A stretch of DNA of 64,000 nt. It comes from Bacteroidota bacterium (GTDB taxonomy: Bacteria; Bacteroidota; Ignavibacteria; UBA10030). The translations under genes and the position numbers were made by a program. Below are positions 1 to 64,000 of the stretch, piece after piece. Within the stretch, counting starts at the first letter, position 1; the number at the start of each line of letters is the position of its first letter. The notes beneath the pieces were generated by a model, which was given only the letters and a program-made list of their open reading frames with translations, was not told where the DNA came from and did not search any database. Location of the stretch: positions 6 through 64,005 of the forward strand of contig JBEKOB010000011.1 of the NCBI GenBank assembly GCA_049522195.1, given 5' to 3'.

Positions 1-50
1 AGATTTCGTATTTGTTTCGTATTTCGTGCTTTGCATTTCGGATTTCAACA
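1..50. repeat. Heptad-register T-rich tandem repeat (TTCGnnn/TTTGnnn units), cut by the window edge
   Basis: Read directly. From nt 16 the units TTCGTAT TTCGTGC TTTGCAT TTCGGAT TTCAACA are in exact 7-nt register. GATTTCG and TATTTGT precede them with a phase slip. The array lies directly 5' of the xdhB-like start. Confidence 0.6.
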
Positions 51-83
51 AGAGGACTCTTAGGCTTTTCAGGAAAAGGGACC

Positions 84-2423
84 ATGCATCAACAGATTCC
101 ACACGAAAGTGCAGCGCTTCACGTTTCGGGTGAAGCACTGTACATCGACGACATCCCATCGAGCCCGACCACATTGATCGGGCGGGTCCTCTACAGTCCC
201 CATGCTCACGCCCGCATCGTTTCGTACGATCTCTCGAAGGCGAAAACCGTCCCAGGTGTTATTGCTGTGCTTTCGGCGAAGGATATACCGGGGCACAACG
301 AAATGGGGCCCGTGGTGAAGGACGAACCTTGCCTCGCGGACGGCGTCGTGACGTTTGTCGGACAGGCGGTCTTTTTGATTGCAGCAAAGACGGATGCCGA
401 TTGCCGTGCAGCAGAAAAACTCATTGAGGTCAAATACGAACCGCTGAAAACCATCCTCAGCATCGAAGACGCCATTGCTGCGAACAATATTCTCGGTCCC
501 GAACGAACGATGCAACGGGGAGATGCCAGGGATGCTCTTCGTTCAGCTCCGCATGTAGTGCATGGAGAAATCAAGACAGGCGCAGCCGAGCATTGGTATC
601 TGGAATCCCAAGCCTCCTTGTCCATGCCAGGTGAAGGGAATGAGATGGCTGTCTATTGCGGTTCACAGAATCCATCAGAGACACAAACGCTCGTTGCAGA
701 AGTGCTTGGAGTGAAAAAGAAGGATGTTCTGGTGGAGGTCCGGCGCATCGGAGGAGCGTTTGGTGGCAAGGAGACACAGGGAAACCACGTCGCATGCTGG
801 AGCGCTCTCCTCGCTCACGCAACCCGCTGTCCGGTCAAGATCCGCCTCTTCCGTGATGATGACATGATTATGACGGGCAAACGTCACCGATTCCTGACCC
901 GCTATGAAGCAGGATTTGATGATGACGGGAAGCTGCTGGCAGTCAGATTCGAGCTCAACAGCGACGCGGGAGCAGCAACGGATTTGTCGTTTGCGATTAT
1001 GGAACGGGCGATGTTCCATTGCGATAATGCATACTATGTTCCGCATATGACTGTCGTGGCGCGCGTCTGGAAGACCAATCTTCCTTCCAACACAGCATTC
1101 CGCGGCTTCGGCGGTCCGCAGGGGATGGCCGCCATGGAAACGATTATCGACCGCATTGCCAGATTCCTGCACAAGGACGCAGCAGAGATCCGGAAGATAA
1201 ACTTCTACGGCCTCGAAGCAAACAACGTGACACACTACGGCCAGAATGTGGAAAACAACAGACTGCACCTGATGTTCGATCAGTTGATGCAGTCATCGGA
1301 GTACGCAGCGCGTCGCAACGCCGTGACAGAATTCAATGCATCACACGAATTCTATAAAAGGGGGATCGCCCTTACTCCGGTGAAATTCGGTATTTCCTTT
1401 ACCACGACGTTCCTGAATCAGGCCGGTGCCCTCGTCATCATCTATAATGACGGGACCGTCCTCGTCAATCATGGTGGCATCGAGATGGGGCAGGGACTAC
1501 ACACGAAGATGCAGCAGATCGCCGCGGCGGAACTGGGGATCAGCATCGACCGCGTGCGCGTGAATGCGACTAATACTTCTAAGGTTCCGAACACGTCTGC
1601 CACAGCAGCGTCCTCAGGAACAGACATGAATGGCGCCGCAGTGAGGAACGCTATCGGTATCCTGAAAGAGCGCATTGCCGAAGGGGTCGCTTCGATCTTC
1701 AATGAAAAACGCCCGACGGTCCCAACGTCGATAGACGATATTCAGTTCGACCATGACACGATCTTCGACGTCAAGCATCTGGAACGCCGGATTGGATTTG
1801 CGGAGGCGATGCCGCAAATGGTCCTGCGTCGCATCAGCCTCAGCTCGACAGGATACTTTCGCACGCCGGGCATCGGATGGGACAAGGCCAAGGGAGTGGG
1901 GACGCCGTTCCGCTACTACGCCTTCGCCATGGCGGCGTCGGAAGTACTCGTGGACACGTTGACGGGCGGTGTGACGCTTCTCCGTACAGATATTCTTCAC
2001 GACGCGGGAGATTCAATCAACCCGGCGATTGACATCGGACAGATTGAGGGGGGCTACATTCAAGGAGTCGGCTGGTGCACGACAGAGGAAATCAAGTGGG
2101 ATCGTGATGGAAATCTGATGACGCATTCGCCCGACACCTACAAGATCCCTACAGCGAAGGACATACCGGGCGATTTCCGTGTCAAGCTGCTGGAGAATGC
2201 GGCGAATCCGAATGCTATTCATGGAAGCAAGACCGTCGCCGAGCCGCCGTTCATGCTCAGCCTCTCCGCATGGCTCGCGATCAAAGATGCCGTTTCGGCT
2301 GTTGGTTGTCATGAGACTGAACCTGAATTCTCGCTTCCCGCTACCAATGAAGTAATACTCCTTTCCATTGAGAAACTGAGAACGCTGACGAAAGAAAGCG
2401 CATCCGGGAAGGTGCCTATATGA
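84..2423 (+). CDS. xdhB: Xanthine dehydrogenase-type molybdopterin-binding large subunit (XdhB-like)
   Basis: ORF 12..2423 trimmed to ATG 84, which follows AGGAAAAGGG. The N-terminus is PHESAALHVSGEALYIDD. The blocks GGAFGGKET, AFRGFGGPQG and VAEPPF match the Glu/Arg/Glu active-site blocks of xanthine oxidoreductases. Confidence 0.85.
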   Translation: MHQQIPHESAALHVSGEALYIDDIPSSPTTLIGRVLYSPHAHARIVSYDLSKAKTVPGVIAVLSAKDIPGHNEMGPVVKDEPCLADGVVTFVGQAVFLIAAKTDADCRAAEKLIEVKYEPLKTILSIEDAIAANNILGPERTMQRGDARDALRSAPHVVHGEIKTGAAEHWYLESQASLSMPGEGNEMAVYCGSQNPSETQTLVAEVLGVKKKDVLVEVRRIGGAFGGKETQGNHVACWSALLAHATRCPVKIRLFRDDDMIMTGKRHRFLTRYEAGFDDDGKLLAVRFELNSDAGAATDLSFAIMERAMFHCDNAYYVPHMTVVARVWKTNLPSNTAFRGFGGPQGMAAMETIIDRIARFLHKDAAEIRKINFYGLEANNVTHYGQNVENNRLHLMFDQLMQSSEYAARRNAVTEFNASHEFYKRGIALTPVKFGISFTTTFLNQAGALVIIYNDGTVLVNHGGIEMGQGLHTKMQQIAAAELGISIDRVRVNATNTSKVPNTSATAASSGTDMNGAAVRNAIGILKERIAEGVASIFNEKRPTVPTSIDDIQFDHDTIFDVKHLERRIGFAEAMPQMVLRRISLSSTGYFRTPGIGWDKAKGVGTPFRYYAFAMAASEVLVDTLTGGVTLLRTDILHDAGDSINPAIDIGQIEGGYIQGVGWCTTEEIKWDRDGNLMTHSPDTYKIPTAKDIPGDFRVKLLENAANPNAIHGSKTVAEPPFMLSLSAWLAIKDAVSAVGCHETEPEFSLPATNEVILLSIEKLRTLTKESASGKVPI

Positions 2424-3673
2424 AATTGTCCGGTGATTCCTTCGTGGTTGGTCTTCGCTGTCTCGTTTGTGGTACTGAGTATGAAAATGGAAACCTTCAT
2501 ACGTGTCCGCGGTGCGGCATTCAGGGTATCCTCGATGTGAAATATGATTATGATAAAGCCGGACAAACGCTGACGTCGTCCGCTCTGCGTTCTCGTCCCT
2601 TCGACCATTGGCGGTACCGCGAACTGCTTCCGATCTCTCCGCAATCACCGGTTCCGTATCTGCAGGTTGGCTGGACTCCGGTCTACGACGTCCCACGCCT
2701 GGCGGTTGCCCTCGGGATGAAGAAGCTGTTCTTGAAGGATGACGGAAGAAATCCTACGAGTTCGTTCAAAGATCGGGCGAGCTCTGTGGGTGTGGTGAAA
2801 GCTCAGGAGTTTGGCTTCAAGACGATTGCGTGTGCATCGACCGGAAATGCTGCCTCCTCGCTTGCGGGCATGGCGGCGGCCAGTGGGCTTCGCAGTGTCA
2901 TCTTCGTACCACAACGGGCCCCCGAGCCGAAGGTTACACAACTGCTGATCTTCGGGGCTACGGTTGTGCGTGTGAAGGGGACATACGAGAACGCCTTCGA
3001 TCTTTGCCGGGAAGCGTGCCAGAAGTTCGGTTGGTACGACCGGAACAGCGGGACGAATCCTTTTCTCGTGGAAGGAAAGAAGACTGCGGGGTTGGAGATT
3101 GCTGAACAATTTGGCGCCACGATTCCGGATTGGGTTGTGGTCTCTGTCGGCGACGGCTGCACCATTGGAGGTATCGGCAAAGGGCTTGAGGAGATGAAAC
3201 GATTGGGCTTTATCGACCGCGTTCCGAGATTGCTTGGGGTCCAGGCAGAAGGTGCGCGGCCATTGCTCAATGCGTTTCGCAGCGGCAAAGACCTCTCACC
3301 GACCTCCGCGGATACCATTGCAGACAGCATCGCAGTCGGCACGCCGCGCAACTGGCGCCGGGCCATTCAACAGATCAAAGCATCGCGCGGTGACATGATC
3401 GCTGTTTCCGATGATGAGATTCTTGAAGCAATGCGCCTTACGGCGAAGCTCGGAGGAATTTTCGGCGAACCTGCAGGCGTGGCAGGTGTTGCCGGATTGA
3501 AAAAAGCGATCACCGATCGAATTGTGCCTGGAGATGATTCCGCGGTCGTTGTCATTACTGGCAATGGACTGAAGGACATTCAGTCTGCGAAGCGCACAGC
3601 CGTCGAAGCGCTTGAAATTGAGCCCGATTTTAGAGTTCTTGAAAAACATTTGTCCGACCGTTCCCTCATCTGA
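2420..3673 (+). CDS. Threonine-synthase-like fold-type-II PLP enzyme with N-terminal Cys4 zinc ribbon
   Basis: Zinc ribbon CLVCGTEYENGNLHTCPRCG. PLP-lysine block NPTSSFKDRASS. ASTGNAASS loop. ATG 2420 overlaps the xdhB-like stop (ATGA). Confidence 0.75.
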   Translation: MKLSGDSFVVGLRCLVCGTEYENGNLHTCPRCGIQGILDVKYDYDKAGQTLTSSALRSRPFDHWRYRELLPISPQSPVPYLQVGWTPVYDVPRLAVALGMKKLFLKDDGRNPTSSFKDRASSVGVVKAQEFGFKTIACASTGNAASSLAGMAAASGLRSVIFVPQRAPEPKVTQLLIFGATVVRVKGTYENAFDLCREACQKFGWYDRNSGTNPFLVEGKKTAGLEIAEQFGATIPDWVVVSVGDGCTIGGIGKGLEEMKRLGFIDRVPRLLGVQAEGARPLLNAFRSGKDLSPTSADTIADSIAVGTPRNWRRAIQQIKASRGDMIAVSDDEILEAMRLTAKLGGIFGEPAGVAGVAGLKKAITDRIVPGDDSAVVVITGNGLKDIQSAKRTAVEALEIEPDFRVLEKHLSDRSLI

Positions 3674-3684
3674 ATGCACCGAAC

Positions 3685-4986
3685 ATGAGTCTCCTATTAA
3701 AGAACGCGACCGCAGTCATCCTGGCACCACCGTCGATCGAAGCATGTGATATACGAATCGAAGAAGGCGAAATCGTTGATCGTGCTGCGCGGTTAAGACC
3801 AAAGCGGGACGATGATGTCGTTGATCTGAAGGGTTGGATTGTGATGCCGGGGTTTGTCTGTTCTCATACCCACCTCTACTCAGCGCTCTCCAGGGGCATG
3901 CCTGCACCCAAATCTTCTCCCAGGAATTTCGTCGAGATCCTGCAGAAGGTTTGGTGGAAGCTTGACGAATCGCTGGATGAGGAGTCAATCTACTACAGCG
4001 CACTTGCCGGCGCGATCGAATCGGTGAAGCTCGGTACGACAACGCTGATCGATCATCACGCGTCTCCGAATTTCATCAGCGGCTCGCTCGACCTCATCAA
4101 ACACGCGATGTGCCAGGTCGGTCTACGCGGAGTCCTCTGCTACGAAACGACGGATCGTGGAGGAAGAAAACGGCGTGACCGGGGGTTGGAGGAAAATGAG
4201 CGCTTTGTGACGGAGAATGCAAGCAACGCGCACTTCCGCGGAACGATCGGTGGGCATGCTTCATTCACCCTGAGCGATGATTCGCTTGTGTGGCTGGGTG
4301 AACTGGCAGGCATGTACGACTGCGGTGTCCACATCCATGTGGCTGAAGACAAAGCCGATGTCATTGACTCGGAGAGAAATCACAAAAGAGATATTGTGGA
4401 CCGACTTAGAGACTTTGGCGTGCTCAGGAACAAATCAATTCTGGTGCATGGAGTCCATCTCTCAAAGAAACAGTTGTCGGTGGTGGAGAAAGCCGGCGCC
4501 TGGATGGTTCATAATCCTCGTTCAAACATGAACAACGCCGTGGGATATGCTCCGCTGAGCTGGTACGGCGCACATTCCGCTCTGGGGACTGATGGATTCC
4601 CATCAGACATGTTCGAGGAAGCAAAGTTCGGTTACTTCCGCAACGCAGAATCGGACCACCGAGCGGAGTTTTCACGCCTCCCAACAATGCTGCAGAACGG
4701 TCAACAGCTGGCGTCGGAATTCTTCGACAAGCCATTCGGCAAGCTGGAAAAGGGGAGTCCTGCGGATCTGATCGTCCTCGAGTATGCTTCACCCACACCA
4801 CTCACGTCACGCAACCTGCATGGTCACTTCCTGTTTGGAATGAACGCGACCATGATTCGGCACGTGGCTGTAAACGGCAATTGGATAGTCTGGAACAATC
4901 AGCTCGTCGGAATTGATGAGGATGCCGTGATGCACAAAGCGGCAGCAGTTGCGAAGAAGCTTTGGAGTCGAATGCATGGCAAGTAA
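3685..4986 (+). CDS. ssnA: SsnA-like amidohydrolase (chlorohydrolase/aminohydrolase superfamily)
   Basis: Metal-binding HxH block CSHTHLYSAL, plus HVAED, VHGVH and GTDGF blocks. It sits next to Mo-hydroxylase genes, as in the E. coli ssnA-ygfM-xdhD arrangement. Confidence 0.7.
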   Translation: MSLLLKNATAVILAPPSIEACDIRIEEGEIVDRAARLRPKRDDDVVDLKGWIVMPGFVCSHTHLYSALSRGMPAPKSSPRNFVEILQKVWWKLDESLDEESIYYSALAGAIESVKLGTTTLIDHHASPNFISGSLDLIKHAMCQVGLRGVLCYETTDRGGRKRRDRGLEENERFVTENASNAHFRGTIGGHASFTLSDDSLVWLGELAGMYDCGVHIHVAEDKADVIDSERNHKRDIVDRLRDFGVLRNKSILVHGVHLSKKQLSVVEKAGAWMVHNPRSNMNNAVGYAPLSWYGAHSALGTDGFPSDMFEEAKFGYFRNAESDHRAEFSRLPTMLQNGQQLASEFFDKPFGKLEKGSPADLIVLEYASPTPLTSRNLHGHFLFGMNATMIRHVAVNGNWIVWNNQLVGIDEDAVMHKAAAVAKKLWSRMHGK

Positions 4987-7339
4987 GCACAAAATCATCG
5001 GCAAATCTGAACGTCGTGTTGATTCCTGGGGGAAAGTGACAGGAAGGGCGAAGTTTGCCGAGGACTATTCGGTTGGACACCAGTTGTGGGGAAAGGTGCT
5101 TCGCTCGAAGTATCCTCACGCCCTCATCCGCTCCGTCGATGTGTCTGCAGCGTCAAAGCTTTCCGGCGTTGAAGCAGTCCTTACAGCGAAGGATATCCCC
5201 GGAAGCAAGGTCTTTGGGATAGTCCTGAAGAACCAGCAAATTCTTGCAGAGGATCGGGTTCGCTATCTTGGCGATGGAGTCGCGCTGGTAGCGGCAAGAA
5301 CGAAAGAAGTTGCTGAGCAGGCACTGGCGCTTATTCGCGTTGAGTATGAGCCGCTCCCCGTCGTCTCTGATCCGGAAGAGGCGATGAAACCGGACGCACC
5401 TATTCTGCACGGCGAGAAAAATGAGTTTGTTCATCACAAAGTCCGTAAAGGGGACATCGCAAAGGGGTTTGCACAATCCGACTTCATTCTGGAGCGGAAA
5501 TTCAAAACGCAGTTCGTCGAGCATTCCTATATCGAACCCGAAGCTGTTCTCGCTGAGCCCGCGGAGCAAGGGGGCGTAAAGATCACAGGGTCGGTGCAAA
5601 ATCTCTTCTCCAGTCGCCGGTCGGTGGCAGATGCACTGAACATTTCCCTCAATCGTGTTCAGATTGTGCAATCAACCCTCGGCGGATCGTTTGGCGGGAA
5701 GGATGAAGTAATGACGTCGATGTGCTGCCGCGCAGCGCTTCTGGCGATCAAGACCGGCAAGCCGGTGAAAATAGTGAACACGCGTGAAGAGTCGATGCTG
5801 GAAAGCTACAAGCGTCACCCCTACGTGCTCTATTATAAGTGGGGAGCGAAAAAGGACGGGACGATTACCGCGATGGAGATTCGTTGCATCGCCGATGGCG
5901 GTGCATATTCGTCCATGAGTTCGTTCGTCACCTGGCGTTCGGTGGTTCAGGCAACAGGTCCGTATTATTGCGAGAACGTCCAAACGGATGTTTACGCCGC
6001 GTATACCAACAATAACTATACAGGGGCGATGCGCGGCTTCGGCTCACCGCAGGTCAATTTCGCCATCGAGTCGATGATCGATGAGCTCGCACAGGAAGTC
6101 GGAATGTCGCCTCTCGAAATCCGGATGAAAAACGGCTTTGAGGGGGGAGCTGTGACAGCAACAGGACAGCAGCTCACACACACGGTGAGCCTCAAAGAAG
6201 TGCTCACGAAAGCAGTCGATGCCATCGATTTCGAGAAGAAGTGGAAATTATATCGTGATGTGAAGGAAGGCGAAAAGAAACGCGGTGTTGGCCTGGCTTG
6301 CAGCTACCGCGGCGTTTCTCTCGGTGCCGAAGGGACCGATGCAGCAGAGACCATCGTCTCTGTTCAGACTGACGGAAGCGTGATTGTCTCATCCGGCGTC
6401 ACGGACATGGGGCAGGGGGCGCAGACGCAGATGTCGCAGATTGCGGCTGAGGTGCTGGGCATTTCGATGAACCGCATTCAATTCTTGAATACCAACACCA
6501 GCCGCGTAGCCGATTCAGGTCCGACCGTCGCTTCCCGCGGAACAATTATGGGAGGATCAGCGGCAAAGAACGCAGCAGAGAAAGTCAGAGCTACGTTGCT
6601 CGAGGTCGGCTCGGAGATGACAGGCGTCGATGTCGGTGCGCTTGACCTGGAAGACAATTATCTCGTGGACACAAGCAAGCGCGAGCGGCTGGCGTCGTTC
6701 GCCGAGCTTGCGACCGCTTGCTTCGACAAGGGAAAACCGATTATCGGACTTGGCTGGCATAAGTCGCCACCGACCTCCTGGCACGAAGAAGAAGGTCACG
6801 GGGAAGCCTACTTCACTTTTGTGTATGGCACAAACGCAGCAGAAGTGGAAGTGGATACCGAAACCGGAAAAGTCGATGTAATCGATTTTGTGTCGGTCCA
6901 TGACGTCGGCAAAGCTATCAATCGTGGGATGGTCGTCGGTCAGATGTGCGGTGGCGTTGCGATGGGACTTGGGTACGGCTTGCTGGAAGAGTTTGAGATC
7001 GAGGACGCTCTCCCCAAACAATTGAACTTTGACGAGTATTTGATCCCAACATCGATGGATGTCCCACGGATCAAGACGATCATTGTGGAAAACGAAGATC
7101 CGATGGGGCCATTCGGCGCAAAGTCTGTTGGCGAGCCGACGAATGAACTTGCCGCACCGGCAATCGTGAACGCGATCACGAACGCGACCGGAAAAAGGAT
7201 CTATGAACTGCCAGCGAACCTTGAACGGGTTCTGCTTGGTCACAAACTGACTCGCCACGGGAAACGCGGGTCGGATCAGAAAAACTCAATCGACGCAATG
7301 GTGGTTGATTCGTGCAAGATCCGTGGGGGGAATGTATGA
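4976..7339 (+). CDS. Xanthine dehydrogenase/aldehyde oxidase family molybdopterin-binding subunit (second hydroxylase, L subunit)
   Basis: ORF 4949..7339 trimmed to ATG 4976 (MASKHKIIGKSERRVD...). Hammerhead N-terminus GKVTGRAKFAEDY. Blocks GGSFGGKD, AMRGFGSPQ and SVGEPT. Overlaps the ssnA-like 3' end by 11 nt. Confidence 0.85.
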   Translation: MASKHKIIGKSERRVDSWGKVTGRAKFAEDYSVGHQLWGKVLRSKYPHALIRSVDVSAASKLSGVEAVLTAKDIPGSKVFGIVLKNQQILAEDRVRYLGDGVALVAARTKEVAEQALALIRVEYEPLPVVSDPEEAMKPDAPILHGEKNEFVHHKVRKGDIAKGFAQSDFILERKFKTQFVEHSYIEPEAVLAEPAEQGGVKITGSVQNLFSSRRSVADALNISLNRVQIVQSTLGGSFGGKDEVMTSMCCRAALLAIKTGKPVKIVNTREESMLESYKRHPYVLYYKWGAKKDGTITAMEIRCIADGGAYSSMSSFVTWRSVVQATGPYYCENVQTDVYAAYTNNNYTGAMRGFGSPQVNFAIESMIDELAQEVGMSPLEIRMKNGFEGGAVTATGQQLTHTVSLKEVLTKAVDAIDFEKKWKLYRDVKEGEKKRGVGLACSYRGVSLGAEGTDAAETIVSVQTDGSVIVSSGVTDMGQGAQTQMSQIAAEVLGISMNRIQFLNTNTSRVADSGPTVASRGTIMGGSAAKNAAEKVRATLLEVGSEMTGVDVGALDLEDNYLVDTSKRERLASFAELATACFDKGKPIIGLGWHKSPPTSWHEEEGHGEAYFTFVYGTNAAEVEVDTETGKVDVIDFVSVHDVGKAINRGMVVGQMCGGVAMGLGYGLLEEFEIEDALPKQLNFDEYLIPTSMDVPRIKTIIVENEDPMGPFGAKSVGEPTNELAAPAIVNAITNATGKRIYELPANLERVLLGHKLTRHGKRGSDQKNSIDAMVVDSCKIRGGNV

Positions 7340-8193
7340 AGCCTTTCGAGTATTACTCCCCTCAATCAATCGCAGAGAGCTGCACTCTTCTGGGACAACT
7401 TGGGAGTGGCGCAAAAATCCTTGCAGGTGGTACTGATGTCCTGATCGAGCTCCGGAAGTCAGGAGATGAAGTGGCCGGCTCAATCGTCGACATCTCCAGA
7501 ATTTCATCGCTGAGGGGAATTGAAGAATCCGGCGACACGATTGTCATCAAGCCGCTGACAACTCACACGGATATTCTCCAATCCGCTCTCATCGGCACCC
7601 ATGCGCCGTTGTTGAAAACCGCGGCCGCTGGCATCGGGTCGCCGCAAATTCGTAATCGGGGCACAGTCGGCGGCAACATCATGAATGCAGCTGCTTGCGC
7701 TGATACCGTTCCCCCTCTTATCGCTCTTGGAGCCAGAATCCGACTGCAATCCTCTGCAGGAGATCGTACAGTTGCGCTTTCGGATTTCTTCACAAAACCG
7801 TATGTCACCGCGGCACGACAAGGAGAGATCCTCGTTGAGATTCGATTCCCGAAACTCCCTCGAGATGCACGAAGCTCATTCATCAAGTTGGGACGCCGGA
7901 ATGCCCTGTCAATTTCCAGGCTCAGTGTCGCTGCGATATTGAAAACGGATCAGTCTGGATTGGTGACTGACGCGCGGATTGTGCCGGGCGCTGCACTGCC
8001 GACTTGGCACCGTGTGGCTGAAGCAGAGAACCTCCTGATCGGCCACGAACCTGCACGAGAGTTGTTCGTCGAGGCAGGAAAGAAAGTCTCCGAAGTCATG
8101 ATATCGTTTACCGGCAGGCGCTGGTCGACGGAGTACAAGGAACCGGTGATCGCCGTGCTCGTTCGGCGTGCGCTGGAAGCTTGTCGCTGGTAA
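7336..8193 (+). CDS. Mo-hydroxylase FAD-binding (medium) subunit, CoxM/YgfM-like
   Basis: ORF 7312..8193 trimmed to ATG 7336, which overlaps the upstream stop (ATGA). Blocks ILAGGTDVLIELR and NRGTVGGNI are typical of the CO-dehydrogenase flavoprotein fold. Confidence 0.8.
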   Translation: MKPFEYYSPQSIAESCTLLGQLGSGAKILAGGTDVLIELRKSGDEVAGSIVDISRISSLRGIEESGDTIVIKPLTTHTDILQSALIGTHAPLLKTAAAGIGSPQIRNRGTVGGNIMNAAACADTVPPLIALGARIRLQSSAGDRTVALSDFFTKPYVTAARQGEILVEIRFPKLPRDARSSFIKLGRRNALSISRLSVAAILKTDQSGLVTDARIVPGAALPTWHRVAEAENLLIGHEPARELFVEAGKKVSEVMISFTGRRWSTEYKEPVIAVLVRRALEACRW

Positions 8194-8222
8194 AGAGGCA
8201 AACCGCAAAGGACGCGCTTGTA

Positions 8223-8243
8223 AGGCGAAGTTTTACTTCGCCT
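8223..8243 (+). other. Intercistronic hairpin between the FAD- and FeS-subunit genes
   Basis: AGGCGAAG-TTTTA-CTTCGCCT, a perfect 8-bp stem with a 5-nt loop, read directly. No U-tract follows. Confidence 0.5.
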
Positions 8244-8266
8244 ACGACTATGGTAAGGATGGATTC

Positions 8267-8743
8267 ATGAAATTGGTTTCGATCAAGACAACCATCAATG
8301 GCAGAGATTACGATCTCGAAGTCCGTCCGAACATAACGCTTCTGGACCTGTTGAGGGACGAGCTCGGTCTCACCGGCACAAAACGGGGTTGCGAAATTGG
8401 CGAGTGTGGTGCGTGCACGGTGCTGCTGAATGATCAAGCGGTCAACTCATGTCTTGTCCTCGCTCCCCAGGTCCACGGCAAGGAAATCCTTACGGTAGAA
8501 GGACTGGCTGATGGCGAAAAGCTACATCCTCTTCAAGAATCCTTCCTCGACCACGACGCTGTCCACTGCGGTTTCTGCACTCCCGGCATGTTGATGAGCG
8601 CCAAAGAGCTGGTTGACCATTCTCCTAATCCTTCCGAACCGGAGATTCGCACCGCCATCTCAGGCAATCTTTGCCGGTGCAGTGGATATCAACAAATTGT
8701 TGATGCGATAAAAGAGGTCGGAGAAGTGAAGCGTGAAAAGTGA
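8267..8743 (+). CDS. Mo-hydroxylase [2Fe-2S] (small) subunit
   Basis: ORF 8168..8743 trimmed to ATG 8267, which follows AAGGATGG. Cysteine clusters CEIGECGACTV...C and CGFCTPG...CRCSGY. Confidence 0.85.
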   Translation: MKLVSIKTTINGRDYDLEVRPNITLLDLLRDELGLTGTKRGCEIGECGACTVLLNDQAVNSCLVLAPQVHGKEILTVEGLADGEKLHPLQESFLDHDAVHCGFCTPGMLMSAKELVDHSPNPSEPEIRTAISGNLCRCSGYQQIVDAIKEVGEVKREK

Positions 8744-8851
8744 ATAGTAAATAGTGAACGGTGAATTGTAAATCGAATACTTTGAAACTTTGAACCTGAA
8801 ACTCCAAACTCAAAACTGACAACTCCAAACCCAAAACTCTTACCTGAACCT
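8726..8851 (+). repeat. Array of 18 consecutive 7-nt units (GTGAAnn, then nnGAAAC/nnCAAAC) filling the FeS-subunit/preT-like spacer
   Basis: Read directly: GTGAAGC GTGAAAA GTGAATA GTAAATA GTGAACG GTGAATT GTAAATC GAATACT TTGAAAC TTTGAAC CTGAAAC TCCAAAC TCAAAAC TGACAAC TCCAAAC CCAAAAC TCTTACC TGAACCT. There is no phase break. Confidence 0.8.
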
Positions 8852-8862
8852 CCCCGGATGTT

Positions 8863-10113
8863 ATGACTCCCCAACAAGCGAAAACCGAGGCCGAGCGCTG
8901 CCTGCAATGTTTCGACGCTCCGTGTATGGAGGCGTGTCCGACCCACATCAACGTCCCCAAGTTCATCTCGATGATCAGATCGGATAACGTGATTGGAGCA
9001 GCTGAGGTAGTCAAGACGTCCAACGCGCTGGCAAACACGTGCGGCAAGATTTGCCCAGAAGAGATTTTTTGCCAGTCGGTCTGCACACGCACCAAGGAAG
9101 ATGCGCCGATTCAAATTCGCGAGCTGCATTTATTTGCTACGCAACAGGAACAGAAAAAGGGATTCTCGGCACCGAAGTTAGCTGCCAAGTCGACGAAGAA
9201 TGTTGCAGTCATCGGTGCGGGTCCGGCCGGACTGGGCTGCGCGTTCGAACTGGCAAAATTGGGGCATCAGGTCGATATGTACGACGCTGGCAAACCGGGC
9301 GGAGTTCCACGACAAAGCATACCTTCGTTCAGACTCGCGGTCAGCGAGCTCGAGGCCGACACCAAATTTCTGTCCCGATTCTTCAGACTGAAGAAACAGA
9401 CTGTCGATGCGAAAGCGTTCGACCGGATCCGGAAAGCACATCAAGCGATATTTCTTGCCGTTGGACTCGGCGAAGATCGCACGCTGGGAGTCCCCGGTGA
9501 GAACCTCAAAGGGGTTTTGCCGGTGCTTTCGTTCCTGGAGAACGTAAAGGCAAAGCCATCGAGCGTCAGGGTGGGCAAGAAAGTGATCATCGTGGGCGGT
9601 GGCAATGTGTCGCTTGATGCGGCTGCGACTGCGAAACGGCTGGGGGCTGAGAACGTGATATTGATTTACCGCCGGAGTGAGAAGGAAATGCGTGTGTGGA
9701 AAGGCGAGCTCGATGAAGCAAGAAGACAGGGGGTTGAGATCCGTTTCCTGGTTAACCCGGTAAGCATTGTCGGTAAGAACAAAGTGCAAGGGATCAAGTG
9801 CCGTCGAACTCGGCTGGGCAAACAAAAAGACAAAACCGGCAGACCGGTGCCTGTTGAGCTGAAGGGGTCCGATTTTGTGCTTGAAGCTGACACCATCATT
9901 ATCGCCGTAGGTCAGACAATTGAAGCAAAGTGGCTCGGCGATTTCGATCGAAGAGGCAGTGGATATGTGAAGGTCGCGGAGAATTTTGGAACATCCATGC
10001 CAGGAGTGTTTGCCGGTGGCGATATGATTGAAGGGGAAGGAACGATCGTTCAGTCGGTGGCGCACGGCAAGTACGCTGCCCGCGCCATCCATGAATACTT
10101 GACAGCGAGGTGA
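8863..10113 (+). CDS. preT: PreT/GltD-like NAD(P)H-dependent oxidoreductase subunit (dihydropyrimidine dehydrogenase-like, Fe-S + FAD)
   Basis: N-terminal CLQCFDAPCMEACP and CGKICPEEIFCQSVC clusters. Dinucleotide folds VAVIGAGPAGLGCA and VIIVGGGNVSLD. Confidence 0.7.
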   Translation: MTPQQAKTEAERCLQCFDAPCMEACPTHINVPKFISMIRSDNVIGAAEVVKTSNALANTCGKICPEEIFCQSVCTRTKEDAPIQIRELHLFATQQEQKKGFSAPKLAAKSTKNVAVIGAGPAGLGCAFELAKLGHQVDMYDAGKPGGVPRQSIPSFRLAVSELEADTKFLSRFFRLKKQTVDAKAFDRIRKAHQAIFLAVGLGEDRTLGVPGENLKGVLPVLSFLENVKAKPSSVRVGKKVIIVGGGNVSLDAAATAKRLGAENVILIYRRSEKEMRVWKGELDEARRQGVEIRFLVNPVSIVGKNKVQGIKCRRTRLGKQKDKTGRPVPVELKGSDFVLEADTIIIAVGQTIEAKWLGDFDRRGSGYVKVAENFGTSMPGVFAGGDMIEGEGTIVQSVAHGKYAARAIHEYLTAR

Positions 10114-10123
10114 GGGGAAACGT

Positions 10124-11356
10124 ATGGAATACAAAATCATGAAGGAAATTGAAATCTATCCAGCGCGGGATTTATCGTACGATTTTCTCGGGATTCACTT
10201 CGAGAATCCATTCATCCTTGCCGCAGCTCCGTCCACGGACGACCTTGACATGGTCCGCCGTGCATTTGAGATAGGGTGGGCGGGAGCAATCCTGAAGACC
10301 ACATCTATCGAGGGAACGCGCGTCGATCTCTGCTATCCGATGATGTCCACCTTCAACCATGAAGGGAAGAAACTATTCGGGATGGGAAACATCGACCTCA
10401 TCTCCGAACATCACATCGACAAGGTCGAATACAACGTTCGGACGTTGAAAAAGGAGTTTCCGGAAAAGATGGTGGCAGCAAGCATCATGGCAGGGCGGAA
10501 AGAAGACTGGCAATCGCTCGTCCAACGGCTTGAAAAAGCAGGAGCAGACCTCATCGAATGCAGCTTTTCGTGCCCGCAGGGAAACATCGGTGAGGATCCG
10601 GGAAAAATGCTTGCACAAAGCCTGAGTGCCACTGAGCTCACCGCTCGCTGGGTCAAAGAGGCAACATCGAAGACCCCGGTATCCATCAAGATAACACCTC
10701 ACGTCACCGACATCGTCGAAGTGGCACGGGCGGTGAAACGTAGCGGGTGCGATGCACTCACGGCGTCCAACTCCATCCAGGCTCTGATGGGGATTGATAT
10801 TCACTCATTTGCTCCGCATCCGAGTCTGGGAGGAAAATCGACGTATAGCGGCATGACAGGCCCGGCCATCAAGCCGATCACGCTCCGGACCATTGCGGAA
10901 ATTGCCCGCAACGTTGACATCCCGATTCTCGGGACCGGCGGGGCATCGACGTGGAGCGATGCGGTCGAATTCATGGCTGTTGGTGCCGGCGTCGTTGAGT
11001 TCTGCACGGTGGTGATGCACCACGGGTTCCACGTGATCGATGAGCTGCGCAATGGAATGTCGCACTACCTCGATGATATGAAGTTCTCTTCTCCGTCAGA
11101 AATCGTCGGCAAGGCTTTGCCCAATATCGTCATGCACGATGATTTGCCACGGCAGACAATCCGGAGCCACATCAACGAAAAGCTCTGCATCGGATGCGAC
11201 GTCTGCTATGTCGCATGCCGCGACGGTGGCCATACGGCCATTGACCAACGGCCGAACAGAGTTCCTCACGTCGACTGGGATCGGTGCGTCGGCTGCGGTC
11301 TCTGTCAGTTCGTTTGCCCGGTGGATGGGTGCATTGAGATGCGCGTGAAAGCGTAA
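10124..11356 (+). CDS. preA: PreA-like dihydropyrimidine/dihydroorotate dehydrogenase-fold subunit with C-terminal 2x[4Fe-4S] ferredoxin domain
   Basis: DHODH-like barrel blocks (ILKTTS, SFSCPQ, NSIQAL, ILGTGG). C-terminal CIGCDVCYVACRD and CVGCGLCQFVCP. Starts 10 nt after the preT-like stop. Confidence 0.7.
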   Translation: MEYKIMKEIEIYPARDLSYDFLGIHFENPFILAAAPSTDDLDMVRRAFEIGWAGAILKTTSIEGTRVDLCYPMMSTFNHEGKKLFGMGNIDLISEHHIDKVEYNVRTLKKEFPEKMVAASIMAGRKEDWQSLVQRLEKAGADLIECSFSCPQGNIGEDPGKMLAQSLSATELTARWVKEATSKTPVSIKITPHVTDIVEVARAVKRSGCDALTASNSIQALMGIDIHSFAPHPSLGGKSTYSGMTGPAIKPITLRTIAEIARNVDIPILGTGGASTWSDAVEFMAVGAGVVEFCTVVMHHGFHVIDELRNGMSHYLDDMKFSSPSEIVGKALPNIVMHDDLPRQTIRSHINEKLCIGCDVCYVACRDGGHTAIDQRPNRVPHVDWDRCVGCGLCQFVCPVDGCIEMRVKA

Positions 11357-11393
11357 CAAATCACCATCGTGAAGTTGTGAACAAGGGAGTACG

Positions 11394-12587
11394 ATGACAC
11401 AAAAGCAATTACAGTCAGCACTCAGTGAGTTGAAGAAACTCAAGCTTGGCATGTTCAACAAGGATTTCCTCCTTACGTGGGAACGCAGTGACGATGAGAT
11501 CAAGGGGGTCGTCATTGTTGCAGAAATCTTCAACCACCTGCACAAGGCAGGGATTTCTTTCCGGACGTTCGAGACCGGTCTGGCCATTTCGATTTTCCGG
11601 GACAAGTCAACACGCACACGGTTCAGCTTTGCGTCGGCGGTGAACGCTCTGGGTCTGGGGCTCTCTGAGCTTGATGAAGAGAAATCCCAGATTGCTCATG
11701 GCGAGACCGTCCGAGAAACCGCCAACATGATTTCCTTTCTCGCCGAGACAATCGGTATTCGGGATGACATGTTTCTGGGCGAAGGAAACAAATATATGCG
11801 TGAGTTCGGTGCGGCAGTAGAGGAGGGCTTTGAAAAAGGTGTTCTTCATCGCCGTCCGACTGTCGTAAACCTTCAGTGCGATATCGATCATCCGACCCAG
11901 ACGCTGGCCGATCTCCTGCAGTTGAAAAACCATTTCGGATCGCTGGAAAGCCTTCGTGGCAAGAAGATAGCGATGACGTGGGCCTACTCCCCGAGTTACG
12001 GGAAGCCGCTCTCAGTTCCTCAGGGAATTATCGGTCTGATGACGAGATTTGGAATGAACGTTTCGCTTGCCTACCCGAAGGGATATGATCTGATTCCCGA
12101 CGTTGTGAATGTAGCGAAGAAGAATGCGAGTCAGCGTGGAGGATCGTTCACTGTCGTCGACAGTATGGAACAGGCATTCGAAGGCGCAGACATTGTTTAT
12201 CCAAAATCGTGGGCCCCTTATGAGGTGATGCAGCGAAGGACAGAATTACTCAATGCGAATGACAAGGAAGGGCTGATCGGGCTGGAGAAAGAGTGCCTGG
12301 CAAACAACGCCCGGTTCAAGAACTGGGAGTGCGACGAAAAAAAGATGAAGCTGACAAAGAAGGGCGAAGCCCTTTACATGCATTGTCTCCCGGCAGACAT
12401 CTCCGGGGTAAGCTGTGGGCAAGGAGAGGTCTCAAAAACCGTCTTTGAGAAATACCGGCTGGCTACGTACGCAGAGGCCGGATTCAAACCGTTTGTGATT
12501 GCAGCGATCATCTTTCTCACGCGGATGCAGAAGCCGTTGGAGACCCTCCGGGCAATCATAAAACGCAATTATAGCAGAACGGTGTAA
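11394..12587 (+). CDS. ygeW: YgeW-like (knotted) carbamoyltransferase
   Basis: Transcarbamylase motifs STRTRFSF, HPTQ and HCLP. About 400 aa. RBS AAGGGAG upstream. Confidence 0.75.
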   Translation: MTQKQLQSALSELKKLKLGMFNKDFLLTWERSDDEIKGVVIVAEIFNHLHKAGISFRTFETGLAISIFRDKSTRTRFSFASAVNALGLGLSELDEEKSQIAHGETVRETANMISFLAETIGIRDDMFLGEGNKYMREFGAAVEEGFEKGVLHRRPTVVNLQCDIDHPTQTLADLLQLKNHFGSLESLRGKKIAMTWAYSPSYGKPLSVPQGIIGLMTRFGMNVSLAYPKGYDLIPDVVNVAKKNASQRGGSFTVVDSMEQAFEGADIVYPKSWAPYEVMQRRTELLNANDKEGLIGLEKECLANNARFKNWECDEKKMKLTKKGEALYMHCLPADISGVSCGQGEVSKTVFEKYRLATYAEAGFKPFVIAAIIFLTRMQKPLETLRAIIKRNYSRTV

Positions 12588-12589
12588 GG

Positions 12590-14050
12590 ATGTCTGAAAT
12601 GTCGAAAATCATTAAGCAGCGCTACCCCGATGTTGTCAAGAAAACTGCCGCACGCTGCAAAGAACGCGGTGTGGTTATCCCGACCTTTGCGCAGATGCGC
12701 GATCCACAGCTCATTCCTGAGTCGATCAGGAAGAAGCTCTCGGGAATCGGTCTCTGGGATATCAATCCGCTCAATCTCTTTCGAATCACCTGGAAGAATG
12801 ACATGCAGACGGGGATGTTCGGCGGTGTGAATTATCTCGAAATCCCATCTGCGATCACCGGTGTGCGGGCCCGCGTCATTGGCCTCATCGGCAAGTACTT
12901 CCCGACCGGAGCGCACAAAGTTGGCGCTGCGTTCGGCTGCCTTGTCCCGCGCCTGGTCAGCGGAGAGTTTGATCCTGCGCGGCACAAAGCAGTATGGCCG
13001 TCGACGGGCAACTTCTGCAGAGGGGGAGCGTTCGATTGCGCTTTGCTCGGGTGCACACCGGTCGCCATACTCCCGGAGGAAATGTCGAAAGAGCGATTCC
13101 AGTGGCTGAAAGAAATCGGTGCGGAGGTCATCGCCACGCCGGGTTGCGAGTCGAATGTGAAAGAGATTTATGACAAGTGCTGGGAGCTGAAGAAAGATCC
13201 GATTAACATCATCTTCAATCAGTTCGAGGAATTTGGCAACCCGATCTGGCATTATAACGTTACTGGTCCGGCGATTGAGGAAGTGTTCAGCGTACTGGGT
13301 TCCGAGAAGCTGCGAGCCGCTGCGTACGTTTCCGCTACCGGCTCTGCGGGAACGATTGCCGCAGGAGACTATCTCAAGAAGCAGCACCCCCATCTCAAGA
13401 TTGTCGCCGGCGAAGCGTTGCAGTGCCCGACGCTGTTCATGAACGGCTTTGGGGGCCATCGCATCGAAGGCATCGGAGACAAGCACGTGCCATGGGTTCA
13501 CAACGTCCGAAATACGGATGCAGTAGCTGCCGTCGACGACGAAGACTGCATGCGCGTTCTCAGACTCTTCAATGAACCGGACGGCAAAAAGTATCTTGCA
13601 TCATTAGGTATTCCGCAACAACAGGTGGATCGGTTGTCGCTTCTCGGTATCTCCGGTATCGGGAACATGCTTGCTGCGATGAAGGCAGCCAAGTACTTCG
13701 AATTGACGAGCGACGATGTCGTCTTCACAATCTTCACGGATTCTGTTGATCTCTACCAGTCGCGGCTTGAAGAGCTTCGCAAGGAACGCGGCGCATATTC
13801 TTCAGTGGCGGCGGCAAGGGATCATGCCGGACCGCTTGCACACCAATCGATCGATTTCTTCAAGGAACTGGGTTACTACGATCGAAAGGCGATTCACAAT
13901 CTTAAATACTACACGTGGGTGGAGCAACAGGGAAAAACCTACGAAGAGATCAACGCACAATGGGATCCCGAGTACTGGCGAAGCTTGTTTGAGGATGAGG
14001 TAGGATACTTCGATACGCTGATCGGCGAATTCAATACTCTGGCCAGCTGA
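12590..14050 (+). CDS. Fold-type-II (Trp-synthase-beta superfamily) PLP-dependent lyase/thiolase-like enzyme, OrtB-like
   Basis: Blocks PTGAHKVGAAFGC (putative PLP lysine), STGNFCRGGA and SATGSAGT (glycine loop). The ATG lies 2 nt after the ygeW-like stop. Confidence 0.55.
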   Translation: MSEMSKIIKQRYPDVVKKTAARCKERGVVIPTFAQMRDPQLIPESIRKKLSGIGLWDINPLNLFRITWKNDMQTGMFGGVNYLEIPSAITGVRARVIGLIGKYFPTGAHKVGAAFGCLVPRLVSGEFDPARHKAVWPSTGNFCRGGAFDCALLGCTPVAILPEEMSKERFQWLKEIGAEVIATPGCESNVKEIYDKCWELKKDPINIIFNQFEEFGNPIWHYNVTGPAIEEVFSVLGSEKLRAAAYVSATGSAGTIAAGDYLKKQHPHLKIVAGEALQCPTLFMNGFGGHRIEGIGDKHVPWVHNVRNTDAVAAVDDEDCMRVLRLFNEPDGKKYLASLGIPQQQVDRLSLLGISGIGNMLAAMKAAKYFELTSDDVVFTIFTDSVDLYQSRLEELRKERGAYSSVAAARDHAGPLAHQSIDFFKELGYYDRKAIHNLKYYTWVEQQGKTYEEINAQWDPEYWRSLFEDEVGYFDTLIGEFNTLAS

Positions 14051-14063
14051 CGGAAAGGCAAGT

Positions 14064-15269
14064 ATGCAGAACAAGATTCTTGGCGCAGCACAAAACAATG
14101 AACGGCAGGTGGTGAAATTCCTGCGTGACCTGATCGCGATCAAGTCGATCAGTTCGCAGGAAGAGCAGGTCATTGAGCGTATCAAAGAGGAAATGGAGCG
14201 GTGCCGGTACGACGAGGTGACGATTGATCCGATGGGGAACATCCTCGGCCGCATTGGTAAAGGGAAACACATCATTGCTCTCGACGCGCATGTCGATACG
14301 GTCGATGTCGGCAACCCTGCGAACTGGACGGTCGATCCCTTTAAGGGAGCAGAGAAGGATGGCATCATCTATGGCCGGGGCGCCTGCGATATGAAAGGTG
14401 CTCTTGCTTCAATTGTGTACGGTGGCAAGCTGATCAAAGACTTGGGGCTCGAGGACGATTTCACACTCTACGTCGTCGGGAGCGTGCAGGAAGAAGATTG
14501 CGATGGATTGTGCTGGCAGTATATCATCAATGAGGACAAGCTACGTCCTGAAATCGTTGTCATTGCAGAACCGACAAACCTCGGCATCTACCGCGGCCAT
14601 CGGGGTCGGATGGAAATCCAGGTACATACGAAGGGAATATCGTGTCACGGATCGGCTCCGGAGCGTGGAGTGAATGCGGTCTACAAGATGGCTCCGATCA
14701 TACAAGACATAGAAAAATTGAATGACCGTCTCAAGGGGGAGCCATTCCTCGGCAAGGGAACAGTCACGATTTCAGAAATCCGCTCAACGTCCCCCTCGCT
14801 CTGTGCAGTTGCAGATTCCTCTTCGATTCATCTTGACCGCCGCCTGGCAGCAACGGACACGTTGATGTCGGCCGTGCAGGAGATCCAGGAATTGCCGAGC
14901 GTGAAACAGGCGCAAGCTGATGTCGTTGTGCTGGATTACGCTGTCCCGAGCTGGAAAGGACTGACATATCCGACGAAGAAATATTACCCCACCTGGCTTT
15001 TGCCGGAGAACCATCCTGCGCTGGGGAGCGGTGTGACCTCGTTCGAAAAGTTGTTTGGGGAAAAGCCGGTAGTCAATCGTTGGCAATTCAGCACGAACGG
15101 CGTTGCCGTGATGGGCATGCACAGCATCCCATGCATCGGCTTCGGACCGGGGAACGAGATCTATGCACACATGGCAACCGAGCAGATCGCCATTAACCAG
15201 CTCGTGAAGGCAATGGCCTGGTACGCAATGTTCCCGCTCGTCTATACGGATTCTGCGAAGCAGCGTTGA
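14064..15269 (+). CDS. ygeY: YgeY-like M20 family metallo-hydrolase/deacylase
   Basis: M20 metal and catalytic blocks ALDAHVDTV, GRGACDMKG and VQEEDCDG. About 400 aa. Sits next to a ygeW-like gene, as in E. coli. Confidence 0.7.
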   Translation: MQNKILGAAQNNERQVVKFLRDLIAIKSISSQEEQVIERIKEEMERCRYDEVTIDPMGNILGRIGKGKHIIALDAHVDTVDVGNPANWTVDPFKGAEKDGIIYGRGACDMKGALASIVYGGKLIKDLGLEDDFTLYVVGSVQEEDCDGLCWQYIINEDKLRPEIVVIAEPTNLGIYRGHRGRMEIQVHTKGISCHGSAPERGVNAVYKMAPIIQDIEKLNDRLKGEPFLGKGTVTISEIRSTSPSLCAVADSSSIHLDRRLAATDTLMSAVQEIQELPSVKQAQADVVVLDYAVPSWKGLTYPTKKYYPTWLLPENHPALGSGVTSFEKLFGEKPVVNRWQFSTNGVAVMGMHSIPCIGFGPGNEIYAHMATEQIAINQLVKAMAWYAMFPLVYTDSAKQR

Positions 15270-15282
15270 TTCTCCGCTTATC

Positions 15283-16392
15283 ATGAACATCCTGTCTGAA
15301 ATCGTCAGCGCTTTAGCGGCGCGTGACCGCGTGGTGCTTGCAACAATTGTCTCGTCGTCGGGATCAGCGCCATTGCCCACCGGCTCTTCCATGCTGGTTT
15401 GCGAACATGGCATGCGCGTGCTGGGAACGGTTGGCGGAGGATTGCTTGAAGCGAGTGTAACCAAAGAAGCGAAAGAATTCTTTATTGATGCCAAAAAATC
15501 GGTGACAAGAACATTCGAACTGAACGAGTCCGGCAGCGAAGAGGGCATGATTTGCGGTGGTACCGTTGAGGTGTTGATCGAGAGGATTGGCGAAGAGGCT
15601 CTCGCCGTGTTCTCGCGGCTAGCCGGAATGCACAATGACGGGAATGATTGCACGCTTCTGCGCCGGATCGATCCGTCCGGTGAGGTAACAAGGTATGCGT
15701 TTGAAGATAGAACTGAGCAGGTCGTACTCCTCCAGTTATTCGATGGACTTCTGAAAGAACTCGAAATTGAGACCGGAATATTCCTTCAAAGTCTCCAGCG
15801 GTCTCATCGGGAGGAAAGCGTGAGGCACATCGCTTCGCAAGGAGGCGAGCTGATCATTCAACCGATTGTTGGAATACAGCCGCTGATTATCTGTGGGGGC
15901 GGCCATGTTGGTCGTTGTCTCTCGACAATAGCCGCAGCAACCGGCTTTACGGTGACCGTTGTTGACGACAGGGAAGAATACGCCACACCCGGGCGCTTTC
16001 CAGAAGCGGCCCGCATTATATCAAAACAATGGAACGAGGCGTTTTCAGAAATTGCCATAACACCATCGACCTCCATCGTGATCGTGACACATGGGCACGA
16101 GTCGGACAAAGAGGTCTTACGTCTTGTCATCAATACGTCGGCGAGGTACATTGGCATGATTGGGAGCGGCAAGAAGGTTGCTGCGACCTATGACGGTCTT
16201 CGAAAAGAAGGGATACCTGTTGAGGCGTTCAAACGAGTTCATGCTCCGGTTGGTCTCGATCTGGGCGCCGTGACGGCAGAGGAAATAGCAGTGAGCATCG
16301 TTGCAGAGCTCGTTCGTGAGCGACGCCGTTTTCATGGAATTTTGTCTCCTTTATCGGACCGCATGAATCGGTGGTTCGATCGAGCTGAATAA
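15283..16392 (+). CDS. xdhC: XdhC/CoxI family molybdenum-cofactor insertion/maturation protein
   Basis: N-terminal VLATIVSSSGSAPLPTGSSMLV...GTVGGG block and central Rossmann LIICGGGHVG. Confidence 0.75.
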   Translation: MNILSEIVSALAARDRVVLATIVSSSGSAPLPTGSSMLVCEHGMRVLGTVGGGLLEASVTKEAKEFFIDAKKSVTRTFELNESGSEEGMICGGTVEVLIERIGEEALAVFSRLAGMHNDGNDCTLLRRIDPSGEVTRYAFEDRTEQVVLLQLFDGLLKELEIETGIFLQSLQRSHREESVRHIASQGGELIIQPIVGIQPLIICGGGHVGRCLSTIAAATGFTVTVVDDREEYATPGRFPEAARIISKQWNEAFSEIAITPSTSIVIVTHGHESDKEVLRLVINTSARYIGMIGSGKKVAATYDGLRKEGIPVEAFKRVHAPVGLDLGAVTAEEIAVSIVAELVRERRRFHGILSPLSDRMNRWFDRAE

Positions 16393-16634
16393 CCACGTTC
16401 ATTATGCGATGAAGAATGTTCGTCCTGATGAAAGGCGAACATAGGTCATAGTCCCCCACCACGAGTCTTATTCCCGATACTCTTCACCCAGCCGAAATCC
16501 CCTCTGTGCCCGTTTCCCAGGGCTTTTCTACCCGTGCCAGGAATCGGAATACCATTTGTTCGGGATGAAAAAAGGACTTGACAATAGCGGACAATACGTG
16601 TACTCTTGACATACCTAGTATACCAGGTTAGGAA

Positions 16635-17789
16635 ATGCCAATCGATGTCCGCAATTCAACGCCTCTGTACTTTCAGATTATCGACGAGATCAAGTCGAAG
16701 ATCGCGCGTAAGGAACTGAAACCCGGCGATCAGCTTGGTTCTCACGCGGAACTTGCGTCCGCCTACAAAGTCAGCCTGATCACCGTGAAAAAAGCGCTGG
16801 CGACGATGATCCAAGAGGGGGCACTATACAGCCGCGTTGGCAAGGGAACGTACGTTGCACAACCATCCGTCGATGCGCCCCGCCTTGAACAGAAAACGAT
16901 CGGATTGGTCCTCCAGGATTTCAGCAGTCCCTTTTTCTCCCGCATGATGCACAGCGTCGAAGACGCCGCCTACGAGCTTGGCTATCATGTACTCATTTCC
17001 AATTCCTCCGGTAAGGCTGAAAAGGAAGATGCCCAGATCGCCCGGTTCAAGAAGTTCGGCGTCAGCGGTTTGATCGTCGCGTCGATGAGCCACAGGTACC
17101 ATGCGTCACCGACGATCCGCAGATTGCTCCGCGAGGGTTTCCCGTTCGTCATGGTCTCCTACACCGCGGATGAAGATGTTCCGTTTGTCGGCAGTGATCA
17201 CAAGCTTGGCGGCTATCTCGCGACAGAACATCTCATCAGGCTAGACTATGAACGGATTGGCTTCGTCGACGGTGAAAAAGGTAATCTGGTTGGGGGTCTC
17301 CGCAGACAGGGCTACGAAGAAGCCTTGAGAGCGAATGGCCGAAGAGCCGATAAGCGGTTGCTGTTTCGCCTTCGGATGAAAGGAGAACGGCACGACTATC
17401 AATCGGGATATGAGATTGGAAAGAAGATCTCAAAGCTTGCCGTCAGGCCGGACGCGATCTTTGTCTATAACGACCTCGCAGCACTCGGCCTTGAGGATGC
17501 AGCGCTCGAACGGGGACTGAAGATCCCGGATAACCTTGCGGTCGTCGGGTTTGACGATATCGAGCGGGGAGAATATGCAACAGTGCCTCTGACAACCATC
17601 CGCCAACCGACTGACGCAATCGGGAAGCAGGCAATGGAACTGCTCCTCCGGTTTATGTCGGGTAAGAGGACCGTCATCCGCAGAGTAGTGAAACCCGATT
17701 TGGTAATCCGTGAGTCGTGCGGTGCAAAAAAGGCGCGGAACGGTAAAGGAAACTCCCTCGCGCGCAACGGAAACAAGGCTCATAGCTAA
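16635..17789 (+). CDS. AraR-type chimeric regulator: GntR winged-helix N-terminus fused to a LacI/PBP1-type sugar-binding domain
   Basis: N-terminus YFQIIDEIKSKIARKELKPGDQLGSHAELASAYKVSLITVKKAL (GntR HTH), followed by IGLVLQDFSSPFF...VVGFDDIE, typical of LacI-family effector domains. Confidence 0.7.
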   Translation: MPIDVRNSTPLYFQIIDEIKSKIARKELKPGDQLGSHAELASAYKVSLITVKKALATMIQEGALYSRVGKGTYVAQPSVDAPRLEQKTIGLVLQDFSSPFFSRMMHSVEDAAYELGYHVLISNSSGKAEKEDAQIARFKKFGVSGLIVASMSHRYHASPTIRRLLREGFPFVMVSYTADEDVPFVGSDHKLGGYLATEHLIRLDYERIGFVDGEKGNLVGGLRRQGYEEALRANGRRADKRLLFRLRMKGERHDYQSGYEIGKKISKLAVRPDAIFVYNDLAALGLEDAALERGLKIPDNLAVVGFDDIERGEYATVPLTTIRQPTDAIGKQAMELLLRFMSGKRTVIRRVVKPDLVIRESCGAKKARNGKGNSLARNGNKAHS

Positions 17790-17822
17790 AACCACGTTAC
17801 TGAAACATATGAAGGACATCGC

Positions 17823-18578
17823 ATGAAGAAATCTTTTGATCTTACAGGCAAAGTGGCAATCGTCACCGGCGGCTTCAGAGGCCTGGGGCGCGGCATGGCG
17901 ATCGGTCTGGCAGAAGCCGGGGCCGACATTGCCCTCGTCGACCGGGAAGAGGCAACAGAGACTGCCGCAGTGATCAAAGCGTTGGGTCGAAAAGCACTGG
18001 CTCTCACTGCCGACCTGATGTCTATCGACCCTATTCCATTGCTCGTGCAAAAAACGATCGATACGTTTGGCAAGGTCGATATTCTTGTAAACAACGCGGG
18101 GACGATCCGGAGGACCCCGGCCATCGATTATTCGGAGAAGGACTGGGATGACATTATGGCGGTGAACGCCAAGACGGTGTTCTTCTTCAGCCAGGCAGTG
18201 GCACGTGACATGATGAAACGGAAATCGGGTAAGATCATCAACATCGCGTCCCTTCTGAGTTTCCAGGGAGGAATATTCGTTCCGGCCTATTCCGCGAGCA
18301 AGGGAGCTGTTGCGCAAGTGACGAAAGCTCTTGCAAACGAATGGGCTTCACTTGGAATCAACATCAACGCAATTGCTCCCGGGTACATGGCAACGGATAA
18401 CACGAAAGCATTGCGCGAAGACGCTGCCCGGTCGAAAGCAATCCTCGATAGGATTCCGGCTGGTCGATGGGGAATACCCGAGGACTTGGCTGGTGTGGCA
18501 GTATTTCTCGCTTCCCCCGCATCCGATTATGTAAACGGCCACGTGCTCATTGTGGACGGCGGCTGGATGGCGCGTTAG
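17823..18578 (+). CDS. kduD: 2-dehydro-3-deoxy-D-gluconate 5-dehydrogenase (SDR)
   Basis: Classical SDR blocks TGGFRGLG, NNAG and YSASK. 251 aa. Sits next to kduI and an unsaturated uronyl hydrolase. Confidence 0.75.
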   Translation: MKKSFDLTGKVAIVTGGFRGLGRGMAIGLAEAGADIALVDREEATETAAVIKALGRKALALTADLMSIDPIPLLVQKTIDTFGKVDILVNNAGTIRRTPAIDYSEKDWDDIMAVNAKTVFFFSQAVARDMMKRKSGKIINIASLLSFQGGIFVPAYSASKGAVAQVTKALANEWASLGININAIAPGYMATDNTKALREDAARSKAILDRIPAGRWGIPEDLAGVAVFLASPASDYVNGHVLIVDGGWMAR

Positions 18579-18631
18579 CTGCACGCATAAAAACACAAAC
18601 GCATCAAACCTTGAGAGACGAACGGATCGCC

Positions 18632-19801
18632 ATGAGGGTTGTCCCATACATTGTGATGGCGCTCGTGATCGCACCGCAGTGGGCAATCCCGCAAAGCCTC
18701 GATTCGTTGGTTGTGCACGCTCTGATGTTTGCCGCCCAACAGACGAAGCGATCCGTTGATGAGATTCACGACGGCACGAAATTCGCGCGTTGTTCGCTTT
18801 CAGACGGATCTTGGAAGACGACTAACGCGCGCGAATGGACGAGTGGTTTCTTCCCAGGACTCCTTTGGTCTTTACACGACTACACGAAGGATCCAGCTTT
18901 CCGCACCGCTGCTGAGCGGTGGACAGCCGGTATGGTGAACGAGCAGTTCGATACCGGGACGCACGATCTGGGGTTTAAGGTTTTCGACAGTTACGGAATC
19001 GGATACCGGCTGTATCCAACCGATGAATACAAAAAAGTCATCCTACAGGCAGCGCAGACCCTGGCGAAGCGGTTCAATCCGACTGTCGGGTGTATCAAGT
19101 CGTGGGACAATCGCAGGTGGGAGTATCCGGTCATCATCGACAACATGATGAACCTTGAAATGCTTTTCTGGGCTGCAGAACATGGCGGCCCGAAGTACTT
19201 GCGTGAGATTGCCATCAAGCACGCAGGAACCACTATGAAGAACCATTTTCGTGTAGATGGCAGCACGTATCACGTGATCGGCTATGACACCACCAATGGT
19301 TCGGTCAAAGTCCGAAATACGCACCAAGGATATGCGGATGAATCTGTCTGGGCGCGAGGGCAGGCTTGGGCGATCTACGGGTTCACGATGACATATCGAT
19401 TCACTCACGACAAACGATTTCTCCAGACGGCTGAACGAGCCGCGGACTATTTCATCGGCCATCTCCCCGCGGACTATGTTCCGTACTGGGATTTCATGGC
19501 CCCCGGGATTCCAAACGAACCACGCGATGTCTCCGCGGCCGCTATCACCGCATCTGCGCTATGTGAACTTTCCGAGTATGCAGTGAAGAAGACGCAACAA
19601 TCGACCTATCGAGAGGCTGCCGGGAGAATTCTACGATCGCTCTGCTACGCTCCGTATCTGGCTGAAGGAACGAAGTCGCATGCTGTCCTGAATCATGCTG
19701 TCGGCAGCAAGCCAGCAAATTCCGAAGTCGATGTCTCGATTATATACGCTGACTACTATTTTGTAGAAGCGATGCTCAGGTATCAGCGAAGCAAGCGTTA
19801 G
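18632..19801 (+). CDS. GH88-type unsaturated glucuronyl/uronyl hydrolase, secreted
   Basis: ORF 18467..19801 trimmed to ATG 18632 (signal-like MRVVPYIVMALVIAPQWA). Blocks WTSGFFPGLLW, HDLGF and IIDNMMNLEMLFWA. Confidence 0.7.
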   Translation: MRVVPYIVMALVIAPQWAIPQSLDSLVVHALMFAAQQTKRSVDEIHDGTKFARCSLSDGSWKTTNAREWTSGFFPGLLWSLHDYTKDPAFRTAAERWTAGMVNEQFDTGTHDLGFKVFDSYGIGYRLYPTDEYKKVILQAAQTLAKRFNPTVGCIKSWDNRRWEYPVIIDNMMNLEMLFWAAEHGGPKYLREIAIKHAGTTMKNHFRVDGSTYHVIGYDTTNGSVKVRNTHQGYADESVWARGQAWAIYGFTMTYRFTHDKRFLQTAERAADYFIGHLPADYVPYWDFMAPGIPNEPRDVSAAAITASALCELSEYAVKKTQQSTYREAAGRILRSLCYAPYLAEGTKSHAVLNHAVGSKPANSEVDVSIIYADYYFVEAMLRYQRSKR

Positions 19802-19873
19802 ATCGTTTGTGAGTGAGTGGAAAAATTATGTACCAGGGATGATGTCTCAGATTTATTGAAAAGGAGAAGAACA

Positions 19874-20707
19874 ATGGACGTACGCTATTCGACAGATCCC
19901 AAGGGACTCCGGGGGATGACAACGGAAGAACTCCGGAGATCATTTCTGATCGATCATCTCTTTGTACCTGATGATGTGCCGATGGTCTATTCTGATATCG
20001 ATCGGTCCATCACGGGATCAGCTGTTCCAGTCAAAGGACCTCTGAAGCTCCTGGGAACCAAGAAGGAAATGGCGGCGGAGTATTTTGCGGAGAGAAGGGA
20101 AATCGGTGTCATCAACACAGGAGGTGAGGGAAGCATCGCCGTCGATGGGAAAGCCTATGCGATGGCGTACAAAGACGCTCTCTACATCGGACGTGGCGTG
20201 CGAACGATTGAGTTCTCCAGCCAGACCGCCGACAAGCCAGCGATGTTTTACTTCGTGAGCTATCCGGCTCACAAGGAATTTCCAACAACCCATGCCAAGT
20301 TCACTGATGCGGAGCCGGCACGACTGGGGAGTCAGAAAGACGCAAACAAACGCACGATCTACAAGTACATCCACCCCAACGGCATCAAGAGCTGCCAACT
20401 GGTCATGGGCCTGACCGAACTGGAAGAGGGGAGCGTGTGGAACACGATGCCGCCGCATACGCATCAGCGCAGATCGGAAGTATATATGTATTTCAACATT
20501 GAACCCGCCGCAATGATTGTGCATCTCATGGGCCAGCCTGAGGAGACACGACATCTCATGATGCGCAACCGGCAAGCTGTCCTCAACCCGAGCTGGTCGA
20601 TTCATGCAGGGGTGGGTACACAGAACTACACCTTTATCTGGGCTATGGGGGGTGAAAACCAAGTCTTTGACGACATGGATGGCGTCAAGGTGAACGACCT
20701 GGCGTAA
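19874..20707 (+). CDS. kduI: 5-dehydro-4-deoxy-D-glucuronate isomerase
   Basis: ORF 19817..20707 trimmed to ATG 19874, which follows AAGGAG. 277 aa, cupin-type, with the HTHQRRSEVYMYF block. Confidence 0.8.
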   Translation: MDVRYSTDPKGLRGMTTEELRRSFLIDHLFVPDDVPMVYSDIDRSITGSAVPVKGPLKLLGTKKEMAAEYFAERREIGVINTGGEGSIAVDGKAYAMAYKDALYIGRGVRTIEFSSQTADKPAMFYFVSYPAHKEFPTTHAKFTDAEPARLGSQKDANKRTIYKYIHPNGIKSCQLVMGLTELEEGSVWNTMPPHTHQRRSEVYMYFNIEPAAMIVHLMGQPEETRHLMMRNRQAVLNPSWSIHAGVGTQNYTFIWAMGGENQVFDDMDGVKVNDLA

Positions 20708-20751
20708 ACAGCGTGAGCCTCCAGACTCACCAATCATAGACAAAGGGAGAT

Positions 20752-22173
20752 ATGAAATCCAATCCTCGACTCATACTGAACGAAGACCGCTTCTTCGATC
20801 CGGCTCCGGCGATCAGGACCGTTGCACGGAAACTCTACCAATCCGTGAAGAATTTGCCAATCATCAGTCCGCATGGTCATGTTGATCCGAATATCTTCGT
20901 GGAGAACAAGCCGTTCCCAAACCCCACTGAGCTTTTTCTGGTTCCGGATCACTACATTTTCCGTATGCTCTACTCGCAGGGGATTTCGCACGAGTCCCTG
21001 GGGATTCCGGCACTCGACGGGTCGAGAGGCGAAACCGATGCACGAAAGATCTGGAAACTGTTTGGCGATCATTACTATCTCTTTCGCGGTACGCCGACCG
21101 GCGCATGGGTAAGTCACGAGTTTTCGGTTGTCTTTGGAATCAAGAAACGATTCACGGGTGCGACGGCACTCGATATTTACGATGAGATCAGCGCAAAACT
21201 TCAGTCGCCGAAATTCAGGCCCCGTGCATTGTTCGAGCGATTCAAAATAGCCGTTTTATCGACAACGGACGCAGCGACGGACACGCTTGAACCTCATCAG
21301 AAGCTCCACGCATCGGGATGGAAAGGGAACGTGATCCCGTGTTTCCGGCCGGATGGTGTTACGGATCTGAACAACCGGCATTGGCGGGCGAATGTTGAGC
21401 TGCTCGGTGAACGGACCCGGCTGGAAATTACGTCGTACCGCCGGTTCATCCAGGCGCTAGAAAACCGCCGGGCTTTTTTCAAGACCATGGGTGCCGTCTC
21501 GACCGATCACGGTGTCTTCTCGCCCGCGACGCATGAGTTGACAGAAGGAGAAGCAGAAAGAGTATTCCGAAAAGCGTTGCTTGGCCAATCAACAAAGGAC
21601 GATGCGGCTCTCTTCACGGCACATATGCTCATGGAGATGGCACGCATGAGCGTTGAGGACGGCCTGGTCATGCAAATCCATCCGGGATCCGACCGCAATC
21701 ACAACAAGAAGATTTATGAGAAGTACGGGCCGGACAAGGGATGTGATATTCCGATGCAGACTGAGTATACGCAAAACCTCAAGGAGCTTCTCAACAAGTA
21801 CGGCAATGATCCGCGATTGACAGTAATCGTCTTCACGCTGGATGAGACCACCTACTCGCGTGAACTTGCCCCTCTCGCCGGATACTACCCGGCGATGAAG
21901 CTCGGACCACCGTGGTGGTTCCACGACAGTATCGAGGGAATGACACGCTTCCGGACCATGGTCACTGAAACGGCTGGTATCTACAATACTGTCGGCTTTA
22001 ACGACGATACCCGTGCCTTTGTATCGATTCCCGCGCGACACGACTTGTCGCGGCGTGTCGACGCAAATTTCCTTGCCACCCTTGTGGCGAGACACATTGT
22101 GGACATGGACGAGGCGAAGGAGATGATCTATGACCTGGCGAACGGACTGGTGAAGAAAGCCTATAAACTGTAG
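20752..22173 (+). CDS. uxaC: Uronate (glucuronate/galacturonate) isomerase
   Basis: N-terminus LNEDRFFDP...LPIISPHGHVDP and about 470 aa are typical of UxaC. Confidence 0.85.
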   Translation: MKSNPRLILNEDRFFDPAPAIRTVARKLYQSVKNLPIISPHGHVDPNIFVENKPFPNPTELFLVPDHYIFRMLYSQGISHESLGIPALDGSRGETDARKIWKLFGDHYYLFRGTPTGAWVSHEFSVVFGIKKRFTGATALDIYDEISAKLQSPKFRPRALFERFKIAVLSTTDAATDTLEPHQKLHASGWKGNVIPCFRPDGVTDLNNRHWRANVELLGERTRLEITSYRRFIQALENRRAFFKTMGAVSTDHGVFSPATHELTEGEAERVFRKALLGQSTKDDAALFTAHMLMEMARMSVEDGLVMQIHPGSDRNHNKKIYEKYGPDKGCDIPMQTEYTQNLKELLNKYGNDPRLTVIVFTLDETTYSRELAPLAGYYPAMKLGPPWWFHDSIEGMTRFRTMVTETAGIYNTVGFNDDTRAFVSIPARHDLSRRVDANFLATLVARHIVDMDEAKEMIYDLANGLVKKAYKL

Positions 22174-22236
22174 TCCTCATCGCGGCATCAAGATCGATCG
22201 GGATTTCGCACACGAAACACAAAGGAGTATCCTGCT

Positions 22237-23508
22237 ATGACACCAACAGGCGAAGGACCCGTCAAGATTGGCAGCTACCGTTGGATGATTTGTGCATTGC
22301 TCTTTTTCGCGACAACGATCAACTATCTCGATCGAAACATCCTCGGCCTTCTTGCCCCGACGCTGCAGAAAGAGATCGGCTGGACTCCCATTCAGTATGG
22401 ATATATCACCATGGCCTTCCAGGCCGCCTATGCGATCGGGCTCGCTCTGTTCGGCTGGTTCATCGATCGGTACGGAACGAAAATCGGATACTCCATGTCA
22501 ATCATCGGGTGGAGCTTCGCGGCGATGGGGCATGCCCTGGCGTCTACGGTGTTCGGGTTTGGAGTTGCTCGTTCGCTCCTCGGACTCAGCGAGTCGGGAA
22601 ACTTTCCGGCTGCCATCAAAGCCACTGCCGAGTGGTTTCCCAAGAAGGAACGTGCGCTCGCAACCGGCATATTTAATTCCGGTGCGAACATCGGGGCTGT
22701 CGTTGCACCCGCAGTCGTACCATGGCTCACGGTGACGTACGGATGGCAAGCCTCATTCGTGTTCACAGGAGCCGTCGGGTTCGTCTGGCTTGTGTTCTGG
22801 ATCATATTCTATGAGAAACCCGAACACGCGAAGAAGCTGAAAAAGGAAGAACTCAACTATATTCTCAGCGATCCTATCGAGCAAGTCAGTGAAAAGGTCA
22901 AGTGGGTCGAGCTGCTCAAGTTTCGACAAACCTGGGCATTCGTGATCGGCAAATTCTTGACGGATCCGATCTGGTGGTTCTATCTCTATTGGCTGGCGCT
23001 GTTTCTCAATAATAACTTTGGACTTACACTCACGGGTCTGGCATTGCCGCTTATTGTCATCTACATGATGACAAGCATCGGCAGCATCGGCTTCGGCTAT
23101 CTCTCCGGTGCCATGATCAAACGGGGCATGGCGGTCAACAAGAGTCGCAGGCTCGCAATGCTGATTTGTGCCCTTCTGGTCGTCCCTGTCATCACCGCGG
23201 CGAGTGTAACCGATATGTGGCTCGCAATCATGATCATTGGCGTGGCGGCAGCGGCCCACCAGGGATGGTCGGCGAATATTTTCACAACCGCCTCCGATAT
23301 GTTCCCGAAGAAGGCGGTCGGCTCGGTTGTCGGACTCGGCGGATTTGCCGGATCTGTAGGGGGCATGATCTTGCTGACAAGCTCGGGATACATCGTGGAG
23401 GGGACGGGCAGCTATATTCCCCTTTTCATCATCTGCGGTTCCGCGTATCTGCTCGCGCTCGGGATCATGACGCTGCTGCTGCGAAATGCAAAACCTGTGG
23501 AACTCTAG
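22237..23508 (+). CDS. exuT: MFS hexuronate transporter
   Basis: 12-TM MFS protein. N-terminus YRWMICALLFFATTINYLDRNILG matches the ACS/ExuT subfamily. Uronate gene context. Confidence 0.75.
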   Translation: MTPTGEGPVKIGSYRWMICALLFFATTINYLDRNILGLLAPTLQKEIGWTPIQYGYITMAFQAAYAIGLALFGWFIDRYGTKIGYSMSIIGWSFAAMGHALASTVFGFGVARSLLGLSESGNFPAAIKATAEWFPKKERALATGIFNSGANIGAVVAPAVVPWLTVTYGWQASFVFTGAVGFVWLVFWIIFYEKPEHAKKLKKEELNYILSDPIEQVSEKVKWVELLKFRQTWAFVIGKFLTDPIWWFYLYWLALFLNNNFGLTLTGLALPLIVIYMMTSIGSIGFGYLSGAMIKRGMAVNKSRRLAMLICALLVVPVITAASVTDMWLAIMIIGVAAAAHQGWSANIFTTASDMFPKKAVGSVVGLGGFAGSVGGMILLTSSGYIVEGTGSYIPLFIICGSAYLLALGIMTLLLRNAKPVEL

Positions 23509-23526
23509 AAGGAAAAGGAAGAGATC

Positions 23527-24360
23527 ATGAATCTGGCAGAACTGACAAAACAATATGATTTCACCGACCGCACGATCGTCATTACCGGAGGAGGAGGTGT
23601 TTTGTGCGGAGAGATGGCGTGTGCGCTCGTCGGCTGTAACGCAAACGTCGCAATCCTTGATCGTGACCCCGCCCTCGCAGAGCGGGTCGTGCAACGGTTT
23701 GAAGGAATCAAAGGAAAGTACCTCGTGGCCAAGGGGGACGTGCTGGACAGGGAAAGCCTCGAATACGCTGCGGCGGAGGTCGTCAGTCACTTCGGACGGA
23801 TCGACTGTCTTATCAACGGAGCTGGAGGGAACAACCCGAAGGCGACCACCAGTCCCGAACAGTCGTTCTTCAGCCTGCCCGCTGACTCAATCAAGTTCGT
23901 CTCCGATCTTAACCTGCTGGGGACAGTTCTTCCGAGCCAGGTGTTTGGCCGATACATGGCGGAGCAGAAGGAGGGGATTATCCTGAATGTTTCGTCGATG
24001 AATGCGTTCCGCCCGTTGACGCGCATTCCAGCGTATTCGGCAGCGAAGGCTGCGGTAAGCAACTTCACGCAGTGGCTCGCAGTGCATATGGCGCAGGAGT
24101 ATTCGCCCAAAATCAGAGTGAACGCCATTGCCCCGGGATTTTTCCTCACAAACCAGAACAGGTTTCTGCTTACGGAGAAGGAAACAGGAGAGCTGACGGC
24201 CCGCGGGAAAAAAATCATTGATCACACGCCCATGGGGCGCTTCGGGACACCGGAGGATTTGCTCGGAGCGACGTTGTGGTTGCTTTCGCCGGCATCCGAG
24301 TTCGTCACCGGAATCGTTCTTCCGATCGATGGCGGGTTCGCGGCATACTCCGGGGTCTAG
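23527..24360 (+). CDS. uxuB: SDR-type fructuronate reductase / D-mannonate oxidoreductase (UxuB/YjmF-like)
   Basis: SDR blocks ITGGGGVLC, INGAGGN and YSAAK. About 277 aa with the long NNPKATTSPEQSFF insertion seen in YjmF-type enzymes. Uronate gene context. Confidence 0.6.
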   Translation: MNLAELTKQYDFTDRTIVITGGGGVLCGEMACALVGCNANVAILDRDPALAERVVQRFEGIKGKYLVAKGDVLDRESLEYAAAEVVSHFGRIDCLINGAGGNNPKATTSPEQSFFSLPADSIKFVSDLNLLGTVLPSQVFGRYMAEQKEGIILNVSSMNAFRPLTRIPAYSAAKAAVSNFTQWLAVHMAQEYSPKIRVNAIAPGFFLTNQNRFLLTEKETGELTARGKKIIDHTPMGRFGTPEDLLGATLWLLSPASEFVTGIVLPIDGGFAAYSGV

Positions 24361-24414
24361 AAAAGATACGTGGACAAGAAAGAGAATGACTCAATAAGTA
24401 CGAAGGAGCACGTG

Positions 24415-25497
24415 ATGAGCAATGAATTGAATGTTCGCCCGAACGGTGCACTGGATTTGGTTTCGCTGGGGGCCCTGGTACACAGGTTGGATACGGGGAT
24501 TATTCCCTTTCGGAAGGCCACACAATGCCAGATACACGTCAGCGGCGGTGAGTTCAACGTGGCTGCGAACCTTGCTGATTGTTTCCGGATGAACACCGGA
24601 ATCGCGACCGCCATGGTGGACTATCCAATCGGTGACCTGATAGCGGAGCGAGTGAAGGCGATGGGTGTGAAGCCGTTCTACAAGCACTTCAAACACAATG
24701 GTGTGAACGGGCCAAACATGGCCACCGTCTATAGCGATCAGGGGCATGGTGTGCGTCCACCGGTAGTGTTTTACAACCGATCCAATGAAGCGGCGGCGCA
24801 GTTGAAACCAGGCGATTTCGACTGGGAGGCGATCTTTGCCGGCGGCGTGCGCTGGTTTCATAGCGGTGGTATTTTCGCGGCCTTGTCGGCAACAACGGGG
24901 GAAGTGATCATCGAAGGAATGAAAGCCGCGAAAAAAGCAGGGGCTGTCGTCAGCTTTGATCTGAATTTCAGGGAAAAATTGTGGAATATCTGGGGAGGCT
25001 CACAGAAAGCAGTCGAAGTTGTCGGTCGCATTGTTCAGAATGTGGATGTCCTTGTTGGAAACGAGGAAGACCTTCAAAAAGGTTTGGGCATTCCGGGCCC
25101 GGAGGTGGCGGCATCGTCGTCACTCGACCCAAAGACATTCTTTGGTATGATTGAAAAAGTCATTGCAAAGCATCCGCAGGTCAAAGCCGTTGCAACAACC
25201 CTGCGTGAAGTACATTCGACCAATCGCCACAGCTGGTGTGCCGTGGCATGGGTCAACGGAAAGACGTACATTGCACCGCCTTGTGAGCTGGATGTGCTTG
25301 ACCGCGTGGGTGGAGGCGATGGGTTTGCCAGCGGCTTTATCTACGGTCTGCTGGCTGGCGAGTCGCCTGAGGAAGCCGTCAAGCTGGGATGGGCACATGG
25401 TGCTCTGCTGACGACAACCCCCGGTGACACGACCATGGTGACGCTCGAACAGGTTCGGGCGTTTGCAAAAGGGGGCTCGGCGCGCATCCAGCGTTAG
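24415..25497 (+). CDS. kdgK: 2-dehydro-3-deoxygluconokinase (PfkB family)
   Basis: ORF 24370..25497 trimmed to ATG 24415, which follows AAGGAG. PfkB C-terminal block DRVGGGDGFASGF. Confidence 0.7.
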   Translation: MSNELNVRPNGALDLVSLGALVHRLDTGIIPFRKATQCQIHVSGGEFNVAANLADCFRMNTGIATAMVDYPIGDLIAERVKAMGVKPFYKHFKHNGVNGPNMATVYSDQGHGVRPPVVFYNRSNEAAAQLKPGDFDWEAIFAGGVRWFHSGGIFAALSATTGEVIIEGMKAAKKAGAVVSFDLNFREKLWNIWGGSQKAVEVVGRIVQNVDVLVGNEEDLQKGLGIPGPEVAASSSLDPKTFFGMIEKVIAKHPQVKAVATTLREVHSTNRHSWCAVAWVNGKTYIAPPCELDVLDRVGGGDGFASGFIYGLLAGESPEEAVKLGWAHGALLTTTPGDTTMVTLEQVRAFAKGGSARIQR

Positions 25498-25601
25498 TCC
25501 ATCCGAACACGTGAATCCGGCAGTATCAGGAGACGTTCCACTTGCAAAGAACTTGAAAACTATCATCATGATGATCAACCCAGCAATGCGGAGGAAAGGC
25601 A

Positions 25602-26393
25602 ATGGCTGAATTCGAAAAACACCTGTATATGATTGTTTTCCCCATCAACGCGCTTGTCGCTTCTCAGTTGAAGCCGAAAGAGTTTGCCGAGCACTATACT
25701 ATCGGCAGCGCCAAGCACTACAAGGGGAAGGTCATTTTCGTGGAGGTTGACATCAATTTCCGGAACCCTTATTTCGATATTGATCACTATCTCGAGCTGA
25801 CTGTTTCGCACCCGGATGGCCGTCCGAAGAAGACCAAATTCATCTCGTCCTACGCCGTGCTCGAGCATGTCGAACTGAAGGCGATGAAGAACCTCTACCT
25901 GGTTACGGCAAACGGCAAGTCGTTGGAACTCGCCGCAAAACCGTACGATGCTGTGAACGAAGCTGGACTGGTGCGCATCTATCAGGAAATGACCCCGCTG
26001 ACCAACCTCATTGCATCGACGCTGGACCAGCGCTCGTTTGGGAAATACATCACGACGGAGACGAAGTCCAAGGGCGCGCCAAAGATCTGTTTCACGCAAT
26101 ATGATTTTAACGTTTCCGAGTTCCTGGAAAAGAACAAGAACCGTGAAATCATGTACTCCCCGATTCCGGAAACCAATCCGTCGCGCATTTATGACTATCT
26201 CCTGGAATTGAAGGCGGATATGTCCAAAAAAACAAAAACGATCAGCCTGAGCACAACGCTCGTTGAAGCTTCGTATTCGCTGATTAAACATGGATTCTGG
26301 TTTGCTGCGCCGGGCGAGTTGCTGTTCTATCCGATGCCTTCGCATGACGATCTGGAGAACAAATATTACGACTGGTGGAGGTTTGTCCGGTAA
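25602..26393 (+). CDS. Hypothetical protein, unrecognised family (paralog A)
   Basis: 263-aa ORF behind RBS GGAGGAAAGG. Clearly paralogous to the next gene: HLYMIVFPINALVASQLKPKEF vs HLYMLCYRFEALVASHLEPEAF; KKTKFISSYAVLEHV vs KRSKYISVYRVLEHL; KKTKTIS vs KKTKTVS; YYDWWRF vs YAKWWRS. Confidence 0.7.
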   Translation: MAEFEKHLYMIVFPINALVASQLKPKEFAEHYTIGSAKHYKGKVIFVEVDINFRNPYFDIDHYLELTVSHPDGRPKKTKFISSYAVLEHVELKAMKNLYLVTANGKSLELAAKPYDAVNEAGLVRIYQEMTPLTNLIASTLDQRSFGKYITTETKSKGAPKICFTQYDFNVSEFLEKNKNREIMYSPIPETNPSRIYDYLLELKADMSKKTKTISLSTTLVEASYSLIKHGFWFAAPGELLFYPMPSHDDLENKYYDWWRFVR

Positions 26394-26407
26394 ACACGAA
26401 GTGGCTG

Positions 26408-26447
26408 TGGCGTACAATCCTCGTACGCCATCCGTACAATAGTTTTG
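26408..26447 (+). terminator. Weak hairpin/attenuator between the two paralogs
   Basis: TGGCGTAC-AATCCTC-GTACGCCA, a perfect 8-bp stem. A short T-run (AGTTTTG) lies about 11 nt downstream. Confidence 0.3.
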
Positions 26448-26508
26448 TCCTTAATCACCGTTCACCAAGCTGTACGACCGACACGGTCGGTTAGTTCCGG
26501 AGGTTGTT

Positions 26509-27282
26509 ATGAACATACACTTGTACATGCTCTGCTATCGTTTCGAAGCGCTTGTCGCGTCCCATCTTGAGCCTGAAGCATTCGGTCGCTACATGGCGAT
26601 TGGTACGCAAAAGAACACACGGGGGAACGTGCTGTTTTTTGAGATCGATCCTTCTTTGAAAAGCGACTATTTCAGGATGGACGACCTCCAGGAACGGTGC
26701 GCACCCCACATGGACGGCAGTCCGAAACGCAGTAAATATATCTCTGTGTACAGAGTTCTCGAACATCTTCCCCTCTCTTCGTTCGGGAAGCTCCATCTCT
26801 GCACGGCAGATGGGCGCGTCCTGTCCCTCGATTCTTCCTCGTACGATGTGAAGACCGAAAAGCCGGGGTCCAATCTCTATGAAGAACTCTGTCCCGTCTA
26901 CCCGCTTGTCGTTTCGGCGCTTCCGCCGTCGGGATTCCTGAAGTTTATGACCGATCCGAAGAATCCGGTCAACGTCCCGCGCCTCTTTTTCGTCGATATG
27001 CTTCTCGACCGGGACGAAAGCGGCATGCTTGCAGGATATCTCCCATATCAGGATCCCCTGCACCTTATCGACTGCGTCAACGATCTGGAAAAGGGGGGCG
27101 ACAAGAAAACCAAGACGGTTTCACGGTCGCCGCGTCACCACGCATTCTTCAGAACCATCCGTCGCGGGTTTTTCATCGGCGATCAGACCGGCATGAAGTA
27201 TTACGAATTCCCCGATCGCCGCGCGCTGGAAGTCGAGTATGCGAAATGGTGGAGATCGGCTTCGGAGAGCCTCGTTTCGTAA
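26509..27282 (+). CDS. Hypothetical protein, unrecognised family (paralog B)
   Basis: 257-aa ORF behind RBS GGAGG. Collinear similarity to paralog A along the whole length. Confidence 0.7.
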   Translation: MNIHLYMLCYRFEALVASHLEPEAFGRYMAIGTQKNTRGNVLFFEIDPSLKSDYFRMDDLQERCAPHMDGSPKRSKYISVYRVLEHLPLSSFGKLHLCTADGRVLSLDSSSYDVKTEKPGSNLYEELCPVYPLVVSALPPSGFLKFMTDPKNPVNVPRLFFVDMLLDRDESGMLAGYLPYQDPLHLIDCVNDLEKGGDKKTKTVSRSPRHHAFFRTIRRGFFIGDQTGMKYYEFPDRRALEVEYAKWWRSASESLVS

Positions 27283-27440
27283 TTACGATTCTCTGGGAAG
27301 GATTGTATTCTTGTTCACCACACAAACCCATGATAACAGCAAACCTTCAGGATCGTCCCGGCTTTGGCCGGTGCAAGCCCCGATGCAGCGTTGTCAGGGT
27401 ATAACCGTACCAACGACATACACAAGCAGTCTAACGAGAA

Positions 27441-30047
27441 ATGGTCTCAACAATGAACTCGATAAGAAAACACTTCAAATCTGAGGCCGTCCGACGTTCG
27501 TACCTGGTTCTCATGATGGTGCTTTTTGCAGCCGTCTATATCTGGCAGATCGGGTATGGTCAGGACAGCACCAAGGTAGCGTCGGCCGTCACTGAAACCC
27601 CTCACTTTCAAGCCTTCTCCCTTTTCAGCGATCCGAAGTATTCCCCCATGGAGATCTTTAGTCTCCTGTCGGTTCTAGGGATCGCCGTTGCCGGACTTCT
27701 CTACGCGCTTCTCCTCATGAGGCAGGTGAACGCTGCCGATTCCGGAACAGACAAGATGAAGGAAATCGCGGCAGCTGTCCGCGAAGGTGCAAACGCCTAT
27801 CTTGGCGCCCAGTTCAAGCGAATCGGTCCGCTGATTATCGTCATCACAGTTCTGTTGTTCATTACGTACACCGGCGCTGTTGATGCATTCCGATGGGGGC
27901 GAGCGTTCGCCTTCCTCGTCGGTGCACTGTTCAGCTGGACCGTGGGATTTGTCGGCATGCGCCTCGCTACCACCGGAAACCTCCGCGTTGCAGCAGCAGC
28001 AATGCACGGCTACGGCAAAGCAATGCAGCTCGGCTATCGCACCGGGACTGTTACGGGAATGCTCACCGACGGGTTGGGATTGCTGGGCGGCACGATCATT
28101 TTCCTGATCTTCGGCGACAAGGCGTATGAGGCATTGCTGGGATTTGGCTTTGGCGGAACGTTGCTAGCGCTCTTCATGCGCGTCGGCGGCGGCATCTACA
28201 CAAAGGCGGCCGACGTCGGAGCAGATCTCGTCGGAAAAATTGAGAAGGATCTTCCTGAAGACGATCCACGCAACGCGGCCACGATCGCAGACAACGTCGG
28301 AGACAATGTCGGAGATTGCGCTGGCATGGCTGCCGATATCTTTGAGAGCTATGAAGTCACCATCGTGGCAGCCATGATTCTTGGAATGGCAAGTTTCGGA
28401 CATAAAGGAGTCATCTTCCCGCTTCTTGTGCGCGGTATCGGCGTCCTCGGGTCAATCATGAGCACGTACACTGTTCGGGCTGGGGAGCATGATTCATCAG
28501 ACAAGGCGCTGAAGAGCGTTCACCGTGGCTTCTGGATCGGATCGGTGATCAGTGTCGTCGGGTTCTTCGTCTTGGGATACTTCTATCTCCATTTCGACGC
28601 CGCATATCTTCTCCTGAATCCAACAGCTGCGGCCGGCTTCCCCCACGGTGATCCAGGCGGCCTCTCAGCCATCGCTTCGTGGGGAATACCGGGGCTCGAT
28701 CTGCGTCCCGCGTGGACGTGTCTCATTGGCGTGTTCCTTGCCGTCGCTCTGAACAAGGTCACGAGCTACTACACGCACACGAGTCACGCTCCAGTTAAGA
28801 GCCTGGCGAAAGCCTGTACGACCGGGCACGCAACAAACATCATCCAGGGAATTGCGGTCGGGTACGAGAGCACAGTGGCTGCCATTATCGTGATTGCGAC
28901 GGCGATCATGCTTTCAGTGCTCGTGTACTCCGGCACTCCTCCGTTGTTCATCGCCTATGGAATTGCGATGACGGGCATCGGCATGTTGACGTTGACAGGC
29001 AACACGATTTCCATGGACGTCTTCGGTCCCGTGGCAGATAACGCGAACGGCATTGGTGAAATGGGTTACGAGCCGAAGGAAATGGAAGCAGCCAACCCGG
29101 GGAGTTACAAACGCGCACGTCAGATTCTTGCTGACCTTGATGCTGTCGGGAACACGACAAAAGCCGAAACCAAGGGGATTGCGATCGGTTCGGCAGTCAT
29201 CGCTGCCGTGTCGCTCTTCGCAAGCTTCATTGCGGTGATCGCGGTGGGAAGTGAGGACAGAATCAACGAAATGACAACAGCACAGTACCTTGTAGAGGCC
29301 GGAAAGCTTACCGTTGCGGATCCTATGGTCTTCATCGGGTTCCTCATCGGCGGTGCGGTGCCATTTCTGTTCAGCAGTATGCTGATACGAGCCGTTGGGC
29401 GCGCAGCATTCGATATCGTCCGGGAATGCCGAGAACAATTCCGTGACGCTGAAATCTGGGAAGGTACAAAGAAGCCCGATTACGGACGTGTGGTTGACAT
29501 CTGTACTAACACCGCGCAAAAAGAACTCATCGGCCCGGGATTCCTCGCCATTATGGCTCCCTTGGCCGTAGGTTTCCTGCTTGGACCCTATGCGTTAGGT
29601 GGATTTTTGGCTGGCATGATCCTCGTCGGTCAGCTCCTCGCAGTCTTCATGTCCAATGCGGGGGGTGCGTGGGATAATGCAAAGAAGCTGATTGAGGATG
29701 GCATCTATGGCGGCAAGGGTTCTGAGGCGCACAAGGCGGCCGTCACAGGTGACACAGTCGGTGATCCGCTGAAAGACACCGCCGGTCCTGCAGTCAATCC
29801 TCTGATCAAGGTCATGAACATGGTCAGCTTGCTAGCACTGGGCCTGGTTCTCCAATACAACGTGATCGCGCCAAAGCTTGCAGCGCCTGGAACAGAATGG
29901 GCGATGAAGACAATCGGAGCAATGGCAGCGCTTCTCTGCTCTATAGCGATTGCGTGGGCGATCTGGCAGAGCAAACGGGAGGGAGCCGAGATCACGCAGT
30001 TTGAACCTAAGGCGAAACCGGCCAAGAAGGGCCGAAAAACCCGGTAG
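27441..30047 (+). CDS. hppA: Membrane-integral proton-translocating pyrophosphatase (K+-independent signature)
   Basis: M-PPase blocks GGGIYTKAADVGADLVGK, DNVGDNVGD, GNTTKAETKG and DTVGDPLKD. The start is uncertain: ATG 27441/27453 adds an about 70-aa segment with an extra TM ahead of the canonical start region at ATG 27648. Confidence 0.85.
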   Translation: MVSTMNSIRKHFKSEAVRRSYLVLMMVLFAAVYIWQIGYGQDSTKVASAVTETPHFQAFSLFSDPKYSPMEIFSLLSVLGIAVAGLLYALLLMRQVNAADSGTDKMKEIAAAVREGANAYLGAQFKRIGPLIIVITVLLFITYTGAVDAFRWGRAFAFLVGALFSWTVGFVGMRLATTGNLRVAAAAMHGYGKAMQLGYRTGTVTGMLTDGLGLLGGTIIFLIFGDKAYEALLGFGFGGTLLALFMRVGGGIYTKAADVGADLVGKIEKDLPEDDPRNAATIADNVGDNVGDCAGMAADIFESYEVTIVAAMILGMASFGHKGVIFPLLVRGIGVLGSIMSTYTVRAGEHDSSDKALKSVHRGFWIGSVISVVGFFVLGYFYLHFDAAYLLLNPTAAAGFPHGDPGGLSAIASWGIPGLDLRPAWTCLIGVFLAVALNKVTSYYTHTSHAPVKSLAKACTTGHATNIIQGIAVGYESTVAAIIVIATAIMLSVLVYSGTPPLFIAYGIAMTGIGMLTLTGNTISMDVFGPVADNANGIGEMGYEPKEMEAANPGSYKRARQILADLDAVGNTTKAETKGIAIGSAVIAAVSLFASFIAVIAVGSEDRINEMTTAQYLVEAGKLTVADPMVFIGFLIGGAVPFLFSSMLIRAVGRAAFDIVRECREQFRDAEIWEGTKKPDYGRVVDICTNTAQKELIGPGFLAIMAPLAVGFLLGPYALGGFLAGMILVGQLLAVFMSNAGGAWDNAKKLIEDGIYGGKGSEAHKAAVTGDTVGDPLKDTAGPAVNPLIKVMNMVSLLALGLVLQYNVIAPKLAAPGTEWAMKTIGAMAALLCSIAIAWAIWQSKREGAEITQFEPKAKPAKKGRKTR

Positions 30048-30079
30048 GGTACTGTCAATATGTATCGGAAGGAGCAGCA

Positions 30080-31165
30080 ATGGGTGTGAAGCTACTTGCA
30101 GCATCCGACACTGAGTTCGATCTCCTTGCACTGGGAGAGTGCATGATCCGGTTGAGTCCTCCGGGACATCAGCGGATTGAGCTCACTCCGGTCTTTGAAG
30201 CATACGCCGGTGGGGGAGAGTACAATGTCGCATACGCTCTTTCACGGTATGGAATGCGGGCGGGTTGGATCTCGCGTCTTGTAGACAATCCGCTCGGACA
30301 CTTTATCCAGAATCATGCTCGCACGAGCGGCATGGATCTCAGCGAAGTCATCTGGGTACCGTATGACGGATCGGGTCGCACCGACCGGATCGGGCTCAAC
30401 TTCACGGAGGTTGGTATTGGCGTGCGTGCGAGCGTGACGCTCTACGATCGCGGCCACACAGCCGTAGCGCATATGAAGCCGGGTGAAGTGGACTGGAAAC
30501 GAATCTTTCAACAACGAAAAGTCAGGTGGTTTCATACCGGGGGAATCTTCACGGCCTTGAGCGACAGCTGCGCAGCTGTTGCGTTCGAGTCGATGAAAAC
30601 AGCCCACGAAGCCAGTACAATTGTCAGCTATGACCTGAACTTCCGGAGCAAACTCTGGTCGTCGAAGAAGGCAATCGAAGAGACAAAGAAGCTCATGCCG
30701 TTCATCGATGTGCTCATCGGCAACGAAGAGGATTTTCAGAAGGTGCTTGGGTTCCAGGTGGAAGGAACGGATGAGAATCTGAAGCAGCTGCCGATTGAGG
30801 GATACAAGAAAATGGTGCAGCAGGTGGTCAAGGCTTATCCGCATCTTCAGGCCGTGGGGACGACACTCCGCGAGGTCGTGAGCGGACTGGTCAACAACTG
30901 GTCGGCAATCATGTACTATGACGGCGTTTTCTATAGCTCCCGGAGGTATGAGAACCTGGAAATTGAAGATCGGGTTGGGGGCGGCGATGGATTTTGCAGC
31001 GGGTTTGTGTACGGTCTGCTGCACGGAATATCACCCCAGGAGTGTGTTGAGATGGGTGCTGCACATGGAGCGTTGCTCCAGACAACGCGTGGCGACACGA
31101 GCATGGTAACGATGGAGGAAATTCAGCATGTCATGGGCGGCGGTTCAGCCAGGATCAAGAGGTAG
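30080..31165 (+). CDS. Second PfkB-family sugar-acid kinase, KdgK paralog (substrate uncertain)
   Basis: RBS GGAAGGAG. Collinear with the first kdgK: DRVGGGDGFCSGFVYGLLHGISPQECVEMGAAHGALLQTTRGDTSMVTMEEI vs DRVGGGDGFASGFIYGLLAGESPEEAVKLGWAHGALLTTTPGDTTMVTLEQV. Confidence 0.65.
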   Translation: MGVKLLAASDTEFDLLALGECMIRLSPPGHQRIELTPVFEAYAGGGEYNVAYALSRYGMRAGWISRLVDNPLGHFIQNHARTSGMDLSEVIWVPYDGSGRTDRIGLNFTEVGIGVRASVTLYDRGHTAVAHMKPGEVDWKRIFQQRKVRWFHTGGIFTALSDSCAAVAFESMKTAHEASTIVSYDLNFRSKLWSSKKAIEETKKLMPFIDVLIGNEEDFQKVLGFQVEGTDENLKQLPIEGYKKMVQQVVKAYPHLQAVGTTLREVVSGLVNNWSAIMYYDGVFYSSRRYENLEIEDRVGGGDGFCSGFVYGLLHGISPQECVEMGAAHGALLQTTRGDTSMVTMEEIQHVMGGGSARIKR

Positions 31166-31179
31166 GAGAGCGGCGCACA

Positions 31180-32451
31180 ATGGTATTCTATAAAAGAGGA
31201 TCTGAGAACGACGCTCTCCGTGAGGAAGATCTCAGAGCGGGACTGAATGAAGCACTCGGAAAGCTCGGCGCGCGGAAAAAAGTTCTTGCGATTCCGCCGG
31301 ACTACACCCGGTTTCATTCTCACGCCGGTATCCTGACTCGTCTCGCATGGGAGTACTACCGTGAGCGGTTGACGGATATACTTCCTGCTCTTGGGACACA
31401 CTCCCCGATGCAGGAGAAAGATATCCGATCGATGTTCGGCGATACGCCTCTCGCCCTATTCCGGATCCATGACTGGCGTAACGATATCGTGACGCTTGGT
31501 GAAGTTCCTGCAGAATTTATCCGGGAGCAATCGGAAGGAGAGCTCGAGTATGCATGGAAAGCGCAGGTCAACAAACTCCTTGTACAAGGGGGATTTGACC
31601 TGATTCTTTCCGTCGGACAGATTGTGCCCCATGAAGTGGTCGGAATGGCCGGTCACAACAAGAATATATTCGTCGGCACTGGTGGACAGGAAGGCATTAA
31701 CAAGAGCCATTTTCTCGGCGCTGTCTATGGCATGGAGCGTATGATGGGACGCGCCGACACTCCGGTAAGGCGAGTCCTCGATTATGCCTCAGAGCACTTC
31801 GCAAAACACCTTCCGATCGTCTACGTTCTCACAGTGGTGTCACGTGGAGAAGATGGCCAGCTGAAAGTGCGGGGCTTGTTTGTAGGGGATGATGCAGAGT
31901 GCTTCCATCTCGCAGCGCAGCTCTCTCTAAAAGTGAACTTTCAAATGCTCGACGAACCGCTCAGAAAGGTGATAGTGTATCTGGATCCTTCGGAGTTCAA
32001 GAGCACCTGGCTCGGCAACAAGAGCGTCTACCGGACACGGATGGCAATCGCCGATGGCGGTGAGCTCATCGTGCTGGCCCCCGGGTTAAAGGAATTTGGT
32101 GAGGACAAGCAGATTGATGAGCTCATTCGCAAGTACGGATATGTGACCACGCCCGAAGTGCTGCAGTATGTAAAGACCACGGAAGATCTGAAGCATAACC
32201 TGAGTGCTGCTGCTCACCTCATCCACGGCTCGTCGGAGGGACGTTTCACAATCACGTACTGTCCGGGGCATCTGACAAGACAGGAAATTGAGAGTGTCAA
32301 CTTCAGGTATGCTGATTTGAATGTGATGATGAAGAAATATGATCCCAAGAAGCTCAGGGACGGATTCAACATGATGCCCGATGGCGAACAGGTGTTCTTC
32401 ATCTTGAATCCCGCACTAGGGCTCTGGGCGCACAAAGACCGGTTCAAGTAA
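31180..32451 (+). CDS. LarA-family (nickel-pincer cofactor dependent) 2-hydroxyacid racemase/epimerase homolog
   Basis: Blocks PPDYTR, ALGTH and IVPHEVVGMAGHNKNIFVGTGG...INKSH. The His-x9-Lys-x15-His spacing equals that of His174/Lys184/His200 in L. plantarum LarA, as I recall that structure. Confidence 0.65.
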   Translation: MVFYKRGSENDALREEDLRAGLNEALGKLGARKKVLAIPPDYTRFHSHAGILTRLAWEYYRERLTDILPALGTHSPMQEKDIRSMFGDTPLALFRIHDWRNDIVTLGEVPAEFIREQSEGELEYAWKAQVNKLLVQGGFDLILSVGQIVPHEVVGMAGHNKNIFVGTGGQEGINKSHFLGAVYGMERMMGRADTPVRRVLDYASEHFAKHLPIVYVLTVVSRGEDGQLKVRGLFVGDDAECFHLAAQLSLKVNFQMLDEPLRKVIVYLDPSEFKSTWLGNKSVYRTRMAIADGGELIVLAPGLKEFGEDKQIDELIRKYGYVTTPEVLQYVKTTEDLKHNLSAAAHLIHGSSEGRFTITYCPGHLTRQEIESVNFRYADLNVMMKKYDPKKLRDGFNMMPDGEQVFFILNPALGLWAHKDRFK

Positions 32452-32506
32452 TGGTGAATGTACCTCAGAGAATTCCCGCACGGAAGCATCTCACCAGCCG
32501 GATCCT

Positions 32507-33634
32507 ATGAAAATCGTGATCGACAAGAAAATTCCGTTCATCGATGGTGTGCTCGAGAAATACGGCGATGTTGTTTATCTTGAAGGGCGGGAGATCACCC
32601 GGGACGACGTTCGGAACGCTGATGCACTGATCATCCGCACACGCACAAAGTGCAATCGCGCGTTGCTGGAAGGAACAACGGTCAGGTTCATTGCCTCGGC
32701 AACGATCGGCTTCGATCATATCGATACAACGTACTGCGAAGCTAATAACATTTTCTGGACGAACGCTGCAGGCTGCAATTCGTCCTCCGTGCAGCATTAC
32801 ATCGCGGCGGCGCTGTTTCATCTCGCTGAAGAGTTTCAGTTCGAGCTAGCTCAGAGGACCATCGGCATCGTTGGGGTTGGAAACGTCGGAAGCAAGGTGG
32901 AAAATCTCTGCCGGGCTTTGGGAATGCGTGTGTTGCTGAACGATCCCCCGCGAGAACGTCGCGAGGGATCGAAGAATTTTGTATCACTCAAAACAGTCAT
33001 CGGACAGTCGGATATCGTCACGTTTCACGTGCCGCTGAATCCCGATGGGGTGGACAAAACGTTTCACATGGTGAATGCGGGGCTCCTCTCGAGGTTCAGG
33101 AAGAATCAAATTCTCATCAATTCGTCCAGGGGCGAGGTCGTAGAGGGGAGTGCACTCAAGGCGACGCTCAGGAACAAGATGATTGCCGACTGTGTATTGG
33201 ATGTGTGGGAACACGAACCGGACATAGACCGCGAGCTTCTTGGGCTTGCAGAAATCGCGACGCCCCACATTGCCGGATACTCGGCAGACGGGAAAGCAAA
33301 CGGCACAGCGATGAGCGTGCAGGCCTTCAGCCGGTTTTTTGGATTGGACCTCCATGCGTGGTATCCCGAGAAGGTGCCACTGCCCGCCATGACGACGCTT
33401 GAGGTCGAATGCGGCAATCTGAGTGTCCAGTCAGTGCTCGCCGGTCTCGTGAAGCGAACATATGATATTCTGGCCGATGACGCCAGATTGCGATTGTCCC
33501 CGGAGACATTCGAGAAGCAGCGCGGAGCGTATCCGCTTCGAAGAGAATTCCCGACATACACATTGAACTTGCTGAATGCGCCTGCCGGCCTGAAGTCTCT
33601 TGTGCAGGCAATGGGATTTAGAACACTCAACTAG
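32507..33634 (+). CDS. pdxB: 4-phosphoerythronate dehydrogenase-like D-2-hydroxyacid dehydrogenase
   Basis: PdxB-style N-terminus MKIVIDKKIPF...LIIRTRTK. NAD fold IGIVGVGNVG. Catalytic-region block PHIAGYS. About 375 aa with a C-terminal extension, as in PdxB. Confidence 0.65.
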   Translation: MKIVIDKKIPFIDGVLEKYGDVVYLEGREITRDDVRNADALIIRTRTKCNRALLEGTTVRFIASATIGFDHIDTTYCEANNIFWTNAAGCNSSSVQHYIAAALFHLAEEFQFELAQRTIGIVGVGNVGSKVENLCRALGMRVLLNDPPRERREGSKNFVSLKTVIGQSDIVTFHVPLNPDGVDKTFHMVNAGLLSRFRKNQILINSSRGEVVEGSALKATLRNKMIADCVLDVWEHEPDIDRELLGLAEIATPHIAGYSADGKANGTAMSVQAFSRFFGLDLHAWYPEKVPLPAMTTLEVECGNLSVQSVLAGLVKRTYDILADDARLRLSPETFEKQRGAYPLRREFPTYTLNLLNAPAGLKSLVQAMGFRTLN

Positions 33635-33652
33635 ACACGCGAACAAACAGGG

Positions 33653-35116
33653 ATGGAAAGAATGCAACAACAAGCTGATTTCGGACTCATCGGGTTAGCG
33701 GTGATGGGAGAGAACCTTGTGTTGAATATCGAAAGCCGCGGCTTTACCGTCGCAGTGTTCAACCGAACCGTCAACAAGGTTGACCACTTCGTGCAAGGCA
33801 GGGCAAAAGGAAAGAAGATCATCGGCACGCATTCGATTGTCGATCTTGTCGCTTCGCTCAAGAAGCCGCGCAGAATTATGCTGATGGTCAAAGCGGGCAA
33901 ACCGGTCGATGAGTTCATTGAACAAATCATTCCCCATCTCGAAGCAGGTGACATTATCATTGACGGGGGCAATTCGCATTTTCCTGACACGATCCGCCGT
34001 ACAAAATACCTCGAATCCAAAGGCTTCTTGTTCATTGGAACAGGCGTTTCCGGAGGAGAGGAAGGAGCGCTACGAGGGCCGTCGATTATGCCTGGTGGTT
34101 CACCGGCTGCATGGCCCTTCGTGAAACCGGTTTTCCAATCTATTGCTGCAAAGGTGGAAGATGGAACCCCTTGCTGCGATTGGGTGGGCAACGACGGAGC
34201 GGGTCATTTTGTGAAAATGGTGCATAATGGAATCGAGTACGGCGATATGCAGCTCATTTGTGAGGCATATCAGATTATGCACGAATTGCTTGGCATGAAT
34301 GCCGCCGAGATGCACGAGGTCTTTAAGGTCTGGAACAAGGGCGATCTCGACAGCTATCTGATCGAAATCACACGGGACATCCTCGCCTACAAGGATGCAG
34401 ACGGACAGCCGCTTGTGGACAAGATTCTCGATACCGCAGGCCAAAAAGGGACGGGAAAATGGGCGAGCGTGACATCGCTCGATCTCGGAATCCCCCTGAC
34501 GTTGATCAGCGAATCCGTGTTTGCTCGCTGCCTCTCCTCTATTAAAGAGGAGCGGGTTGCCGCATCCAAGATGCTGAAAGGGCCGGGCACGACATTCACC
34601 GGCGACAAGAAGGCTTTTCTTGCGGATCTCGAGAAGGCTCTCTACGCCTCAAAAATCGTCTCTTACGCCCAGGGCTTCACACTGATGCGAGCGGCAGCGG
34701 ATGAATTCAAATGGAATTTGAACTACGGGGGCATCGCGCTGTTGTGGCGTGGTGGCTGCATCATCCGTTCAGCGTTCCTCGGCAAGATCAAGGAGGCATT
34801 CGAGAAAAACCGAACACTCGCCAACCTGTTGCTCGATCCGTTCTTCAAGGGAAAGATTGAGTCATCGCAGGAAGCATGGCGACGTGTGATTGCCACTGCA
34901 GTCATGCATGGGGTCTGGATTCCGGCCTTCTCGACGGCGCTGAATTACTTCGATGGTTATCGCAATGCCCGTCTGCCGGCAAATCTTCTGCAGGCGCAAC
35001 GGGACTATTTTGGTGCGCACATGTTCGAGCGGGTCGATAAGCCGCGGGGAGAGTTCTTCCACACAAACTGGACCGGTCGCGGTGGCGATACAGCCTCATC
35101 GACCTACATCGTCTAA
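33653..35116 (+). CDS. gnd: 6-phosphogluconate dehydrogenase (decarboxylating)
   Basis: Blocks [47 protein letters not shown] and WRGGCIIRS. About 480 aa. Confidence 0.9.
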
Positions 35117-35176
35117 CCGCCGGACCATATCACACGCATTATTCGATTCACTCAGGAAAAGAGAGAGTAGATATCT

Positions 35177-36427
35177 ATGACACTGGAGAAGTACTCGATT
35201 GGAGTTGGCGACAGGTTTGGACATCAAGGTGCGGCACAGCTGCAGGCGCTTCAACAGGCCGATCAGCGTGGTGTGAAGATCGTGCCCGTGTGGAACAAAT
35301 CGTTCCGTGAGCATACAATCGTCGGCACAAAACCGGCAGACACGCGGATTGCCGCTGACGCTGCTGTCAAAGAGCGCGGTTGGAGCGCTTCGTACTATGT
35401 GGATGCAGACCATATTGGCCTGAAGAATGTCGACCTCTTTTTGGATTCAAGCAACTTCTATACGCTTGATGTCGCTGATTTCATCGGGAAGGTGACTGAT
35501 GAGCAAGAAATAGTAACATTTGTTCGATCGATGATGAAGTACACTTCGGCTTTTCCTCTGGCAGGTGTTCACACGACGACAACTGTAACGAAAGATGACT
35601 TGTATGCGATTGGACGAAAGTATCTCTTTGCGGTAAAAGAGGCGGGCCGAATTTACCGTCACATTGCGGAAAAGAAAGAGGAGCAGAATTTCGTGGCAGA
35701 GGTGTCGACAGACGAAGCGAACGAGCCGCAGACACCCGCTCAGTTGTTCTTCATCCTTGCTGCCCTGGCACAGGAAGGGGTGAGGGTTCAAACGATTGCT
35801 CCGAAGTTCACCGGGTCATTCCTGAAAGGGATTGATTATGTCGGCAGCGTAGAGAAATTCTCCACGGAGTTCGAGGAGGATCTCCTGGTGATCGGGCATG
35901 CCATCAAGACATTCAATCTGCCGCAGAATCTCAAGCTCAGCGTTCACTCTGGCAGTGATAAGTTCTCACTCTATCCGGTGATCCATCGGGCGGTGAAGAA
36001 GCACAATGCTGGGTTACATCTCAAGACTGCGGGCACTACCTGGCTGGAAGAACTGATCGGCCTGGCGATGGCGGGGGGTGAAGGATTGGGTGTGGCACAG
36101 GAGATCTATGCCGAGGCGTTCAGCAGGATTGATGAACTCTGCAAGCCGTATGAGACTGTCATCAATATCGATCGCTCGAAGCTTCCTGATCCCCGGAAAG
36201 TCCGATCGTGGGGAAGCGACGACTATGCGTGCGCGCTAAGACACAATCAGTCAGATCCGAGATACAATCTTCATTTCAGACAGTTGCTCCATGTCGGCTA
36301 CAAAGTTGCAGCTGAGATGGGTGATCGGTATCTGCACATGCTGGTGAAGTATCGTAAGACGATCGGACAGAACGTCTCGGAGAATCTGTACAAACGTCAC
36401 ATTGTCCCTCTTTTTCTTGGAGCCTAA
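35177..36427 (+). CDS. uxaE: Tagaturonate/fructuronate epimerase family protein (UxaE-like)
   Basis: N-terminal pattern YSIGVGDRFGHQG...PVWNKSFRE...YYVDADH resembles the GDRLG...RE...DADH blocks I recall from Thermotoga UxaE. Uronate gene context. Confidence 0.55.
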   Translation: MTLEKYSIGVGDRFGHQGAAQLQALQQADQRGVKIVPVWNKSFREHTIVGTKPADTRIAADAAVKERGWSASYYVDADHIGLKNVDLFLDSSNFYTLDVADFIGKVTDEQEIVTFVRSMMKYTSAFPLAGVHTTTTVTKDDLYAIGRKYLFAVKEAGRIYRHIAEKKEEQNFVAEVSTDEANEPQTPAQLFFILAALAQEGVRVQTIAPKFTGSFLKGIDYVGSVEKFSTEFEEDLLVIGHAIKTFNLPQNLKLSVHSGSDKFSLYPVIHRAVKKHNAGLHLKTAGTTWLEELIGLAMAGGEGLGVAQEIYAEAFSRIDELCKPYETVINIDRSKLPDPRKVRSWGSDDYACALRHNQSDPRYNLHFRQLLHVGYKVAAEMGDRYLHMLVKYRKTIGQNVSENLYKRHIVPLFLGA

Positions 36428-36464
36428 GGCACTGCTGTAACGGTGCAAATTGATTCCGTACAAG

Positions 36465-36520
36465 AAGGGCGCTGGTTCTTATTTATTTGCAGAAATAAGA
36501 ATGGCGCCCTTTCTCTTTCT
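36465..36520 (+). terminator. Strong rho-independent terminator closing the kinase-larA-like-pdxB-gnd-uxaE operon
   Basis: AAGGGCGC-tgg-TTCTTATTT-atttgcag-AAATAAGAA-tg-GCGCCCTT, a compound 17-bp stem, followed by TCTCTTTCT. Confidence 0.8.
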
Positions 36521-36540
36521 CAGAAAACCCCTCAATTCAC

Positions 36541-36569
36541 TTGACAAAACCCCTTTCTTTTGCTAAAGT
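36541..36569 (+). promoter_or_regulatory. Candidate sigma70-like promoter for the first pectin locus
   Basis: TTGACA, a 17-nt spacer, then TAAAGT, read directly. This leaves an about 260-nt leader before the TonB-dependent receptor ATG. Confidence 0.4.
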
Positions 36570-36593
36570 AGTGTCGCACCGGCAGCGATAAAG

Positions 36594-36607
36594 TAAACGA
36601 TTAAGTA
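36594..36607 (+). promoter_or_regulatory. Conserved box TAAACGATTAAGTA, shared with nt 58231-58244
   Basis: 12 of 14 positions are identical to CAAACGGTTAAGTA at 58231-58244. Each copy lies 53-58 nt downstream of a TTGAC(A/T) hexamer. It contains a TAAaCGaTTA half-palindrome centred on CG. Confidence 0.4.
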
Positions 36608-36832
36608 AACCCGGAGCGATCCAGGCTTCCGCTCATCCGAACCGTCGTTCAAAATTCACATCATACAAGCGAACCAGGGTCGCACCGAGCTCCAACCATG
36701 CTTGCATACTTCAATCAGGAATACGGTGTCCACGACTGATTTGTCTGCTTCCGCACACGTGTGCGGAGCAAGCTGCTTCGTTGCCCATCCTGATCATGTT
36801 CCACCATACTCAAATCATGAACCGGGGTTTCT

Positions 36833-39800
36833 ATGAAGGCTCCGCTCTCCGTACCTCTCCTTGTGCTAACGCTTTTCCTGTTACCGGTTGTTGCGTTCGG
36901 TCAAGCGACACTTACAGGTGTCGTTACAGATTCTTTGACGAGCGAAAAACTCATTGGCGTAAATGTCGTTTTAGTGGGCACGGGGATGGGGAGTGCCACA
37001 AACATCGAAGGTGAATACAAGATCAACAACATTCCTGCAAAGACCTACGATGTGCGTGTTTCGTGTATTGGTTACGAAGCGAAGATCGTGTCCGTGGATT
37101 TTTCAAAACTCACCGTGCGCCGGCTGAATTTTCAGCTGACCGCGACCGTTATTCAGGGCAAAGAGGTCATTGTAACGGGGCAGATGCGCGGTCAGATTGC
37201 CGCGATGAATCGACAGGTCTCTTCCAACACGATCGTTAATGTCGTATCCGAAGAGAAAATCAAAGAGCTCCCCGATGCGAACGCCGCTGAAGCCATAGGC
37301 CGCCTCCCGGGCGTCTCCATTCTGCGCTCAGGGGGTGAGGCCACAACGGTCGTGCTTCGCGGTCTCAGCTCAAAGTTCAGCAATATCACCGTCGATGGTG
37401 TCAGGGTGCCGGCGACGGACTCAACGTCGAGGGATGTTGACCTTAGCATGATTTCGCAAGGGTCGCTGGCGGGAATTGAATTGTATAAAACGCTCACTCC
37501 CGATCAGGATGCCGATGCAATTGCTGGAGCAGTGAATCTGGTGACACGGAAAGCCCCCTCCGAGCGTTTGCTTCGGTTTGACATTAAAGGGGATTACAAT
37601 CGTCTGATGAAGTCGTCCAAGGAATACGATCTCTCCGGCCGGTATGGTGAACGATTTTTTGACGACATCCTTGGCGTCCAACTCCAGGGTAATGCAGAGA
37701 GAAAGATACGGAGCAGAGAAGACATCACGTACGGCTACCGCACTTTCAAAAACTCGAGTCTCTCTGGTTATGATCCAAGCACGACGGGACTCGATAACGA
37801 TTATCTAATCAACCAATTTCGTGTTGATTTCACTGACGAGTTACGCGAACGCAATGGCGGTCAGGTTATTTTCGATGTGAATACACCCGACAGCGGCACT
37901 GTAAAAGTATCGGCACTGTACAGTAGCACCTCAAGAAACATCTCGCTCTATAATCGAATCTACCCAGCTGGCGCGGGAGGCGTCAACTGGGACTACAACT
38001 ATCGGTATACTGAGCTCGGGACGAGCACGCTGAGTGTGTCCTCACAAGGAAAGAACTTCCTTCTGGGATTTGAGGCAGATTGGAATATATCCTACGCAAA
38101 TTCAAAAGTGACGAATCCGTTCGACTATCAAATGGCGTTTACGGAGACGCCAGGAGTCGTCATTGTCAATGGGGAATCCATGCCTTCCGGGAGAGATCAT
38201 CCGGAGCTCAACATCATACCCTGGGCGGCGAATGACTATCAGGCAGCTACATTGACGACTGCCTCGCGTTTTCGAAAGGAAAATTCTGAACTCGAACGGT
38301 CGGTGGCACTGAACCTAGCGAGGAAGTATACGTTGACTGACCTTCTTTCCGGGGAATTGAAGATGGGTGGAAAATACAGGAACCGTACACGCTGGCGAGA
38401 CGAAGCGGAGTATGACGATAATTCGTATCTCCATGGTTTCTTCTCCAACAATTTGGACGGCTCGAAAATCAACCTGACGGGCACACGCTTTGAAGATTAT
38501 TACCTTCATCGTACGATAGGCTCTCCCTCGCTCTCAGATTTCATCAGCCAGCCTGCTCCGACACGGGATCTTATGTCCCTCTATAGAATGAACCCCCTTA
38601 TTGACGACAACGCGTTAAGGCAGTGGTACGATCTGAACAAGAACGGGGTGTCGGGAGCCTCGCTGGAGTACAATCCCAATGATCAGGCACTGCTGAACGA
38701 GTACAATGTAACCGAGAGATTGTCTGCCGGCTTTCTCATGAACAGCTTGAATATCGGGCAACTGATGACCCTCATTGCCGGAGTCCGGGTGGAGCAGGAA
38801 AGGAACGATTACGAATCAAAGTTCGCTCCCGGAGGGCTTTCCACCATAGGCATTGTTGTTTCCGCCACAGCAGGAATCAAGGACTCCACGGCGGCATATA
38901 CGGAGACTATCTGGCTGCCGAATGCCCAGCTCATCGTGAGACCGACAGATTTTCTCAGCCTGCGTTTTGCGGCATACAGGGCGCTTGCGAGACCGGATTA
39001 TGATCTGCGCCTGCCCCGATTTTTGGTCGTCTCTGGCAGCCCGACTCCCATCACGTTGGGAAACCCGTCGCTACGTGATACGAAAGCAGCGAACTACGAG
39101 GTTAATGCACAGGTTTATAGCGGCACAATTGGCCTGATCTCTGTTTCGGCATTCTATAAGAAGATCGACGACTTCTACCACGAAATGAGTGGTGTCAACA
39201 TAAGCCGCGGCTTCGATTCCTTACTCACTGCGATCGGCGTGACGTGGCAGAACACAGAACCGTTTAAATCTCTCATTAACAGGACGAATAACTATACTGT
39301 CACACTTCCTTATAATTCTGATCATCCCACGTACGCTTGGGGATTCGAGTTCGAGCATCAAATCAATCTTGGATTCCTCCCAAGCTACTTCAAGAACTTT
39401 ACACTTTCGTACAACGCATCGCTGACACGCTCAGAGACATATATCATCCAAAGCGTATCGAAGCAGGACTCAGTGTTCCAGGTAAATCCGCGGACAGGCC
39501 AGGGCAAGTGGGTTCCCGGAACCCCGTACAATGCTGCTGTCGAGGTCAAGAGACAATCAGAAAACCAACCGAAACTGTTCGGAAACGTCGCGCTTGGATA
39601 TGACATCGGAGGATTCTCGGCGAGGATTTCGGTCTTCTATCAGGATGAGTATATCATGCAATACTCGACGGATGGCCAAAGCGATGTCCACGTCAACAGT
39701 TTCACGAAGTGGGATCTTGCCTTGAAGCAAGAGATCTTCAAAAACTTCTCACTTTTCCTCAACGTCAACAACCTCACGAACTCGCAGGAAGGCACTTCGA

Positions 39801-39889
39801 GGATCAACGTGGTGCGCGATTGGCACTTGCCCCGGACCGCAGAGCTCTATGGGACGACGGTGGACTTTGGTGTCCGCTTAACAATGTAG
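36833..39889 (+). CDS. TonB-dependent outer-membrane receptor with N-terminal carboxypeptidase-regulatory-like domain
   Basis: Signal peptide MKAPLSVPLLVLTLFLLPVVAFGQ. CarbopepD_reg-like segment GVVTDSLTSEKLIGVNVVLVGT...YDVRVSCIGY. Plug block LPDANAAEAIGRLPGVSILRSGGEATTVVLRGL. About 1000 aa beta-barrel. Confidence 0.85.
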   Translation: MKAPLSVPLLVLTLFLLPVVAFGQATLTGVVTDSLTSEKLIGVNVVLVGTGMGSATNIEGEYKINNIPAKTYDVRVSCIGYEAKIVSVDFSKLTVRRLNFQLTATVIQGKEVIVTGQMRGQIAAMNRQVSSNTIVNVVSEEKIKELPDANAAEAIGRLPGVSILRSGGEATTVVLRGLSSKFSNITVDGVRVPATDSTSRDVDLSMISQGSLAGIELYKTLTPDQDADAIAGAVNLVTRKAPSERLLRFDIKGDYNRLMKSSKEYDLSGRYGERFFDDILGVQLQGNAERKIRSREDITYGYRTFKNSSLSGYDPSTTGLDNDYLINQFRVDFTDELRERNGGQVIFDVNTPDSGTVKVSALYSSTSRNISLYNRIYPAGAGGVNWDYNYRYTELGTSTLSVSSQGKNFLLGFEADWNISYANSKVTNPFDYQMAFTETPGVVIVNGESMPSGRDHPELNIIPWAANDYQAATLTTASRFRKENSELERSVALNLARKYTLTDLLSGELKMGGKYRNRTRWRDEAEYDDNSYLHGFFSNNLDGSKINLTGTRFEDYYLHRTIGSPSLSDFISQPAPTRDLMSLYRMNPLIDDNALRQWYDLNKNGVSGASLEYNPNDQALLNEYNVTERLSAGFLMNSLNIGQLMTLIAGVRVEQERNDYESKFAPGGLSTIGIVVSATAGIKDSTAAYTETIWLPNAQLIVRPTDFLSLRFAAYRALARPDYDLRLPRFLVVSGSPTPITLGNPSLRDTKAANYEVNAQVYSGTIGLISVSAFYKKIDDFYHEMSGVNISRGFDSLLTAIGVTWQNTEPFKSLINRTNNYTVTLPYNSDHPTYAWGFEFEHQINLGFLPSYFKNFTLSYNASLTRSETYIIQSVSKQDSVFQVNPRTGQGKWVPGTPYNAAVEVKRQSENQPKLFGNVALGYDIGGFSARISVFYQDEYIMQYSTDGQSDVHVNSFTKWDLALKQEIFKNFSLFLNVNNLTNSQEGTSRINVVRDWHLPRTAELYGTTVDFGVRLTM

Positions 39890-39949
39890 AGAGAATCCAC
39901 AACAGCGTTCACAATTAACAAATTCCTTAATAGTTACTCGGAGGATACT

Positions 39950-42274
39950 ATGACGACCAGGTTTTCTAAGTTCCTTGTGTTTCTGCTTCTGCTCCTCCCG
40001 ATAAAGGCCTTGAGCCAGGACCTTGTCGTGGCGGACTATTTTTCCTCGACGGGATTTGGTGCAGGCCAATATCTGAACGTGGCGATTGCGTCAGATACGG
40101 GCAGCGCAGCGTTCAAGGCTGGAACCCGGGTCTACGTATTGCATAAAGATGGGCTTTACGCGTGGAACGCTTCCCTGGATTTTGCTGCGGGGAGCACAGT
40201 GACATTCCGTGCTGCATACGGCGAAACCGGCCATTACGATCCAACGATCTACTTTTATCCGACGGCTACAGGTGGTGGTGCACCTCCCGGACAAATGACC
40301 CAGTTGTCTACCAACATGACGTTGAGGTTGACGCACATCATGATCTCCGGCTACAACGAGCAGGTCGATTCGCTCCTCAAGCTTTCGAATACGATGATCA
40401 TGAGGACGTTGTCGACAAGTTCGAATACTCGGATCTATATTGACAGCTGCATCATGAAGACGATCGCAGGTCAGATGATTCGAACGGAAGGCCCCGCGGC
40501 GGTTGTCAGGGTTACAAACTCGATTTTTGCAGACATGGGCCACCCGACATCCAATTTTGGCGCGGGGAAGTGGATCGATGCCAGAAATGTGCGAATTGAT
40601 ACGTTGTTCGTCCAGAATAATACGTTTGTGAATTTGTACGATCGTGTTATACGGCATTACCAGGCAACGAGTCCCAACAGCATCCGAAACCTGGTTTTTG
40701 ATCACAACACAGTACTCTATAGCATGTCCTATCATGGATTTCTGTCTCTCGGTACAGTGGACACGCTTGGCACAGGGACTCTGCAAATAACCAATAACCT
40801 GCTCGTTGATCATTTTGCGTTAGGGGAAGACACAGCAGTTGTCCGTCAGGTGGAATTCAGCGACCCCGGGGAAAATGACCCGGTCAACAACAATCCCAGG
40901 ATGACATGGGTGCTGACAAACAAGAACAATACAGCAAAATGGAATATCCAGAAGAACTACTACGCATCTTCGGATTCCGGCAAGGCCATCCTTGCGTTGG
41001 GTCCCCCGAATGACGCATACTTTGCTGGACCATTTTATCACAGACAAGGTCCTCCTTACCTGACATGGAATATGAACACAATATTGGCATCTCAAGGAAA
41101 GGATACCGTAAACACATTTATTCCAGTCAATAGCATTACGCCGACAAAAACTCCCGGTCTGATGACAGAGTTGATCCGATGGGTATTAAACAAAAGCCTG
41201 GACAACAAGAACAAGCCCACTCTCAACACTGCCGCGAATTGGAACTGGACGTACGATTTCCACCGCCATCACCTGGAGTACTACTACGATACCCTTGATT
41301 GTTCGTACACAGCAAGTACCGATCTTAACCATGCAGCGACCGATGGCTCGCAGATCGGTTCCAAGCGGTGGGCGTTCAAGGGAGTTACTGGCGGTGCAGG
41401 TGGCCCGGCTTCGGTGGTGTGGAATCTCATCCTGCCAGACAGTGCCAATCCTTCAACGACCGTCGGAAACGTGACGGGTCAACCGATTAGCGGCAAGAAT
41501 TTCTATGTGCGAAATTTTGCAGGCACTCCAAATGGCCCACTCGGCACGACAGCGATGCGCTGGTGGCCATCCGCTGATGGGGGTGTGACTGGCTCAATGT
41601 GGGGACCCGAGACCGGCGAAGTTGCTGACCGTTATATTCAGCTCTCCGCGGCTCCGAACCTGGGGAATTCATTTACCGTGGACTCGCTTTCGATCTGGAT
41701 GGTAGGTGGTGGAACGGGCGGTATGCGCGTCAATCTCTACTATTCAACCGATCCGACTTTCGCCACCAAGACAAAACTGAATCCTGGGGATACGGCCATC
41801 TACCTGCCTCAAAATAGCGGTGTCACGGTCTACCAGTACTACGCGTTCGCGATTGGAAAAATCGTCAACAGCGGACAATCGTTGTATTTCAGGATTTACC
41901 CGTGGTACACGGGCGCCTCATCAAATTCGAAGTACGTCCACACGCAACTTGCCGTCATCAAAGGATCAACAACTGTGGCAACGGCAGTGCGTGAAGATGG
42001 AGCCGTCCCGCGAGCATTTCAACTTGCTCAGAATTACCCCAATCCGTTCAACCCGACAACAACCATCCAGTTTTCAATTGCCCAGAAGGGCCATGTGGTC
42101 CTCGAGGTTTTCAATATACTCGGGCAATCGGTTGCACGTCTTGTGGATGGCGAGTTGTCTGTCGGATTGTATCACGTAACATTTGATGCCTCCCGCCTGA
42201 GTTCCGGTGTGTACCTCTATCGGTTGCAGGCCGGTGATTTTGTTCGGACGCAGAAGATGGTACTGATGAAGTAA
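39950..42274 (+). CDS. Secreted T9SS-sorted protein, probable right-handed beta-helix glycan-binding or lyase-like protein of unknown function
   Basis: RBS GGAGGA and signal peptide. Repetitive N/T/V-rich beta-helix-like segments. C-terminal sorting domain [15 protein letters not shown]...[22 protein letters not shown]. Confidence 0.6.
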
Positions 42275-42300
42275 TCATCGTATGCGTCTCTCTTGTGTGC

Positions 42301-42343
42301 GGGGCTGGATGGTGCCTCCTCCAGCCCCGGCATAAGATTTTTC
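42301..42343 (+). terminator. Probable intrinsic terminator
   Basis: GGGGCTGGA...TCCAGCCCC, a 9-bp GC-rich stem 27 nt after the stop. A T5 run lies about 10 nt downstream. Confidence 0.5.
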
Positions 42344-42531
42344 TCCTGGCCATTACGACCGTGTTTGTGGAGACAGAGTGTGTTCCATGGGGCAGGCAAT
42401 TTCGCAGTAGCGTCAACTCATTTTTCCCGCAAACAGACAGCCTACCTCTCACATTCTCTGATCTCCGGTTGAAGGATTTCTTTCAGGCGCCCCCTCGGGG
42501 CGCTTGGTGTCATGCTTTAATCATAAACACG

Positions 42532-43536
42532 ATGACTATGCGACGTTGGACGCAAGCGACTCATCTGTTGAAAATGCTTCTCTTAAGCGTGGTCTGTTTC
42601 TGCGCCTATTCACCGCTTCACTCCCAGACAACGTATGATTTTATCGTTGCCCGGGATGGCAGCGGCAGTTTTAGAACCATACAGGAAGCAATCACAGCCT
42701 GCCGGGATTATGCTGAACGGCAATACCTCATCTTCGTGAAAAATGGAGTGTACAACGAGAAACTTCTCATCCCCACCTGGAAGACCCACATCACCATCAT
42801 CGGCCAGGATGTGGACAGCACGATCATCACGTACAACGACTATTCCGGCAAGACGGATTCTCTGGGCAAGAAATTCAGCACGTTTACGTCATCTACATGT
42901 ATGGTGGCAGGTAACAACATTGTGTTTGAGAATTTCACATTCGTCAACTCGGCAGGACGAGTTGGACAGGCGGTCGCACTGCACGTCGAGGGCGATCGAT
43001 GTGTGTTCCGTAACTGCAAGCTGGTTGGCAACCAGGACACCCTGCTTGCATCGGGTGAAAACAGCCGGCAGTACTACGTGGGATGCACGATCGAGGGGAC
43101 GACAGATTTTATCTTTGGGGCTGCGACCGCGGTGTTCGAGAATTGCACCATCATCAGCAAGGTGAACTCCTACATCACTGCTGCGTCGACCCCACCGACA
43201 CAACAATACGGTTTTGTGTTTCTTCGATGCAAGCTACTCTCCGACAGCATAGGAAGAAAGGTGTATCTGGGACGTCCATGGCGCCTGCATGCGTACACTG
43301 CGTTCGTGAATTGCGAGATGGGGGAACACATCAGGCCGGAGGGATGGCACAACTGGAGCAAACCTGAGGCGGAGAAGTCAGCTCGCTATTCAGAGTACAA
43401 CAGCATGGGGCCGGGAGCCAATCCGGCATCCCGAGTTGCGTGGTCACACCAGCTCACAAAGGCAGAAGCAGAGCTGCTGACACCGCGGAGTGTCCTGAAG
43501 GGATTCGACAACTGGAACCCTGTTGACGCGAAATGA
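42532..43536 (+). CDS. Pectin methylesterase (CE8)
   Basis: ORF 42295..43536 trimmed to ATG 42532 (signal peptide MTMRRW...LLLSVVCFCAYSPLHSQ). Blocks QAVALHV, GNQDTL, GTTDFIFG and YLGRPW. Confidence 0.85.
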   Translation: MTMRRWTQATHLLKMLLLSVVCFCAYSPLHSQTTYDFIVARDGSGSFRTIQEAITACRDYAERQYLIFVKNGVYNEKLLIPTWKTHITIIGQDVDSTIITYNDYSGKTDSLGKKFSTFTSSTCMVAGNNIVFENFTFVNSAGRVGQAVALHVEGDRCVFRNCKLVGNQDTLLASGENSRQYYVGCTIEGTTDFIFGAATAVFENCTIISKVNSYITAASTPPTQQYGFVFLRCKLLSDSIGRKVYLGRPWRLHAYTAFVNCEMGEHIRPEGWHNWSKPEAEKSARYSEYNSMGPGANPASRVAWSHQLTKAEAELLTPRSVLKGFDNWNPVDAK

Positions 43537-43583
43537 GTAAATCCGGTTGTGAGCAGGCAGATTTTCGTTGAGTGAGAGGTTGC

Positions 43584-45296
43584 ATGATTCGAAAGGTACA
43601 TGCAGCAGTGGTGACGGCAATCATGCTCGTGGTGTTCGTTGATCCTTCCTCCGCACAAGTCCGGGCTTTCCCCGGAGCAGAGGGAGGGGGGATGTATACT
43701 AAAGGCGGACGTGGTGGAAAAGTGTTGGAAGTAACAACTCTCTTCGATACGATTGCCACGAACGTTGTCGGCACATTGCGCTGGGCAGTCAATCAAAACG
43801 GAGCGCGCACCGTCGTGTTCCGGGTTTCCGGGACAATTATATTGGTAGCAGATCTTAAGATTTCGAGGGACTCAATTACAATCGCCGGGCAAACAGCTCC
43901 TGGCGATGGTATCTGCCTTCGGAGGTATCCACTGATTGTCAGTGCAAATGAGGTCATTGTCCGGTACCTGCGTGTTCGCCTGGGTGATGAGTCCGGAGGC
44001 GAGAGTGATGCGATGAGTGGTTTTACCAATGCGACAACCGGGTACAAGAATCACATTATCGTCGATCACTGTTCGGCGAGTTGGAGCCAGGACGAAACGC
44101 TTTCGTACTACGGCAACGATTTTGTGACCGTCCAATGGTGCATCATCAGTGAGAGCCTCTACAATTCCAACCACCCTAAGGGAGCTCACGGGTACGGCGG
44201 GATATGGGGTGGAAAGGATCACACTTCGTTTCACCACAACCTTCTCGCTCATCACTCAAGCCGCAATCCACGGCTTTCAGGGTTGGGCACGACGACCGTA
44301 TGTTACAATGTCGATTTGCGCAACAACGTCATCTACAATTGGGGATTCAACAGCGCATACGGCGGAGAAGCAAGCACAGCGAACTTCGTGAACAACTACT
44401 ACAAACCAGGTCCCGCCACGAAGAGCGGGGTAAGGTCAAGGATCTACAATCCCTCGGATACGCTGGGGTTGTGGTACATCCAGGGGAACTTCGTCGAAGG
44501 GAATCCGACGGTCTCAGACGATAACTGGGCTGGTGGGGTCGTACCTACTATCGCGCCGAAAAATCTCTCGAGCCTCAGAGCAAGTGTACCTTTTCCTGCT
44601 TTTCCCATGACAATGCAGACCCCGCAGCAGGCCTATGACCTTGTTTTGCAGTATGCGGGTGCCACGTTCCCGAATCGCGATACGATCGACAGGAGAGTTG
44701 TCAATGAGACTCGGAGTGGGACGGTGACCTATGGCGGCAGGACGTACGCGAAGACCCAGGGGTTCGACACCACACGAGTGTATGGAATCATTGATTCCCA
44801 GACAGATGTGGGGGGATGGCCAACACTGAACAGCCTTCCTCCTCCTATTGATAGCGATTACGATGGCATACCTGATGATTGGGAGTTGTCTCATGGTCTC
44901 AATCCGGGTGATGCGACTGATCGCAATATCATCGGCGTGAATGGATACACAATGCTTGAACAATATCTCAACGGGCTTGTCGGAAGCGATGTATTCACCA
45001 CGACTGAGGTCAGCCAAAACAACAGTGTGCCGGTTCAGTTCACACTTGAACAGAATTATCCAAATCCGTTCAATCCGACAACAGCCATCAGCTATCAATT
45101 GTCGGCAAACAGCTTCGTGACGCTGAAGGTCTATGACCTCCTCGGGCGAGAAGTTGCCACGCTTGTCAATGGCCAGCGTGAATCGGGATCATACCAGACC
45201 ACATTCGATGCGTCACATCTGAGCTCAGGTGTGTATCTCTATCAATTGCGGGCAGGGGACTATGTCCAGACTCGCAAAATGGCGTTGATGAAGTGA
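43584..45296 (+). CDS. Pectate lyase (PL1-like) with T9SS C-terminal sorting domain
   Basis: Signal peptide, then AFPGAEGGGMYTKGGRGGKV. Blocks IIVDHCSASWSQDE and HHSSRNPRLSG. C-terminal [17 protein letters not shown]...GVYLYQLRAGDYVQTRKMALMK. GTG 43572 is an alternative start. Confidence 0.8.
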   Translation: MIRKVHAAVVTAIMLVVFVDPSSAQVRAFPGAEGGGMYTKGGRGGKVLEVTTLFDTIATNVVGTLRWAVNQNGARTVVFRVSGTIILVADLKISRDSITIAGQTAPGDGICLRRYPLIVSANEVIVRYLRVRLGDESGGESDAMSGFTNATTGYKNHIIVDHCSASWSQDETLSYYGNDFVTVQWCIISESLYNSNHPKGAHGYGGIWGGKDHTSFHHNLLAHHSSRNPRLSGLGTTTVCYNVDLRNNVIYNWGFNSAYGGEASTANFVNNYYKPGPATKSGVRSRIYNPSDTLGLWYIQGNFVEGNPTVSDDNWAGGVVPTIAPKNLSSLRASVPFPAFPMTMQTPQQAYDLVLQYAGATFPNRDTIDRRVVNETRSGTVTYGGRTYAKTQGFDTTRVYGIIDSQTDVGGWPTLNSLPPPIDSDYDGIPDDWELSHGLNPGDATDRNIIGVNGYTMLEQYLNGLVGSDVFTTTEVSQNNSVPVQFTLEQNYPNPFNPTTAISYQLSANSFVTLKVYDLLGREVATLVNGQRESGSYQTTFDASHLSSGVYLYQLRAGDYVQTRKMALMK

Positions 45297-45419
45297 TGCC
45301 GTTGAAGTATCCGTGCTGAGGGCCGGGTGATTGACGATCCGGTCCTCCTGCACCAGCATTGTGTTCAGATTGTTCCATCGAATCATGGTGCTGGTTTACA
45401 AACTTGAGTCGAGAGAATC

Positions 45420-46688
45420 ATGAACAATGTTTTTATCGGTGCGCTGACCGTTCTTCTTCTGCTCGTTCCGTTGCCCGGCGGGCAACCGTCGGATACTGCT
45501 GTCGTGAATGCTGGATCGGTACTTGTCGGCGATTCTCTGCATATTCCGGCATCGTGGCCGTGGGCCAAAAGGATTGCCGAATCGTTTGTGTTACGCCATC
45601 CGGGTTATGTTACGTACGACTCCATATCGCCGAACCAGCGATGGAACTACGAACAGGGGCTAATGCTCGTCGCCCTTCGTCGGATGTGGTCGCACACGAA
45701 TGACCAGCGGTATTTCGATTTTATCAAGGGGAACGTCGATCAATTCGTGGAGGAGTCGGGATCGATCAAGACCTACAAGTACGAGGACTTCAACCTCGAC
45801 AACATCGCGATGGGCAGGGCGTTACTCACGGTGTTTGAGGCGACAAAGGAACGTAAATACAAGAGCGCCGCCGACACTCTCAGGAAGCAGCTGCAAAACC
45901 AGCCCAGGACGAATGAGGGGGGCTTCTGGCACAAACAAATCTATCCGTATCAGATGTGGCTGGACGGTCTGTTTATGGCGGAGCCGTTCTATGCGTCGTA
46001 TGCAGTGATGACGAAACAACACCGGAATTTTGATGACATCGTGAACCAATTCGTTTTCGTCTACAAGCACACGCGTGATCCAAAAACGGAATTACTGTAT
46101 CACGGCTGGGATGAAAGCAGGCAGCAACGGTGGGCCGATCCGAAGACGGGATGTTCCCCCAACTTCTGGGGGAGGGCGATCGGATGGTATGCAATGGCCC
46201 TGGTGGATGTGCTGGATATCCTCCCGAAAGATTACCCGCGCAGAAAAGAGCTGCTGCATATTCTGAAGGATGTTTCGGCCACAGTACTCGAATTTCAGGA
46301 CAGGAAAACTCATTTGTGGTACCAGGTCCCGGATCAGGGAACCCGGCAAGGGAATTACCTGGAAGCGTCCGCGTCATGTATGTTTGCGTACGCGTTCGCG
46401 CGGGGAGCGAACAGAGGCTACCTCGACAAATCCTTTGTTAGAGCGGCACGAGAGACCTTTCAGGGGATTGTGGATATTCTTGTCTCCGTCGATGCGAAGG
46501 GCTTCGTCGATCTTCTTCATACCTGCCAGGGGGCCGGCCTGGGAGGAAAGCCCTACAGGGATGGAAGCTACGAATACTATGTCAGTGAACCACAGCGAAC
46601 GAATGACATGAAAGGATACGGCCCGTTTCTCCTTGCTGCGATAGAAATCGAAAACGCAGAAGTACGGACCGGGAGTGTACGGAAATAG
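45420..46688 (+). CDS. GH105 unsaturated rhamnogalacturonyl hydrolase (YteR/YesR-like)
   Basis: Blocks RWNYEQGLML, FWHKQIYPYQMWLDGLFMAEPFY and NFWGRAIGWYAMAL. Confidence 0.75.
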   Translation: MNNVFIGALTVLLLLVPLPGGQPSDTAVVNAGSVLVGDSLHIPASWPWAKRIAESFVLRHPGYVTYDSISPNQRWNYEQGLMLVALRRMWSHTNDQRYFDFIKGNVDQFVEESGSIKTYKYEDFNLDNIAMGRALLTVFEATKERKYKSAADTLRKQLQNQPRTNEGGFWHKQIYPYQMWLDGLFMAEPFYASYAVMTKQHRNFDDIVNQFVFVYKHTRDPKTELLYHGWDESRQQRWADPKTGCSPNFWGRAIGWYAMALVDVLDILPKDYPRRKELLHILKDVSATVLEFQDRKTHLWYQVPDQGTRQGNYLEASASCMFAYAFARGANRGYLDKSFVRAARETFQGIVDILVSVDAKGFVDLLHTCQGAGLGGKPYRDGSYEYYVSEPQRTNDMKGYGPFLLAAIEIENAEVRTGSVRK

Positions 46689-46742
46689 CATGAGCACATG
46701 TGATGAGCGGTCACGATTGAAACGACCATCGGTCGAAGGAGT

Positions 46743-47837
46743 GTGTGTGTGAAACGAACATCTCATATTACTCTGGATGATATTGCAAAGAAGCTCAATG
46801 TTTCCCGCGTGACGGTATCGAAGGCATTGCGGAATCACCCCGATATCTCCGAAAAGACGGCGAAACGGATACGAAAACTCGCAAGCGATCTGGGTTATAG
46901 CCCGAACTTCATCGCGAGAAACCTGTCCGCGAGACGGTCGAACATGCTCGGTGTGGTAATCCCCAAGATTGCTCACTTCTTCTTCGGATCACTGATCGAG
47001 TCGATTTACAACGCTGCTTTCGACAAAAACTATGAAACAATTCTGACGGTTTCCCAGGAAAATGCAGAGCGCGAGAAGAAACATATCCAGACACTGGTCT
47101 CGATGAGGGTAGATGGAATGATCATCTCGGTGTCACAGGAAACGAAGGATGTCGAGATTTTCAAGTGGATCAAGAAGATGGGCATTCACGTTGTGTTTGT
47201 CGATCGTATGCCCGAACCGGGAGTGCCTGGTTTTAGTAGCGTAGTAGTGAATGACAAAGAGGGAGCGTTCCAGGCGATCGAACATGCCATCAAGGTTGGC
47301 TACCACAACATCGGATTCCTGGGGGGCAACCCGGCGATCAACATCGGCCGGAACCGTCTGCTCGGCTTTGAACAGGCAATGAAGGAGTACAACGTTCCGA
47401 TCAAACGTGAATGGATCGTTCAAAGTGGATTCGGCAAGGACGACGGCTATGCCGGGTTCAAGCAGCTCTATCAGGCTGGGAAATTGCCCGACTTCGTATT
47501 CGCAGTCACGTATCCGGTAGCGCTCGGAATGTATGAAGCGGCGAAGGACCTTGGCCTTCGCATCCCGGAGGATATTGACGTCATCTGTTTTGGCGACAGC
47601 GATGTCAATCGCTTTCTTTCCCCGTCGCTGAGCTGTGTGAACCAACCAACCCAGGAACTGGGCACGAAGGCCGTTCAGATGATTCTCGAGATGATCAGGA
47701 ACCCGGAGGACGCGCGCGAACAGCACATCGAGATTCCTACGCAACTGATCCTGCGCGAAACATGCATTGGAAGAATCGCAAAACCCGGGGAACCCTTGAA
47801 TCCGGTCGGAGCAACGGAGATCGCAAAAACGAATTGA
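46743..47837 (+). CDS. LacI family transcriptional regulator
   Basis: HTH block ITLDDIAKKLNVSRVTVSKALRNHPDIS. PBP1 effector-domain blocks LGVVIPKIAHFFF and VICFGDSD. The start is GTG 46743 or GTG 46749, behind AAGGAG. Confidence 0.85.
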   Translation: MCVKRTSHITLDDIAKKLNVSRVTVSKALRNHPDISEKTAKRIRKLASDLGYSPNFIARNLSARRSNMLGVVIPKIAHFFFGSLIESIYNAAFDKNYETILTVSQENAEREKKHIQTLVSMRVDGMIISVSQETKDVEIFKWIKKMGIHVVFVDRMPEPGVPGFSSVVVNDKEGAFQAIEHAIKVGYHNIGFLGGNPAINIGRNRLLGFEQAMKEYNVPIKREWIVQSGFGKDDGYAGFKQLYQAGKLPDFVFAVTYPVALGMYEAAKDLGLRIPEDIDVICFGDSDVNRFLSPSLSCVNQPTQELGTKAVQMILEMIRNPEDAREQHIEIPTQLILRETCIGRIAKPGEPLNPVGATEIAKTN

Positions 47838-47877
47838 GCCGGTCGGTCCCCCATTCTTCATGAGAAGGTAACGAGCT

Positions 47878-49398
47878 ATGCACGCACCACAACGACGAAC
47901 CAGCTTAGTCCTTTCCCTGATTCTCGTACTGCTATCTCTTGGATTGGTAGCAGATGAGCCGGTGAGAGTGTTCATGATTGGCGATTCAACCATGGCGGAT
48001 AAACCCCTCATCGGAACTGCAGAGCGGGGATGGGGTCAGGTGTTTCCGCTCTTTTTTGAGAGCAATGTCGTTTTCGAAAACCATGCACGGAACGGCCGCA
48101 GCACGAAGAGCTTCATAGCGGAAGGAAGATGGCAAACGGTCTGTGAGAAGCTGAAGCCAGGTGATTGGGTGTTCATCCAGTTCGGACACAATGACGCGAA
48201 GAAGGAAGACAGCTCGAGATACGCTGAGCCGCACACGGTTTACAAGAACAACCTGCTTCGCTTCGTGACTGAGGCGCGAGCAAAAGGAGCGAATCCAATT
48301 CTCCTTACTCCTCTAAGCCGAAGGCAGTTCGACAAGGAAGGTAAGCTTGTCGATACACACGGCGACTATCCAGGCGTTGTCAGGGAGCTGGCAGCTGAAC
48401 AAAACCTCCCGCTCATCGATGTTCATAAGAAGAGTATGCAATTGCTTGAGAAGATTGGTCCCGATGAATCCCGAAAGAACTTCGTCTGGATCAAGCCGGG
48501 TTTCTTCACCGCGAATCGTGCAGGACGCAAGGACAATACACATTTCACAGAATCCGGCGCTCTGAAGATGGCCCGACTCGTCGCAGACGGGCTTAAAGAG
48601 CTCCATCTTCCACTGAGCAAGGACCTCAGGCCGTTCGATGAGAACGCGATGGTGGGGGTCGGCAAGACGGTCGTCCTGGATGAATTCTACAACAATGAGT
48701 GGAAAAGCAACGCAAAGGGGGTTTCTGAACGATTTCATTATGTGTGGGACGATACTGCGAATTCGGGATTCTCGATCCTAGGCAGCAAGATTGTGAAACT
48801 CGGCGCATCGATCGATTCGTTGTGTGAAGCCCCAACGCCGGAAAACCTCAGTCGCGCAAGCATCTATGTTATCGTCGATCCCGATACCCCACTGGAAACA
48901 GAACATCCCCGCTACGTCGACTCGCCGGCCATCGAGGCGATCGTTGACTGGGTTAAGGCCGGTGGCATTCTCGTCCTGATGGAGAACGACAAGGGAAATG
49001 CGGAGTTTGAGCATTTCAACAAACTTTCGGAAAAATTCGGCATTCATTTCAACGAAGACAGCAGAAATAAGGTGATTGGTAATGCCTACGACATGGGAAA
49101 ATTCGATGCATTCCCGGATCACCCTCTATTCAAAAGGGTCAGGCAGATCTACATGAAGGAAATCTGCACGTTGAAGATCGAGAATCCCGCAAGGGCAGTT
49201 TTCACAGATCACGGTGATGTGATCATCGCGTACGCAAAGGTTGGGAAAGGGGCAGTCTTCGCAGTCGGAGATCCATGGCTCTACAACGAGTACATTGAAC
49301 ATCGAAAGCTCCCAACAGAATACGAAAACGACAAAGCAGCCGAGAATCTTTTCCGATGGCTGCTTGCGCAGGCCTCACCGGTACCTGCATACGAGTGA
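47878..49398 (+). CDS. Rhamnogalacturonan acetylesterase (CE12, SGNH) fused to an about 260-aa C-terminal domain of unknown function
   Basis: SGNH blocks FMIGDSTMADK, NGRSTKSF, FIQFGHNDA and DNTHFTESGA in the first about 240 aa. The C-terminal half (AGGILVLMENDKGN...AVFAVGDPWLYNEY) looks like a class-I-amidotransferase-like/DUF4350-like fold without an obvious nucleophile. Confidence 0.7.
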   Translation: MHAPQRRTSLVLSLILVLLSLGLVADEPVRVFMIGDSTMADKPLIGTAERGWGQVFPLFFESNVVFENHARNGRSTKSFIAEGRWQTVCEKLKPGDWVFIQFGHNDAKKEDSSRYAEPHTVYKNNLLRFVTEARAKGANPILLTPLSRRQFDKEGKLVDTHGDYPGVVRELAAEQNLPLIDVHKKSMQLLEKIGPDESRKNFVWIKPGFFTANRAGRKDNTHFTESGALKMARLVADGLKELHLPLSKDLRPFDENAMVGVGKTVVLDEFYNNEWKSNAKGVSERFHYVWDDTANSGFSILGSKIVKLGASIDSLCEAPTPENLSRASIYVIVDPDTPLETEHPRYVDSPAIEAIVDWVKAGGILVLMENDKGNAEFEHFNKLSEKFGIHFNEDSRNKVIGNAYDMGKFDAFPDHPLFKRVRQIYMKEICTLKIENPARAVFTDHGDVIIAYAKVGKGAVFAVGDPWLYNEYIEHRKLPTEYENDKAAENLFRWLLAQASPVPAYE

Positions 49399-49412
49399 GC
49401 AATCCCCCTCAG

Positions 49413-51077
49413 ATGAAATTCAGAATACAAATCAGCGCGCTTCTATTCGCTTTCTTAATCCTTGGAGGATTGACGGCATCCGCCCAGGTACGATCGCCTG
49501 AACCTGGAGTGTGGGTTCCGGACAACGGAGATGGGTCGTACAAAAACCCAGTCATCTATGCGGACTATTCGGATCCCGACGTGATCCGCGTAGGTGATGA
49601 TTACTACATGACTTCATCGAGCTTCTCTCATTTTCCCGGACTTCCGATCCTTCATTCAACAGACCTGGTGAATTGGACGATTGTCAGTCACGCCGCTCAA
49701 CGCTATCCTTATGAAACGTTCAATGAACCGCAGCATGGTATGGGGATATGGGCCCCATCGATTCGGTACCATGAAGGTGAATTCTATATTTATTTCGGCG
49801 ACCCGGATCGGGGTGTTTTCCTGACGAAAGCGACTGATCCGGCCGGGCCGTGGACGCCGCTCCGCCTCATCCGAAAAGTGAGAGGATGGATTGATACCTG
49901 TCCCCTGTGGGATGACGATGGGAACGCGTACCTCGTTCATGCGTGGTCGAACAGCCGCTCGGGGATCAAGAGTATTCTTGCTGTGAACAGAATGAGCAAA
50001 GATGGGACCCAGATTCTTGATGACAGTGTCGTTGTGTTCGACGGGCATGTCAACCAGCCGACAATCGAAGGGCCCAAGTTTTACAAACGCAATGGTTACT
50101 ACTACATCTTCGCTCCCGCCGGCGGCGTCAAGCCGGGTTGGCAAACTGTTCTTCGGTCGAAGAACGTCTTCGGGCCGTACGAAGACAAAAAGGTTCTCGA
50201 GCAGGGGAGCACGAATATCAACGGTCCTCATCAGGGAGCGTGGGTTGACACAAAAACTGGCGAAGATTGGTTTGTGCATTTTCAGGACAGATATGCTTAC
50301 GGCAGAATCATACGTCTTGAGCCGATGCGTTGGGAAAACGACTGGCCGGTGATCGGAGCCGATTACAATAGGGACGGAATTGGCGAGCCGGTCGCATCGT
50401 ACAGGAAACCAAATGTCGGTACTTCGCACCGGATCGAGGTGCCTCAAACGAACGATGAATTTGATTCCTCGGAACTTAGTCTGCAATGGCAGTGGGAAGC
50501 GAACTACAAGGAGAGTTGGTTTTCGCTGGGTGCCCGAAAAGGGTGGCTGCGACTTTATTCTCAGGTTCAATCCCCGAAGTACAAGAACCTATGGAATGTC
50601 CCGAGTCTGATGCTCCAGAAGTTGCCGGCGCCAACGTTCAATGCAACCGTCAGGGTTGAGTGTGCGAAGCAATCTGCCGGTGAGAAATCCGGTCTCGTCA
50701 TCTTTGGACTTGATTATTCATACATCGGAGTAAGTAAGTCGAAGACAGGGTATACGATTTCACGCGTCGTCTGCGTGAAAGCTGACAAAGGAACACCGGA
50801 AGAGACCACGGCTTCAGTCGAGGCTTCAGGATCGGACATCTATCTCCGTGTGGAAGTACGACCGGAAAGCGCAACGGATATCATACCGAAAGTCCTTTGT
50901 TCGTTCAGCTACAGCCTGGACGGCAAACTCTTTCATGCTTTGGGAACGACCTTCACCGCCCGGGAGGGTCAATGGGTGGGAGCAAAGGTTGGAGTGTTTG
51001 CATTGGGTTCAACTGCAACCACGACGTCTGGATATGCTGATTTCGATTGGTTCAGAATTGAACGGTCCGAGAACTGA
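49413..51077 (+). CDS. GH43 beta-xylosidase/alpha-L-arabinofuranosidase-type glycosidase with C-terminal beta-sandwich
   Basis: ORF 49356..51077 trimmed to ATG 49413 (signal peptide MKFRIQISALLFAFLILGGLTASAQ). Blocks NPVIYADYSDPDVIRVGDDYYMTSSSF, WAPSIRYHEGEFYIYF and EGPKFYKRNGYYYIF. Confidence 0.8.
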   Translation: MKFRIQISALLFAFLILGGLTASAQVRSPEPGVWVPDNGDGSYKNPVIYADYSDPDVIRVGDDYYMTSSSFSHFPGLPILHSTDLVNWTIVSHAAQRYPYETFNEPQHGMGIWAPSIRYHEGEFYIYFGDPDRGVFLTKATDPAGPWTPLRLIRKVRGWIDTCPLWDDDGNAYLVHAWSNSRSGIKSILAVNRMSKDGTQILDDSVVVFDGHVNQPTIEGPKFYKRNGYYYIFAPAGGVKPGWQTVLRSKNVFGPYEDKKVLEQGSTNINGPHQGAWVDTKTGEDWFVHFQDRYAYGRIIRLEPMRWENDWPVIGADYNRDGIGEPVASYRKPNVGTSHRIEVPQTNDEFDSSELSLQWQWEANYKESWFSLGARKGWLRLYSQVQSPKYKNLWNVPSLMLQKLPAPTFNATVRVECAKQSAGEKSGLVIFGLDYSYIGVSKSKTGYTISRVVCVKADKGTPEETTASVEASGSDIYLRVEVRPESATDIIPKVLCSFSYSLDGKLFHALGTTFTAREGQWVGAKVGVFALGSTATTTSGYADFDWFRIERSEN

Positions 51078-51124
51078 CCGTCATTGAGAAGTCCGACTGG
51101 TGCTTTCGAAAGAGGAGAAAAACC

Positions 51125-52759
51125 ATGTGTAGGCGAGTACAAATAGGTTTTTGCCTTATCGTGATCAGCGTGTTGTTGCCATGTGCGGTCAAAGCACAAT
51201 CGTCCTCCGCGCTTGAGCAGGAAATCAAGTCATACACTTCCAACCTGCCGTTCCAGATGCCTCAGATCCAGCTCCCCCAGATTCCGGCGTATCGTGTAAG
51301 TATCGTGGATTTCGGGGCTGTCGCCGATGGGCACACGATGAACACATCTGCGATTAACAATGCAATCCAGGCGTGTGTGAAAAAGGGGGGAGGAACGGTT
51401 GTAATTCCTCCGGGAATGTGGCTCACCGGACCGATCGGGCTTGAGAGCAACATCGAGCTCCGTATCGAGGCCGGCGCCCTCGTGTTCTTCAGTCCCAGAT
51501 TCGAGGATTATCCGATGCCTGCAAGAGGGGCCCGTGTGACGTCTCCGATTCATGGTCAGGGTCTGACAAACATCGCGATCACGGGTAACGGGACATTTAA
51601 TGGGAACGGGCATTACTGGCGCCCCATAAAGAAAGAGAAGCTGACAGCCAAACAGTGGAATGACCTGGTGGAATGGGGGGGCGTGGTTACTTCCGATGGA
51701 AAGATGTGGTGGCCGTCGAAAGAAGCTATGAACGGCGAAGAGTACCTTAAGAATTTGCGGAAAGTCAACAAGAAGCCAACGCCGGAAGAGGTTGCAGGAG
51801 CAAGGGAGTTTCTTCGTCCGACCATGGTTGATCTCGTCGGATGCGACAAGGTGCTGATCGATGGTCCGACGTTCACCGATACTCCGGGATGGGCATTGCA
51901 TCCGACGGAGTGCGAAAACGTCGTCATCCGCAATACATCGGTTATCAACAACTGGTGGGGACAGAATACTGACGCCGCTGATATCGGTGCCTGCCGGAAT
52001 GTTCTGTTCTACAAGAACGTGCTTGACGCGGGGGACGATGGCATCTGCATGAAATCCGGCAGTATCAAAACCAGGGAATTCGCTCTCGAGAATATCGTGA
52101 TCGCCGATTGCATTGTGTATCATGGACATGGCGGATTTGTCATCGGCAGCAATACCGATGGTGGCATGCGCAATATCTCCGTCAGGAATTGCACGTTCAT
52201 TGGAACAGACATCGGCCTGCGATTCAAGTCCGCTCGTGATCGCGGGGGGAAAGTGGAGAACATCTACGTCGATGGTATCCGGATGAAGGATATAGCGACC
52301 TCGGCCATCCTGTTTGATATGTACTATGAAGAGAACGCAGACTTTGATCCCGCGAAAGCAAAGATCCCGTACTTTCGGAACTTCGATATTAAAAACATCG
52401 TGTGTGACGGAGCCAAAGACGCTCTATTCGTCAGAGGAATTCCAGAGGCGCCGATTCAGGGAGTCTCTCTGAAGAACATCTCCATCACTTCGGACGAGGC
52501 AATGAAGATGGAAGATGCCGACGGATTCACGCTGAACAACGTCTGGTTGAATTTCAAGAAAGGCCCGGTCCTTTCCGTGAAGAACGCCAGGAATATTCAG
52601 CTCGAGCAACTCACAACAGCGTCTCCAGCCGCTCTCTTCGTCCGCGCAAATGGTGCAAACACAGAGAACATTCGCGTACAACGGAGCGAGGTCGTCAAGG
52701 CGAAGAAAGATATGGAGTTGGGCCCGGACGTGAAACAGGGAGCAGTCGTCATACAGTGA
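51125..52759 (+). CDS. GH28 polygalacturonase / exo-poly-alpha-galacturonosidase
   Basis: Signal peptide. GH28 blocks QNTDAADI, GDDGICMKSG, HGHGGFVIGS and GLRFKS. Confidence 0.85.
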   Translation: MCRRVQIGFCLIVISVLLPCAVKAQSSSALEQEIKSYTSNLPFQMPQIQLPQIPAYRVSIVDFGAVADGHTMNTSAINNAIQACVKKGGGTVVIPPGMWLTGPIGLESNIELRIEAGALVFFSPRFEDYPMPARGARVTSPIHGQGLTNIAITGNGTFNGNGHYWRPIKKEKLTAKQWNDLVEWGGVVTSDGKMWWPSKEAMNGEEYLKNLRKVNKKPTPEEVAGAREFLRPTMVDLVGCDKVLIDGPTFTDTPGWALHPTECENVVIRNTSVINNWWGQNTDAADIGACRNVLFYKNVLDAGDDGICMKSGSIKTREFALENIVIADCIVYHGHGGFVIGSNTDGGMRNISVRNCTFIGTDIGLRFKSARDRGGKVENIYVDGIRMKDIATSAILFDMYYEENADFDPAKAKIPYFRNFDIKNIVCDGAKDALFVRGIPEAPIQGVSLKNISITSDEAMKMEDADGFTLNNVWLNFKKGPVLSVKNARNIQLEQLTTASPAALFVRANGANTENIRVQRSEVVKAKKDMELGPDVKQGAVVIQ

Positions 52760-52824
52760 GAAACGGACACGCGGCACTTGATGGCGAGTGCTTTCGTGGA
52801 TGTAAAAGGAAGGTGCAAACAAAC

Positions 52825-54333
52825 GTGGGTGTTTTACGAGTGTGTGGGGCAATGTTGTTCCTGGCGTTGATTCTGCAGGGGAGTGTTGCGCAGACGACAG
52901 TCTACGTGTCTCCGGCAGGAAGCGATACGAATCCCGGAACGATCGATCAACCGTTCAAATCGATTTCAAAAGGATTGAACACGATTGGCACGAACGGTCT
53001 CGTTGTCCTGCGGGGCGGTATCCATGTCCTCGGCGCTACCAAGCTGAGCCTGACGAAGACTGCACAAGCCGGGAGCTCTATCCGAATCTGGGCATATCCG
53101 GGCGAGACCCCAATCCTCGATTGTACAGGGAATACATCTGACGGGATCAGCATCAGCGGCAGTTACTATCACCTGAAGGGCATTGAACAGAGAAACGCAG
53201 GTCACAACGGGATCAACATCTCTGGAAACAACAACATCATTGAGAACTGCGTCGTCCACGACAATCAGAATACAGGCCTTCATCTTACCGGTTCGGCAGC
53301 CCCGGGCCCATCGAACAACCTGATTCTCAATTGCGACGCCTATCGCAACTACGATCCTCCGGTTGGCGGCAATGCAGATGGGTTCAGCGCAAAATGGACG
53401 GTGGGACCCGGCAATGTGTTTCGGGGTTGCAGAGCGTACAACAACTCCGACGATGGCTGGGATCTGTGGATGGGAACCAGCACCGTGCTTATTGACAGCT
53501 GTTACGCGTTTCGTAACGGTGTCGACAGCTGGTTCTCGGGCAGCTTTAACGGAAATGGAAACGGCTTCAAGCTCGGGGGCAATTATATTGCAACTCCGCA
53601 TACGGTGAGAAACTGTGTCTCGTTTGATAACGCCGGGAATACAGGCCGCGGATTTGACGAAAACAACAATACCGCCGGCCAGACTCTTTACAACTGCACG
53701 GCGTTCCGGAACAAGGGAGACAATTATCATTTCAAAAACGTAGTCGATTCCGGACAGACACACATCATCAAGAATTGCATTTCGCTTGAAGGAGCTGTTG
53801 CAATTTCGAGCGGAATTCAGGAGAAAAACAGTTGGCAGGGATTTACTGTTTCAGCCGTCGATTTCCTGAGCATCGATACCGCAGTAGTGACAGCGCCCAG
53901 AAACCCGGATGGGAGCCTGAGAACGAATACGTTTCTGCACCTTGCACCGACGAGCCCGATGATTGATGCAGGAGCCGTTGTCGGATTGCCGTACAACGGT
54001 CGAGCCCCCGATCTTGGTGCATTTGAAACCGGCGCCCTGACACACGTTGGTGAGGGTGAGAGAATAGTCCCTGGGTTCAGGCTCGGACAAAATTATCCGA
54101 ATCCTTTTAATCCGACGACAGCGATCAGCTATCAGCTTTCAGCTGACAGCTTTGTAACTCTGGATGTGCTCGATGTTCTAGGCAGAGAGATCTCCAGCAT
54201 CGTTCACGCTCAACAATCTGCTGGATCGTACAAAGTCGAATTCAATGCAGGCTCACGCCCCAGCGGAGTGTACTTTGCGCGCCTGCAAGCGGGAGAGTTT
54301 TCTAAAACCATCAAGCTGATCTTGACGAAATAA
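52825..54333 (+). CDS. PL9-like pectate lyase (right-handed beta-helix) with T9SS C-terminal sorting domain
   Basis: GTG 52825 behind AAGGAAGG gives MGVLRVCGAMLFLALILQGSVAQ. VYVSPAGSDTNPGTIDQPF N-terminus. The NADGF-x21-DDGWD-x35-K (GNGFKLGG) spacing equals the Asp209/Asp233/Asp234/Asp237/Lys273 spacing I recall for Pel9A. C-terminal [17 protein letters not shown]. Confidence 0.7.
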   Translation: MGVLRVCGAMLFLALILQGSVAQTTVYVSPAGSDTNPGTIDQPFKSISKGLNTIGTNGLVVLRGGIHVLGATKLSLTKTAQAGSSIRIWAYPGETPILDCTGNTSDGISISGSYYHLKGIEQRNAGHNGINISGNNNIIENCVVHDNQNTGLHLTGSAAPGPSNNLILNCDAYRNYDPPVGGNADGFSAKWTVGPGNVFRGCRAYNNSDDGWDLWMGTSTVLIDSCYAFRNGVDSWFSGSFNGNGNGFKLGGNYIATPHTVRNCVSFDNAGNTGRGFDENNNTAGQTLYNCTAFRNKGDNYHFKNVVDSGQTHIIKNCISLEGAVAISSGIQEKNSWQGFTVSAVDFLSIDTAVVTAPRNPDGSLRTNTFLHLAPTSPMIDAGAVVGLPYNGRAPDLGAFETGALTHVGEGERIVPGFRLGQNYPNPFNPTTAISYQLSADSFVTLDVLDVLGREISSIVHAQQSAGSYKVEFNAGSRPSGVYFARLQAGEFSKTIKLILTK

Positions 54334-54353
54334 TATCTCAGGGAGAAGACTCG

Positions 54354-55718
54354 ATGAACTCAGAGAATGTCATCACGCGTCGAGAGTTCGTTGCATCGAC
54401 AGCAAAAGCTGCCGCAGGTGCCGTGCTTCTGAACCAGATGCCAGGCATCGTAACATCCAGAACACTCGCGTCAAAGCGAAAGCTTGCAATGGTCGGCACC
54501 GGACACCGTGGAACGGGCATGTGGGGGACAAGCGTCCTGAAGGATTACGGAGATCTCGTCGAATTCGTCGGACTCTGTGACATCAACCCGGGGCGCGCGG
54601 AAACGGCAAAACAAATGCTGGGCGTATCGTGCCCGACCTTCAAAGACTTCGAAGAGATGGTGAGAACGACGAAGCCCGAGACGGTCATTGTGACGACGGT
54701 GGACGGGACCCACCACATGTTCATTGCGAAGGCGCTTGAGATGGGGTGCGATGTGATCACTGAAAAACCCCTGACAACATCAGAATCAAAACTCAAGGTC
54801 ATACTCGACGCGCAAAGGAAATCCGCGAACAAGATCATCGTCGCGCACAACTATCGATACCCGCCGACGGCAGCAAAAATGAAAGAGCTGCTGATGCAGG
54901 AACGGGTAGGCCGGATCACATCGGTCGACTTTCACTGGTACCTCGATGTGTATCATGGTGCCGACTACTTCCGGCGGTGGCATCGTCTGAGGCAGAATTC
55001 CGGAACGCTTCTGAATCACAAAGCATCGCACCATTTCGATATGTTGAACTGGTGGGTCGATTCGGATCCGGAAGAAGTGCATGCTTTTGGTGCGCTTGAG
55101 TTCTACGGCAAAAATCATGAGTTCCGCCATACTCATTGCCGTCCCTGTCCCTTCAAAGAGAAGTGCCAGTTCTACTTTGACATGACAAAAGACCAGCGTC
55201 TCATGCGCCTCTACGCGGACAATGAAAAATATGACGGCTACACCCGCGATGGATGTGTGTGGAAGGAAGACATCGATATCTTCGACAAGATGGCTGTGCA
55301 GATCCGGTACGCAAACAAGGTGCAGGTGAGCTATTCGCTCACGACGTATTCGCCGTATGAAGGATATCGCATTGCATTCAACGGCACCAGGGGAAGGATA
55401 GACTTCTGGATGCATGAGAGGCAGCCGTGGCCAATGGACAACTTTGACGAGATCCACGTGACCGATAGCTTCGGGAAAGCGGAATTCATCAAGCTCCCCC
55501 GTATCGAGGAAGATCATTACGGAGGTGATCCACTGATGAAGGATAAGATATTCCGCAATCCAGCTGCGCCGGATCCCTTCCATCAGGCAGCAAATGTCCG
55601 GGACGGGGCGATGGCGGTTGTCATCGGCGTTGCAGCCCGTAACAGTATTGATTCGGGAAAACCGGTCCGCATTGCTGATCTGACAGATATTGTTCCGCAG
55701 GCCAAGAAACCAGATTGA
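54354..55718 (+). CDS. TAT-exported Gfo/Idh/MocA family NAD-dependent oxidoreductase (GH109-like architecture)
   Basis: Twin-arginine signal TRREFVASTAKAAAGAVLL. Rossmann block LAMVGTGHRG. About 450 aa. Confidence 0.7.
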   Translation: MNSENVITRREFVASTAKAAAGAVLLNQMPGIVTSRTLASKRKLAMVGTGHRGTGMWGTSVLKDYGDLVEFVGLCDINPGRAETAKQMLGVSCPTFKDFEEMVRTTKPETVIVTTVDGTHHMFIAKALEMGCDVITEKPLTTSESKLKVILDAQRKSANKIIVAHNYRYPPTAAKMKELLMQERVGRITSVDFHWYLDVYHGADYFRRWHRLRQNSGTLLNHKASHHFDMLNWWVDSDPEEVHAFGALEFYGKNHEFRHTHCRPCPFKEKCQFYFDMTKDQRLMRLYADNEKYDGYTRDGCVWKEDIDIFDKMAVQIRYANKVQVSYSLTTYSPYEGYRIAFNGTRGRIDFWMHERQPWPMDNFDEIHVTDSFGKAEFIKLPRIEEDHYGGDPLMKDKIFRNPAAPDPFHQAANVRDGAMAVVIGVAARNSIDSGKPVRIADLTDIVPQAKKPD

Positions 55719-55734
55719 AAAAGTGAGCATCCAA

Positions 55735-56991
55735 ATGAATCGCATTGCATACATTCTTGTCCTATTGATGCTCTGTTCGGTGGGCAGCATTGCCGGAGAA
55801 CGGGCCCAGATCATTGTCGCCGCCGATGGGAGCGGAATGTTCCGGACGATTCAAGATGCGCTGAACTCCATTCCAAAGAATAATGCGAATCCTGTCATCA
55901 TCCTTGTGAAGAAAGGGACTTATCACGAGAAGCTCTTCATAGAGAAGAGCTTTGTCACTCTCGTTGGTGAGGACCGGGACAGCACGAGAATTGTGTATGC
56001 GGAGTTTCGCGAGAATTGGACAAAGGCTCACAATGGGAATGACTGGGGCTCCGGAGTTGTGAATATCGATTCGACTGCGACCGATATCGTCCTAGCAAAC
56101 CTGACGATCTACAATAATTACGGCTCTCTCTACCATACAGCGGCACATCAGTTTGCGGTCAGGGGAAACGGAACGCGTGTGATGATCCTGTACTGCAATG
56201 TCATCGCTGACGGCAATGATACCGTGAGCCTGTGGAATCGTGCGAACGGTCTCTATTATCATGCCAATTGCTACTTTGAAGGGTGGGTAGATTATGTATG
56301 TCCGCGGGGATGGTGCTACATAACAGACAGTAAATTCTATGGCCATAATCTGAGCGCGAGCATCTGGCACGATGGGAGATTTGACAAGGACCAGAAGTTT
56401 GTGATCCGGTATTCGAGTCTCGACGGTGTCCCGAATTTCCCGCTGGGAAGACATCATCGTGATGCGCAGATCTATCTGCTCGATTGCATCTTCTCACGTA
56501 CTATGGCTGACAGACCCATTTACCTGCCGGTGTCCCCTAATGCAGAAGTATGGAAGTGGGGAGCGCGTCACTATTTCTACAATTGTCATCGTGAGGGGGG
56601 AGACTACGACTGGTTCGCGGACAATCTGAGTGAGGCCGACGGTTCGCCGAAGGCGGACCAGATATCGGCAAAGTGGACATTTGCGGGCAAATGGGATCCC
56701 GAGGGGACAATGCCGTCGGTGCTACCGTTTGTGTCACAGGCGTCGCCGCGCAATGGATTGTACAAGATCCCGACAGAAAACCTTATGGTCAACTGGGTTC
56801 CCTCAAGGAATGCCCAGACAAGCCTTGTCTATTTCAGCAAGAACGGGAATCCTGAATTGGCTGCAAATCAGAAAGAGCATATTTTCAAAGTGGGCGCCCT
56901 GGAACCAAGAACAACCTACTACTGGCGAATTGACGAGATCGTGGATCGGGATACGGTAAAGGGTCCTCTGTGGCACTTCACCACGCGTTAA
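55735..56991 (+). CDS. Divergent pectinesterase-like (CE8) protein with C-terminal extension
   Basis: ORF 55690..56991 trimmed to ATG 55735 (signal peptide). IIVAADGSGMFRTIQDAL N-terminus as in CE8. Canonical blocks are altered: HQFAVRG for QAVAL, DGNDTVS for GxQDTL, GWVDYVCP for GxxDFIFG. Confidence 0.6.
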   Translation: MNRIAYILVLLMLCSVGSIAGERAQIIVAADGSGMFRTIQDALNSIPKNNANPVIILVKKGTYHEKLFIEKSFVTLVGEDRDSTRIVYAEFRENWTKAHNGNDWGSGVVNIDSTATDIVLANLTIYNNYGSLYHTAAHQFAVRGNGTRVMILYCNVIADGNDTVSLWNRANGLYYHANCYFEGWVDYVCPRGWCYITDSKFYGHNLSASIWHDGRFDKDQKFVIRYSSLDGVPNFPLGRHHRDAQIYLLDCIFSRTMADRPIYLPVSPNAEVWKWGARHYFYNCHREGGDYDWFADNLSEADGSPKADQISAKWTFAGKWDPEGTMPSVLPFVSQASPRNGLYKIPTENLMVNWVPSRNAQTSLVYFSKNGNPELAANQKEHIFKVGALEPRTTYYWRIDEIVDRDTVKGPLWHFTTR

Positions 56992-57079
56992 CAACATAGA
57001 ATTATCAATTGTCAATTGACCGTTCACTATTGGCCATTATCGAGGATCTCTCAACATTCATCACAAGCAAAGGAACCCC

Positions 57080-57946
57080 GTGAACCTCACACACTTTGGT
57101 GTCATAGCGCTCGTGCTCTGTCTCGCTTTGACTCGGAGCTGGTCACAACAAACCATCCGTCTCTGGCCGCAGACACTTGGGAAATCGGACAAGGACAATC
57201 CGACGCTGACGATGTATGAACCCGATTCCGGCAAAGCAAATGGATCCGCAATCATTATTTGTCCGGGAGGAGCGTACAGGGGACTCGCAGCACACGAAGG
57301 GGAAGACTACGCGCGATTTCTGACAACCTACGGCATCACGGGATTTGTGCTGAAGTACCGACACGGAGGTGGCGGATACAAGTATCCTGAAATCACGGCT
57401 GACGCAGCCCGCGCAATCAGAATTGTTCGGGCGAATGCACGTGATTGGAAACTGAACCCCAAGAAAATCGGCATCATGGGATCCTCTGCCGGTGGACATC
57501 TCGCATCGACGATGATGACTCACTTTGATGCGGGCGATCGAAACTCATCCGATTCCGTCGAACGCGTCAGCTCGCGTCCTGATTTTGGTATTCTTTGCTA
57601 TCCAGTTATCTCGATGGGACCGATCGGCCACAAAGTCTCGCGTGAGCAGTTTCTCGGACTCACCCCGTCGCCGGAGCTGGTAAGGCTGTACTCAAACGAA
57701 CTCCAGGTGACCGACGCTACACCCCCGTGTTTCTTGTGGCATACGTACGAGGACAGTGCTGTCAGTGTGAAAAACAGTCTTGAGTTCGCGAAGGCACTGG
57801 AGGAACATGGTATTCCGTTCGATCTTCATGTCTACGAGCATGGGAGACATGGCCTTGGGCTCGGTGATAAACCTCCATTTGCCAACACGCTTCCGTGGAC
57901 GAAAGATCTCATCGTGTGGCTTAAAGTTCGCGGCGTCATCAAATAG
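57080..57946 (+). CDS. Secreted alpha/beta-hydrolase esterase (probable carbohydrate acetyl/feruloyl esterase)
   Basis: GTG start behind AAAGGAA. Signal peptide. Oxyanion block ICPGGAY, nucleophile elbow GSSAGGH, and a C-terminal H in YEHGRHG. Confidence 0.7.
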   Translation: MNLTHFGVIALVLCLALTRSWSQQTIRLWPQTLGKSDKDNPTLTMYEPDSGKANGSAIIICPGGAYRGLAAHEGEDYARFLTTYGITGFVLKYRHGGGGYKYPEITADAARAIRIVRANARDWKLNPKKIGIMGSSAGGHLASTMMTHFDAGDRNSSDSVERVSSRPDFGILCYPVISMGPIGHKVSREQFLGLTPSPELVRLYSNELQVTDATPPCFLWHTYEDSAVSVKNSLEFAKALEEHGIPFDLHVYEHGRHGLGLGDKPPFANTLPWTKDLIVWLKVRGVIK

Positions 57947-58212
57947 GAACTCGGCTGTTTGATGTTCGCATGCAGGAGTTCATGCTGATCTCTGAGAATT
58001 GTGAACAACGATCGTTGTGAGCATGCTCCTGTCACTCGAACGCAACCATCGTGTTGATGGCCGGAACAAGCAAGACATTCATCGTCAGTTATGAGAATAC
58101 ACATTAGGATAGCATCGCGTAGGAGATTCTCGGGCGAGGATAGCCCACCGGATATCCAGACGGGTCCTGCTTTTGACTTTGGGAGGCATGTTTTCTACGT
58201 TAGACACGAAGA

Positions 58213-58234
58213 TTTGCGTTATCGTTAACGCAAA
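58213..58234. promoter_or_regulatory. 22-bp near-perfect palindrome TTTGCGTTAtCGtTAACGCAAA, a candidate LacI-type operator
   Basis: 10 of 11 base pairs are symmetric about a central CG. It lies about 12 nt downstream of a possible promoter (TTGACT 58173, 17-nt spacer, TACGTT) and 190 nt upstream of the GH28 start. Confidence 0.5.
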
Positions 58235-58423
58235 CGGTTAAGTAGCCCTCCGCACCGATTTGTACAGGCCCCTTAATTTGTTGATGAGGGGATGTATTCG
58301 TTCTTGACGAGCTCCACACAACTACGACAGGTATGTGCCCCTGGCACTCTCGATCATTGCAGTTCCGCGTTCGATCTGGGGTGTAGGTGGCCATTGAATC
58401 ACCTTCAGAAAGAACCATACCTC

Positions 58424-59818
58424 ATGCTACGACTTAAGAACTTCGTTCTCACCCTCACTGCGTCGTCGCTCCTCCTGTCGGTTCCAAGCCTTGCGCAGAA
58501 AGCAAGCCCTGCAACCAATGGATGGAATAAACTGCCAGCAATTCTGAAGCGCATCGCTCCGCCAAAATTCCCGGTGAGAGATTTTGCCGTGACGCAATTT
58601 GGCGCTGTCGGAGATGGGAAGACCGATTGCAGCAAGGCATTTGCGGACGCTATAGACAAATGCAACAAGGCGGGTGGGGGGAGGGTTGTGGTGCCGGCGG
58701 GCATGTACGCCACAGGTGCGATTCACCTGAAGAGCAACGTTAACTTGTATGTCTCGAAAGAAGCGACCATTCGATTCAGTACAGATCCCGGAAAATACCT
58801 GCCTGCGGTTTTCACGCGGTGGGAGGGGACAGAGTGCATGAACTACTCCGCGCTTATTTACGCCTTCGAGCAAACCAACATTGCAGTGACCGGCGAGGGA
58901 GTTCTTGACGGACAGGGATCAGATGACAACTGGTGGTCATGGAAAGGGAACAGACAAGGCAGTACAGGGAAGCCGAATCAGAACGAAGCCAGGAAGAAAC
59001 TCCTCGAAATGGGAGAGAAAAACGTCCCGGTCAAAGATCGGGTTTTCGGCGAAGGCTCCTGCCTTCGTCCGAATTTCTTCCAGCCATACCGGTGCAAAAA
59101 TGTTCTGGTAGAAGGCGTGACGTTCAAAAACTCTCCGATGTGGTTTCTCAATCCTGTGTTGTGCAAAAATGTCTCGGTCATCCGCGTCACGACTGACGGG
59201 CAGGGACCGAACAATGACGGCTGCGATCCCGAATCGTGCACAGATGTGCTGATCAAGACTTGCTTTTTCAATACCGGTGATGATTGCATTGCGATCAAGT
59301 CGGGGAGAAATGGGGATGGCCGGCGTGTCAACGTGCCGTGCGAAAACATTGTCGTGCAGGGATGCACGATGAAAAACGGTCACGGAGGGGTCGTCATCGG
59401 AAGCGAGGTAAGTGGCAGTGTAAGAAATGTGTACGCTGAAGGGTGCACCATGGACAGCCCGAATCTCGACAGGGCGTTGAGAATCAAAACAAACGCTGTC
59501 CGGGGAGGAATCATTGAGAATGTCTTCATGCGCAATGTCAAGGTGGGCCAGGTTGCCGAAGCGGTTGTGAAAATCGATTTCTATTATGAAGAGGGGGACA
59601 AGGGGAGTTTCATTCCTATTGTCCGCAATGTGGATGTCAGGGATGTCGAGTGCAACAAGAGTCAGTTTGGAGTTTGGATCCGTGCGTATGATCGATCACC
59701 CGCAACGGGAGTTCATATCGAAAACTGTATATTCAACAACGTGGCTGAAGCGGATGTTCTCGACAACGTCAAAGACCTCAGCTTGATCAATGTGAAGACG
59801 ACATTTCGGACAAAGTAA
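58424..59818 (+). CDS. GH28 polygalacturonase (second copy)
   Basis: ORF 58292..59818 trimmed to ATG 58424 (signal peptide MLRLKNFVLTLTASSLLLSVPSLAQ). Blocks GPNNDGCDP, GDDCIAIKSG, NGHGGVVIGS and ALRIKT. Confidence 0.85.
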   Translation: MLRLKNFVLTLTASSLLLSVPSLAQKASPATNGWNKLPAILKRIAPPKFPVRDFAVTQFGAVGDGKTDCSKAFADAIDKCNKAGGGRVVVPAGMYATGAIHLKSNVNLYVSKEATIRFSTDPGKYLPAVFTRWEGTECMNYSALIYAFEQTNIAVTGEGVLDGQGSDDNWWSWKGNRQGSTGKPNQNEARKKLLEMGEKNVPVKDRVFGEGSCLRPNFFQPYRCKNVLVEGVTFKNSPMWFLNPVLCKNVSVIRVTTDGQGPNNDGCDPESCTDVLIKTCFFNTGDDCIAIKSGRNGDGRRVNVPCENIVVQGCTMKNGHGGVVIGSEVSGSVRNVYAEGCTMDSPNLDRALRIKTNAVRGGIIENVFMRNVKVGQVAEAVVKIDFYYEEGDKGSFIPIVRNVDVRDVECNKSQFGVWIRAYDRSPATGVHIENCIFNNVAEADVLDNVKDLSLINVKTTFRTK

Positions 59819-59886
59819 AGCGTTGGAGTTGATCAACCAGTATAGATTGTAGTATAGATTCAGTTCATCAAGTGAAAGGATCTCAC

Positions 59887-62880
59887 ATGACAACTAGTAC
59901 TTCCTCACGAACCCTGGGCAGTTGGAATCTCGCTGTGTCAGGGCTGGAGTGGCGAGGGGTTCACCCTTTGTGGCGGAAGGTCCGGATCGTTCTCGGCCTC
60001 ATTGTACTGATGCTGCTGGCGACTGGTTCGCTTTTGGCCCAGAGTGGTGGAAAGTTATCGGGAAAGGTGACGGATGATGCGACAGGCGAGCCGCTGCCGG
60101 GCTGTAACGTCGTCATTGTTGGCACCGTAATGGGAGCCTCGACCGATGCAGACGGGACCTACTTCATCCTTAATGTGCCGCCAGGAAAATACGATGTGCA
60201 GACATCGGTGATCGGCTACAAAAGGATCCTGGAAAGCGGCGTCATCATGAATTCCGGCAAAACGACAGTGGTGAATTTCAAACTTCGGCTGACAGAATTG
60301 ATTCAGAAGGAAGTGGTCATTGAAGCCACACGCCCGGATGTGCAGCCGGAGAAAACATCCACCAGCACGGTGATTCGCCCGGAAGACGTTCAGAGTCTTG
60401 CCGGTATGAGGGACGTCAATGATGTTATCGGGTTGGCTGCCGACGTCACTGACGGCCACTTCCGCGGGGGCCGCGCCAACGAAGAATACTACTTGTTGCA
60501 GGGTATGGGCATTACGAATCCTTATGATGCCACGGCGGCGTTTAGGCCGATCCTCAGTGCTGTGGAAGAAGTTGAGGTGATCACGAGCGGCTTTGGCGCG
60601 CAGTACGGCAATGCTCAATCGGGCATCGTGAACATCACGATGAAAGAAGGGAAACCAGATAAGTGGACCTCGAGGCTGGAAGTGCGGGGACGTGCACCGG
60701 GGCTAAAGTACTTCGGTCCAAGTGTCTATGACCAGAGCGCTAACCCGTATCTTCAAAAACTAGCCGACCCAAACTTCTGGAAATACGGTGATGCAACGAC
60801 CGGCAACAGGTCTATCGTCGGATGGACGCCGACAAACTACGGCGGCGATTCGTCGGTGATGCTGCAATTCTCGCAGGCTCTCTGGAAGAGTGCAACATCA
60901 AGAGACCTGAACAAGAACTACTGGAAATCGCAAATCGATTACAGCGTTGAAGGTGCAGCCGGCGGTCCGCTAGCTAACGGGGTAACGATGTTTCTTGCTC
61001 TGAGGTCTAATATCGAAAACGCTATCGTCCCCACGGAAGAGCCCAACAAGCAGTACCAACTCATGGGCAATTTCGCATTCGATCTTGGATCGGGAGCAAC
61101 ACTCCGGCTGAGCGGAGGATACCAGTTCGAATCCGACAACATTTTAGGAACCGGAACGGGATTTTACCAGTGGATATGGGACAGAATTCTGGGGATTTCG
61201 TACCAGGAGAAGACGAATGCGCAGTTCGGCGCACGATTCACACAAGCGATCAGCCCCCGGACGTTCTATGAACTCAAACTTAATACCCTCCGTACGACAA
61301 ATAGGCTGGGGACCTCTCCGTACTACGATGTCATAACGGACGCAGTGCGAAACATGGAGACAGGCACTGCGATTATCTCAAGAGCAATGAATTTTATGTA
61401 TTACCAGAACATGACGGGCAAGACATTCTTCTACCTCGGTAATAACCTCAGCAACTTCAACGATGAGAAAACGACAACCGTCTCCTTGGATGCGTCGATG
61501 ACGAGCCAGGTGACAAATTCACACATGGTCAACGGAGGGATTCAGGCCAACTACTATGATCTTGCCATCAATGATATTGCCCAGATAGCTTCGAAGGGGA
61601 GCATCAGGTTGCAGAACTTCACTGGCAATCCGTATGAACTGGCGTTGTATGCGCAGGACAAAATGGAATTCGAGGGAATGATTGCCAACGTCGGCTTGCG
61701 CTGGGACGTTTGGAATTCGAACAATTATTACTATCTCGATCAGTTCGATCCATTCGTCGTTCGAGATTCGCTCGGCAATCCGACTCTGAATTACAGCTCC
61801 GACCTTGCGCCGAAAGTGAAAGCAAAACCCATCGCACGCTTGCAGCCTCGCGTCGGTGTTTCGTTCCCCGTTTCGACAACAACGGTCTTTCATTTGAATT
61901 ATGGCACGTTCATGCAGAGGCCGTCGTTCCAGAACGTTCTCGGTACAAACGAGAAGATGCCTCCGCCTCCCTCGCCTGCTGCCGTGTACAGCCTGGGCAA
62001 CCCAAGGCTCAGACCGCAGGTAACTGATCAGTACGACATCGGTGTGATGCAGGGGCTGGGACAGGGATTTACACTTGATGTGAGCGGATATTACAAAGAT
62101 ATCAAGGATTTGATCGATCAGGCTGTCTTCACGAACCTGTCTACCGGGACGAGCTACTTTTCGTACTTCAACAGGGACTACGCTGATGTCAGGGGATTCC
62201 GGGTGCAGTTGGCGAACAGGAGAGGTGCGTTAACCGGATCTCTCAACTATCAATTTAGCGTGGCAACGGGCAAGAGTTCATCCGCTTCGAATGCTCCGGT
62301 GGCGGTCACAAAAGACCTCACGGGAGGTGTCTCGACGGATGCCGTCTCCAAAGTTCCGGTGAAGGATGTTCTCCTAAACTTCGATCGTACTCACAATCTT
62401 ATTCTCAATCTGGCATACATCACGCGTGACCAGTTCGGTCCAGCACTCTGGGATGTGTATCCACTCGAGAACGTGATTATCTCCGCCAATTCGTTTGCGC
62501 GGAGCGGGCGCCCCTATACATCTCCGGACAATGCGAACGATGTCAACGGACTTCGCTCTCCGGCGGAATACAACACCAACCTCAGGGTGTCGAAGAGTTT
62601 CAAGAACTTCTTTGGAATGCCCGCGACGCTCTACGTCGAGGTGTTTAACGCGTTCAATAACAAAATCTACAATTACAACTACATCTTCAGTACTGCCAAC
62701 AAGATCGATCAGAATGATGCAACGAGACGATACACCCAATATGCGTTCAATGACCCGGCCCAGGGAATCCTGTACTGGGATGATCAGAACGTCGGCAGCG
62801 CCTTCGCCGAGGATCATTCGTTCATGCTCTATGACAATTCACCTCGGGCATTCTATATCGGCCTTTCCCTTGAATTCTGA
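59887..62880 (+). CDS. TonB-dependent outer-membrane receptor (second), with carboxypeptidase-regulatory-like N-domain
   Basis: ATG 59887 behind GAAAGGA (GTG 59872 is an alternative start). GKVTDDATGEPLPGCNVVIVGT...YDVQTSVIGY. Plug region. Terminal aromatic residue in ...GLSLEF. Confidence 0.85.
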   Translation: MTTSTSSRTLGSWNLAVSGLEWRGVHPLWRKVRIVLGLIVLMLLATGSLLAQSGGKLSGKVTDDATGEPLPGCNVVIVGTVMGASTDADGTYFILNVPPGKYDVQTSVIGYKRILESGVIMNSGKTTVVNFKLRLTELIQKEVVIEATRPDVQPEKTSTSTVIRPEDVQSLAGMRDVNDVIGLAADVTDGHFRGGRANEEYYLLQGMGITNPYDATAAFRPILSAVEEVEVITSGFGAQYGNAQSGIVNITMKEGKPDKWTSRLEVRGRAPGLKYFGPSVYDQSANPYLQKLADPNFWKYGDATTGNRSIVGWTPTNYGGDSSVMLQFSQALWKSATSRDLNKNYWKSQIDYSVEGAAGGPLANGVTMFLALRSNIENAIVPTEEPNKQYQLMGNFAFDLGSGATLRLSGGYQFESDNILGTGTGFYQWIWDRILGISYQEKTNAQFGARFTQAISPRTFYELKLNTLRTTNRLGTSPYYDVITDAVRNMETGTAIISRAMNFMYYQNMTGKTFFYLGNNLSNFNDEKTTTVSLDASMTSQVTNSHMVNGGIQANYYDLAINDIAQIASKGSIRLQNFTGNPYELALYAQDKMEFEGMIANVGLRWDVWNSNNYYYLDQFDPFVVRDSLGNPTLNYSSDLAPKVKAKPIARLQPRVGVSFPVSTTTVFHLNYGTFMQRPSFQNVLGTNEKMPPPPSPAAVYSLGNPRLRPQVTDQYDIGVMQGLGQGFTLDVSGYYKDIKDLIDQAVFTNLSTGTSYFSYFNRDYADVRGFRVQLANRRGALTGSLNYQFSVATGKSSSASNAPVAVTKDLTGGVSTDAVSKVPVKDVLLNFDRTHNLILNLAYITRDQFGPALWDVYPLENVIISANSFARSGRPYTSPDNANDVNGLRSPAEYNTNLRVSKSFKNFFGMPATLYVEVFNAFNNKIYNYNYIFSTANKIDQNDATRRYTQYAFNDPAQGILYWDDQNVGSAFAEDHSFMLYDNSPRAFYIGLSLEF

Positions 62881-62909
62881 TAACCTTCAAACATTAGCGA
62901 GACTCTGAC

Positions 62910-64000
62910 ATGAAACAGACAACTGTTCTTCTTCTCATGCTAGTGTTGTTCTCGTCTGCAGCGCTGTCGCAGCGTGATTTCAAAACGCATACGCGCAGCA
63001 TGCTCCGCCAGACGATCTATAACACCGGTGAAACTGGAAGGGCCCTCGAAGCAAGTAATTCGACTACCATCGGGTTACCAGACGGGACATCGTCACTGGA
63101 ATGGCCCCCGAATTCGAAGCAGACATTAAACCAGATCGTGTACTGGGGACATCAGAATGGATTTGGAGGAGGAATTCTCTTCCAGGCCAAGATCAACGGA
63201 ACGTACGTCGCAAAGGCCTGCGGTGGAATCACGGATGGATCCGGTAATGCCACGACGATCGCCGGTATCTATGTCATTCCCGGCAGCATCACGCGGACAG
63301 AGAATTTCCCGGTACTAGCCGACGGATCATTGAACACGGGGTACAATCCGAATGAAGCCGAGGAGATCATCACCACAAAGTACCGGACGACAGACCCGAT
63401 GAAGCTCACGATCACACAGACGAGCAGGGCATGGAGCTTCCCGGGGTACGATGCGTTCATTATTATCGAGTACGACATCGTCAACGATGATGTGATGGAT
63501 TATACCGATGGCATGGTGATGTTCGAGAACGCCATTGCCCCGTCGGCTTTTGGCTTGCAAAGAAGATACGGTCTTTGGAATGAGTCAGCCAATACGACGC
63601 GATCCAGGGAGGTGTACGCGCGGTACAACTTCACGCGTTACCTAAGTTACGTGCACGGCAGAGATGGATTTCCTGATCCACAGTATTTCAATGCGTGGTC
63701 CACAGATGGTAATCGGGGAGGATTGGACGGGCCGCAAGCTGTTGGCGTTATGATCCTGCACTACGATTACGACAATCTGCAACCGAAGAGTCAAACGTCC
63801 TACACGCTCTCGGATACAGCCCGGGTATGGGACGCAAACGGCAAATTTCTCCAACCGTATGGTTCGCAGGTGATACCAAACAGGAATGTGGATTTGAGCG
63901 CATCTCGAGCAATTTCATATGGATTGACTCTATCGAGCCGTACATACTCCGCGTTCGATTTCAGATCTACCACGTCGACGGCTAAAACAGACTCGACCTA
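62910..64000 (+). CDS. Secreted protein of unknown function, 3'-truncated by the window end
   Basis: My own translation from ATG 62910 gives MKQTTVLLLMLVLFSSAALSQRDFKTH..., open with no stop through nt 64000 (363 codons). It is absent from the ORF track because no stop lies in the window. It starts 27 nt after the receptor gene. Confidence 0.6.
   Translation, partial: MKQTTVLLLMLVLFSSAALSQRDFKTHTRSMLRQTIYNTGETGRALEASNSTTIGLPDGTSSLEWPPNSKQTLNQIVYWGHQNGFGGGILFQAKINGTYVAKACGGITDGSGNATTIAGIYVIPGSITRTENFPVLADGSLNTGYNPNEAEEIITTKYRTTDPMKLTITQTSRAWSFPGYDAFIIIEYDIVNDDVMDYTDGMVMFENAIAPSAFGLQRRYGLWNESANTTRSREVYARYNFTRYLSYVHGRDGFPDPQYFNAWSTDGNRGGLDGPQAVGVMILHYDYDNLQPKSQTSYTLSDTARVWDANGKFLQPYGSQVIPNRNVDLSASRAISYGLTLSSRTYSAFDFRSTTSTAKTDST

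Follow-up and report, generated by a model that had tools for sequence, protein, structure and literature searches.

A putative NAD(P)H-linked, selenium-independent version of the reductive urate pathway in an Ignavibacteriales operon

The operon described here, the bulk of which lies in a contiguous 64,000-nucleotide stretch of DNA (the window), probably encodes an environmental form of the reductive urate (2,8-dioxopurine) pathway that is linked to NAD(P)H and does not depend on selenium; we put the probability of this reading, taken together with the operon structure given below, at about 0.7. The 2,8-dioxopurine route is anaerobic and was biochemically established in gut bacteria in 2025; it runs from urate to 2,8-dioxopurine and, through ring reduction, opening by SsnA and HyuA and the action of YgeW and YgeY, to diaminopropionate and pyruvate (PMC12507026; bioRxiv 10.1101/2025.04.24.650524). 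The premise of a first-pass annotation of this DNA, that most of these steps are biochemically unresolved, is outdated. Its core proposal, that a purine-derived ring is reduced, hydrolysed, de- or transcarbamoylated and deaminated, agrees with the logic of the 2025 pathway and with the comparative evidence presented here. In the E. coli cluster, where 2,8-dioxopurine is called 'yanthine', the gene order is ygeW-ygeX-ygeY-hyuA-yqeA ... ygfK-ssnA-ygfM-xdhD (Li et al. 2025, PMC12507026).

As shown in Table 1, all genes named by the first-pass annotation between positions 84 and 16392 were recovered on the + strand where it had placed them, and they form a near-contiguous, co-directional cluster of 12 genes. 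Their tight packing was likewise confirmed: neighbours either share 4-38 nt or lie 2-37 nt apart, the sole exception being the 119-nt spacer 5' of preT. No promoter- or terminator-like signal rose above chance on the + strand inside the operon, this spacer included, and the cluster is followed, after a 242-nt gap, by a GntR/uronate block unrelated to it. The A-rich array in the spacer has a similar counterpart in one related genome (G004) and a different one in another (G003). The T-rich array at the start of the window has short matches on other contigs, and the xdhA-xdhB spacer of G004 holds an inverted pair of T-rich arrays in the same 7-nt register; the assembly breaks at the T-rich array, and Logan contigs from four runs likewise terminate ∼33 nt upstream. 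The host is a peat-dwelling Ignavibacteriales bacterium, with a habitat of peat and wetland.

Table 1. Features of the cluster and its spacers, in window coordinates
Feature	Position	Strand	Basis
T-rich repeat array, 7-nt register, in xdhA-xdhB spacer	1..50	.	sequence reading; site of assembly break
xdhB, Mo-binding subunit, Rhodobacter-type xanthine dehydrogenase	84..2423	+	TIGR02965, 1035 bits vs cut-off 850
ThrCL, Zn-ribbon threonine-synthase-like PLP enzyme	2420..3673	+	PALP domain; NF006050, 310 vs 303
ssnA amidohydrolase	3685..4986	+	TIGR03314, 465 bits vs 455.5; NF005540, 485 vs 444
Second xanthine-oxidase-family hydroxylase, large (Mo) subunit	4949..7339	+	Ald_Xan_dh_C and MoCoBD_1/2 domains; start codon uncertain
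Second hydroxylase, FAD subunit	7312..8193	+	FAD_binding_5 and CO_deh_flav_C domains
Second hydroxylase, 2x[2Fe-2S] subunit	8168..8743	+	Fer2 and Fer2_2 domains
119-nt spacer with heptad-register A-rich repeat throughout	8744..8862	.	sequence reading; sole sizeable gap of operon
PreT-like FAD/NAD(P)H and 2x[4Fe-4S] subunit	8863..10113	+	Fer4_20 and Pyr_redox_2 domains
PreA-like FMN (DHO_dh) and 2x[4Fe-4S] subunit	10124..11356	+	NF006183, 430 bits vs 335
ygeW knotted carbamoyltransferase	11394..12587	+	TIGR03316, 616 bits vs 500
PLP486, 486-aa CysK/CBS-fold PLP enzyme	12590..14050	+	PALP domain, 59 bits; ygeX slot between ygeW and ygeY
ygeY M20 hydrolase	14064..15269	+	TIGR03526, 580 bits vs 321
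xdhC-family, Moco insertion/sulfuration chaperone	15283..16392	+	XdhC_CoxI and XdhC_C domains

The genes upstream of the window were sought on other contigs. Contig C151 has as its last genes hyuA (TIGR02033, 614 bits) and then the xdhA small subunit (TIGR02963, 583 bits), the latter directed outwards, past the edge of the contig, and an unbroken hyuA-xdhA-xdhB-...-xdhC synteny is present in two genomes of the same genus. We infer from these relatives that hyuA and xdhA lie directly upstream of the window, across an assembly break that the assembly leaves unbridged. The window would then begin inside one long operon, with hyuA-xdhA before the break and xdhB-thrCL-ssnA-MoL-FAD-FeS-preT-preA-ygeW-PLP486-ygeY-xdhC after it. 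The first-pass annotation had pointed upstream for xdhA; its statement that a hydantoinase is missing is true of the window alone, not of the whole locus. A similar distinction applies to carbamate kinase, which is missing from the window but has a homologue with 44% identity to YqeA on contig C44 of the same genome.

The steps of the proposed mechanism are established for enzymes from E. coli and Clostridium; for the present organism they are predictions. XdhAB, with XdhB as its Mo-binding subunit, would convert hypoxanthine and xanthine to urate, from which the three-subunit Mo hydroxylase would strip the 6-oxo group, producing 2,8-dioxopurine. The C4=C5 bond would next be reduced by PreT/PreA, with electrons entering through PreT and passing from NAD(P)H to its FAD and on through Fe-S clusters to PreA, the candidate 2,8-dioxopurine reductase, which would stand in for YgfK/UacX and carry FMN at its active site. 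SsnA and HyuA would open both rings of the reduced purine to yield 2,3-diureidopropionate; YgeW would then phosphorolyse one ureido group, releasing carbamoyl phosphate, which could yield ATP through the carbamate kinase encoded elsewhere, and YgeY would hydrolyse the other to leave 2,3-diaminopropionate. Finally, ThrCL and PLP486 would jointly do the job of YgeX, producing pyruvate and ammonia. As a best guess at how the two share the work, ThrCL would perform the diaminopropionate ammonia-lyase-type step proper, and PLP486 would take a β-substituted alanine that ThrCL cannot, such as the other enantiomer or β-ureidoalanine.

Curated cut-offs were passed by SsnA, YgeW, YgeY, HyuA, XdhA and XdhB, and identity to the E. 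coli counterparts was 42% for SsnA, 67% for YgeW, 54% for YgeY and 42% for HyuA. The active-site motifs of XdhB are canonical (FGGKE, MERA and AEPP), and its partner is the xdhA small subunit at the end of contig C151. The XdhC-family protein scored 324 bits against NF045664 (cut-off 350) and 127 bits against TIGR02964.

The second Mo hydroxylase was regarded by the first-pass annotation as a departure from known clusters; the published pathway, however, expects both a xanthine dehydrogenase and a urate 6-dehydroxylase. We rejected orthology of this enzyme to XdhD or the Clostridial DOPDH: the identity is 30%, the XdhD insertion holding Glu606 is missing from the large subunit, and this subunit scores below every NCBIfam equivalog cut-off. 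The product of the enzyme is consequently assigned from genomic context, which suggests interconversion of urate and 2,8-dioxopurine. The large subunit retains the catalytic Glu (GEPT) and the Arg880 equivalent and has Asp at the Glu802 position; orthologues with 45-48% identity occur in ssnA clusters of several phyla, and the proteins of solved structure closest to it are 4-hydroxybenzoyl-CoA reductase and nicotinate dehydrogenase. The 2x[2Fe-2S] subunit probably starts downstream of 8168, as the profiles match from about residue 36 onwards. The missing Glu606 insertion, the Asp/Arg pair, the identity of the solved relatives and the mere 31-35% identity between the cluster PreA and UacX-like proteins of other phyla would also fit a different entry chemistry, in which the second hydroxylase and PreT/PreA act on another oxopurine (such as xanthine, 6,8-dioxopurine or a product of adenine or guanine hydroxylation) and the ring opened by SsnA and HyuA is not the published dihydro-2,8-dioxopurine. 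We consider this unlikely, given that SsnA, HyuA, YgeW and YgeY are orthologous to enzymes with 2,8-dioxopurine-derived substrates, that the operon also holds a canonical urate-making XdhAB, and that YgfK, in published assays of three xanthine isomers, accepted the 2,8 isomer alone (PMC12507026; bioRxiv 10.1101/2025.04.24.650524).

The candidate ring reductase shares with E. coli PreT/PreA (NAD-dependent dihydropyrimidine dehydrogenase) the two-subunit architecture, the cofactor-binding motifs and the catalytic SCPQ cysteine, with full-length identities of 34% for PreT and 39% for PreA; unlike the E. coli genes, the present ones lie between a Mo hydroxylase and ygeW. The PreA-like protein may act on uracil or thymine, since it passes the NCBI PreA equivalog cut-off. 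This score, the complete PreT/PreA architecture and the fact that HyuA scores as a dihydropyrimidinase/D-hydantoinase would be expected if PreT/PreA, HyuA and an M20 carbamoylase formed an ordinary reductive uracil/thymine pathway beside xanthine dehydrogenase genes. However, the cluster PreA, which is 84-91% conserved among clusters, has only 37-40% identity to a second, 'regular' PreA class of the order. The latter is found in genomes that have the cluster and in others that lack it, and one genome (G018) contains both; the cluster PreA is thereby a paralogue distinct from the regular PreA found in this order. The pocket motifs also differ, being ECSFSCPQ and SNS in the cluster PreA and ELN..CP and INT in the regular PreA: the Asn of E-x-N-x-S-C-P is a Ser and NT is changed to NS, such that the two positions are Ser/Ser in 9/9 cluster-linked PreA rows and Asn/Thr in 6/6 regular and E. 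coli rows. Both substitutions are common to other cluster-linked PreA/UacX-like proteins. Further, orthologous clusters have either PreT/PreA or a YgfK-type gene in this slot; two genomes of the same order (G023 and G024) have a YgfK-N-terminal-like gene next to thrCL instead of PreT/PreA. In addition, pyrimidine catabolism has no use for ssnA, ygeW or ygeY. A composite nucleobase operon is thus very unlikely. In the present genome, a search for YgfK returned GltD-domain matches only, and ygfK and preA occurred together in 0 of 80 loci. The proposal of the first-pass annotation that PreT/PreA stands where YgfK would be is supported by the distinct paralogue, the shared pocket substitutions and the YgfK-type gene in the same slot of sister lineages.

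The same annotation correctly noted two PLP enzymes instead of YgeX, for which the best match in the genome reached 44 bits (cut-off 532); both ThrCL and PLP486 are present. ThrCL shares with ThrC the lysine motif SFKDRAS (PLP Lys117), matching Aquifex ThrC at 231 bits, and it also aligns over 365 residues with E. coli YgeX (diaminopropionate ammonia-lyase, YgeX/DpaL). It forms its own clade, separate from housekeeping ThrC, and lacks the Arg of NPxR.EG.KT that is kept in 9/9 ThrC rows; an N-terminal Cys4 ribbon (Cys14/17/29/32) and non-membership of TIGR03528 are further differences from ThrC and YgeX/DpaL. The thrABC genes of the genome lie on another contig (C2), and ThrCL never adjoins thrA or thrB. 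The second enzyme, PLP486, had been called OrtB-like, an identity that we rejected: no OrtB match was found at E<1e-10, and the best matches were to CysK/CBS at ∼100 bits (best NCBIfam match CysK, 100 bits vs cut-off 351). Consistent with this, Foldseek searches with its AF2 model (pLDDT 94.9) returned CBS, CysK and β-cyanoalanine synthase as top matches (TM 0.78-0.86 on target, probability 1.0). With the O-acetylserine sulfhydrylase/CBS/β-cyanoalanine synthase branch it shares the core fold, the PLP lysine (Lys110) and the STGN and GSAGT loops; it differs in its helical N- and C-terminal extensions (∼170 extra residues) and in having ssnA-cluster neighbours rather than cysE or sulfur genes. 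Its putative reaction is a β-elimination or β-replacement on a β-substituted alanine.

Homologues of PLP486 with 59-79% identity occur in many phyla, mostly inside ssnA clusters. Among 40 PLP486-bearing genomes from many phyla, 39 encode a ThrCL-family protein (≥432 bits; other ThrC ≤330), 38 an SsnA-like protein (≥294 bits) and none a YgeX over cut-off, although these counts overstate statistical support because related genomes are not independent. Of 18 SsnA-positive Clostridia, YgeX alone is present in 13 and an adjacent PLP486 and ThrCL pair alone in 5. The exclusivity is not absolute, since weaker YgeX-like genes (239-500 bits) are found in 4 of the 40 genomes, and PLP486 may accordingly do something that YgeX does not. 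This co-occurrence, the solitary position of PLP486 among housekeeping genes in some genomes, its kinship with the β-replacement enzymes CysK, CBS and β-cyanoalanine synthase, and the inclusion in the ThrC family of such enzymes as cysteate synthase (an 88-bit profile match to ThrCL) would suit a salvage or biosynthetic branch, in which aminoacrylate or diaminopropionate is turned into another amino acid by β-replacement and deamination is left to an unrecognised enzyme or is absent. We regard such a branch as quite unlikely: the pair is near-perfectly complementary to YgeX, its members and SsnA occur together almost throughout, PLP486 occupies the exact ygeW-X-ygeY slot, and, without deamination, diaminopropionate would be the end of the pathway.

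The first-pass annotation had also suggested looking for selenium-related genes and a permease. Profile searches of the genome gave no match to SelD or YqeB, and tblastn with the E. coli proteins gave none to YqeC (sole query, E≤1e-8) or MocA; at least four further genomes of the genus that carry the cluster and are 92-99% complete likewise lack SelD. No purine/urate permease was found with E. coli XanQ and UacT as queries.

Overall, the operon resembles the E. coli cluster in its SsnA, YgeW, YgeY and HyuA orthologues, in the ygeW-X-ygeY order and in the combination of a FAD-containing Mo hydroxylase with an NAD(P)H-type reductase module. It differs in having two-subunit PreT/PreA for YgfK, ThrCL and PLP486 for YgeX, a non-orthologous L/FAD/FeS enzyme for XdhD-YgfM, Rhodobacter-type XdhAB and the XdhC chaperone within the operon, carbamate kinase outside the cluster, and no match to SelD and YqeB (profiles) or YqeC and MocA (E. 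coli queries, tblastn). With the C. sporogenes and C. difficile pathway it shares two Mo hydroxylases, a xanthine dehydrogenase and a urate-reducing enzyme, and a carbamate kinase that can sit elsewhere on the chromosome (Liu et al. 2025, bioRxiv 10.1101/2025.04.24.650524), and with C. difficile a PydA/PreA-type FMN enzyme as ring reductase, there UacX, which replaces YgfK (PMC12507026). In contrast, the published Clostridial enzymes are described as having no FAD modules and making no use of NAD(P)H (bioRxiv 10.1101/2025.04.24.650524), whereas both redox enzymes here have subunits of the FAD/NAD(P)H type. The pathway of the Clostridia needs SelD/YqeBC and uses YgeX, none of which was found here, and it comes from the gut, not from peat and wetland as here. 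Because the reductive purine-ring reading matches the pathway published in 2025, the kind of pathway is already known; what sets this version apart, together with the lack of detected selenium genes, is that three of its steps, those of the ring reductase, the YgeX slot and the second Mo hydroxylase, are predicted to be carried out by different enzymes.

The first-pass annotation had described a gene cluster tightly packed on one strand, and this was seen for 12 genes, which overlap by 4–38 nt or are separated by gaps of 2–37 nt, the sole exception being a repeat-filled spacer of 119 nt ahead of preT. Searches with Pfam and NCBIfam profiles bore out the gene list of that annotation apart from a single label. 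The assignments are collected in the table below; the functions given to the operon proteins are predictions from homology, synteny and co-occurrence. Beyond the end of xdhC, and after a gap of 242 nt, come a GntR/LacI-type regulator gene and pectin/uronate genes, a separate module that is syntenic within the genus and unrelated to the purine operon.

Features of the operon and of related loci (window positions unless a contig or locus is named)
Feature	Position	Profile match or content
Operon, last 12 genes	84-16392 (+)	xdhB to xdhC
xdhB		TIGR02965, 1035 bits vs cut-off 850
ThrC-like PLP enzyme (ThrCL)	2420-3673	PALP domain; NF006050, 310 bits vs 303, borderline
ssnA		TIGR03314, 465 bits vs 455.5; pathway marker
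Second xanthine-oxidase-family enzyme	4949-8743	large, FAD and 2Fe-2S subunits
PreT-like/PreA-like pair		PreA: NF006183, 430 bits vs 335
ygeW		616 bits
PLP486 (486-aa PLP enzyme)	12590-14050	TIGR01139 (CysK), 100 bits vs cut-off 351
ygeY		580 bits
XdhC-family chaperone		XdhC_CoxI and XdhC_C domains; last gene of operon
Repeat arrays	1-50; 8726-8851	7-nt register
Pectin/uronate block	16635-22173	GntR-HTH/LacI-sensor regulator, kduD, GH88-like gene, kduI, uxaC
hyuA (HyuA/D-hydantoinase)	end of C151	TIGR02033, 614 bits
xdhA (small subunit)	end of C151	TIGR02963, 583 bits vs 467
388-aa signal-peptide protein	L008 (C151):3298-4464 (-)	upstream of hyuA
124-aa fragment	L008 (C151):4461-4835 (-)	upstream of hyuA
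thrABC	C2:17599-22398	thrC at C2:21085-22398
Third ThrC-family gene	C43:32044-33213	36% identical to ThrCL
Carbamate kinase homologue	C44	44% identical to YqeA
selD of congeners	G002:C131:7981-8901; G003:C28:36241-37167; G007:C375:8045-8956	one in-frame TGA
Solitary PLP486 genes	L063, L064, L092, L097, L101 (~10001-11450)	amid LeuRS, poly(A) polymerase, RadC genes
Long ThrC-like frames	L076:2297-5341 (-); G066:C1024:589036-590184	~1015 and 812 residues

The window starts 5 nt inside its contig, C11, and the xdhA gene sought upstream of nt 1 was found at the end of contig C151, where it follows hyuA and runs off the contig. In two relatives of the same genus, the order hyuA-xdhA-xdhB-thrCL-ssnA-MoL-FAD-FeS-preT-preA-ygeW-PLP486-ygeY-xdhC-gntR-kduD is unbroken, with protein identities of 68–91% in the closer one (G004) and 51–87% in the other (G003). 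Arrays of repeats fill both sizeable spacers of the operon, and the assembly break falls in the heptad-repeat array at the window start. Because the end of C151 carries hyuA-xdhA, the relatives show unbroken synteny and the break lies in a repeat array, HyuA belongs to the operon. Thus, the earlier statement that hydantoinase and carbamate kinase are missing holds for the window but not for the genome, which has hyuA on the adjoining contig and a carbamate kinase homologue beside an OTCase-like gene on another. The xdhA-xdhB gap was not bridged by Logan contigs matching window positions 1–3000, and contigs of four peat runs end ∼33 nt upstream of the window, so that the array at the window start interrupts these public contigs as it does the assembly. 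In the corresponding spacer of G004 (L019/L020), an inverted pair of arrays in the same 7-nt register could form a long hairpin. A scan for sigma-70 promoters and intrinsic terminators, whose models do not cover Bacteroidota-type promoters, gave nothing above chance. Two frames upstream of hyuA, encoding a 388-aa protein and a 124-aa fragment, were dropped as operon members, being without a Pfam or NCBIfam match and unconserved in position in relatives. G004 holds an APC-family permease gene upstream of hyuA, the orthologue of which is absent from the host genome.

The mechanism proposed in the first-pass annotation, reductive breakdown of a purine-derived ring, is essentially a pathway published in 2025, and this kind of system is therefore already described. 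In that pathway, XDH supplies urate from hypoxanthine and xanthine, and XdhD-YgfM (DOPDH) reduces urate to 2,8-dioxopurine (PMC12507026; bioRxiv 10.1101/2025.04.24.650524). YgfK then dearomatises the 2,8-dioxopurine ring, a step for which C. difficile uses UacX, a homologue of PydA/PreA (PMC12507026). SsnA and HyuA open the ring to give 2,3-diureidopropionate, from which YgeW yields carbamoyl phosphate and then ATP via carbamate kinase, encoded outside the cluster in some strains; YgeY trims on to 2,3-diaminopropionate, which YgeX deaminates to pyruvate (PMC12507026; bioRxiv 10.1101/2025.04.24.650524). The pathway was described from gut bacteria and presented as one that depends on selenium and is enriched in host-associated habitats, with SelD and YqeBC present in all gut strains having the cluster (PMC12507026; bioRxiv 10.1101/2025.04.24.650524), and SelD is needed by both Mo enzymes in C. 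sporogenes (bioRxiv 10.1101/2025.04.24.650524). Of the features that define the reductive urate cluster, we found SsnA, HyuA, YgeW and YgeY above their cut-offs and an FMN-type reductase in the operon; YgeX/DpaL and the selenium trait SelD/YqeB/YqeC were not found. Having two hydroxylases, as noticed at first pass, is in line with the published pathway. What is new relative to the 2025 papers is the PreT/PreA-type two-subunit reductase, the ThrCL and PLP486 pair for YgeX, the non-XdhD hydroxylase and the probable independence of selenium. Threonine synthase, cysteine synthase, PreT and Ignavibacteria do not appear in either paper, our literature search returned no paper naming ssnA along with threonine synthase and none describing the PLP pair, and the PLP genes are unmentioned in a 2026 Prevotella preprint.

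The reductase slot next to SsnA is occupied by a PreA-like protein (PF01180 with two [4Fe-4S] clusters) and its PreT partner, both of which align over their full length to E. coli PreT and PreA. YgfK (TIGR03315) was not found in the genome, where matches were confined to its GltD-like middle domain, so that the pair would indeed stand in the place of YgfK, as first proposed. Among 80 loci holding PLP486 in many phyla, clusters had either a YgfK-type or a PreA-type gene and none had both. Within the same order, the cluster PreA is 84–91% identical and adjoins thrCL in genera g1, g4 and g10, and in two genomes (G023 and G024) a gene resembling the YgfK N terminus takes its place. A second, regular PreA class, 37–40% identical to the cluster PreA, was found in ten relatives, five of which lack the cluster-type ThrCL and one of which (G018) has both classes. 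In E. coli PreA and in the regular PreA of five Ignavibacteriales, the motif E-x-N-x-S/G-C-P has its Asn and an N-T pair is present, at positions that we take to be those of Asn668 and Thr737 in pig DPD, which contact the pyrimidine. All nine cluster-linked sequences (the window and eight homologues) have Ser and N-S there, and this set includes UacX-like sequences of Verrucomicrobiota, Aminicenantes and LCP-89. Hence, the two-subunit architecture is like that of E. coli PreT/PreA, but the pocket residues differ. The distribution of the two classes and the Ser/N-S pocket argue for a cluster PreA whose substrate would be specific to the purine cluster rather than uracil or thymine. Because the cluster PreA passes the NCBI equivalog cut-off for PreA, automatic annotation will misname it as an enzyme of pyrimidines.

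By equivalog scores (TIGR02965 and TIGR02963) and its active-site triad, XdhAB is a Rhodobacter-type xanthine dehydrogenase; XdhB has the canonical Glu/Arg/Glu residues and the motifs FGGKE, MERA and AEPP. The large subunit of the second hydroxylase keeps the catalytic Glu and the Arg, has Asp at the Glu802 position and lacks the 11-residue insertion that carries Glu606 of XdhD. It is 30% identical to XdhD, scores below all equivalog cut-offs (TIGR03313, 338 bits versus 1102) and has 4-hydroxybenzoyl-CoA reductase and nicotinate dehydrogenase as its best solved relatives. Because of these scores, the missing insertion and the non-XdhD nearest solved relatives, its putative role as the urate/2,8-dioxopurine enzyme rests on context: orthologues 45–48% identical lie within ssnA clusters from genomes of Ignavibacteriota, Acidobacteriota, Verrucomicrobiota and LCP-89.

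In the host genome, estimated to be 100% complete, the best SelD profile match reached 49 bits (cut-off 125), YqeB gave no profile match, and tblastn with the E. coli protein found no YqeC (E≤1e-8). SelD was also missing from at least four further cluster-bearing congeners that are 92–99% complete. Given that SelD, YqeB and YqeC were not found, that SelD-free congeners exist and that the last gene of the operon encodes an XdhC-type chaperone, the version of the pathway seen here is very probably sulfur-type, not selenium-type. Selenium use is patchy within the genus, since SelD occurs in three of nine genomes and is absent from the other six, the host included. Each of the three SelD genes has one in-frame TGA, presumably a selenocysteine codon.

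The first-pass annotation was right that two PLP enzymes are present and YgeX is not, the best YgeX match in the genome scoring 44 bits against a TIGR03528 cut-off of 532. Its label OrtB-like for the 486-aa enzyme was wrong: profile matches and fold comparison rejected it and identified a distant CysK/CBS relative. The PLP486 gene lies exactly between ygeW and ygeY, the position of ygeX in E. coli. In its AlphaFold model (pLDDT 94.9), helical N- and C-terminal extensions flank a CysK/CBS/beta-cyanoalanine-synthase core, and the PLP lysine is Lys110; with CysK/CysM, it shares the fold alone. When one genome per species was scanned with a six-sequence alignment as query, there were at least 595 matches, of which 80 loci were kept. 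In these, PLP486 is 59–79% identical across phyla, including Ignavibacteriota, Acidobacteriota, Verrucomicrobiota, Bacteroidales, Elusimicrobiota, Planctomycetota, Spirochaetota, Bacillota and others. Its neighbours in the long loci are ssnA, ygfK or preTA, ygeW, ygeY, hyuA and genes for Mo-hydroxylase and carbamate kinase; a ThrC-like gene lies within 10 kb in 33 loci and is directly adjacent in 21. In five loci, PLP486 stands alone amid housekeeping genes; each of these genomes has ThrCL at another site, and an SsnA-like protein is encoded in four of them, the genome of L097 having none at E≤1e-80.

The ThrC-like neighbours of PLP486 and the window ThrCL form one clade (99% SH-aLRT) apart from housekeeping ThrC, with a Cys4 ribbon and the motifs SFKDRAS and STGNA in common. 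ThrCL resembles threonine synthase in its PLP lysine motif and borderline score but differs in orthology, in thrA/thrB context and in the Arg of the block N-P-x-R-x-E-G-x-K-T, which is replaced by Leu or Thr in every ThrCL row and kept in nine of nine ThrC rows. This Arg, we assume from the T. thermophilus threonine synthase structure, binds the substrate phosphate. The host has three ThrC-family genes, that of an ordinary thrABC operon, one on contig C43 and the cluster ThrCL. In a Planctomycetales MAG (L076) and in G066, the ThrC-like gene lies in a much longer frame, which suggests fusion of ThrCL to another domain. ThrCL scores just over the NCBI threonine synthase cut-off, and automatic annotation will misname it.

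None of 40 PLP486-bearing genomes has YgeX over the cut-off (weaker YgeX-like genes occur in four). An SsnA-like protein scoring 294 bits or more was found in 38 of them, and 39 encode a member of the ThrCL family at 432 bits or more, where the next-best ThrC reaches at most 330. The only one of the 40 to lack ThrCL carries a YgeX-like gene close to ssnA. SsnA exceeded its cut-off in 18 of an even sample of 300 Clostridia; 13 of these had YgeX and neither PLP gene, and five, one of them the chosen centre of the sample, had adjacent PLP486 and ThrCL and no YgeX. The pattern of pair versus YgeX holds across phyla; the counts include related, non-independent genomes, and we claim no p-value. ThrCL would be the likelier lyase, because its alignment with E. 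coli YgeX extends across 365 residues (E 9e-12) and that of PLP486 across only 46, with PLP486 adding a beta-elimination or beta-replacement activity. This division of labour is tentative, because the pairing is constant and combinations of PLP486 with a YgeX-like gene occur occasionally. That PLP486 is a urea-releasing beta-ureidoalanine lyase is less attractive, because the genome lacks the urease alpha subunit and YgeY is constantly present. A tentative reading, to which we give a probability of roughly 0.3, is that ThrCL and PLP486 are no simple swap for YgeX but a lower branch for which both enzymes are obligate, perhaps as a heteromer, and whose chemistry the published scheme does not contain. 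Such chemistry may be, for example, stereoinversion of D-2,3-diaminopropionate together with beta-elimination, or direct beta-elimination from beta-ureidoalanine.

The stretch is present in many peat and wetland metagenomes, with no RNA run among those listed, and its close homologues are in MAGs named Ignavibacteriales or Bacteroidota. The locus would represent a complete-looking version of the pathway in free-living peat Ignavibacteriales, predicted to operate without selenophosphate synthase, with both redox enzymes of the NAD(P)H type and another PLP pair closing the pathway. That pair is highly conserved (59–79% identity between phyla) and goes along with SsnA in many of them. Since its members now carry the names threonine synthase and cysteine synthase, annotation would not connect them with urate degradation. 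Assigning reactions to the pair would correct these annotations, complete the pathway for a large share of environmental diversity and give selenium-free parts for engineered urate-degrading strains. If the two-enzyme branch is true, the anaerobic end of purine breakdown would differ between most environmental bacteria and the gut models, and would be selenium-free in the former.

Follow-up and report, generated by a model that had tools for sequence, protein, structure and literature searches.

A pectin-degrading Ignavibacteriales locus probably encodes a hexuronate branch into the pentose phosphate pathway, operating in place of the dehydratase/KDPG route or in parallel with it. The locus lies in the window, the 64,000-nucleotide stretch of DNA analysed here. 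In the proposed pathway, galacturonate and glucuronate would be isomerised by UxaC, which converts galacturonate into tagaturonate and glucuronate into fructuronate. A UxaE-like epimerase would convert tagaturonate into fructuronate, and an SDR reductase would then make D-mannonate. The C2 centre would be inverted by the LarA homologue LarAH18 with its nickel-pincer nucleotide (NPN) cofactor, and C6 would be phosphorylated by Kin1 (24370-25497), a dedicated KdgK-derived PfkB kinase, the two steps jointly yielding 6-phosphogluconate. Finally, Gnd would convert 6-phosphogluconate into ribulose-5-P and regain the NAD(P)H used by the reductase. A second PfkB kinase, Kin2, would be an ordinary 2-keto-3-deoxygluconate (KDG) kinase of the KduI/KduD branch, which handles unsaturated uronates from pectate lyases. 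The conversion of mannonate via 6-phosphogluconate into ribulose-5-P is the best reading because the gene linkage is non-coincidental and LarAH18 has kept its residues and signature. The genes and signals of the locus are as follows.

16635..17789, + strand: regulator, GntR-type HTH with LacI-type sugar-binding domain (Pfam GntR and Peripla_BP_1/3)
17823..18578, + strand: KduD, 2-dehydro-3-deoxy-D-gluconate 5-dehydrogenase (TIGR01832, 374 bits, cut-off 339)
19817..20707, + strand: KduI, 5-dehydro-4-deoxy-D-glucuronate isomerase (NF002091, 418 bits, cut-off 250)
20752..22173, + strand: UxaC, uronate isomerase (NF002794, 548 bits, cut-off 387; Pfam UxaC)
22237..23508, + strand: ExuT-like MFS transporter (Pfam MFS_1, 217 bits; TIGR00893, 261 bits, below cut-off)
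23527..24360, + strand: SDR fructuronate reductase / D-mannonate oxidoreductase, UxuB function, UxaD type (NF006132, 370 bits, cut-off 281)
24370..25497, + strand: Kin1, PfkB kinase of clade b (Pfam PfkB)
25602-26393 and 26509-27282, + strand: two tandem paralogues of a 263-aa family, 33% identical to each other
27441..30047, + strand: membrane-bound ion-translocating pyrophosphatase (Pfam H_PPase, 808 bits; NF001952, 963 bits)
30080-36427, + strand: five-gene unit of ORFs for a PfkB kinase, LarA homologue, PdxB, Gnd and UxaE-like protein, comprising the next five entries
30080..31165, + strand: Kin2, PfkB kinase of the KdgK clade
31180..32451, + strand: LarAH18, Lar_N domain (NF052594, 'nickel-dependent putative hexonate epimerase', 670 bits, cut-off 500)
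32507..33634, + strand: PdxB, 4-phosphoerythronate dehydrogenase (NF001309, 458 bits, cut-off 434; DUF3410 domain)
33653..35116, + strand: Gnd, decarboxylating NADP-dependent 6-phosphogluconate dehydrogenase (TIGR00873, 773 bits)
35177..36427, + strand: short-form UxaE family protein (Pfam UxaE, 192 bits, profile positions 79-434 of 475)
36464-36512, + strand: intrinsic-terminator-like hairpin of 19 pairs, then a U-rich tract (UUUCUCUUUCUC)
36541-36569: promoter-like site TTGACA-17-TAAAGT, ahead of the gene 3′ of the terminator

The initial annotation described five co-directional genes with gaps of 14-60 nt, closed by a strong terminator, and both observations hold. All five + strand ORFs give strong family matches and are separated by 14, 55, 18 and 60 nt. 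The terminator stretch folds at -33.6 kcal/mol (z = -3.8), and none of 200 shuffles was equally stable; a simple terminator scan made no call for this hairpin, which is nonetheless a real terminator that closes the unit. A shared operator was sought at the locus but none was found, nor was any other direct evidence of co-transcription. The uxaC, exuT, SDR and kinase genes reported upstream are all present, but KduD, KduI, the 263-aa paralogues and the pyrophosphatase had been omitted from that inventory. The regulator heads the co-directional run of hexuronate genes and has homologues in nine of 80 related loci, the best of at least 588 matches. KduD is part of the branch from unsaturated uronates to KDG. 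The MFS transporter belongs by sequence to a sugar-acid transporter subfamily, its substrate being putative. The UxaE-like protein has no NCBIfam match; it aligns with the Cohnella laeviribosi UxaE structures 6ILB/6IL9 at 90 bits (residues 6-334 against 92-414), and is probably a tagaturonate/fructuronate 3-epimerase.

Four + strand genes separate Kin1 from larA, namely the two 263-aa paralogues, the pyrophosphatase and Kin2. The paralogues (25602..27282) match no Pfam or NCBIfam model, and their family occurs in unrelated gene contexts in other genomes; they probably interrupt the module rather than belong to the pathway. The pyrophosphatase, which ends 32 nt upstream of Kin2 and occupies the same position in loci L001 and L081, interrupts the module as well.

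Sequence comparison places the LarA homologue in group 18 (LarAH18) and identifies it as a homologue of NPN-dependent 2-hydroxyacid epimerases. In the alignment, LarAH18 has every LarA catalytic and NPN-binding residue, with D41, R44, H74, H151, K161 and H177 aligning to LarA D72, R75, H108, H174, K184 and H200. Residues E152-V153 and A345-H346 correspond to the E-V-A-H signature of gluconate 2-epimerases, as defined in PMC11770544. LarAH18 is predicted to epimerise D-mannonate(-6-P) at C2, giving D-gluconate(-6-P). Known NPN-dependent D-gluconate 2-epimerases are LarAH19/GntE1 of C. glutamicum, LarAH20/GntE2 of Thermotoga maritima and LarAH15 of Phytophthora (PMC7583248, PMC11770544), and interconversion of D-mannonate and D-gluconate by GntE1 and GntE2 was shown in 2020 (PMC7583248). 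The window protein shares with these enzymes the superfamily, the catalytic His pair, the Lys tether, the His nickel ligand and the E-V/S ... A-H signature. It differs in belonging to group 18, which is known from sequence alone, and in its context of Gnd, SDR and PfkB kinase. No gene for the cofactor-synthesis proteins LarB, LarC or LarE occurs in the 64-kb window.

Kin1 and Kin2 share 40% identity. The T. maritima KdgK structure 2AFB scores 242 bits with Kin2 and only 162 with Kin1, and KDG-kinase NCBIfam models also score Kin2 above Kin1. Kin2 falls in clade a, in which seven of 11 members adjoin the KDPG aldolase Eda. This grouping and the match to 2AFB argue against Kin2 as the gluconate kinase of the module, the role initially given to the kinase beside larA; Kin2 is probably a KDG kinase serving the KduI/KduD branch. 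Conversely, the upstream kinase, Kin1, had been taken for a 'first kdgK', but 14 of 16 clade b orthologues (66-84% identity) are immediate neighbours of LarAH18 or Gnd. Clade c PfkB kinases adjoin one or the other in 19 of 20. Clades b and c are tightly conserved, stand apart from the Eda-adjacent KdgK clade, and share the substitutions R32P, E110D, S118P and N272H relative to KdgK. Within the module, Kin1 is thus probably the 6-kinase for the hexonate, be it mannonate or gluconate. Its true start is probably M16 at 24415, and its orthologue in L081 is 360 aa long. In 13 of the best 80 loci (of at least 588), there is no PfkB kinase, and a PFK-family and a HAD-like protein take its place, so the kinase step is not accounted for in every locus.

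Linkage of group 18 to 6PGDH, an SDR and a ribokinase-family kinase was already recorded in PMC7583248 (Table S1). The comparison set used here consisted of the best 80 of at least 588 LarAH18 matches in species-representative genomes. The arrangement is conserved in relatives, a check that the initial annotation had suggested: linkage of LarAH18 with Gnd, SDR, UxaE and UxaC recurs across about ten phyla, including Bacteroidota, Ignavibacteria, Planctomycetota, Acidobacteriota, Spirochaetota, Calditrichota and Kryptoniota, and LarAH18 itself is 67-80% identical across phyla. Among these best 80, 54 of 61 evaluable loci carry Gnd in the same orientation, no more than 4.5 kb downstream of LarAH18, and 43 of 58 carry the mannonate-forming SDR upstream; where both flanks are available, about half of the loci include UxaE and UxaC. 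An SDR-kinase-LarAH18-Gnd core is conserved across phyla. In an Ignavibacteriales MAG with a 91% identical LarAH18, the gene order from UxaC to UxaE is the same. Transketolase follows Gnd in L022, L036 and L048, and class II FBA, identified by eye only, neighbours Gnd in L044, L049 and L077, both of which fit a pentose-phosphate destination.

It is very improbable that this linkage is incidental, with gnd and pdxB as housekeeping genes, mannonate consumed by a UxuA-KdgK-Eda route encoded elsewhere, and the LarA homologue in an unrelated role. LarAH18-Gnd adjacency across about ten phyla, amid otherwise shuffled gene content, far exceeds what chance would give for a housekeeping gene; the gene clusters examined beside these gnd copies included no identified zwf or pgl; and a dedicated kinase clade accompanies the pair. 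An early caveat that both neighbours might be coincidental therefore falls for gnd, but the role of PdxB in the module is ambiguous. Of the evaluable loci from the best 80 of at least 588, 20 of 61 (about one in three) have PdxB between LarAH18 and Gnd, as do 13 of 15 in Bacteroidales. In the Ignavibacteriales locus L085, PdxB adjoins the 263-aa family with no LarA or Gnd nearby, which suggests a housekeeping neighbour.

The reported lack of UxuA, UxaA, UxaB and KDPG aldolase was confirmed by a Pfam scan of all window ORFs of at least 180 aa, and UxuA and Eda proteins from related loci gave no tblastn match to the window. However, this lack had been offered as evidence for a bypass, a use that does not survive: KduI, KduD and KdgK need an aldolase encoded elsewhere, so genome-wide absence of the dehydratase route cannot be deduced. 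Such an Eda, together with the identity of Kin2 as a KdgK, would also be in keeping with incidental linkage. Furthermore, Eda adjoins the module in 14 and UxuA in five of the best 80 loci (of at least 588), so the branch does not necessarily replace the classical route. Like the classical Ashwell isomerase pathway (UxaC, UxaB/UxaA or UxuB/UxuA, KdgK, Eda), the locus has UxaC, a fructuronate reductase and a parallel KduI/KduD/KdgK branch for unsaturated uronates. Unlike it, the window has no dehydratase or aldolase, and mannonate is predicted to exit by epimerisation, phosphorylation and oxidative decarboxylation rather than by dehydration and aldol cleavage.

The substrate of group 18 is putative only, and LarAH18 might act instead on L-gulonate/L-idonate, altronate/allonate or an aldarate (the latter suggested for group 19), its link to Gnd being indirect. 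For the group 19 enzyme GntE1, a very high KM was measured with mannonate, and a different native substrate is suspected in the same paper (PMC7583248). The SDR also matches gluconate 5-dehydrogenase NCBIfam models, but below threshold, and exceeds the cut-off for D-mannonate oxidoreductase only. LarAH18 co-occurs with UxaC and UxaE, whose reactions supply fructuronate and thereby mannonate, and the next downstream gene nearly always encodes a bona fide 6PGDH, an enzyme that acts on the C2 epimer of phosphorylated mannonate. In the clusters examined, no genes of an idonate or aldarate pathway were recognised; fewer than half of the small clusters were assigned an identity. A different substrate is thus unlikely.

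The initial annotation proposed a mannonate-to-gluconate bypass, of which the epimerase/Gnd linkage stands, with the LarAH18 residues in support, whereas the choice of kinase and the novelty do not. A non-dehydratase exit had been thought undescribed, yet the route is already known in other bacteria (PMC3750489, PMC7583248, PMC6978723). A gnd-uxaE-uxaD-gntE-gntK route was proposed for T. maritima in 2012-13 (PMC3750489; Rodionova 2012, as cited in PMC6978723 and PMC7583248). Rodionov et al. (2013, PMC3750489) described the UxaR-regulated operon aldH-pelB-gnd-uxaR-uxaE-uxaD-gntE-gntK, which is induced on pectin. Both pectin loci combine a uronate isomerase, UxaE, an SDR fructuronate reductase, a LarA-family epimerase, a sugar-acid kinase and Gnd, and mannonate would pass via gluconate to the pentose phosphate pathway, as proposed there. 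The T. maritima epimerase is the distant LarAH20 (GntE2; 146 bits between its structure 4NAR and the window protein), and its kinase is an FGGY GntK rather than a KdgK-derived PfkB kinase. The present locus adds PdxB and contains an inserted pyrophosphatase and KdgK; phylum and lifestyle also differ.

In extracts of Lactobacillus suebicus, Valk et al. (2020, PMC6978723) observed conversion of mannonate to 6-phosphomannonate and then to 6-phosphogluconate. That hybrid isomerase-phosphoketolase pathway likewise runs from galacturonate through tagaturonate, fructuronate, mannonate and 6-phosphogluconate to ribulose-5-P via Gnd; it is redox-neutral and makes no use of UxuA, KdgK or Eda. It differs in its demonstrated order, mannonate kinase followed by 6-phosphomannonate 2-epimerase, and in its kinase candidates, which are GntK homologues, the two activities themselves being orphan ones. 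Nothing relevant to a LarA homologue was found in supplementary data of the paper, and a search of the available literature found no follow-up on these genes.

For the present module, the gene identities, the active-site residues and the core conserved across phyla are shown by sequence, whereas what the enzymes act on, and whether epimerisation precedes phosphorylation, is inferred. By analogy with characterised GntE enzymes, epimerisation of free mannonate before phosphorylation is nominally and slightly favoured. The reverse order is a tentative sub-variant with the same net pathway, its probability being included in that of the main reading: kinases of the Kin1 type would be D-mannonate 6-kinases, and LarAH18 a 6-phospho-D-mannonate 2-epimerase supplying Gnd with 6-phosphogluconate. 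L. suebicus, the sole case in which the route has been demonstrated biochemically, showed no epimerisation of free mannonate and provides a precedent (PMC6978723). LarAH18 forms a separate, tight group distant from GntE2, and has invariant basic or polar residues, such as K175, R191, K274 and R355, that GntE2 lacks; the AlphaFold model, at a pLDDT of 38, leaves the extra basic residues without placement in three dimensions. The kinases concerned derive from KdgK and have specificity-type substitutions in common, and none of the 80 loci yielded a recognisable FGGY or P-loop gluconate kinase (only some clusters identified, several by eye); T. maritima GntE, by contrast, has FGGY GntK as its partner. 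Conversely, all characterised LarA-superfamily enzymes, including every E-V-A-H one, use non-phosphorylated 2-hydroxy acids (PMC7583248, PMC11770544). Gene order varies by lineage, the kinase lying 5′ of larA in Bacteroidota and Ignavibacteria and 3′ in Planctomycetota, and carries no information on reaction order. If phosphorylation does come first, LarAH18 and the clade b and c kinases would supply the genes for two activities left orphan in 2020, and LarAH18 would be without precedent among known NPN enzymes in using a phosphorylated substrate.

The window comes from an FCB-group bacterium and forms a large region for the use of pectin and hexuronates. Five co-directional genes at 30080–36427 are separated by gaps of 14, 55, 18 and 60 nt. 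All of the open reading frames that the initial annotation placed here are present, and their family assignments are firm.

Genes of the five-gene unit and the basis of each assignment
30080–31165, + strand: PfkB kinase (Kin2); Pfam/NCBIfam family assignment
31180–32451, + strand: LarA homolog (LarAH18); NF052594 'nickel-dependent putative hexonate epimerase', 669.9 bits, cut-off 500
32507–33634, + strand: PdxB; NF001309, 458 bits against a cut-off of 434, with DUF3410
33653–35116, + strand: Gnd; TIGR00873, 773 bits
35177–36427, + strand: UxaE-family protein; Pfam UxaE, 192 bits

The unit ends in a 19-pair hairpin (36464–36512) followed by a U-rich tract, with z = −3.8 and no shuffled sequence as stable, which bears out the strong terminator predicted initially; a promoter-like site lies 3′ of this hairpin. 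On the same strand, 5′ of the unit, are genes for a regulator, KduD, a GH88-like protein, KduI, UxaC, an MFS transporter, an SDR that scores above the D-mannonate oxidoreductase cut-off of NCBIfam, and another PfkB kinase (Kin1; 24370–25497). UxaC, the UxaE-family protein, the SDR fructuronate reductase, the LarA-type epimerase and Gnd are all encoded on one strand between 20752 and 36427. Two paralogous genes of no known family and a membrane pyrophosphatase gene, all on the + strand, separate Kin1 from the five-gene unit, and 3′ of the unit lie genes for TonB-dependent receptors, proteins with T9SS sorting tails, pectinesterases, GH28, GH88/105, GH43 and pectate-lyase-like proteins. As the initial annotation stated, the 64-kb window encodes no UxuA, UxaA, UxaB or KDPG aldolase. 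The end of kduD is overlapped by 112 nt by the GH88-like open reading frame (18467–19801), for which a later start is probable.

LarAH18 belongs to the LarA superfamily by its match to Pfam PF09861 (Lar_N; 41.6 bits against a cut-off of 23.3). It also matches NF052594 over its full length (residues 10–417 on profile positions 2–410 of 411), above the curated equivalog cut-off. In phmmer searches it matched 4NAR, the Thermotoga maritima GntE2 (146 bits), one of the NPN-dependent D-gluconate 2-epimerases (GntE), and 2YJG, a lactate racemase. An alignment with 2YJG, the apoprotein of lactate racemase with the chain numbering of LarA, placed LarAH18 residues His74 and His151 at the catalytic residues His108 and His174, Lys161 at Lys184, which tethers the NPN cofactor covalently, and His177 at the nickel ligand His200; Asp41 and Arg44 align with LarA Asp72 and Arg75. 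All six residues are invariant in an alignment of LarAH18 relatives (A1). The gluconate 2-epimerase signature consists of E, V, A and H at LarA positions F175, F176, W358 and T359 (PMC11770544). LarAH18 carries this substrate signature: Glu152 and Val153 directly follow His151, and Ala345 and His346 lie opposite the 'AAH' in the GntE from T. maritima (4NAR).

LarAH18 nevertheless falls in group 18 of the superfamily, outside the groups with demonstrated mannonate/gluconate epimerase activity (LarAH19, LarAH20 and LarAH15), and scores just 146 bits to GntE2. A hexonate epimerase function for group 18 was only 'hypothesize[d]' by the authors of an earlier study (PMC7583248), and the NCBIfam label for the family (NF052594) is still 'putative'. 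No larB, larC or larE occurs within the 64-kb window, and Table S1 of the same study lists no LarBCE near group 18 genes (PMC7583248).

Conservation of the gene context was assessed by a scan of one genome per species, which gave at least 588 LarAH18 relatives. The best 80 of these (67–80% identity) were taken with their flanks, and neighbours were counted only where the flank on the side in question reached 4.5 kb or more. Represented among these 80 are Bacteroidota, Ignavibacteria, Planctomycetota, Acidobacteriota, Spirochaetota, Calditrichota, Kryptoniota, Marinimicrobia, Lentisphaerae and Verrucomicrobiota. Of the relatives with a name, those nearest to the window's LarA homolog are Ignavibacteriales MAGs. 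In an Ignavibacteriales MAG (GCA_026390595.1, contig JAPLFQ010000008.1), the genes between UxaC and the TonB receptor stand in precisely the order seen in the window. Among the best 80, Gnd lies just 3′ of LarAH18 on the same strand in 54 of 61 evaluable loci, a mannonate-forming SDR lies just 5′ in 43 of 58, and UxaE and UxaC occur in roughly half of those that have both flanks. Since the other neighbours are reshuffled across lineages, the SDR–(kinase)–LarAH18–Gnd core is a selected unit and not a coincidence of housekeeping genes. The initial annotation had allowed for chance linkage of both pdxB and gnd; for gnd this no longer applies, and for PdxB, found between LarAH18 and Gnd in 20 of 61 evaluable loci among the best 80 (mainly Bacteroidales), it may.

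The other neighbours of Gnd point to a pentose-phosphate destination. In the Melioribacter-type loci L022, L036 and L048, Gnd is directly followed by a transketolase gene (for example, L036 12789–14786) that scores 697 bits to PDB transketolases, and a class II fructose-bisphosphate aldolase gene, identified by eye only, adjoins Gnd in L044, L049 and L077 (on the opposite strand in L077). Neither zwf nor pgl was identified beside these gnd copies in the gene clusters examined.

Comparison of all PfkB kinases in the 80 loci with the two in the window resolved three clades, a, b and c. Clade a is heterogeneous; it includes Kin2, and 7 of its 11 members adjoin KDPG aldolase (Eda). Clade b, which includes Kin1, has 16 members with 66–84% identity, 14 of which directly adjoin LarAH18 or Gnd, and in clade c LarAH18 or Gnd is adjacent in 19 of 20 members (Bacteroidales, Planctomycetota and Verrucomicrobiota). 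Where a locus encodes both kinase types (L010, L064, L065, L066 and L075), the clade a kinase is beside Eda and the clade b or c kinase beside LarAH18. The KDG kinase of T. maritima (KdgK, 2AFB) scores 242 bits to Kin2 versus 162 to Kin1. Kin2 is likewise closer than Kin1 to the KDG-kinase models, although it reaches no NCBIfam equivalog cut-off, so that its assignment is at the level of the clade. Clade-specific positions were also computed: clades b and c have the substitutions R32P, E110D, S118P and N272H in common, at sites that do not vary in clade a, with the catalytic motifs kept, and Kin1, outside the Eda-linked KdgK clade, differs at R32P, S118P and N272H.

Clade membership, pairing with Eda or LarAH18, KdgK scores and clade substitutions together argue for swapping the roles of the two kinases. 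Kin1, initially annotated as a first kdgK beside uxaC, exuT and an uxuB-like SDR (for which a UxaC gene, an MFS transporter gene and an SDR gene are indeed present), is predicted to be the hexonate kinase of the module. Kin2, which had been given that role, is predicted to be a normal KDG kinase serving the KduI/KduD branch. In this lineage the module is split by insertion of the two genes of no known family, the pyrophosphatase gene and kdgK. The Kin1 open reading frame opens with GTG at 24370; as the L081 ortholog has 360 residues, the true start is probably the ATG at 24415 (M16). The pyrophosphatase, an ion-translocating membrane enzyme (27441–30047, +), lies within the run of sugar-acid genes, 32 nt 5′ of kdgK, and occupies the same place in L001 and L081.

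From the gene identities, active-site residues and conserved linkage observed here, we infer the substrates of a pathway that is the best-supported reading of the locus. UxaC would isomerise galacturonate or glucuronate, the UxaE-like epimerase would form fructuronate and the SDR would yield D-mannonate; LarAH18 and a Kin1-type kinase would jointly produce 6-phosphogluconate, which Gnd would convert into ribulose-5-phosphate and CO2. The UxaE-like protein matches only positions 79–434 of the 475 in the Pfam UxaE profile and has no NCBIfam match; it aligns with Cohnella UxaE (6ILB) at 90 bits (residues 6–334 versus 92–414), leaving the first ~90 Cohnella residues outside the alignment. As Gnd would give back the NAD(P)H spent by the reductase, the route would be redox-neutral, and a branch through 6-phosphogluconate has been described as redox-neutral as far as ribulose-5-phosphate (PMC6978723). 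The outline of the initial proposal, from mannonate through gluconate and 6-phosphogluconate to ribulose-5-phosphate, is retained; its choice of the kinase beside larA, a clade a enzyme of KdgK type, is not.

The order of epimerisation and phosphorylation is close to evenly balanced, with a nominal preference for the epimerase acting first. If the kinase acted first, LarAH18 and a clade b or c PfkB kinase would supply the genes for two activities left orphan in 2020, D-mannonate 6-kinase and 6-phospho-D-mannonate 2-epimerase. LarAH18 would then be the first of the nickel-pincer enzymes with a sugar phosphate as its substrate, and the branch would serve many anaerobic polysaccharide degraders among Bacteroidota, Ignavibacteria and Planctomycetota as their main exit for hexuronates. 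This larger proposal is tentative and, taken whole, rather doubtful. It agrees with the kinase content of the module, in which an ordinary gluconate kinase was recognised in 0 of 80 loci: a Pfam scan of open reading frames of at least 180 aa detected no FGGY or P-loop GntK in the window, none was recognised among the 80 loci by a partial identification of clusters done partly by eye, and PfkB kinases of clades b or c or a PFK-family protein are found instead. Basic residues that GntE2 lacks are also invariant in LarAH18; the AlphaFold model of the protein (pLDDT 37.9), built from a shallow input alignment of overly similar sequences, was unusable for placing these group-specific residues. Against it, all assayed LarA-family enzymes, including all with the E, V, A, H signature, use non-phosphorylated acids.

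The initial reading of the route as a bypass of the classical pathway is tentative. KduI, KduD and KdgK in the locus lead to KDPG and therefore require an aldolase somewhere in the genome, so the absence of Eda from the 64 kb says little. Among the best 80 of at least 588 relatives, Eda lies beside the module in 14 loci and UxuA in 5, and the dehydratase/KDPG exit and the Gnd exit coexist in at least some organisms. Both exits coexist in T. maritima too.

The initial annotation knew of no earlier description of a non-dehydratase exit, but this kind of pathway has been described, and the window locus is a variant of it. A route from mannonate through gluconate to the pentose phosphate pathway was proposed by Rodionova et al. 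in 2012, as summarised in later papers (PMC6978723, PMC7583248), and GntE activity was demonstrated in 2020 (PMC7583248). A Lactobacillus suebicus variant was demonstrated in the same year, with the genes for the kinase of mannonate and for the 2-epimerase of 6-phosphomannonate left orphan (PMC6978723). Associations of group 18 with 6PGDH (32%), SDR (36%), ribokinase-family kinases (16%), UxaC and KduI were tabulated in a supplement (PMC7583248). Our literature search found no further paper on mannonate kinase or 6-phosphomannonate epimerase, or on DUF2088/lactate racemase proteins in uronate contexts. Like the T. maritima-type pathway (uxaC, uxaE, uxaD, gntE, gntK and gnd), the window has UxaC, a UxaE-family protein, an SDR, a LarA-type epimerase and Gnd in one locus, and this set recurs in related loci. 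Unlike T. maritima, in which an FGGY GntK is encoded next to the epimerase, the window has a PfkB kinase and no FGGY GntK. What is new is the strength and breadth of the LarAH18–Gnd–SDR linkage, two PfkB kinase clades distinct from KdgK as the module kinase in place of the Thermotoga FGGY GntK, the recurrence of PdxB in the module, and an alternative pair formed by a PFK-family and a HAD-like protein.

A PFK-family protein flanks LarAH18 in 13 of the 80 loci (L009, L011, L013, L022, L023, L026, L032, L033, L038, L049, L051, L061 and L070; for example, L022 7800–10000), 12 of which also encode the HAD-like protein. PfkB kinases are found in 0 of these 13 loci versus 38 of the other 67 (Fisher p = 1e-4, uncorrected for phylogeny). 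In the PFK-family protein, which matches the PRK14072 PPi-PFK subfamily, the motif GGNDS is invariant where the canonical PFK motif is GGD[G/D]S; the HAD-like protein, of ~296 aa, belongs to no known family, and its DSDG and GDAPGD motifs are intact. Together the two could form an alternative hexonate kinase system, or could instead act in pentose-phosphate processing as a sedoheptulose-7-phosphate/fructose-6-phosphate kinase with a proofreading phosphatase.

PdxB of the window is a genuine PdxB by sequence, as it passes the equivalog cut-off of NF001309 and has the C-terminal DUF3410 dimerisation domain (PF11890, 44.6 bits). PdxB occurs in about one third of modules. In another Ignavibacteriales genome (GCA_016214905.1; L085 6001–8096), a PdxB of 377 aa with DUF3410 directly follows a member of the 263-aa family described below, with no LarA or Gnd nearby, which suggests that the window PdxB may be a housekeeping neighbour in this lineage and not a pathway enzyme. 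The PdxB substrate 4-phosphoerythronate arises from erythrose-4-phosphate and inhibits 6PGDH (PMC6449344). One idea, offered as such, is that PdxB beside Gnd could shield the branch from 4-phosphoerythronate under high pentose-phosphate flux; a weaker extension is that PdxB and the HAD-like phosphatase beside Gnd may both remove this compound. A PdxA-like gene, identified by eye only, lies on the opposite strand 5′ of the module in L002 (1293–2324) and L003, a few kb from SDR–kinase–LarAH18–Gnd; these two modules are without PdxB.

The two genes between Kin1 and the pyrophosphatase (25602–26393 and 26509–27282, +) lie in tandem and are paralogs (33% identity) within a conserved hypothetical family. 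Its members are nearly always exactly 263 aa long, with 65–85% identity across Ignavibacteria, Bacteroidota and Elusimicrobia, and match nothing in Pfam or NCBIfam. AlphaFold gave a confident model (pLDDT 85, pTM 0.85), and Foldseek found no match for it in the PDB (best E = 0.4, TM ≤0.2), so the family may adopt a new fold. A role as the 'missing' dehydratase or aldolase was rejected, as the family occurs in varied, unrelated contexts such as NamZ–x–VIT1 in Elusimicrobia and MacB–x–PdxB in another Ignavibacteriales genome.

A search for an operator that the larA unit might share with the hexuronate genes 5′ of it found no perfect or near-perfect palindrome common to intergenic regions. A perfect 18-bp palindrome, TCCGCACACGTGTGCGGA (36750–36767), lies in the 405-nt intergenic region 5′ of the TonB-dependent receptor gene (36833) and could be a regulator binding site; no further copies occur in the intergenic regions examined. 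In the pectin locus, two large proteins (39950–42274 and 43572–45296, +) have a T9SS C-terminal sorting domain only, with no catalytic Pfam domain, and may be unclassified pectin-active enzymes or binding proteins. A separate co-directional cluster (12–16392, +) encodes two xanthine-dehydrogenase-like molybdenum enzymes with FAD and 2Fe-2S subunits, a dihydropyrimidine-dehydrogenase-like pair, an amidohydrolase, PLP enzymes, a carbamoyltransferase-like protein, an M20 peptidase and XdhC, and resembles a locus for the anaerobic breakdown of purines or pyrimidines.

In sediments, soils, digesters and guts, a major part of the carbon supply is pectin and other polymers rich in uronates, and the classical galacturonate route uses up reducing power, which limits fermentation products. 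The SDR–kinase–LarAH18–Gnd module, spread across at least 588 species-representative matches in polysaccharide degraders, mostly uncultured, from about ten phyla, suggests a branch that is common in nature and more than a Thermotoga or Lactobacillus curiosity. The locus provides concrete candidate genes for nickel-enzyme group 18 and for a PfkB-type hexonate kinase; they may encode the two orphan activities, mannonate kinase and 6-phosphomannonate epimerase. Metabolic reconstructions of these MAGs would change once the likely misannotations 'lactate racemase' and 'KDG kinase' are corrected, and the correction could help the engineering of galacturonate fermentation.
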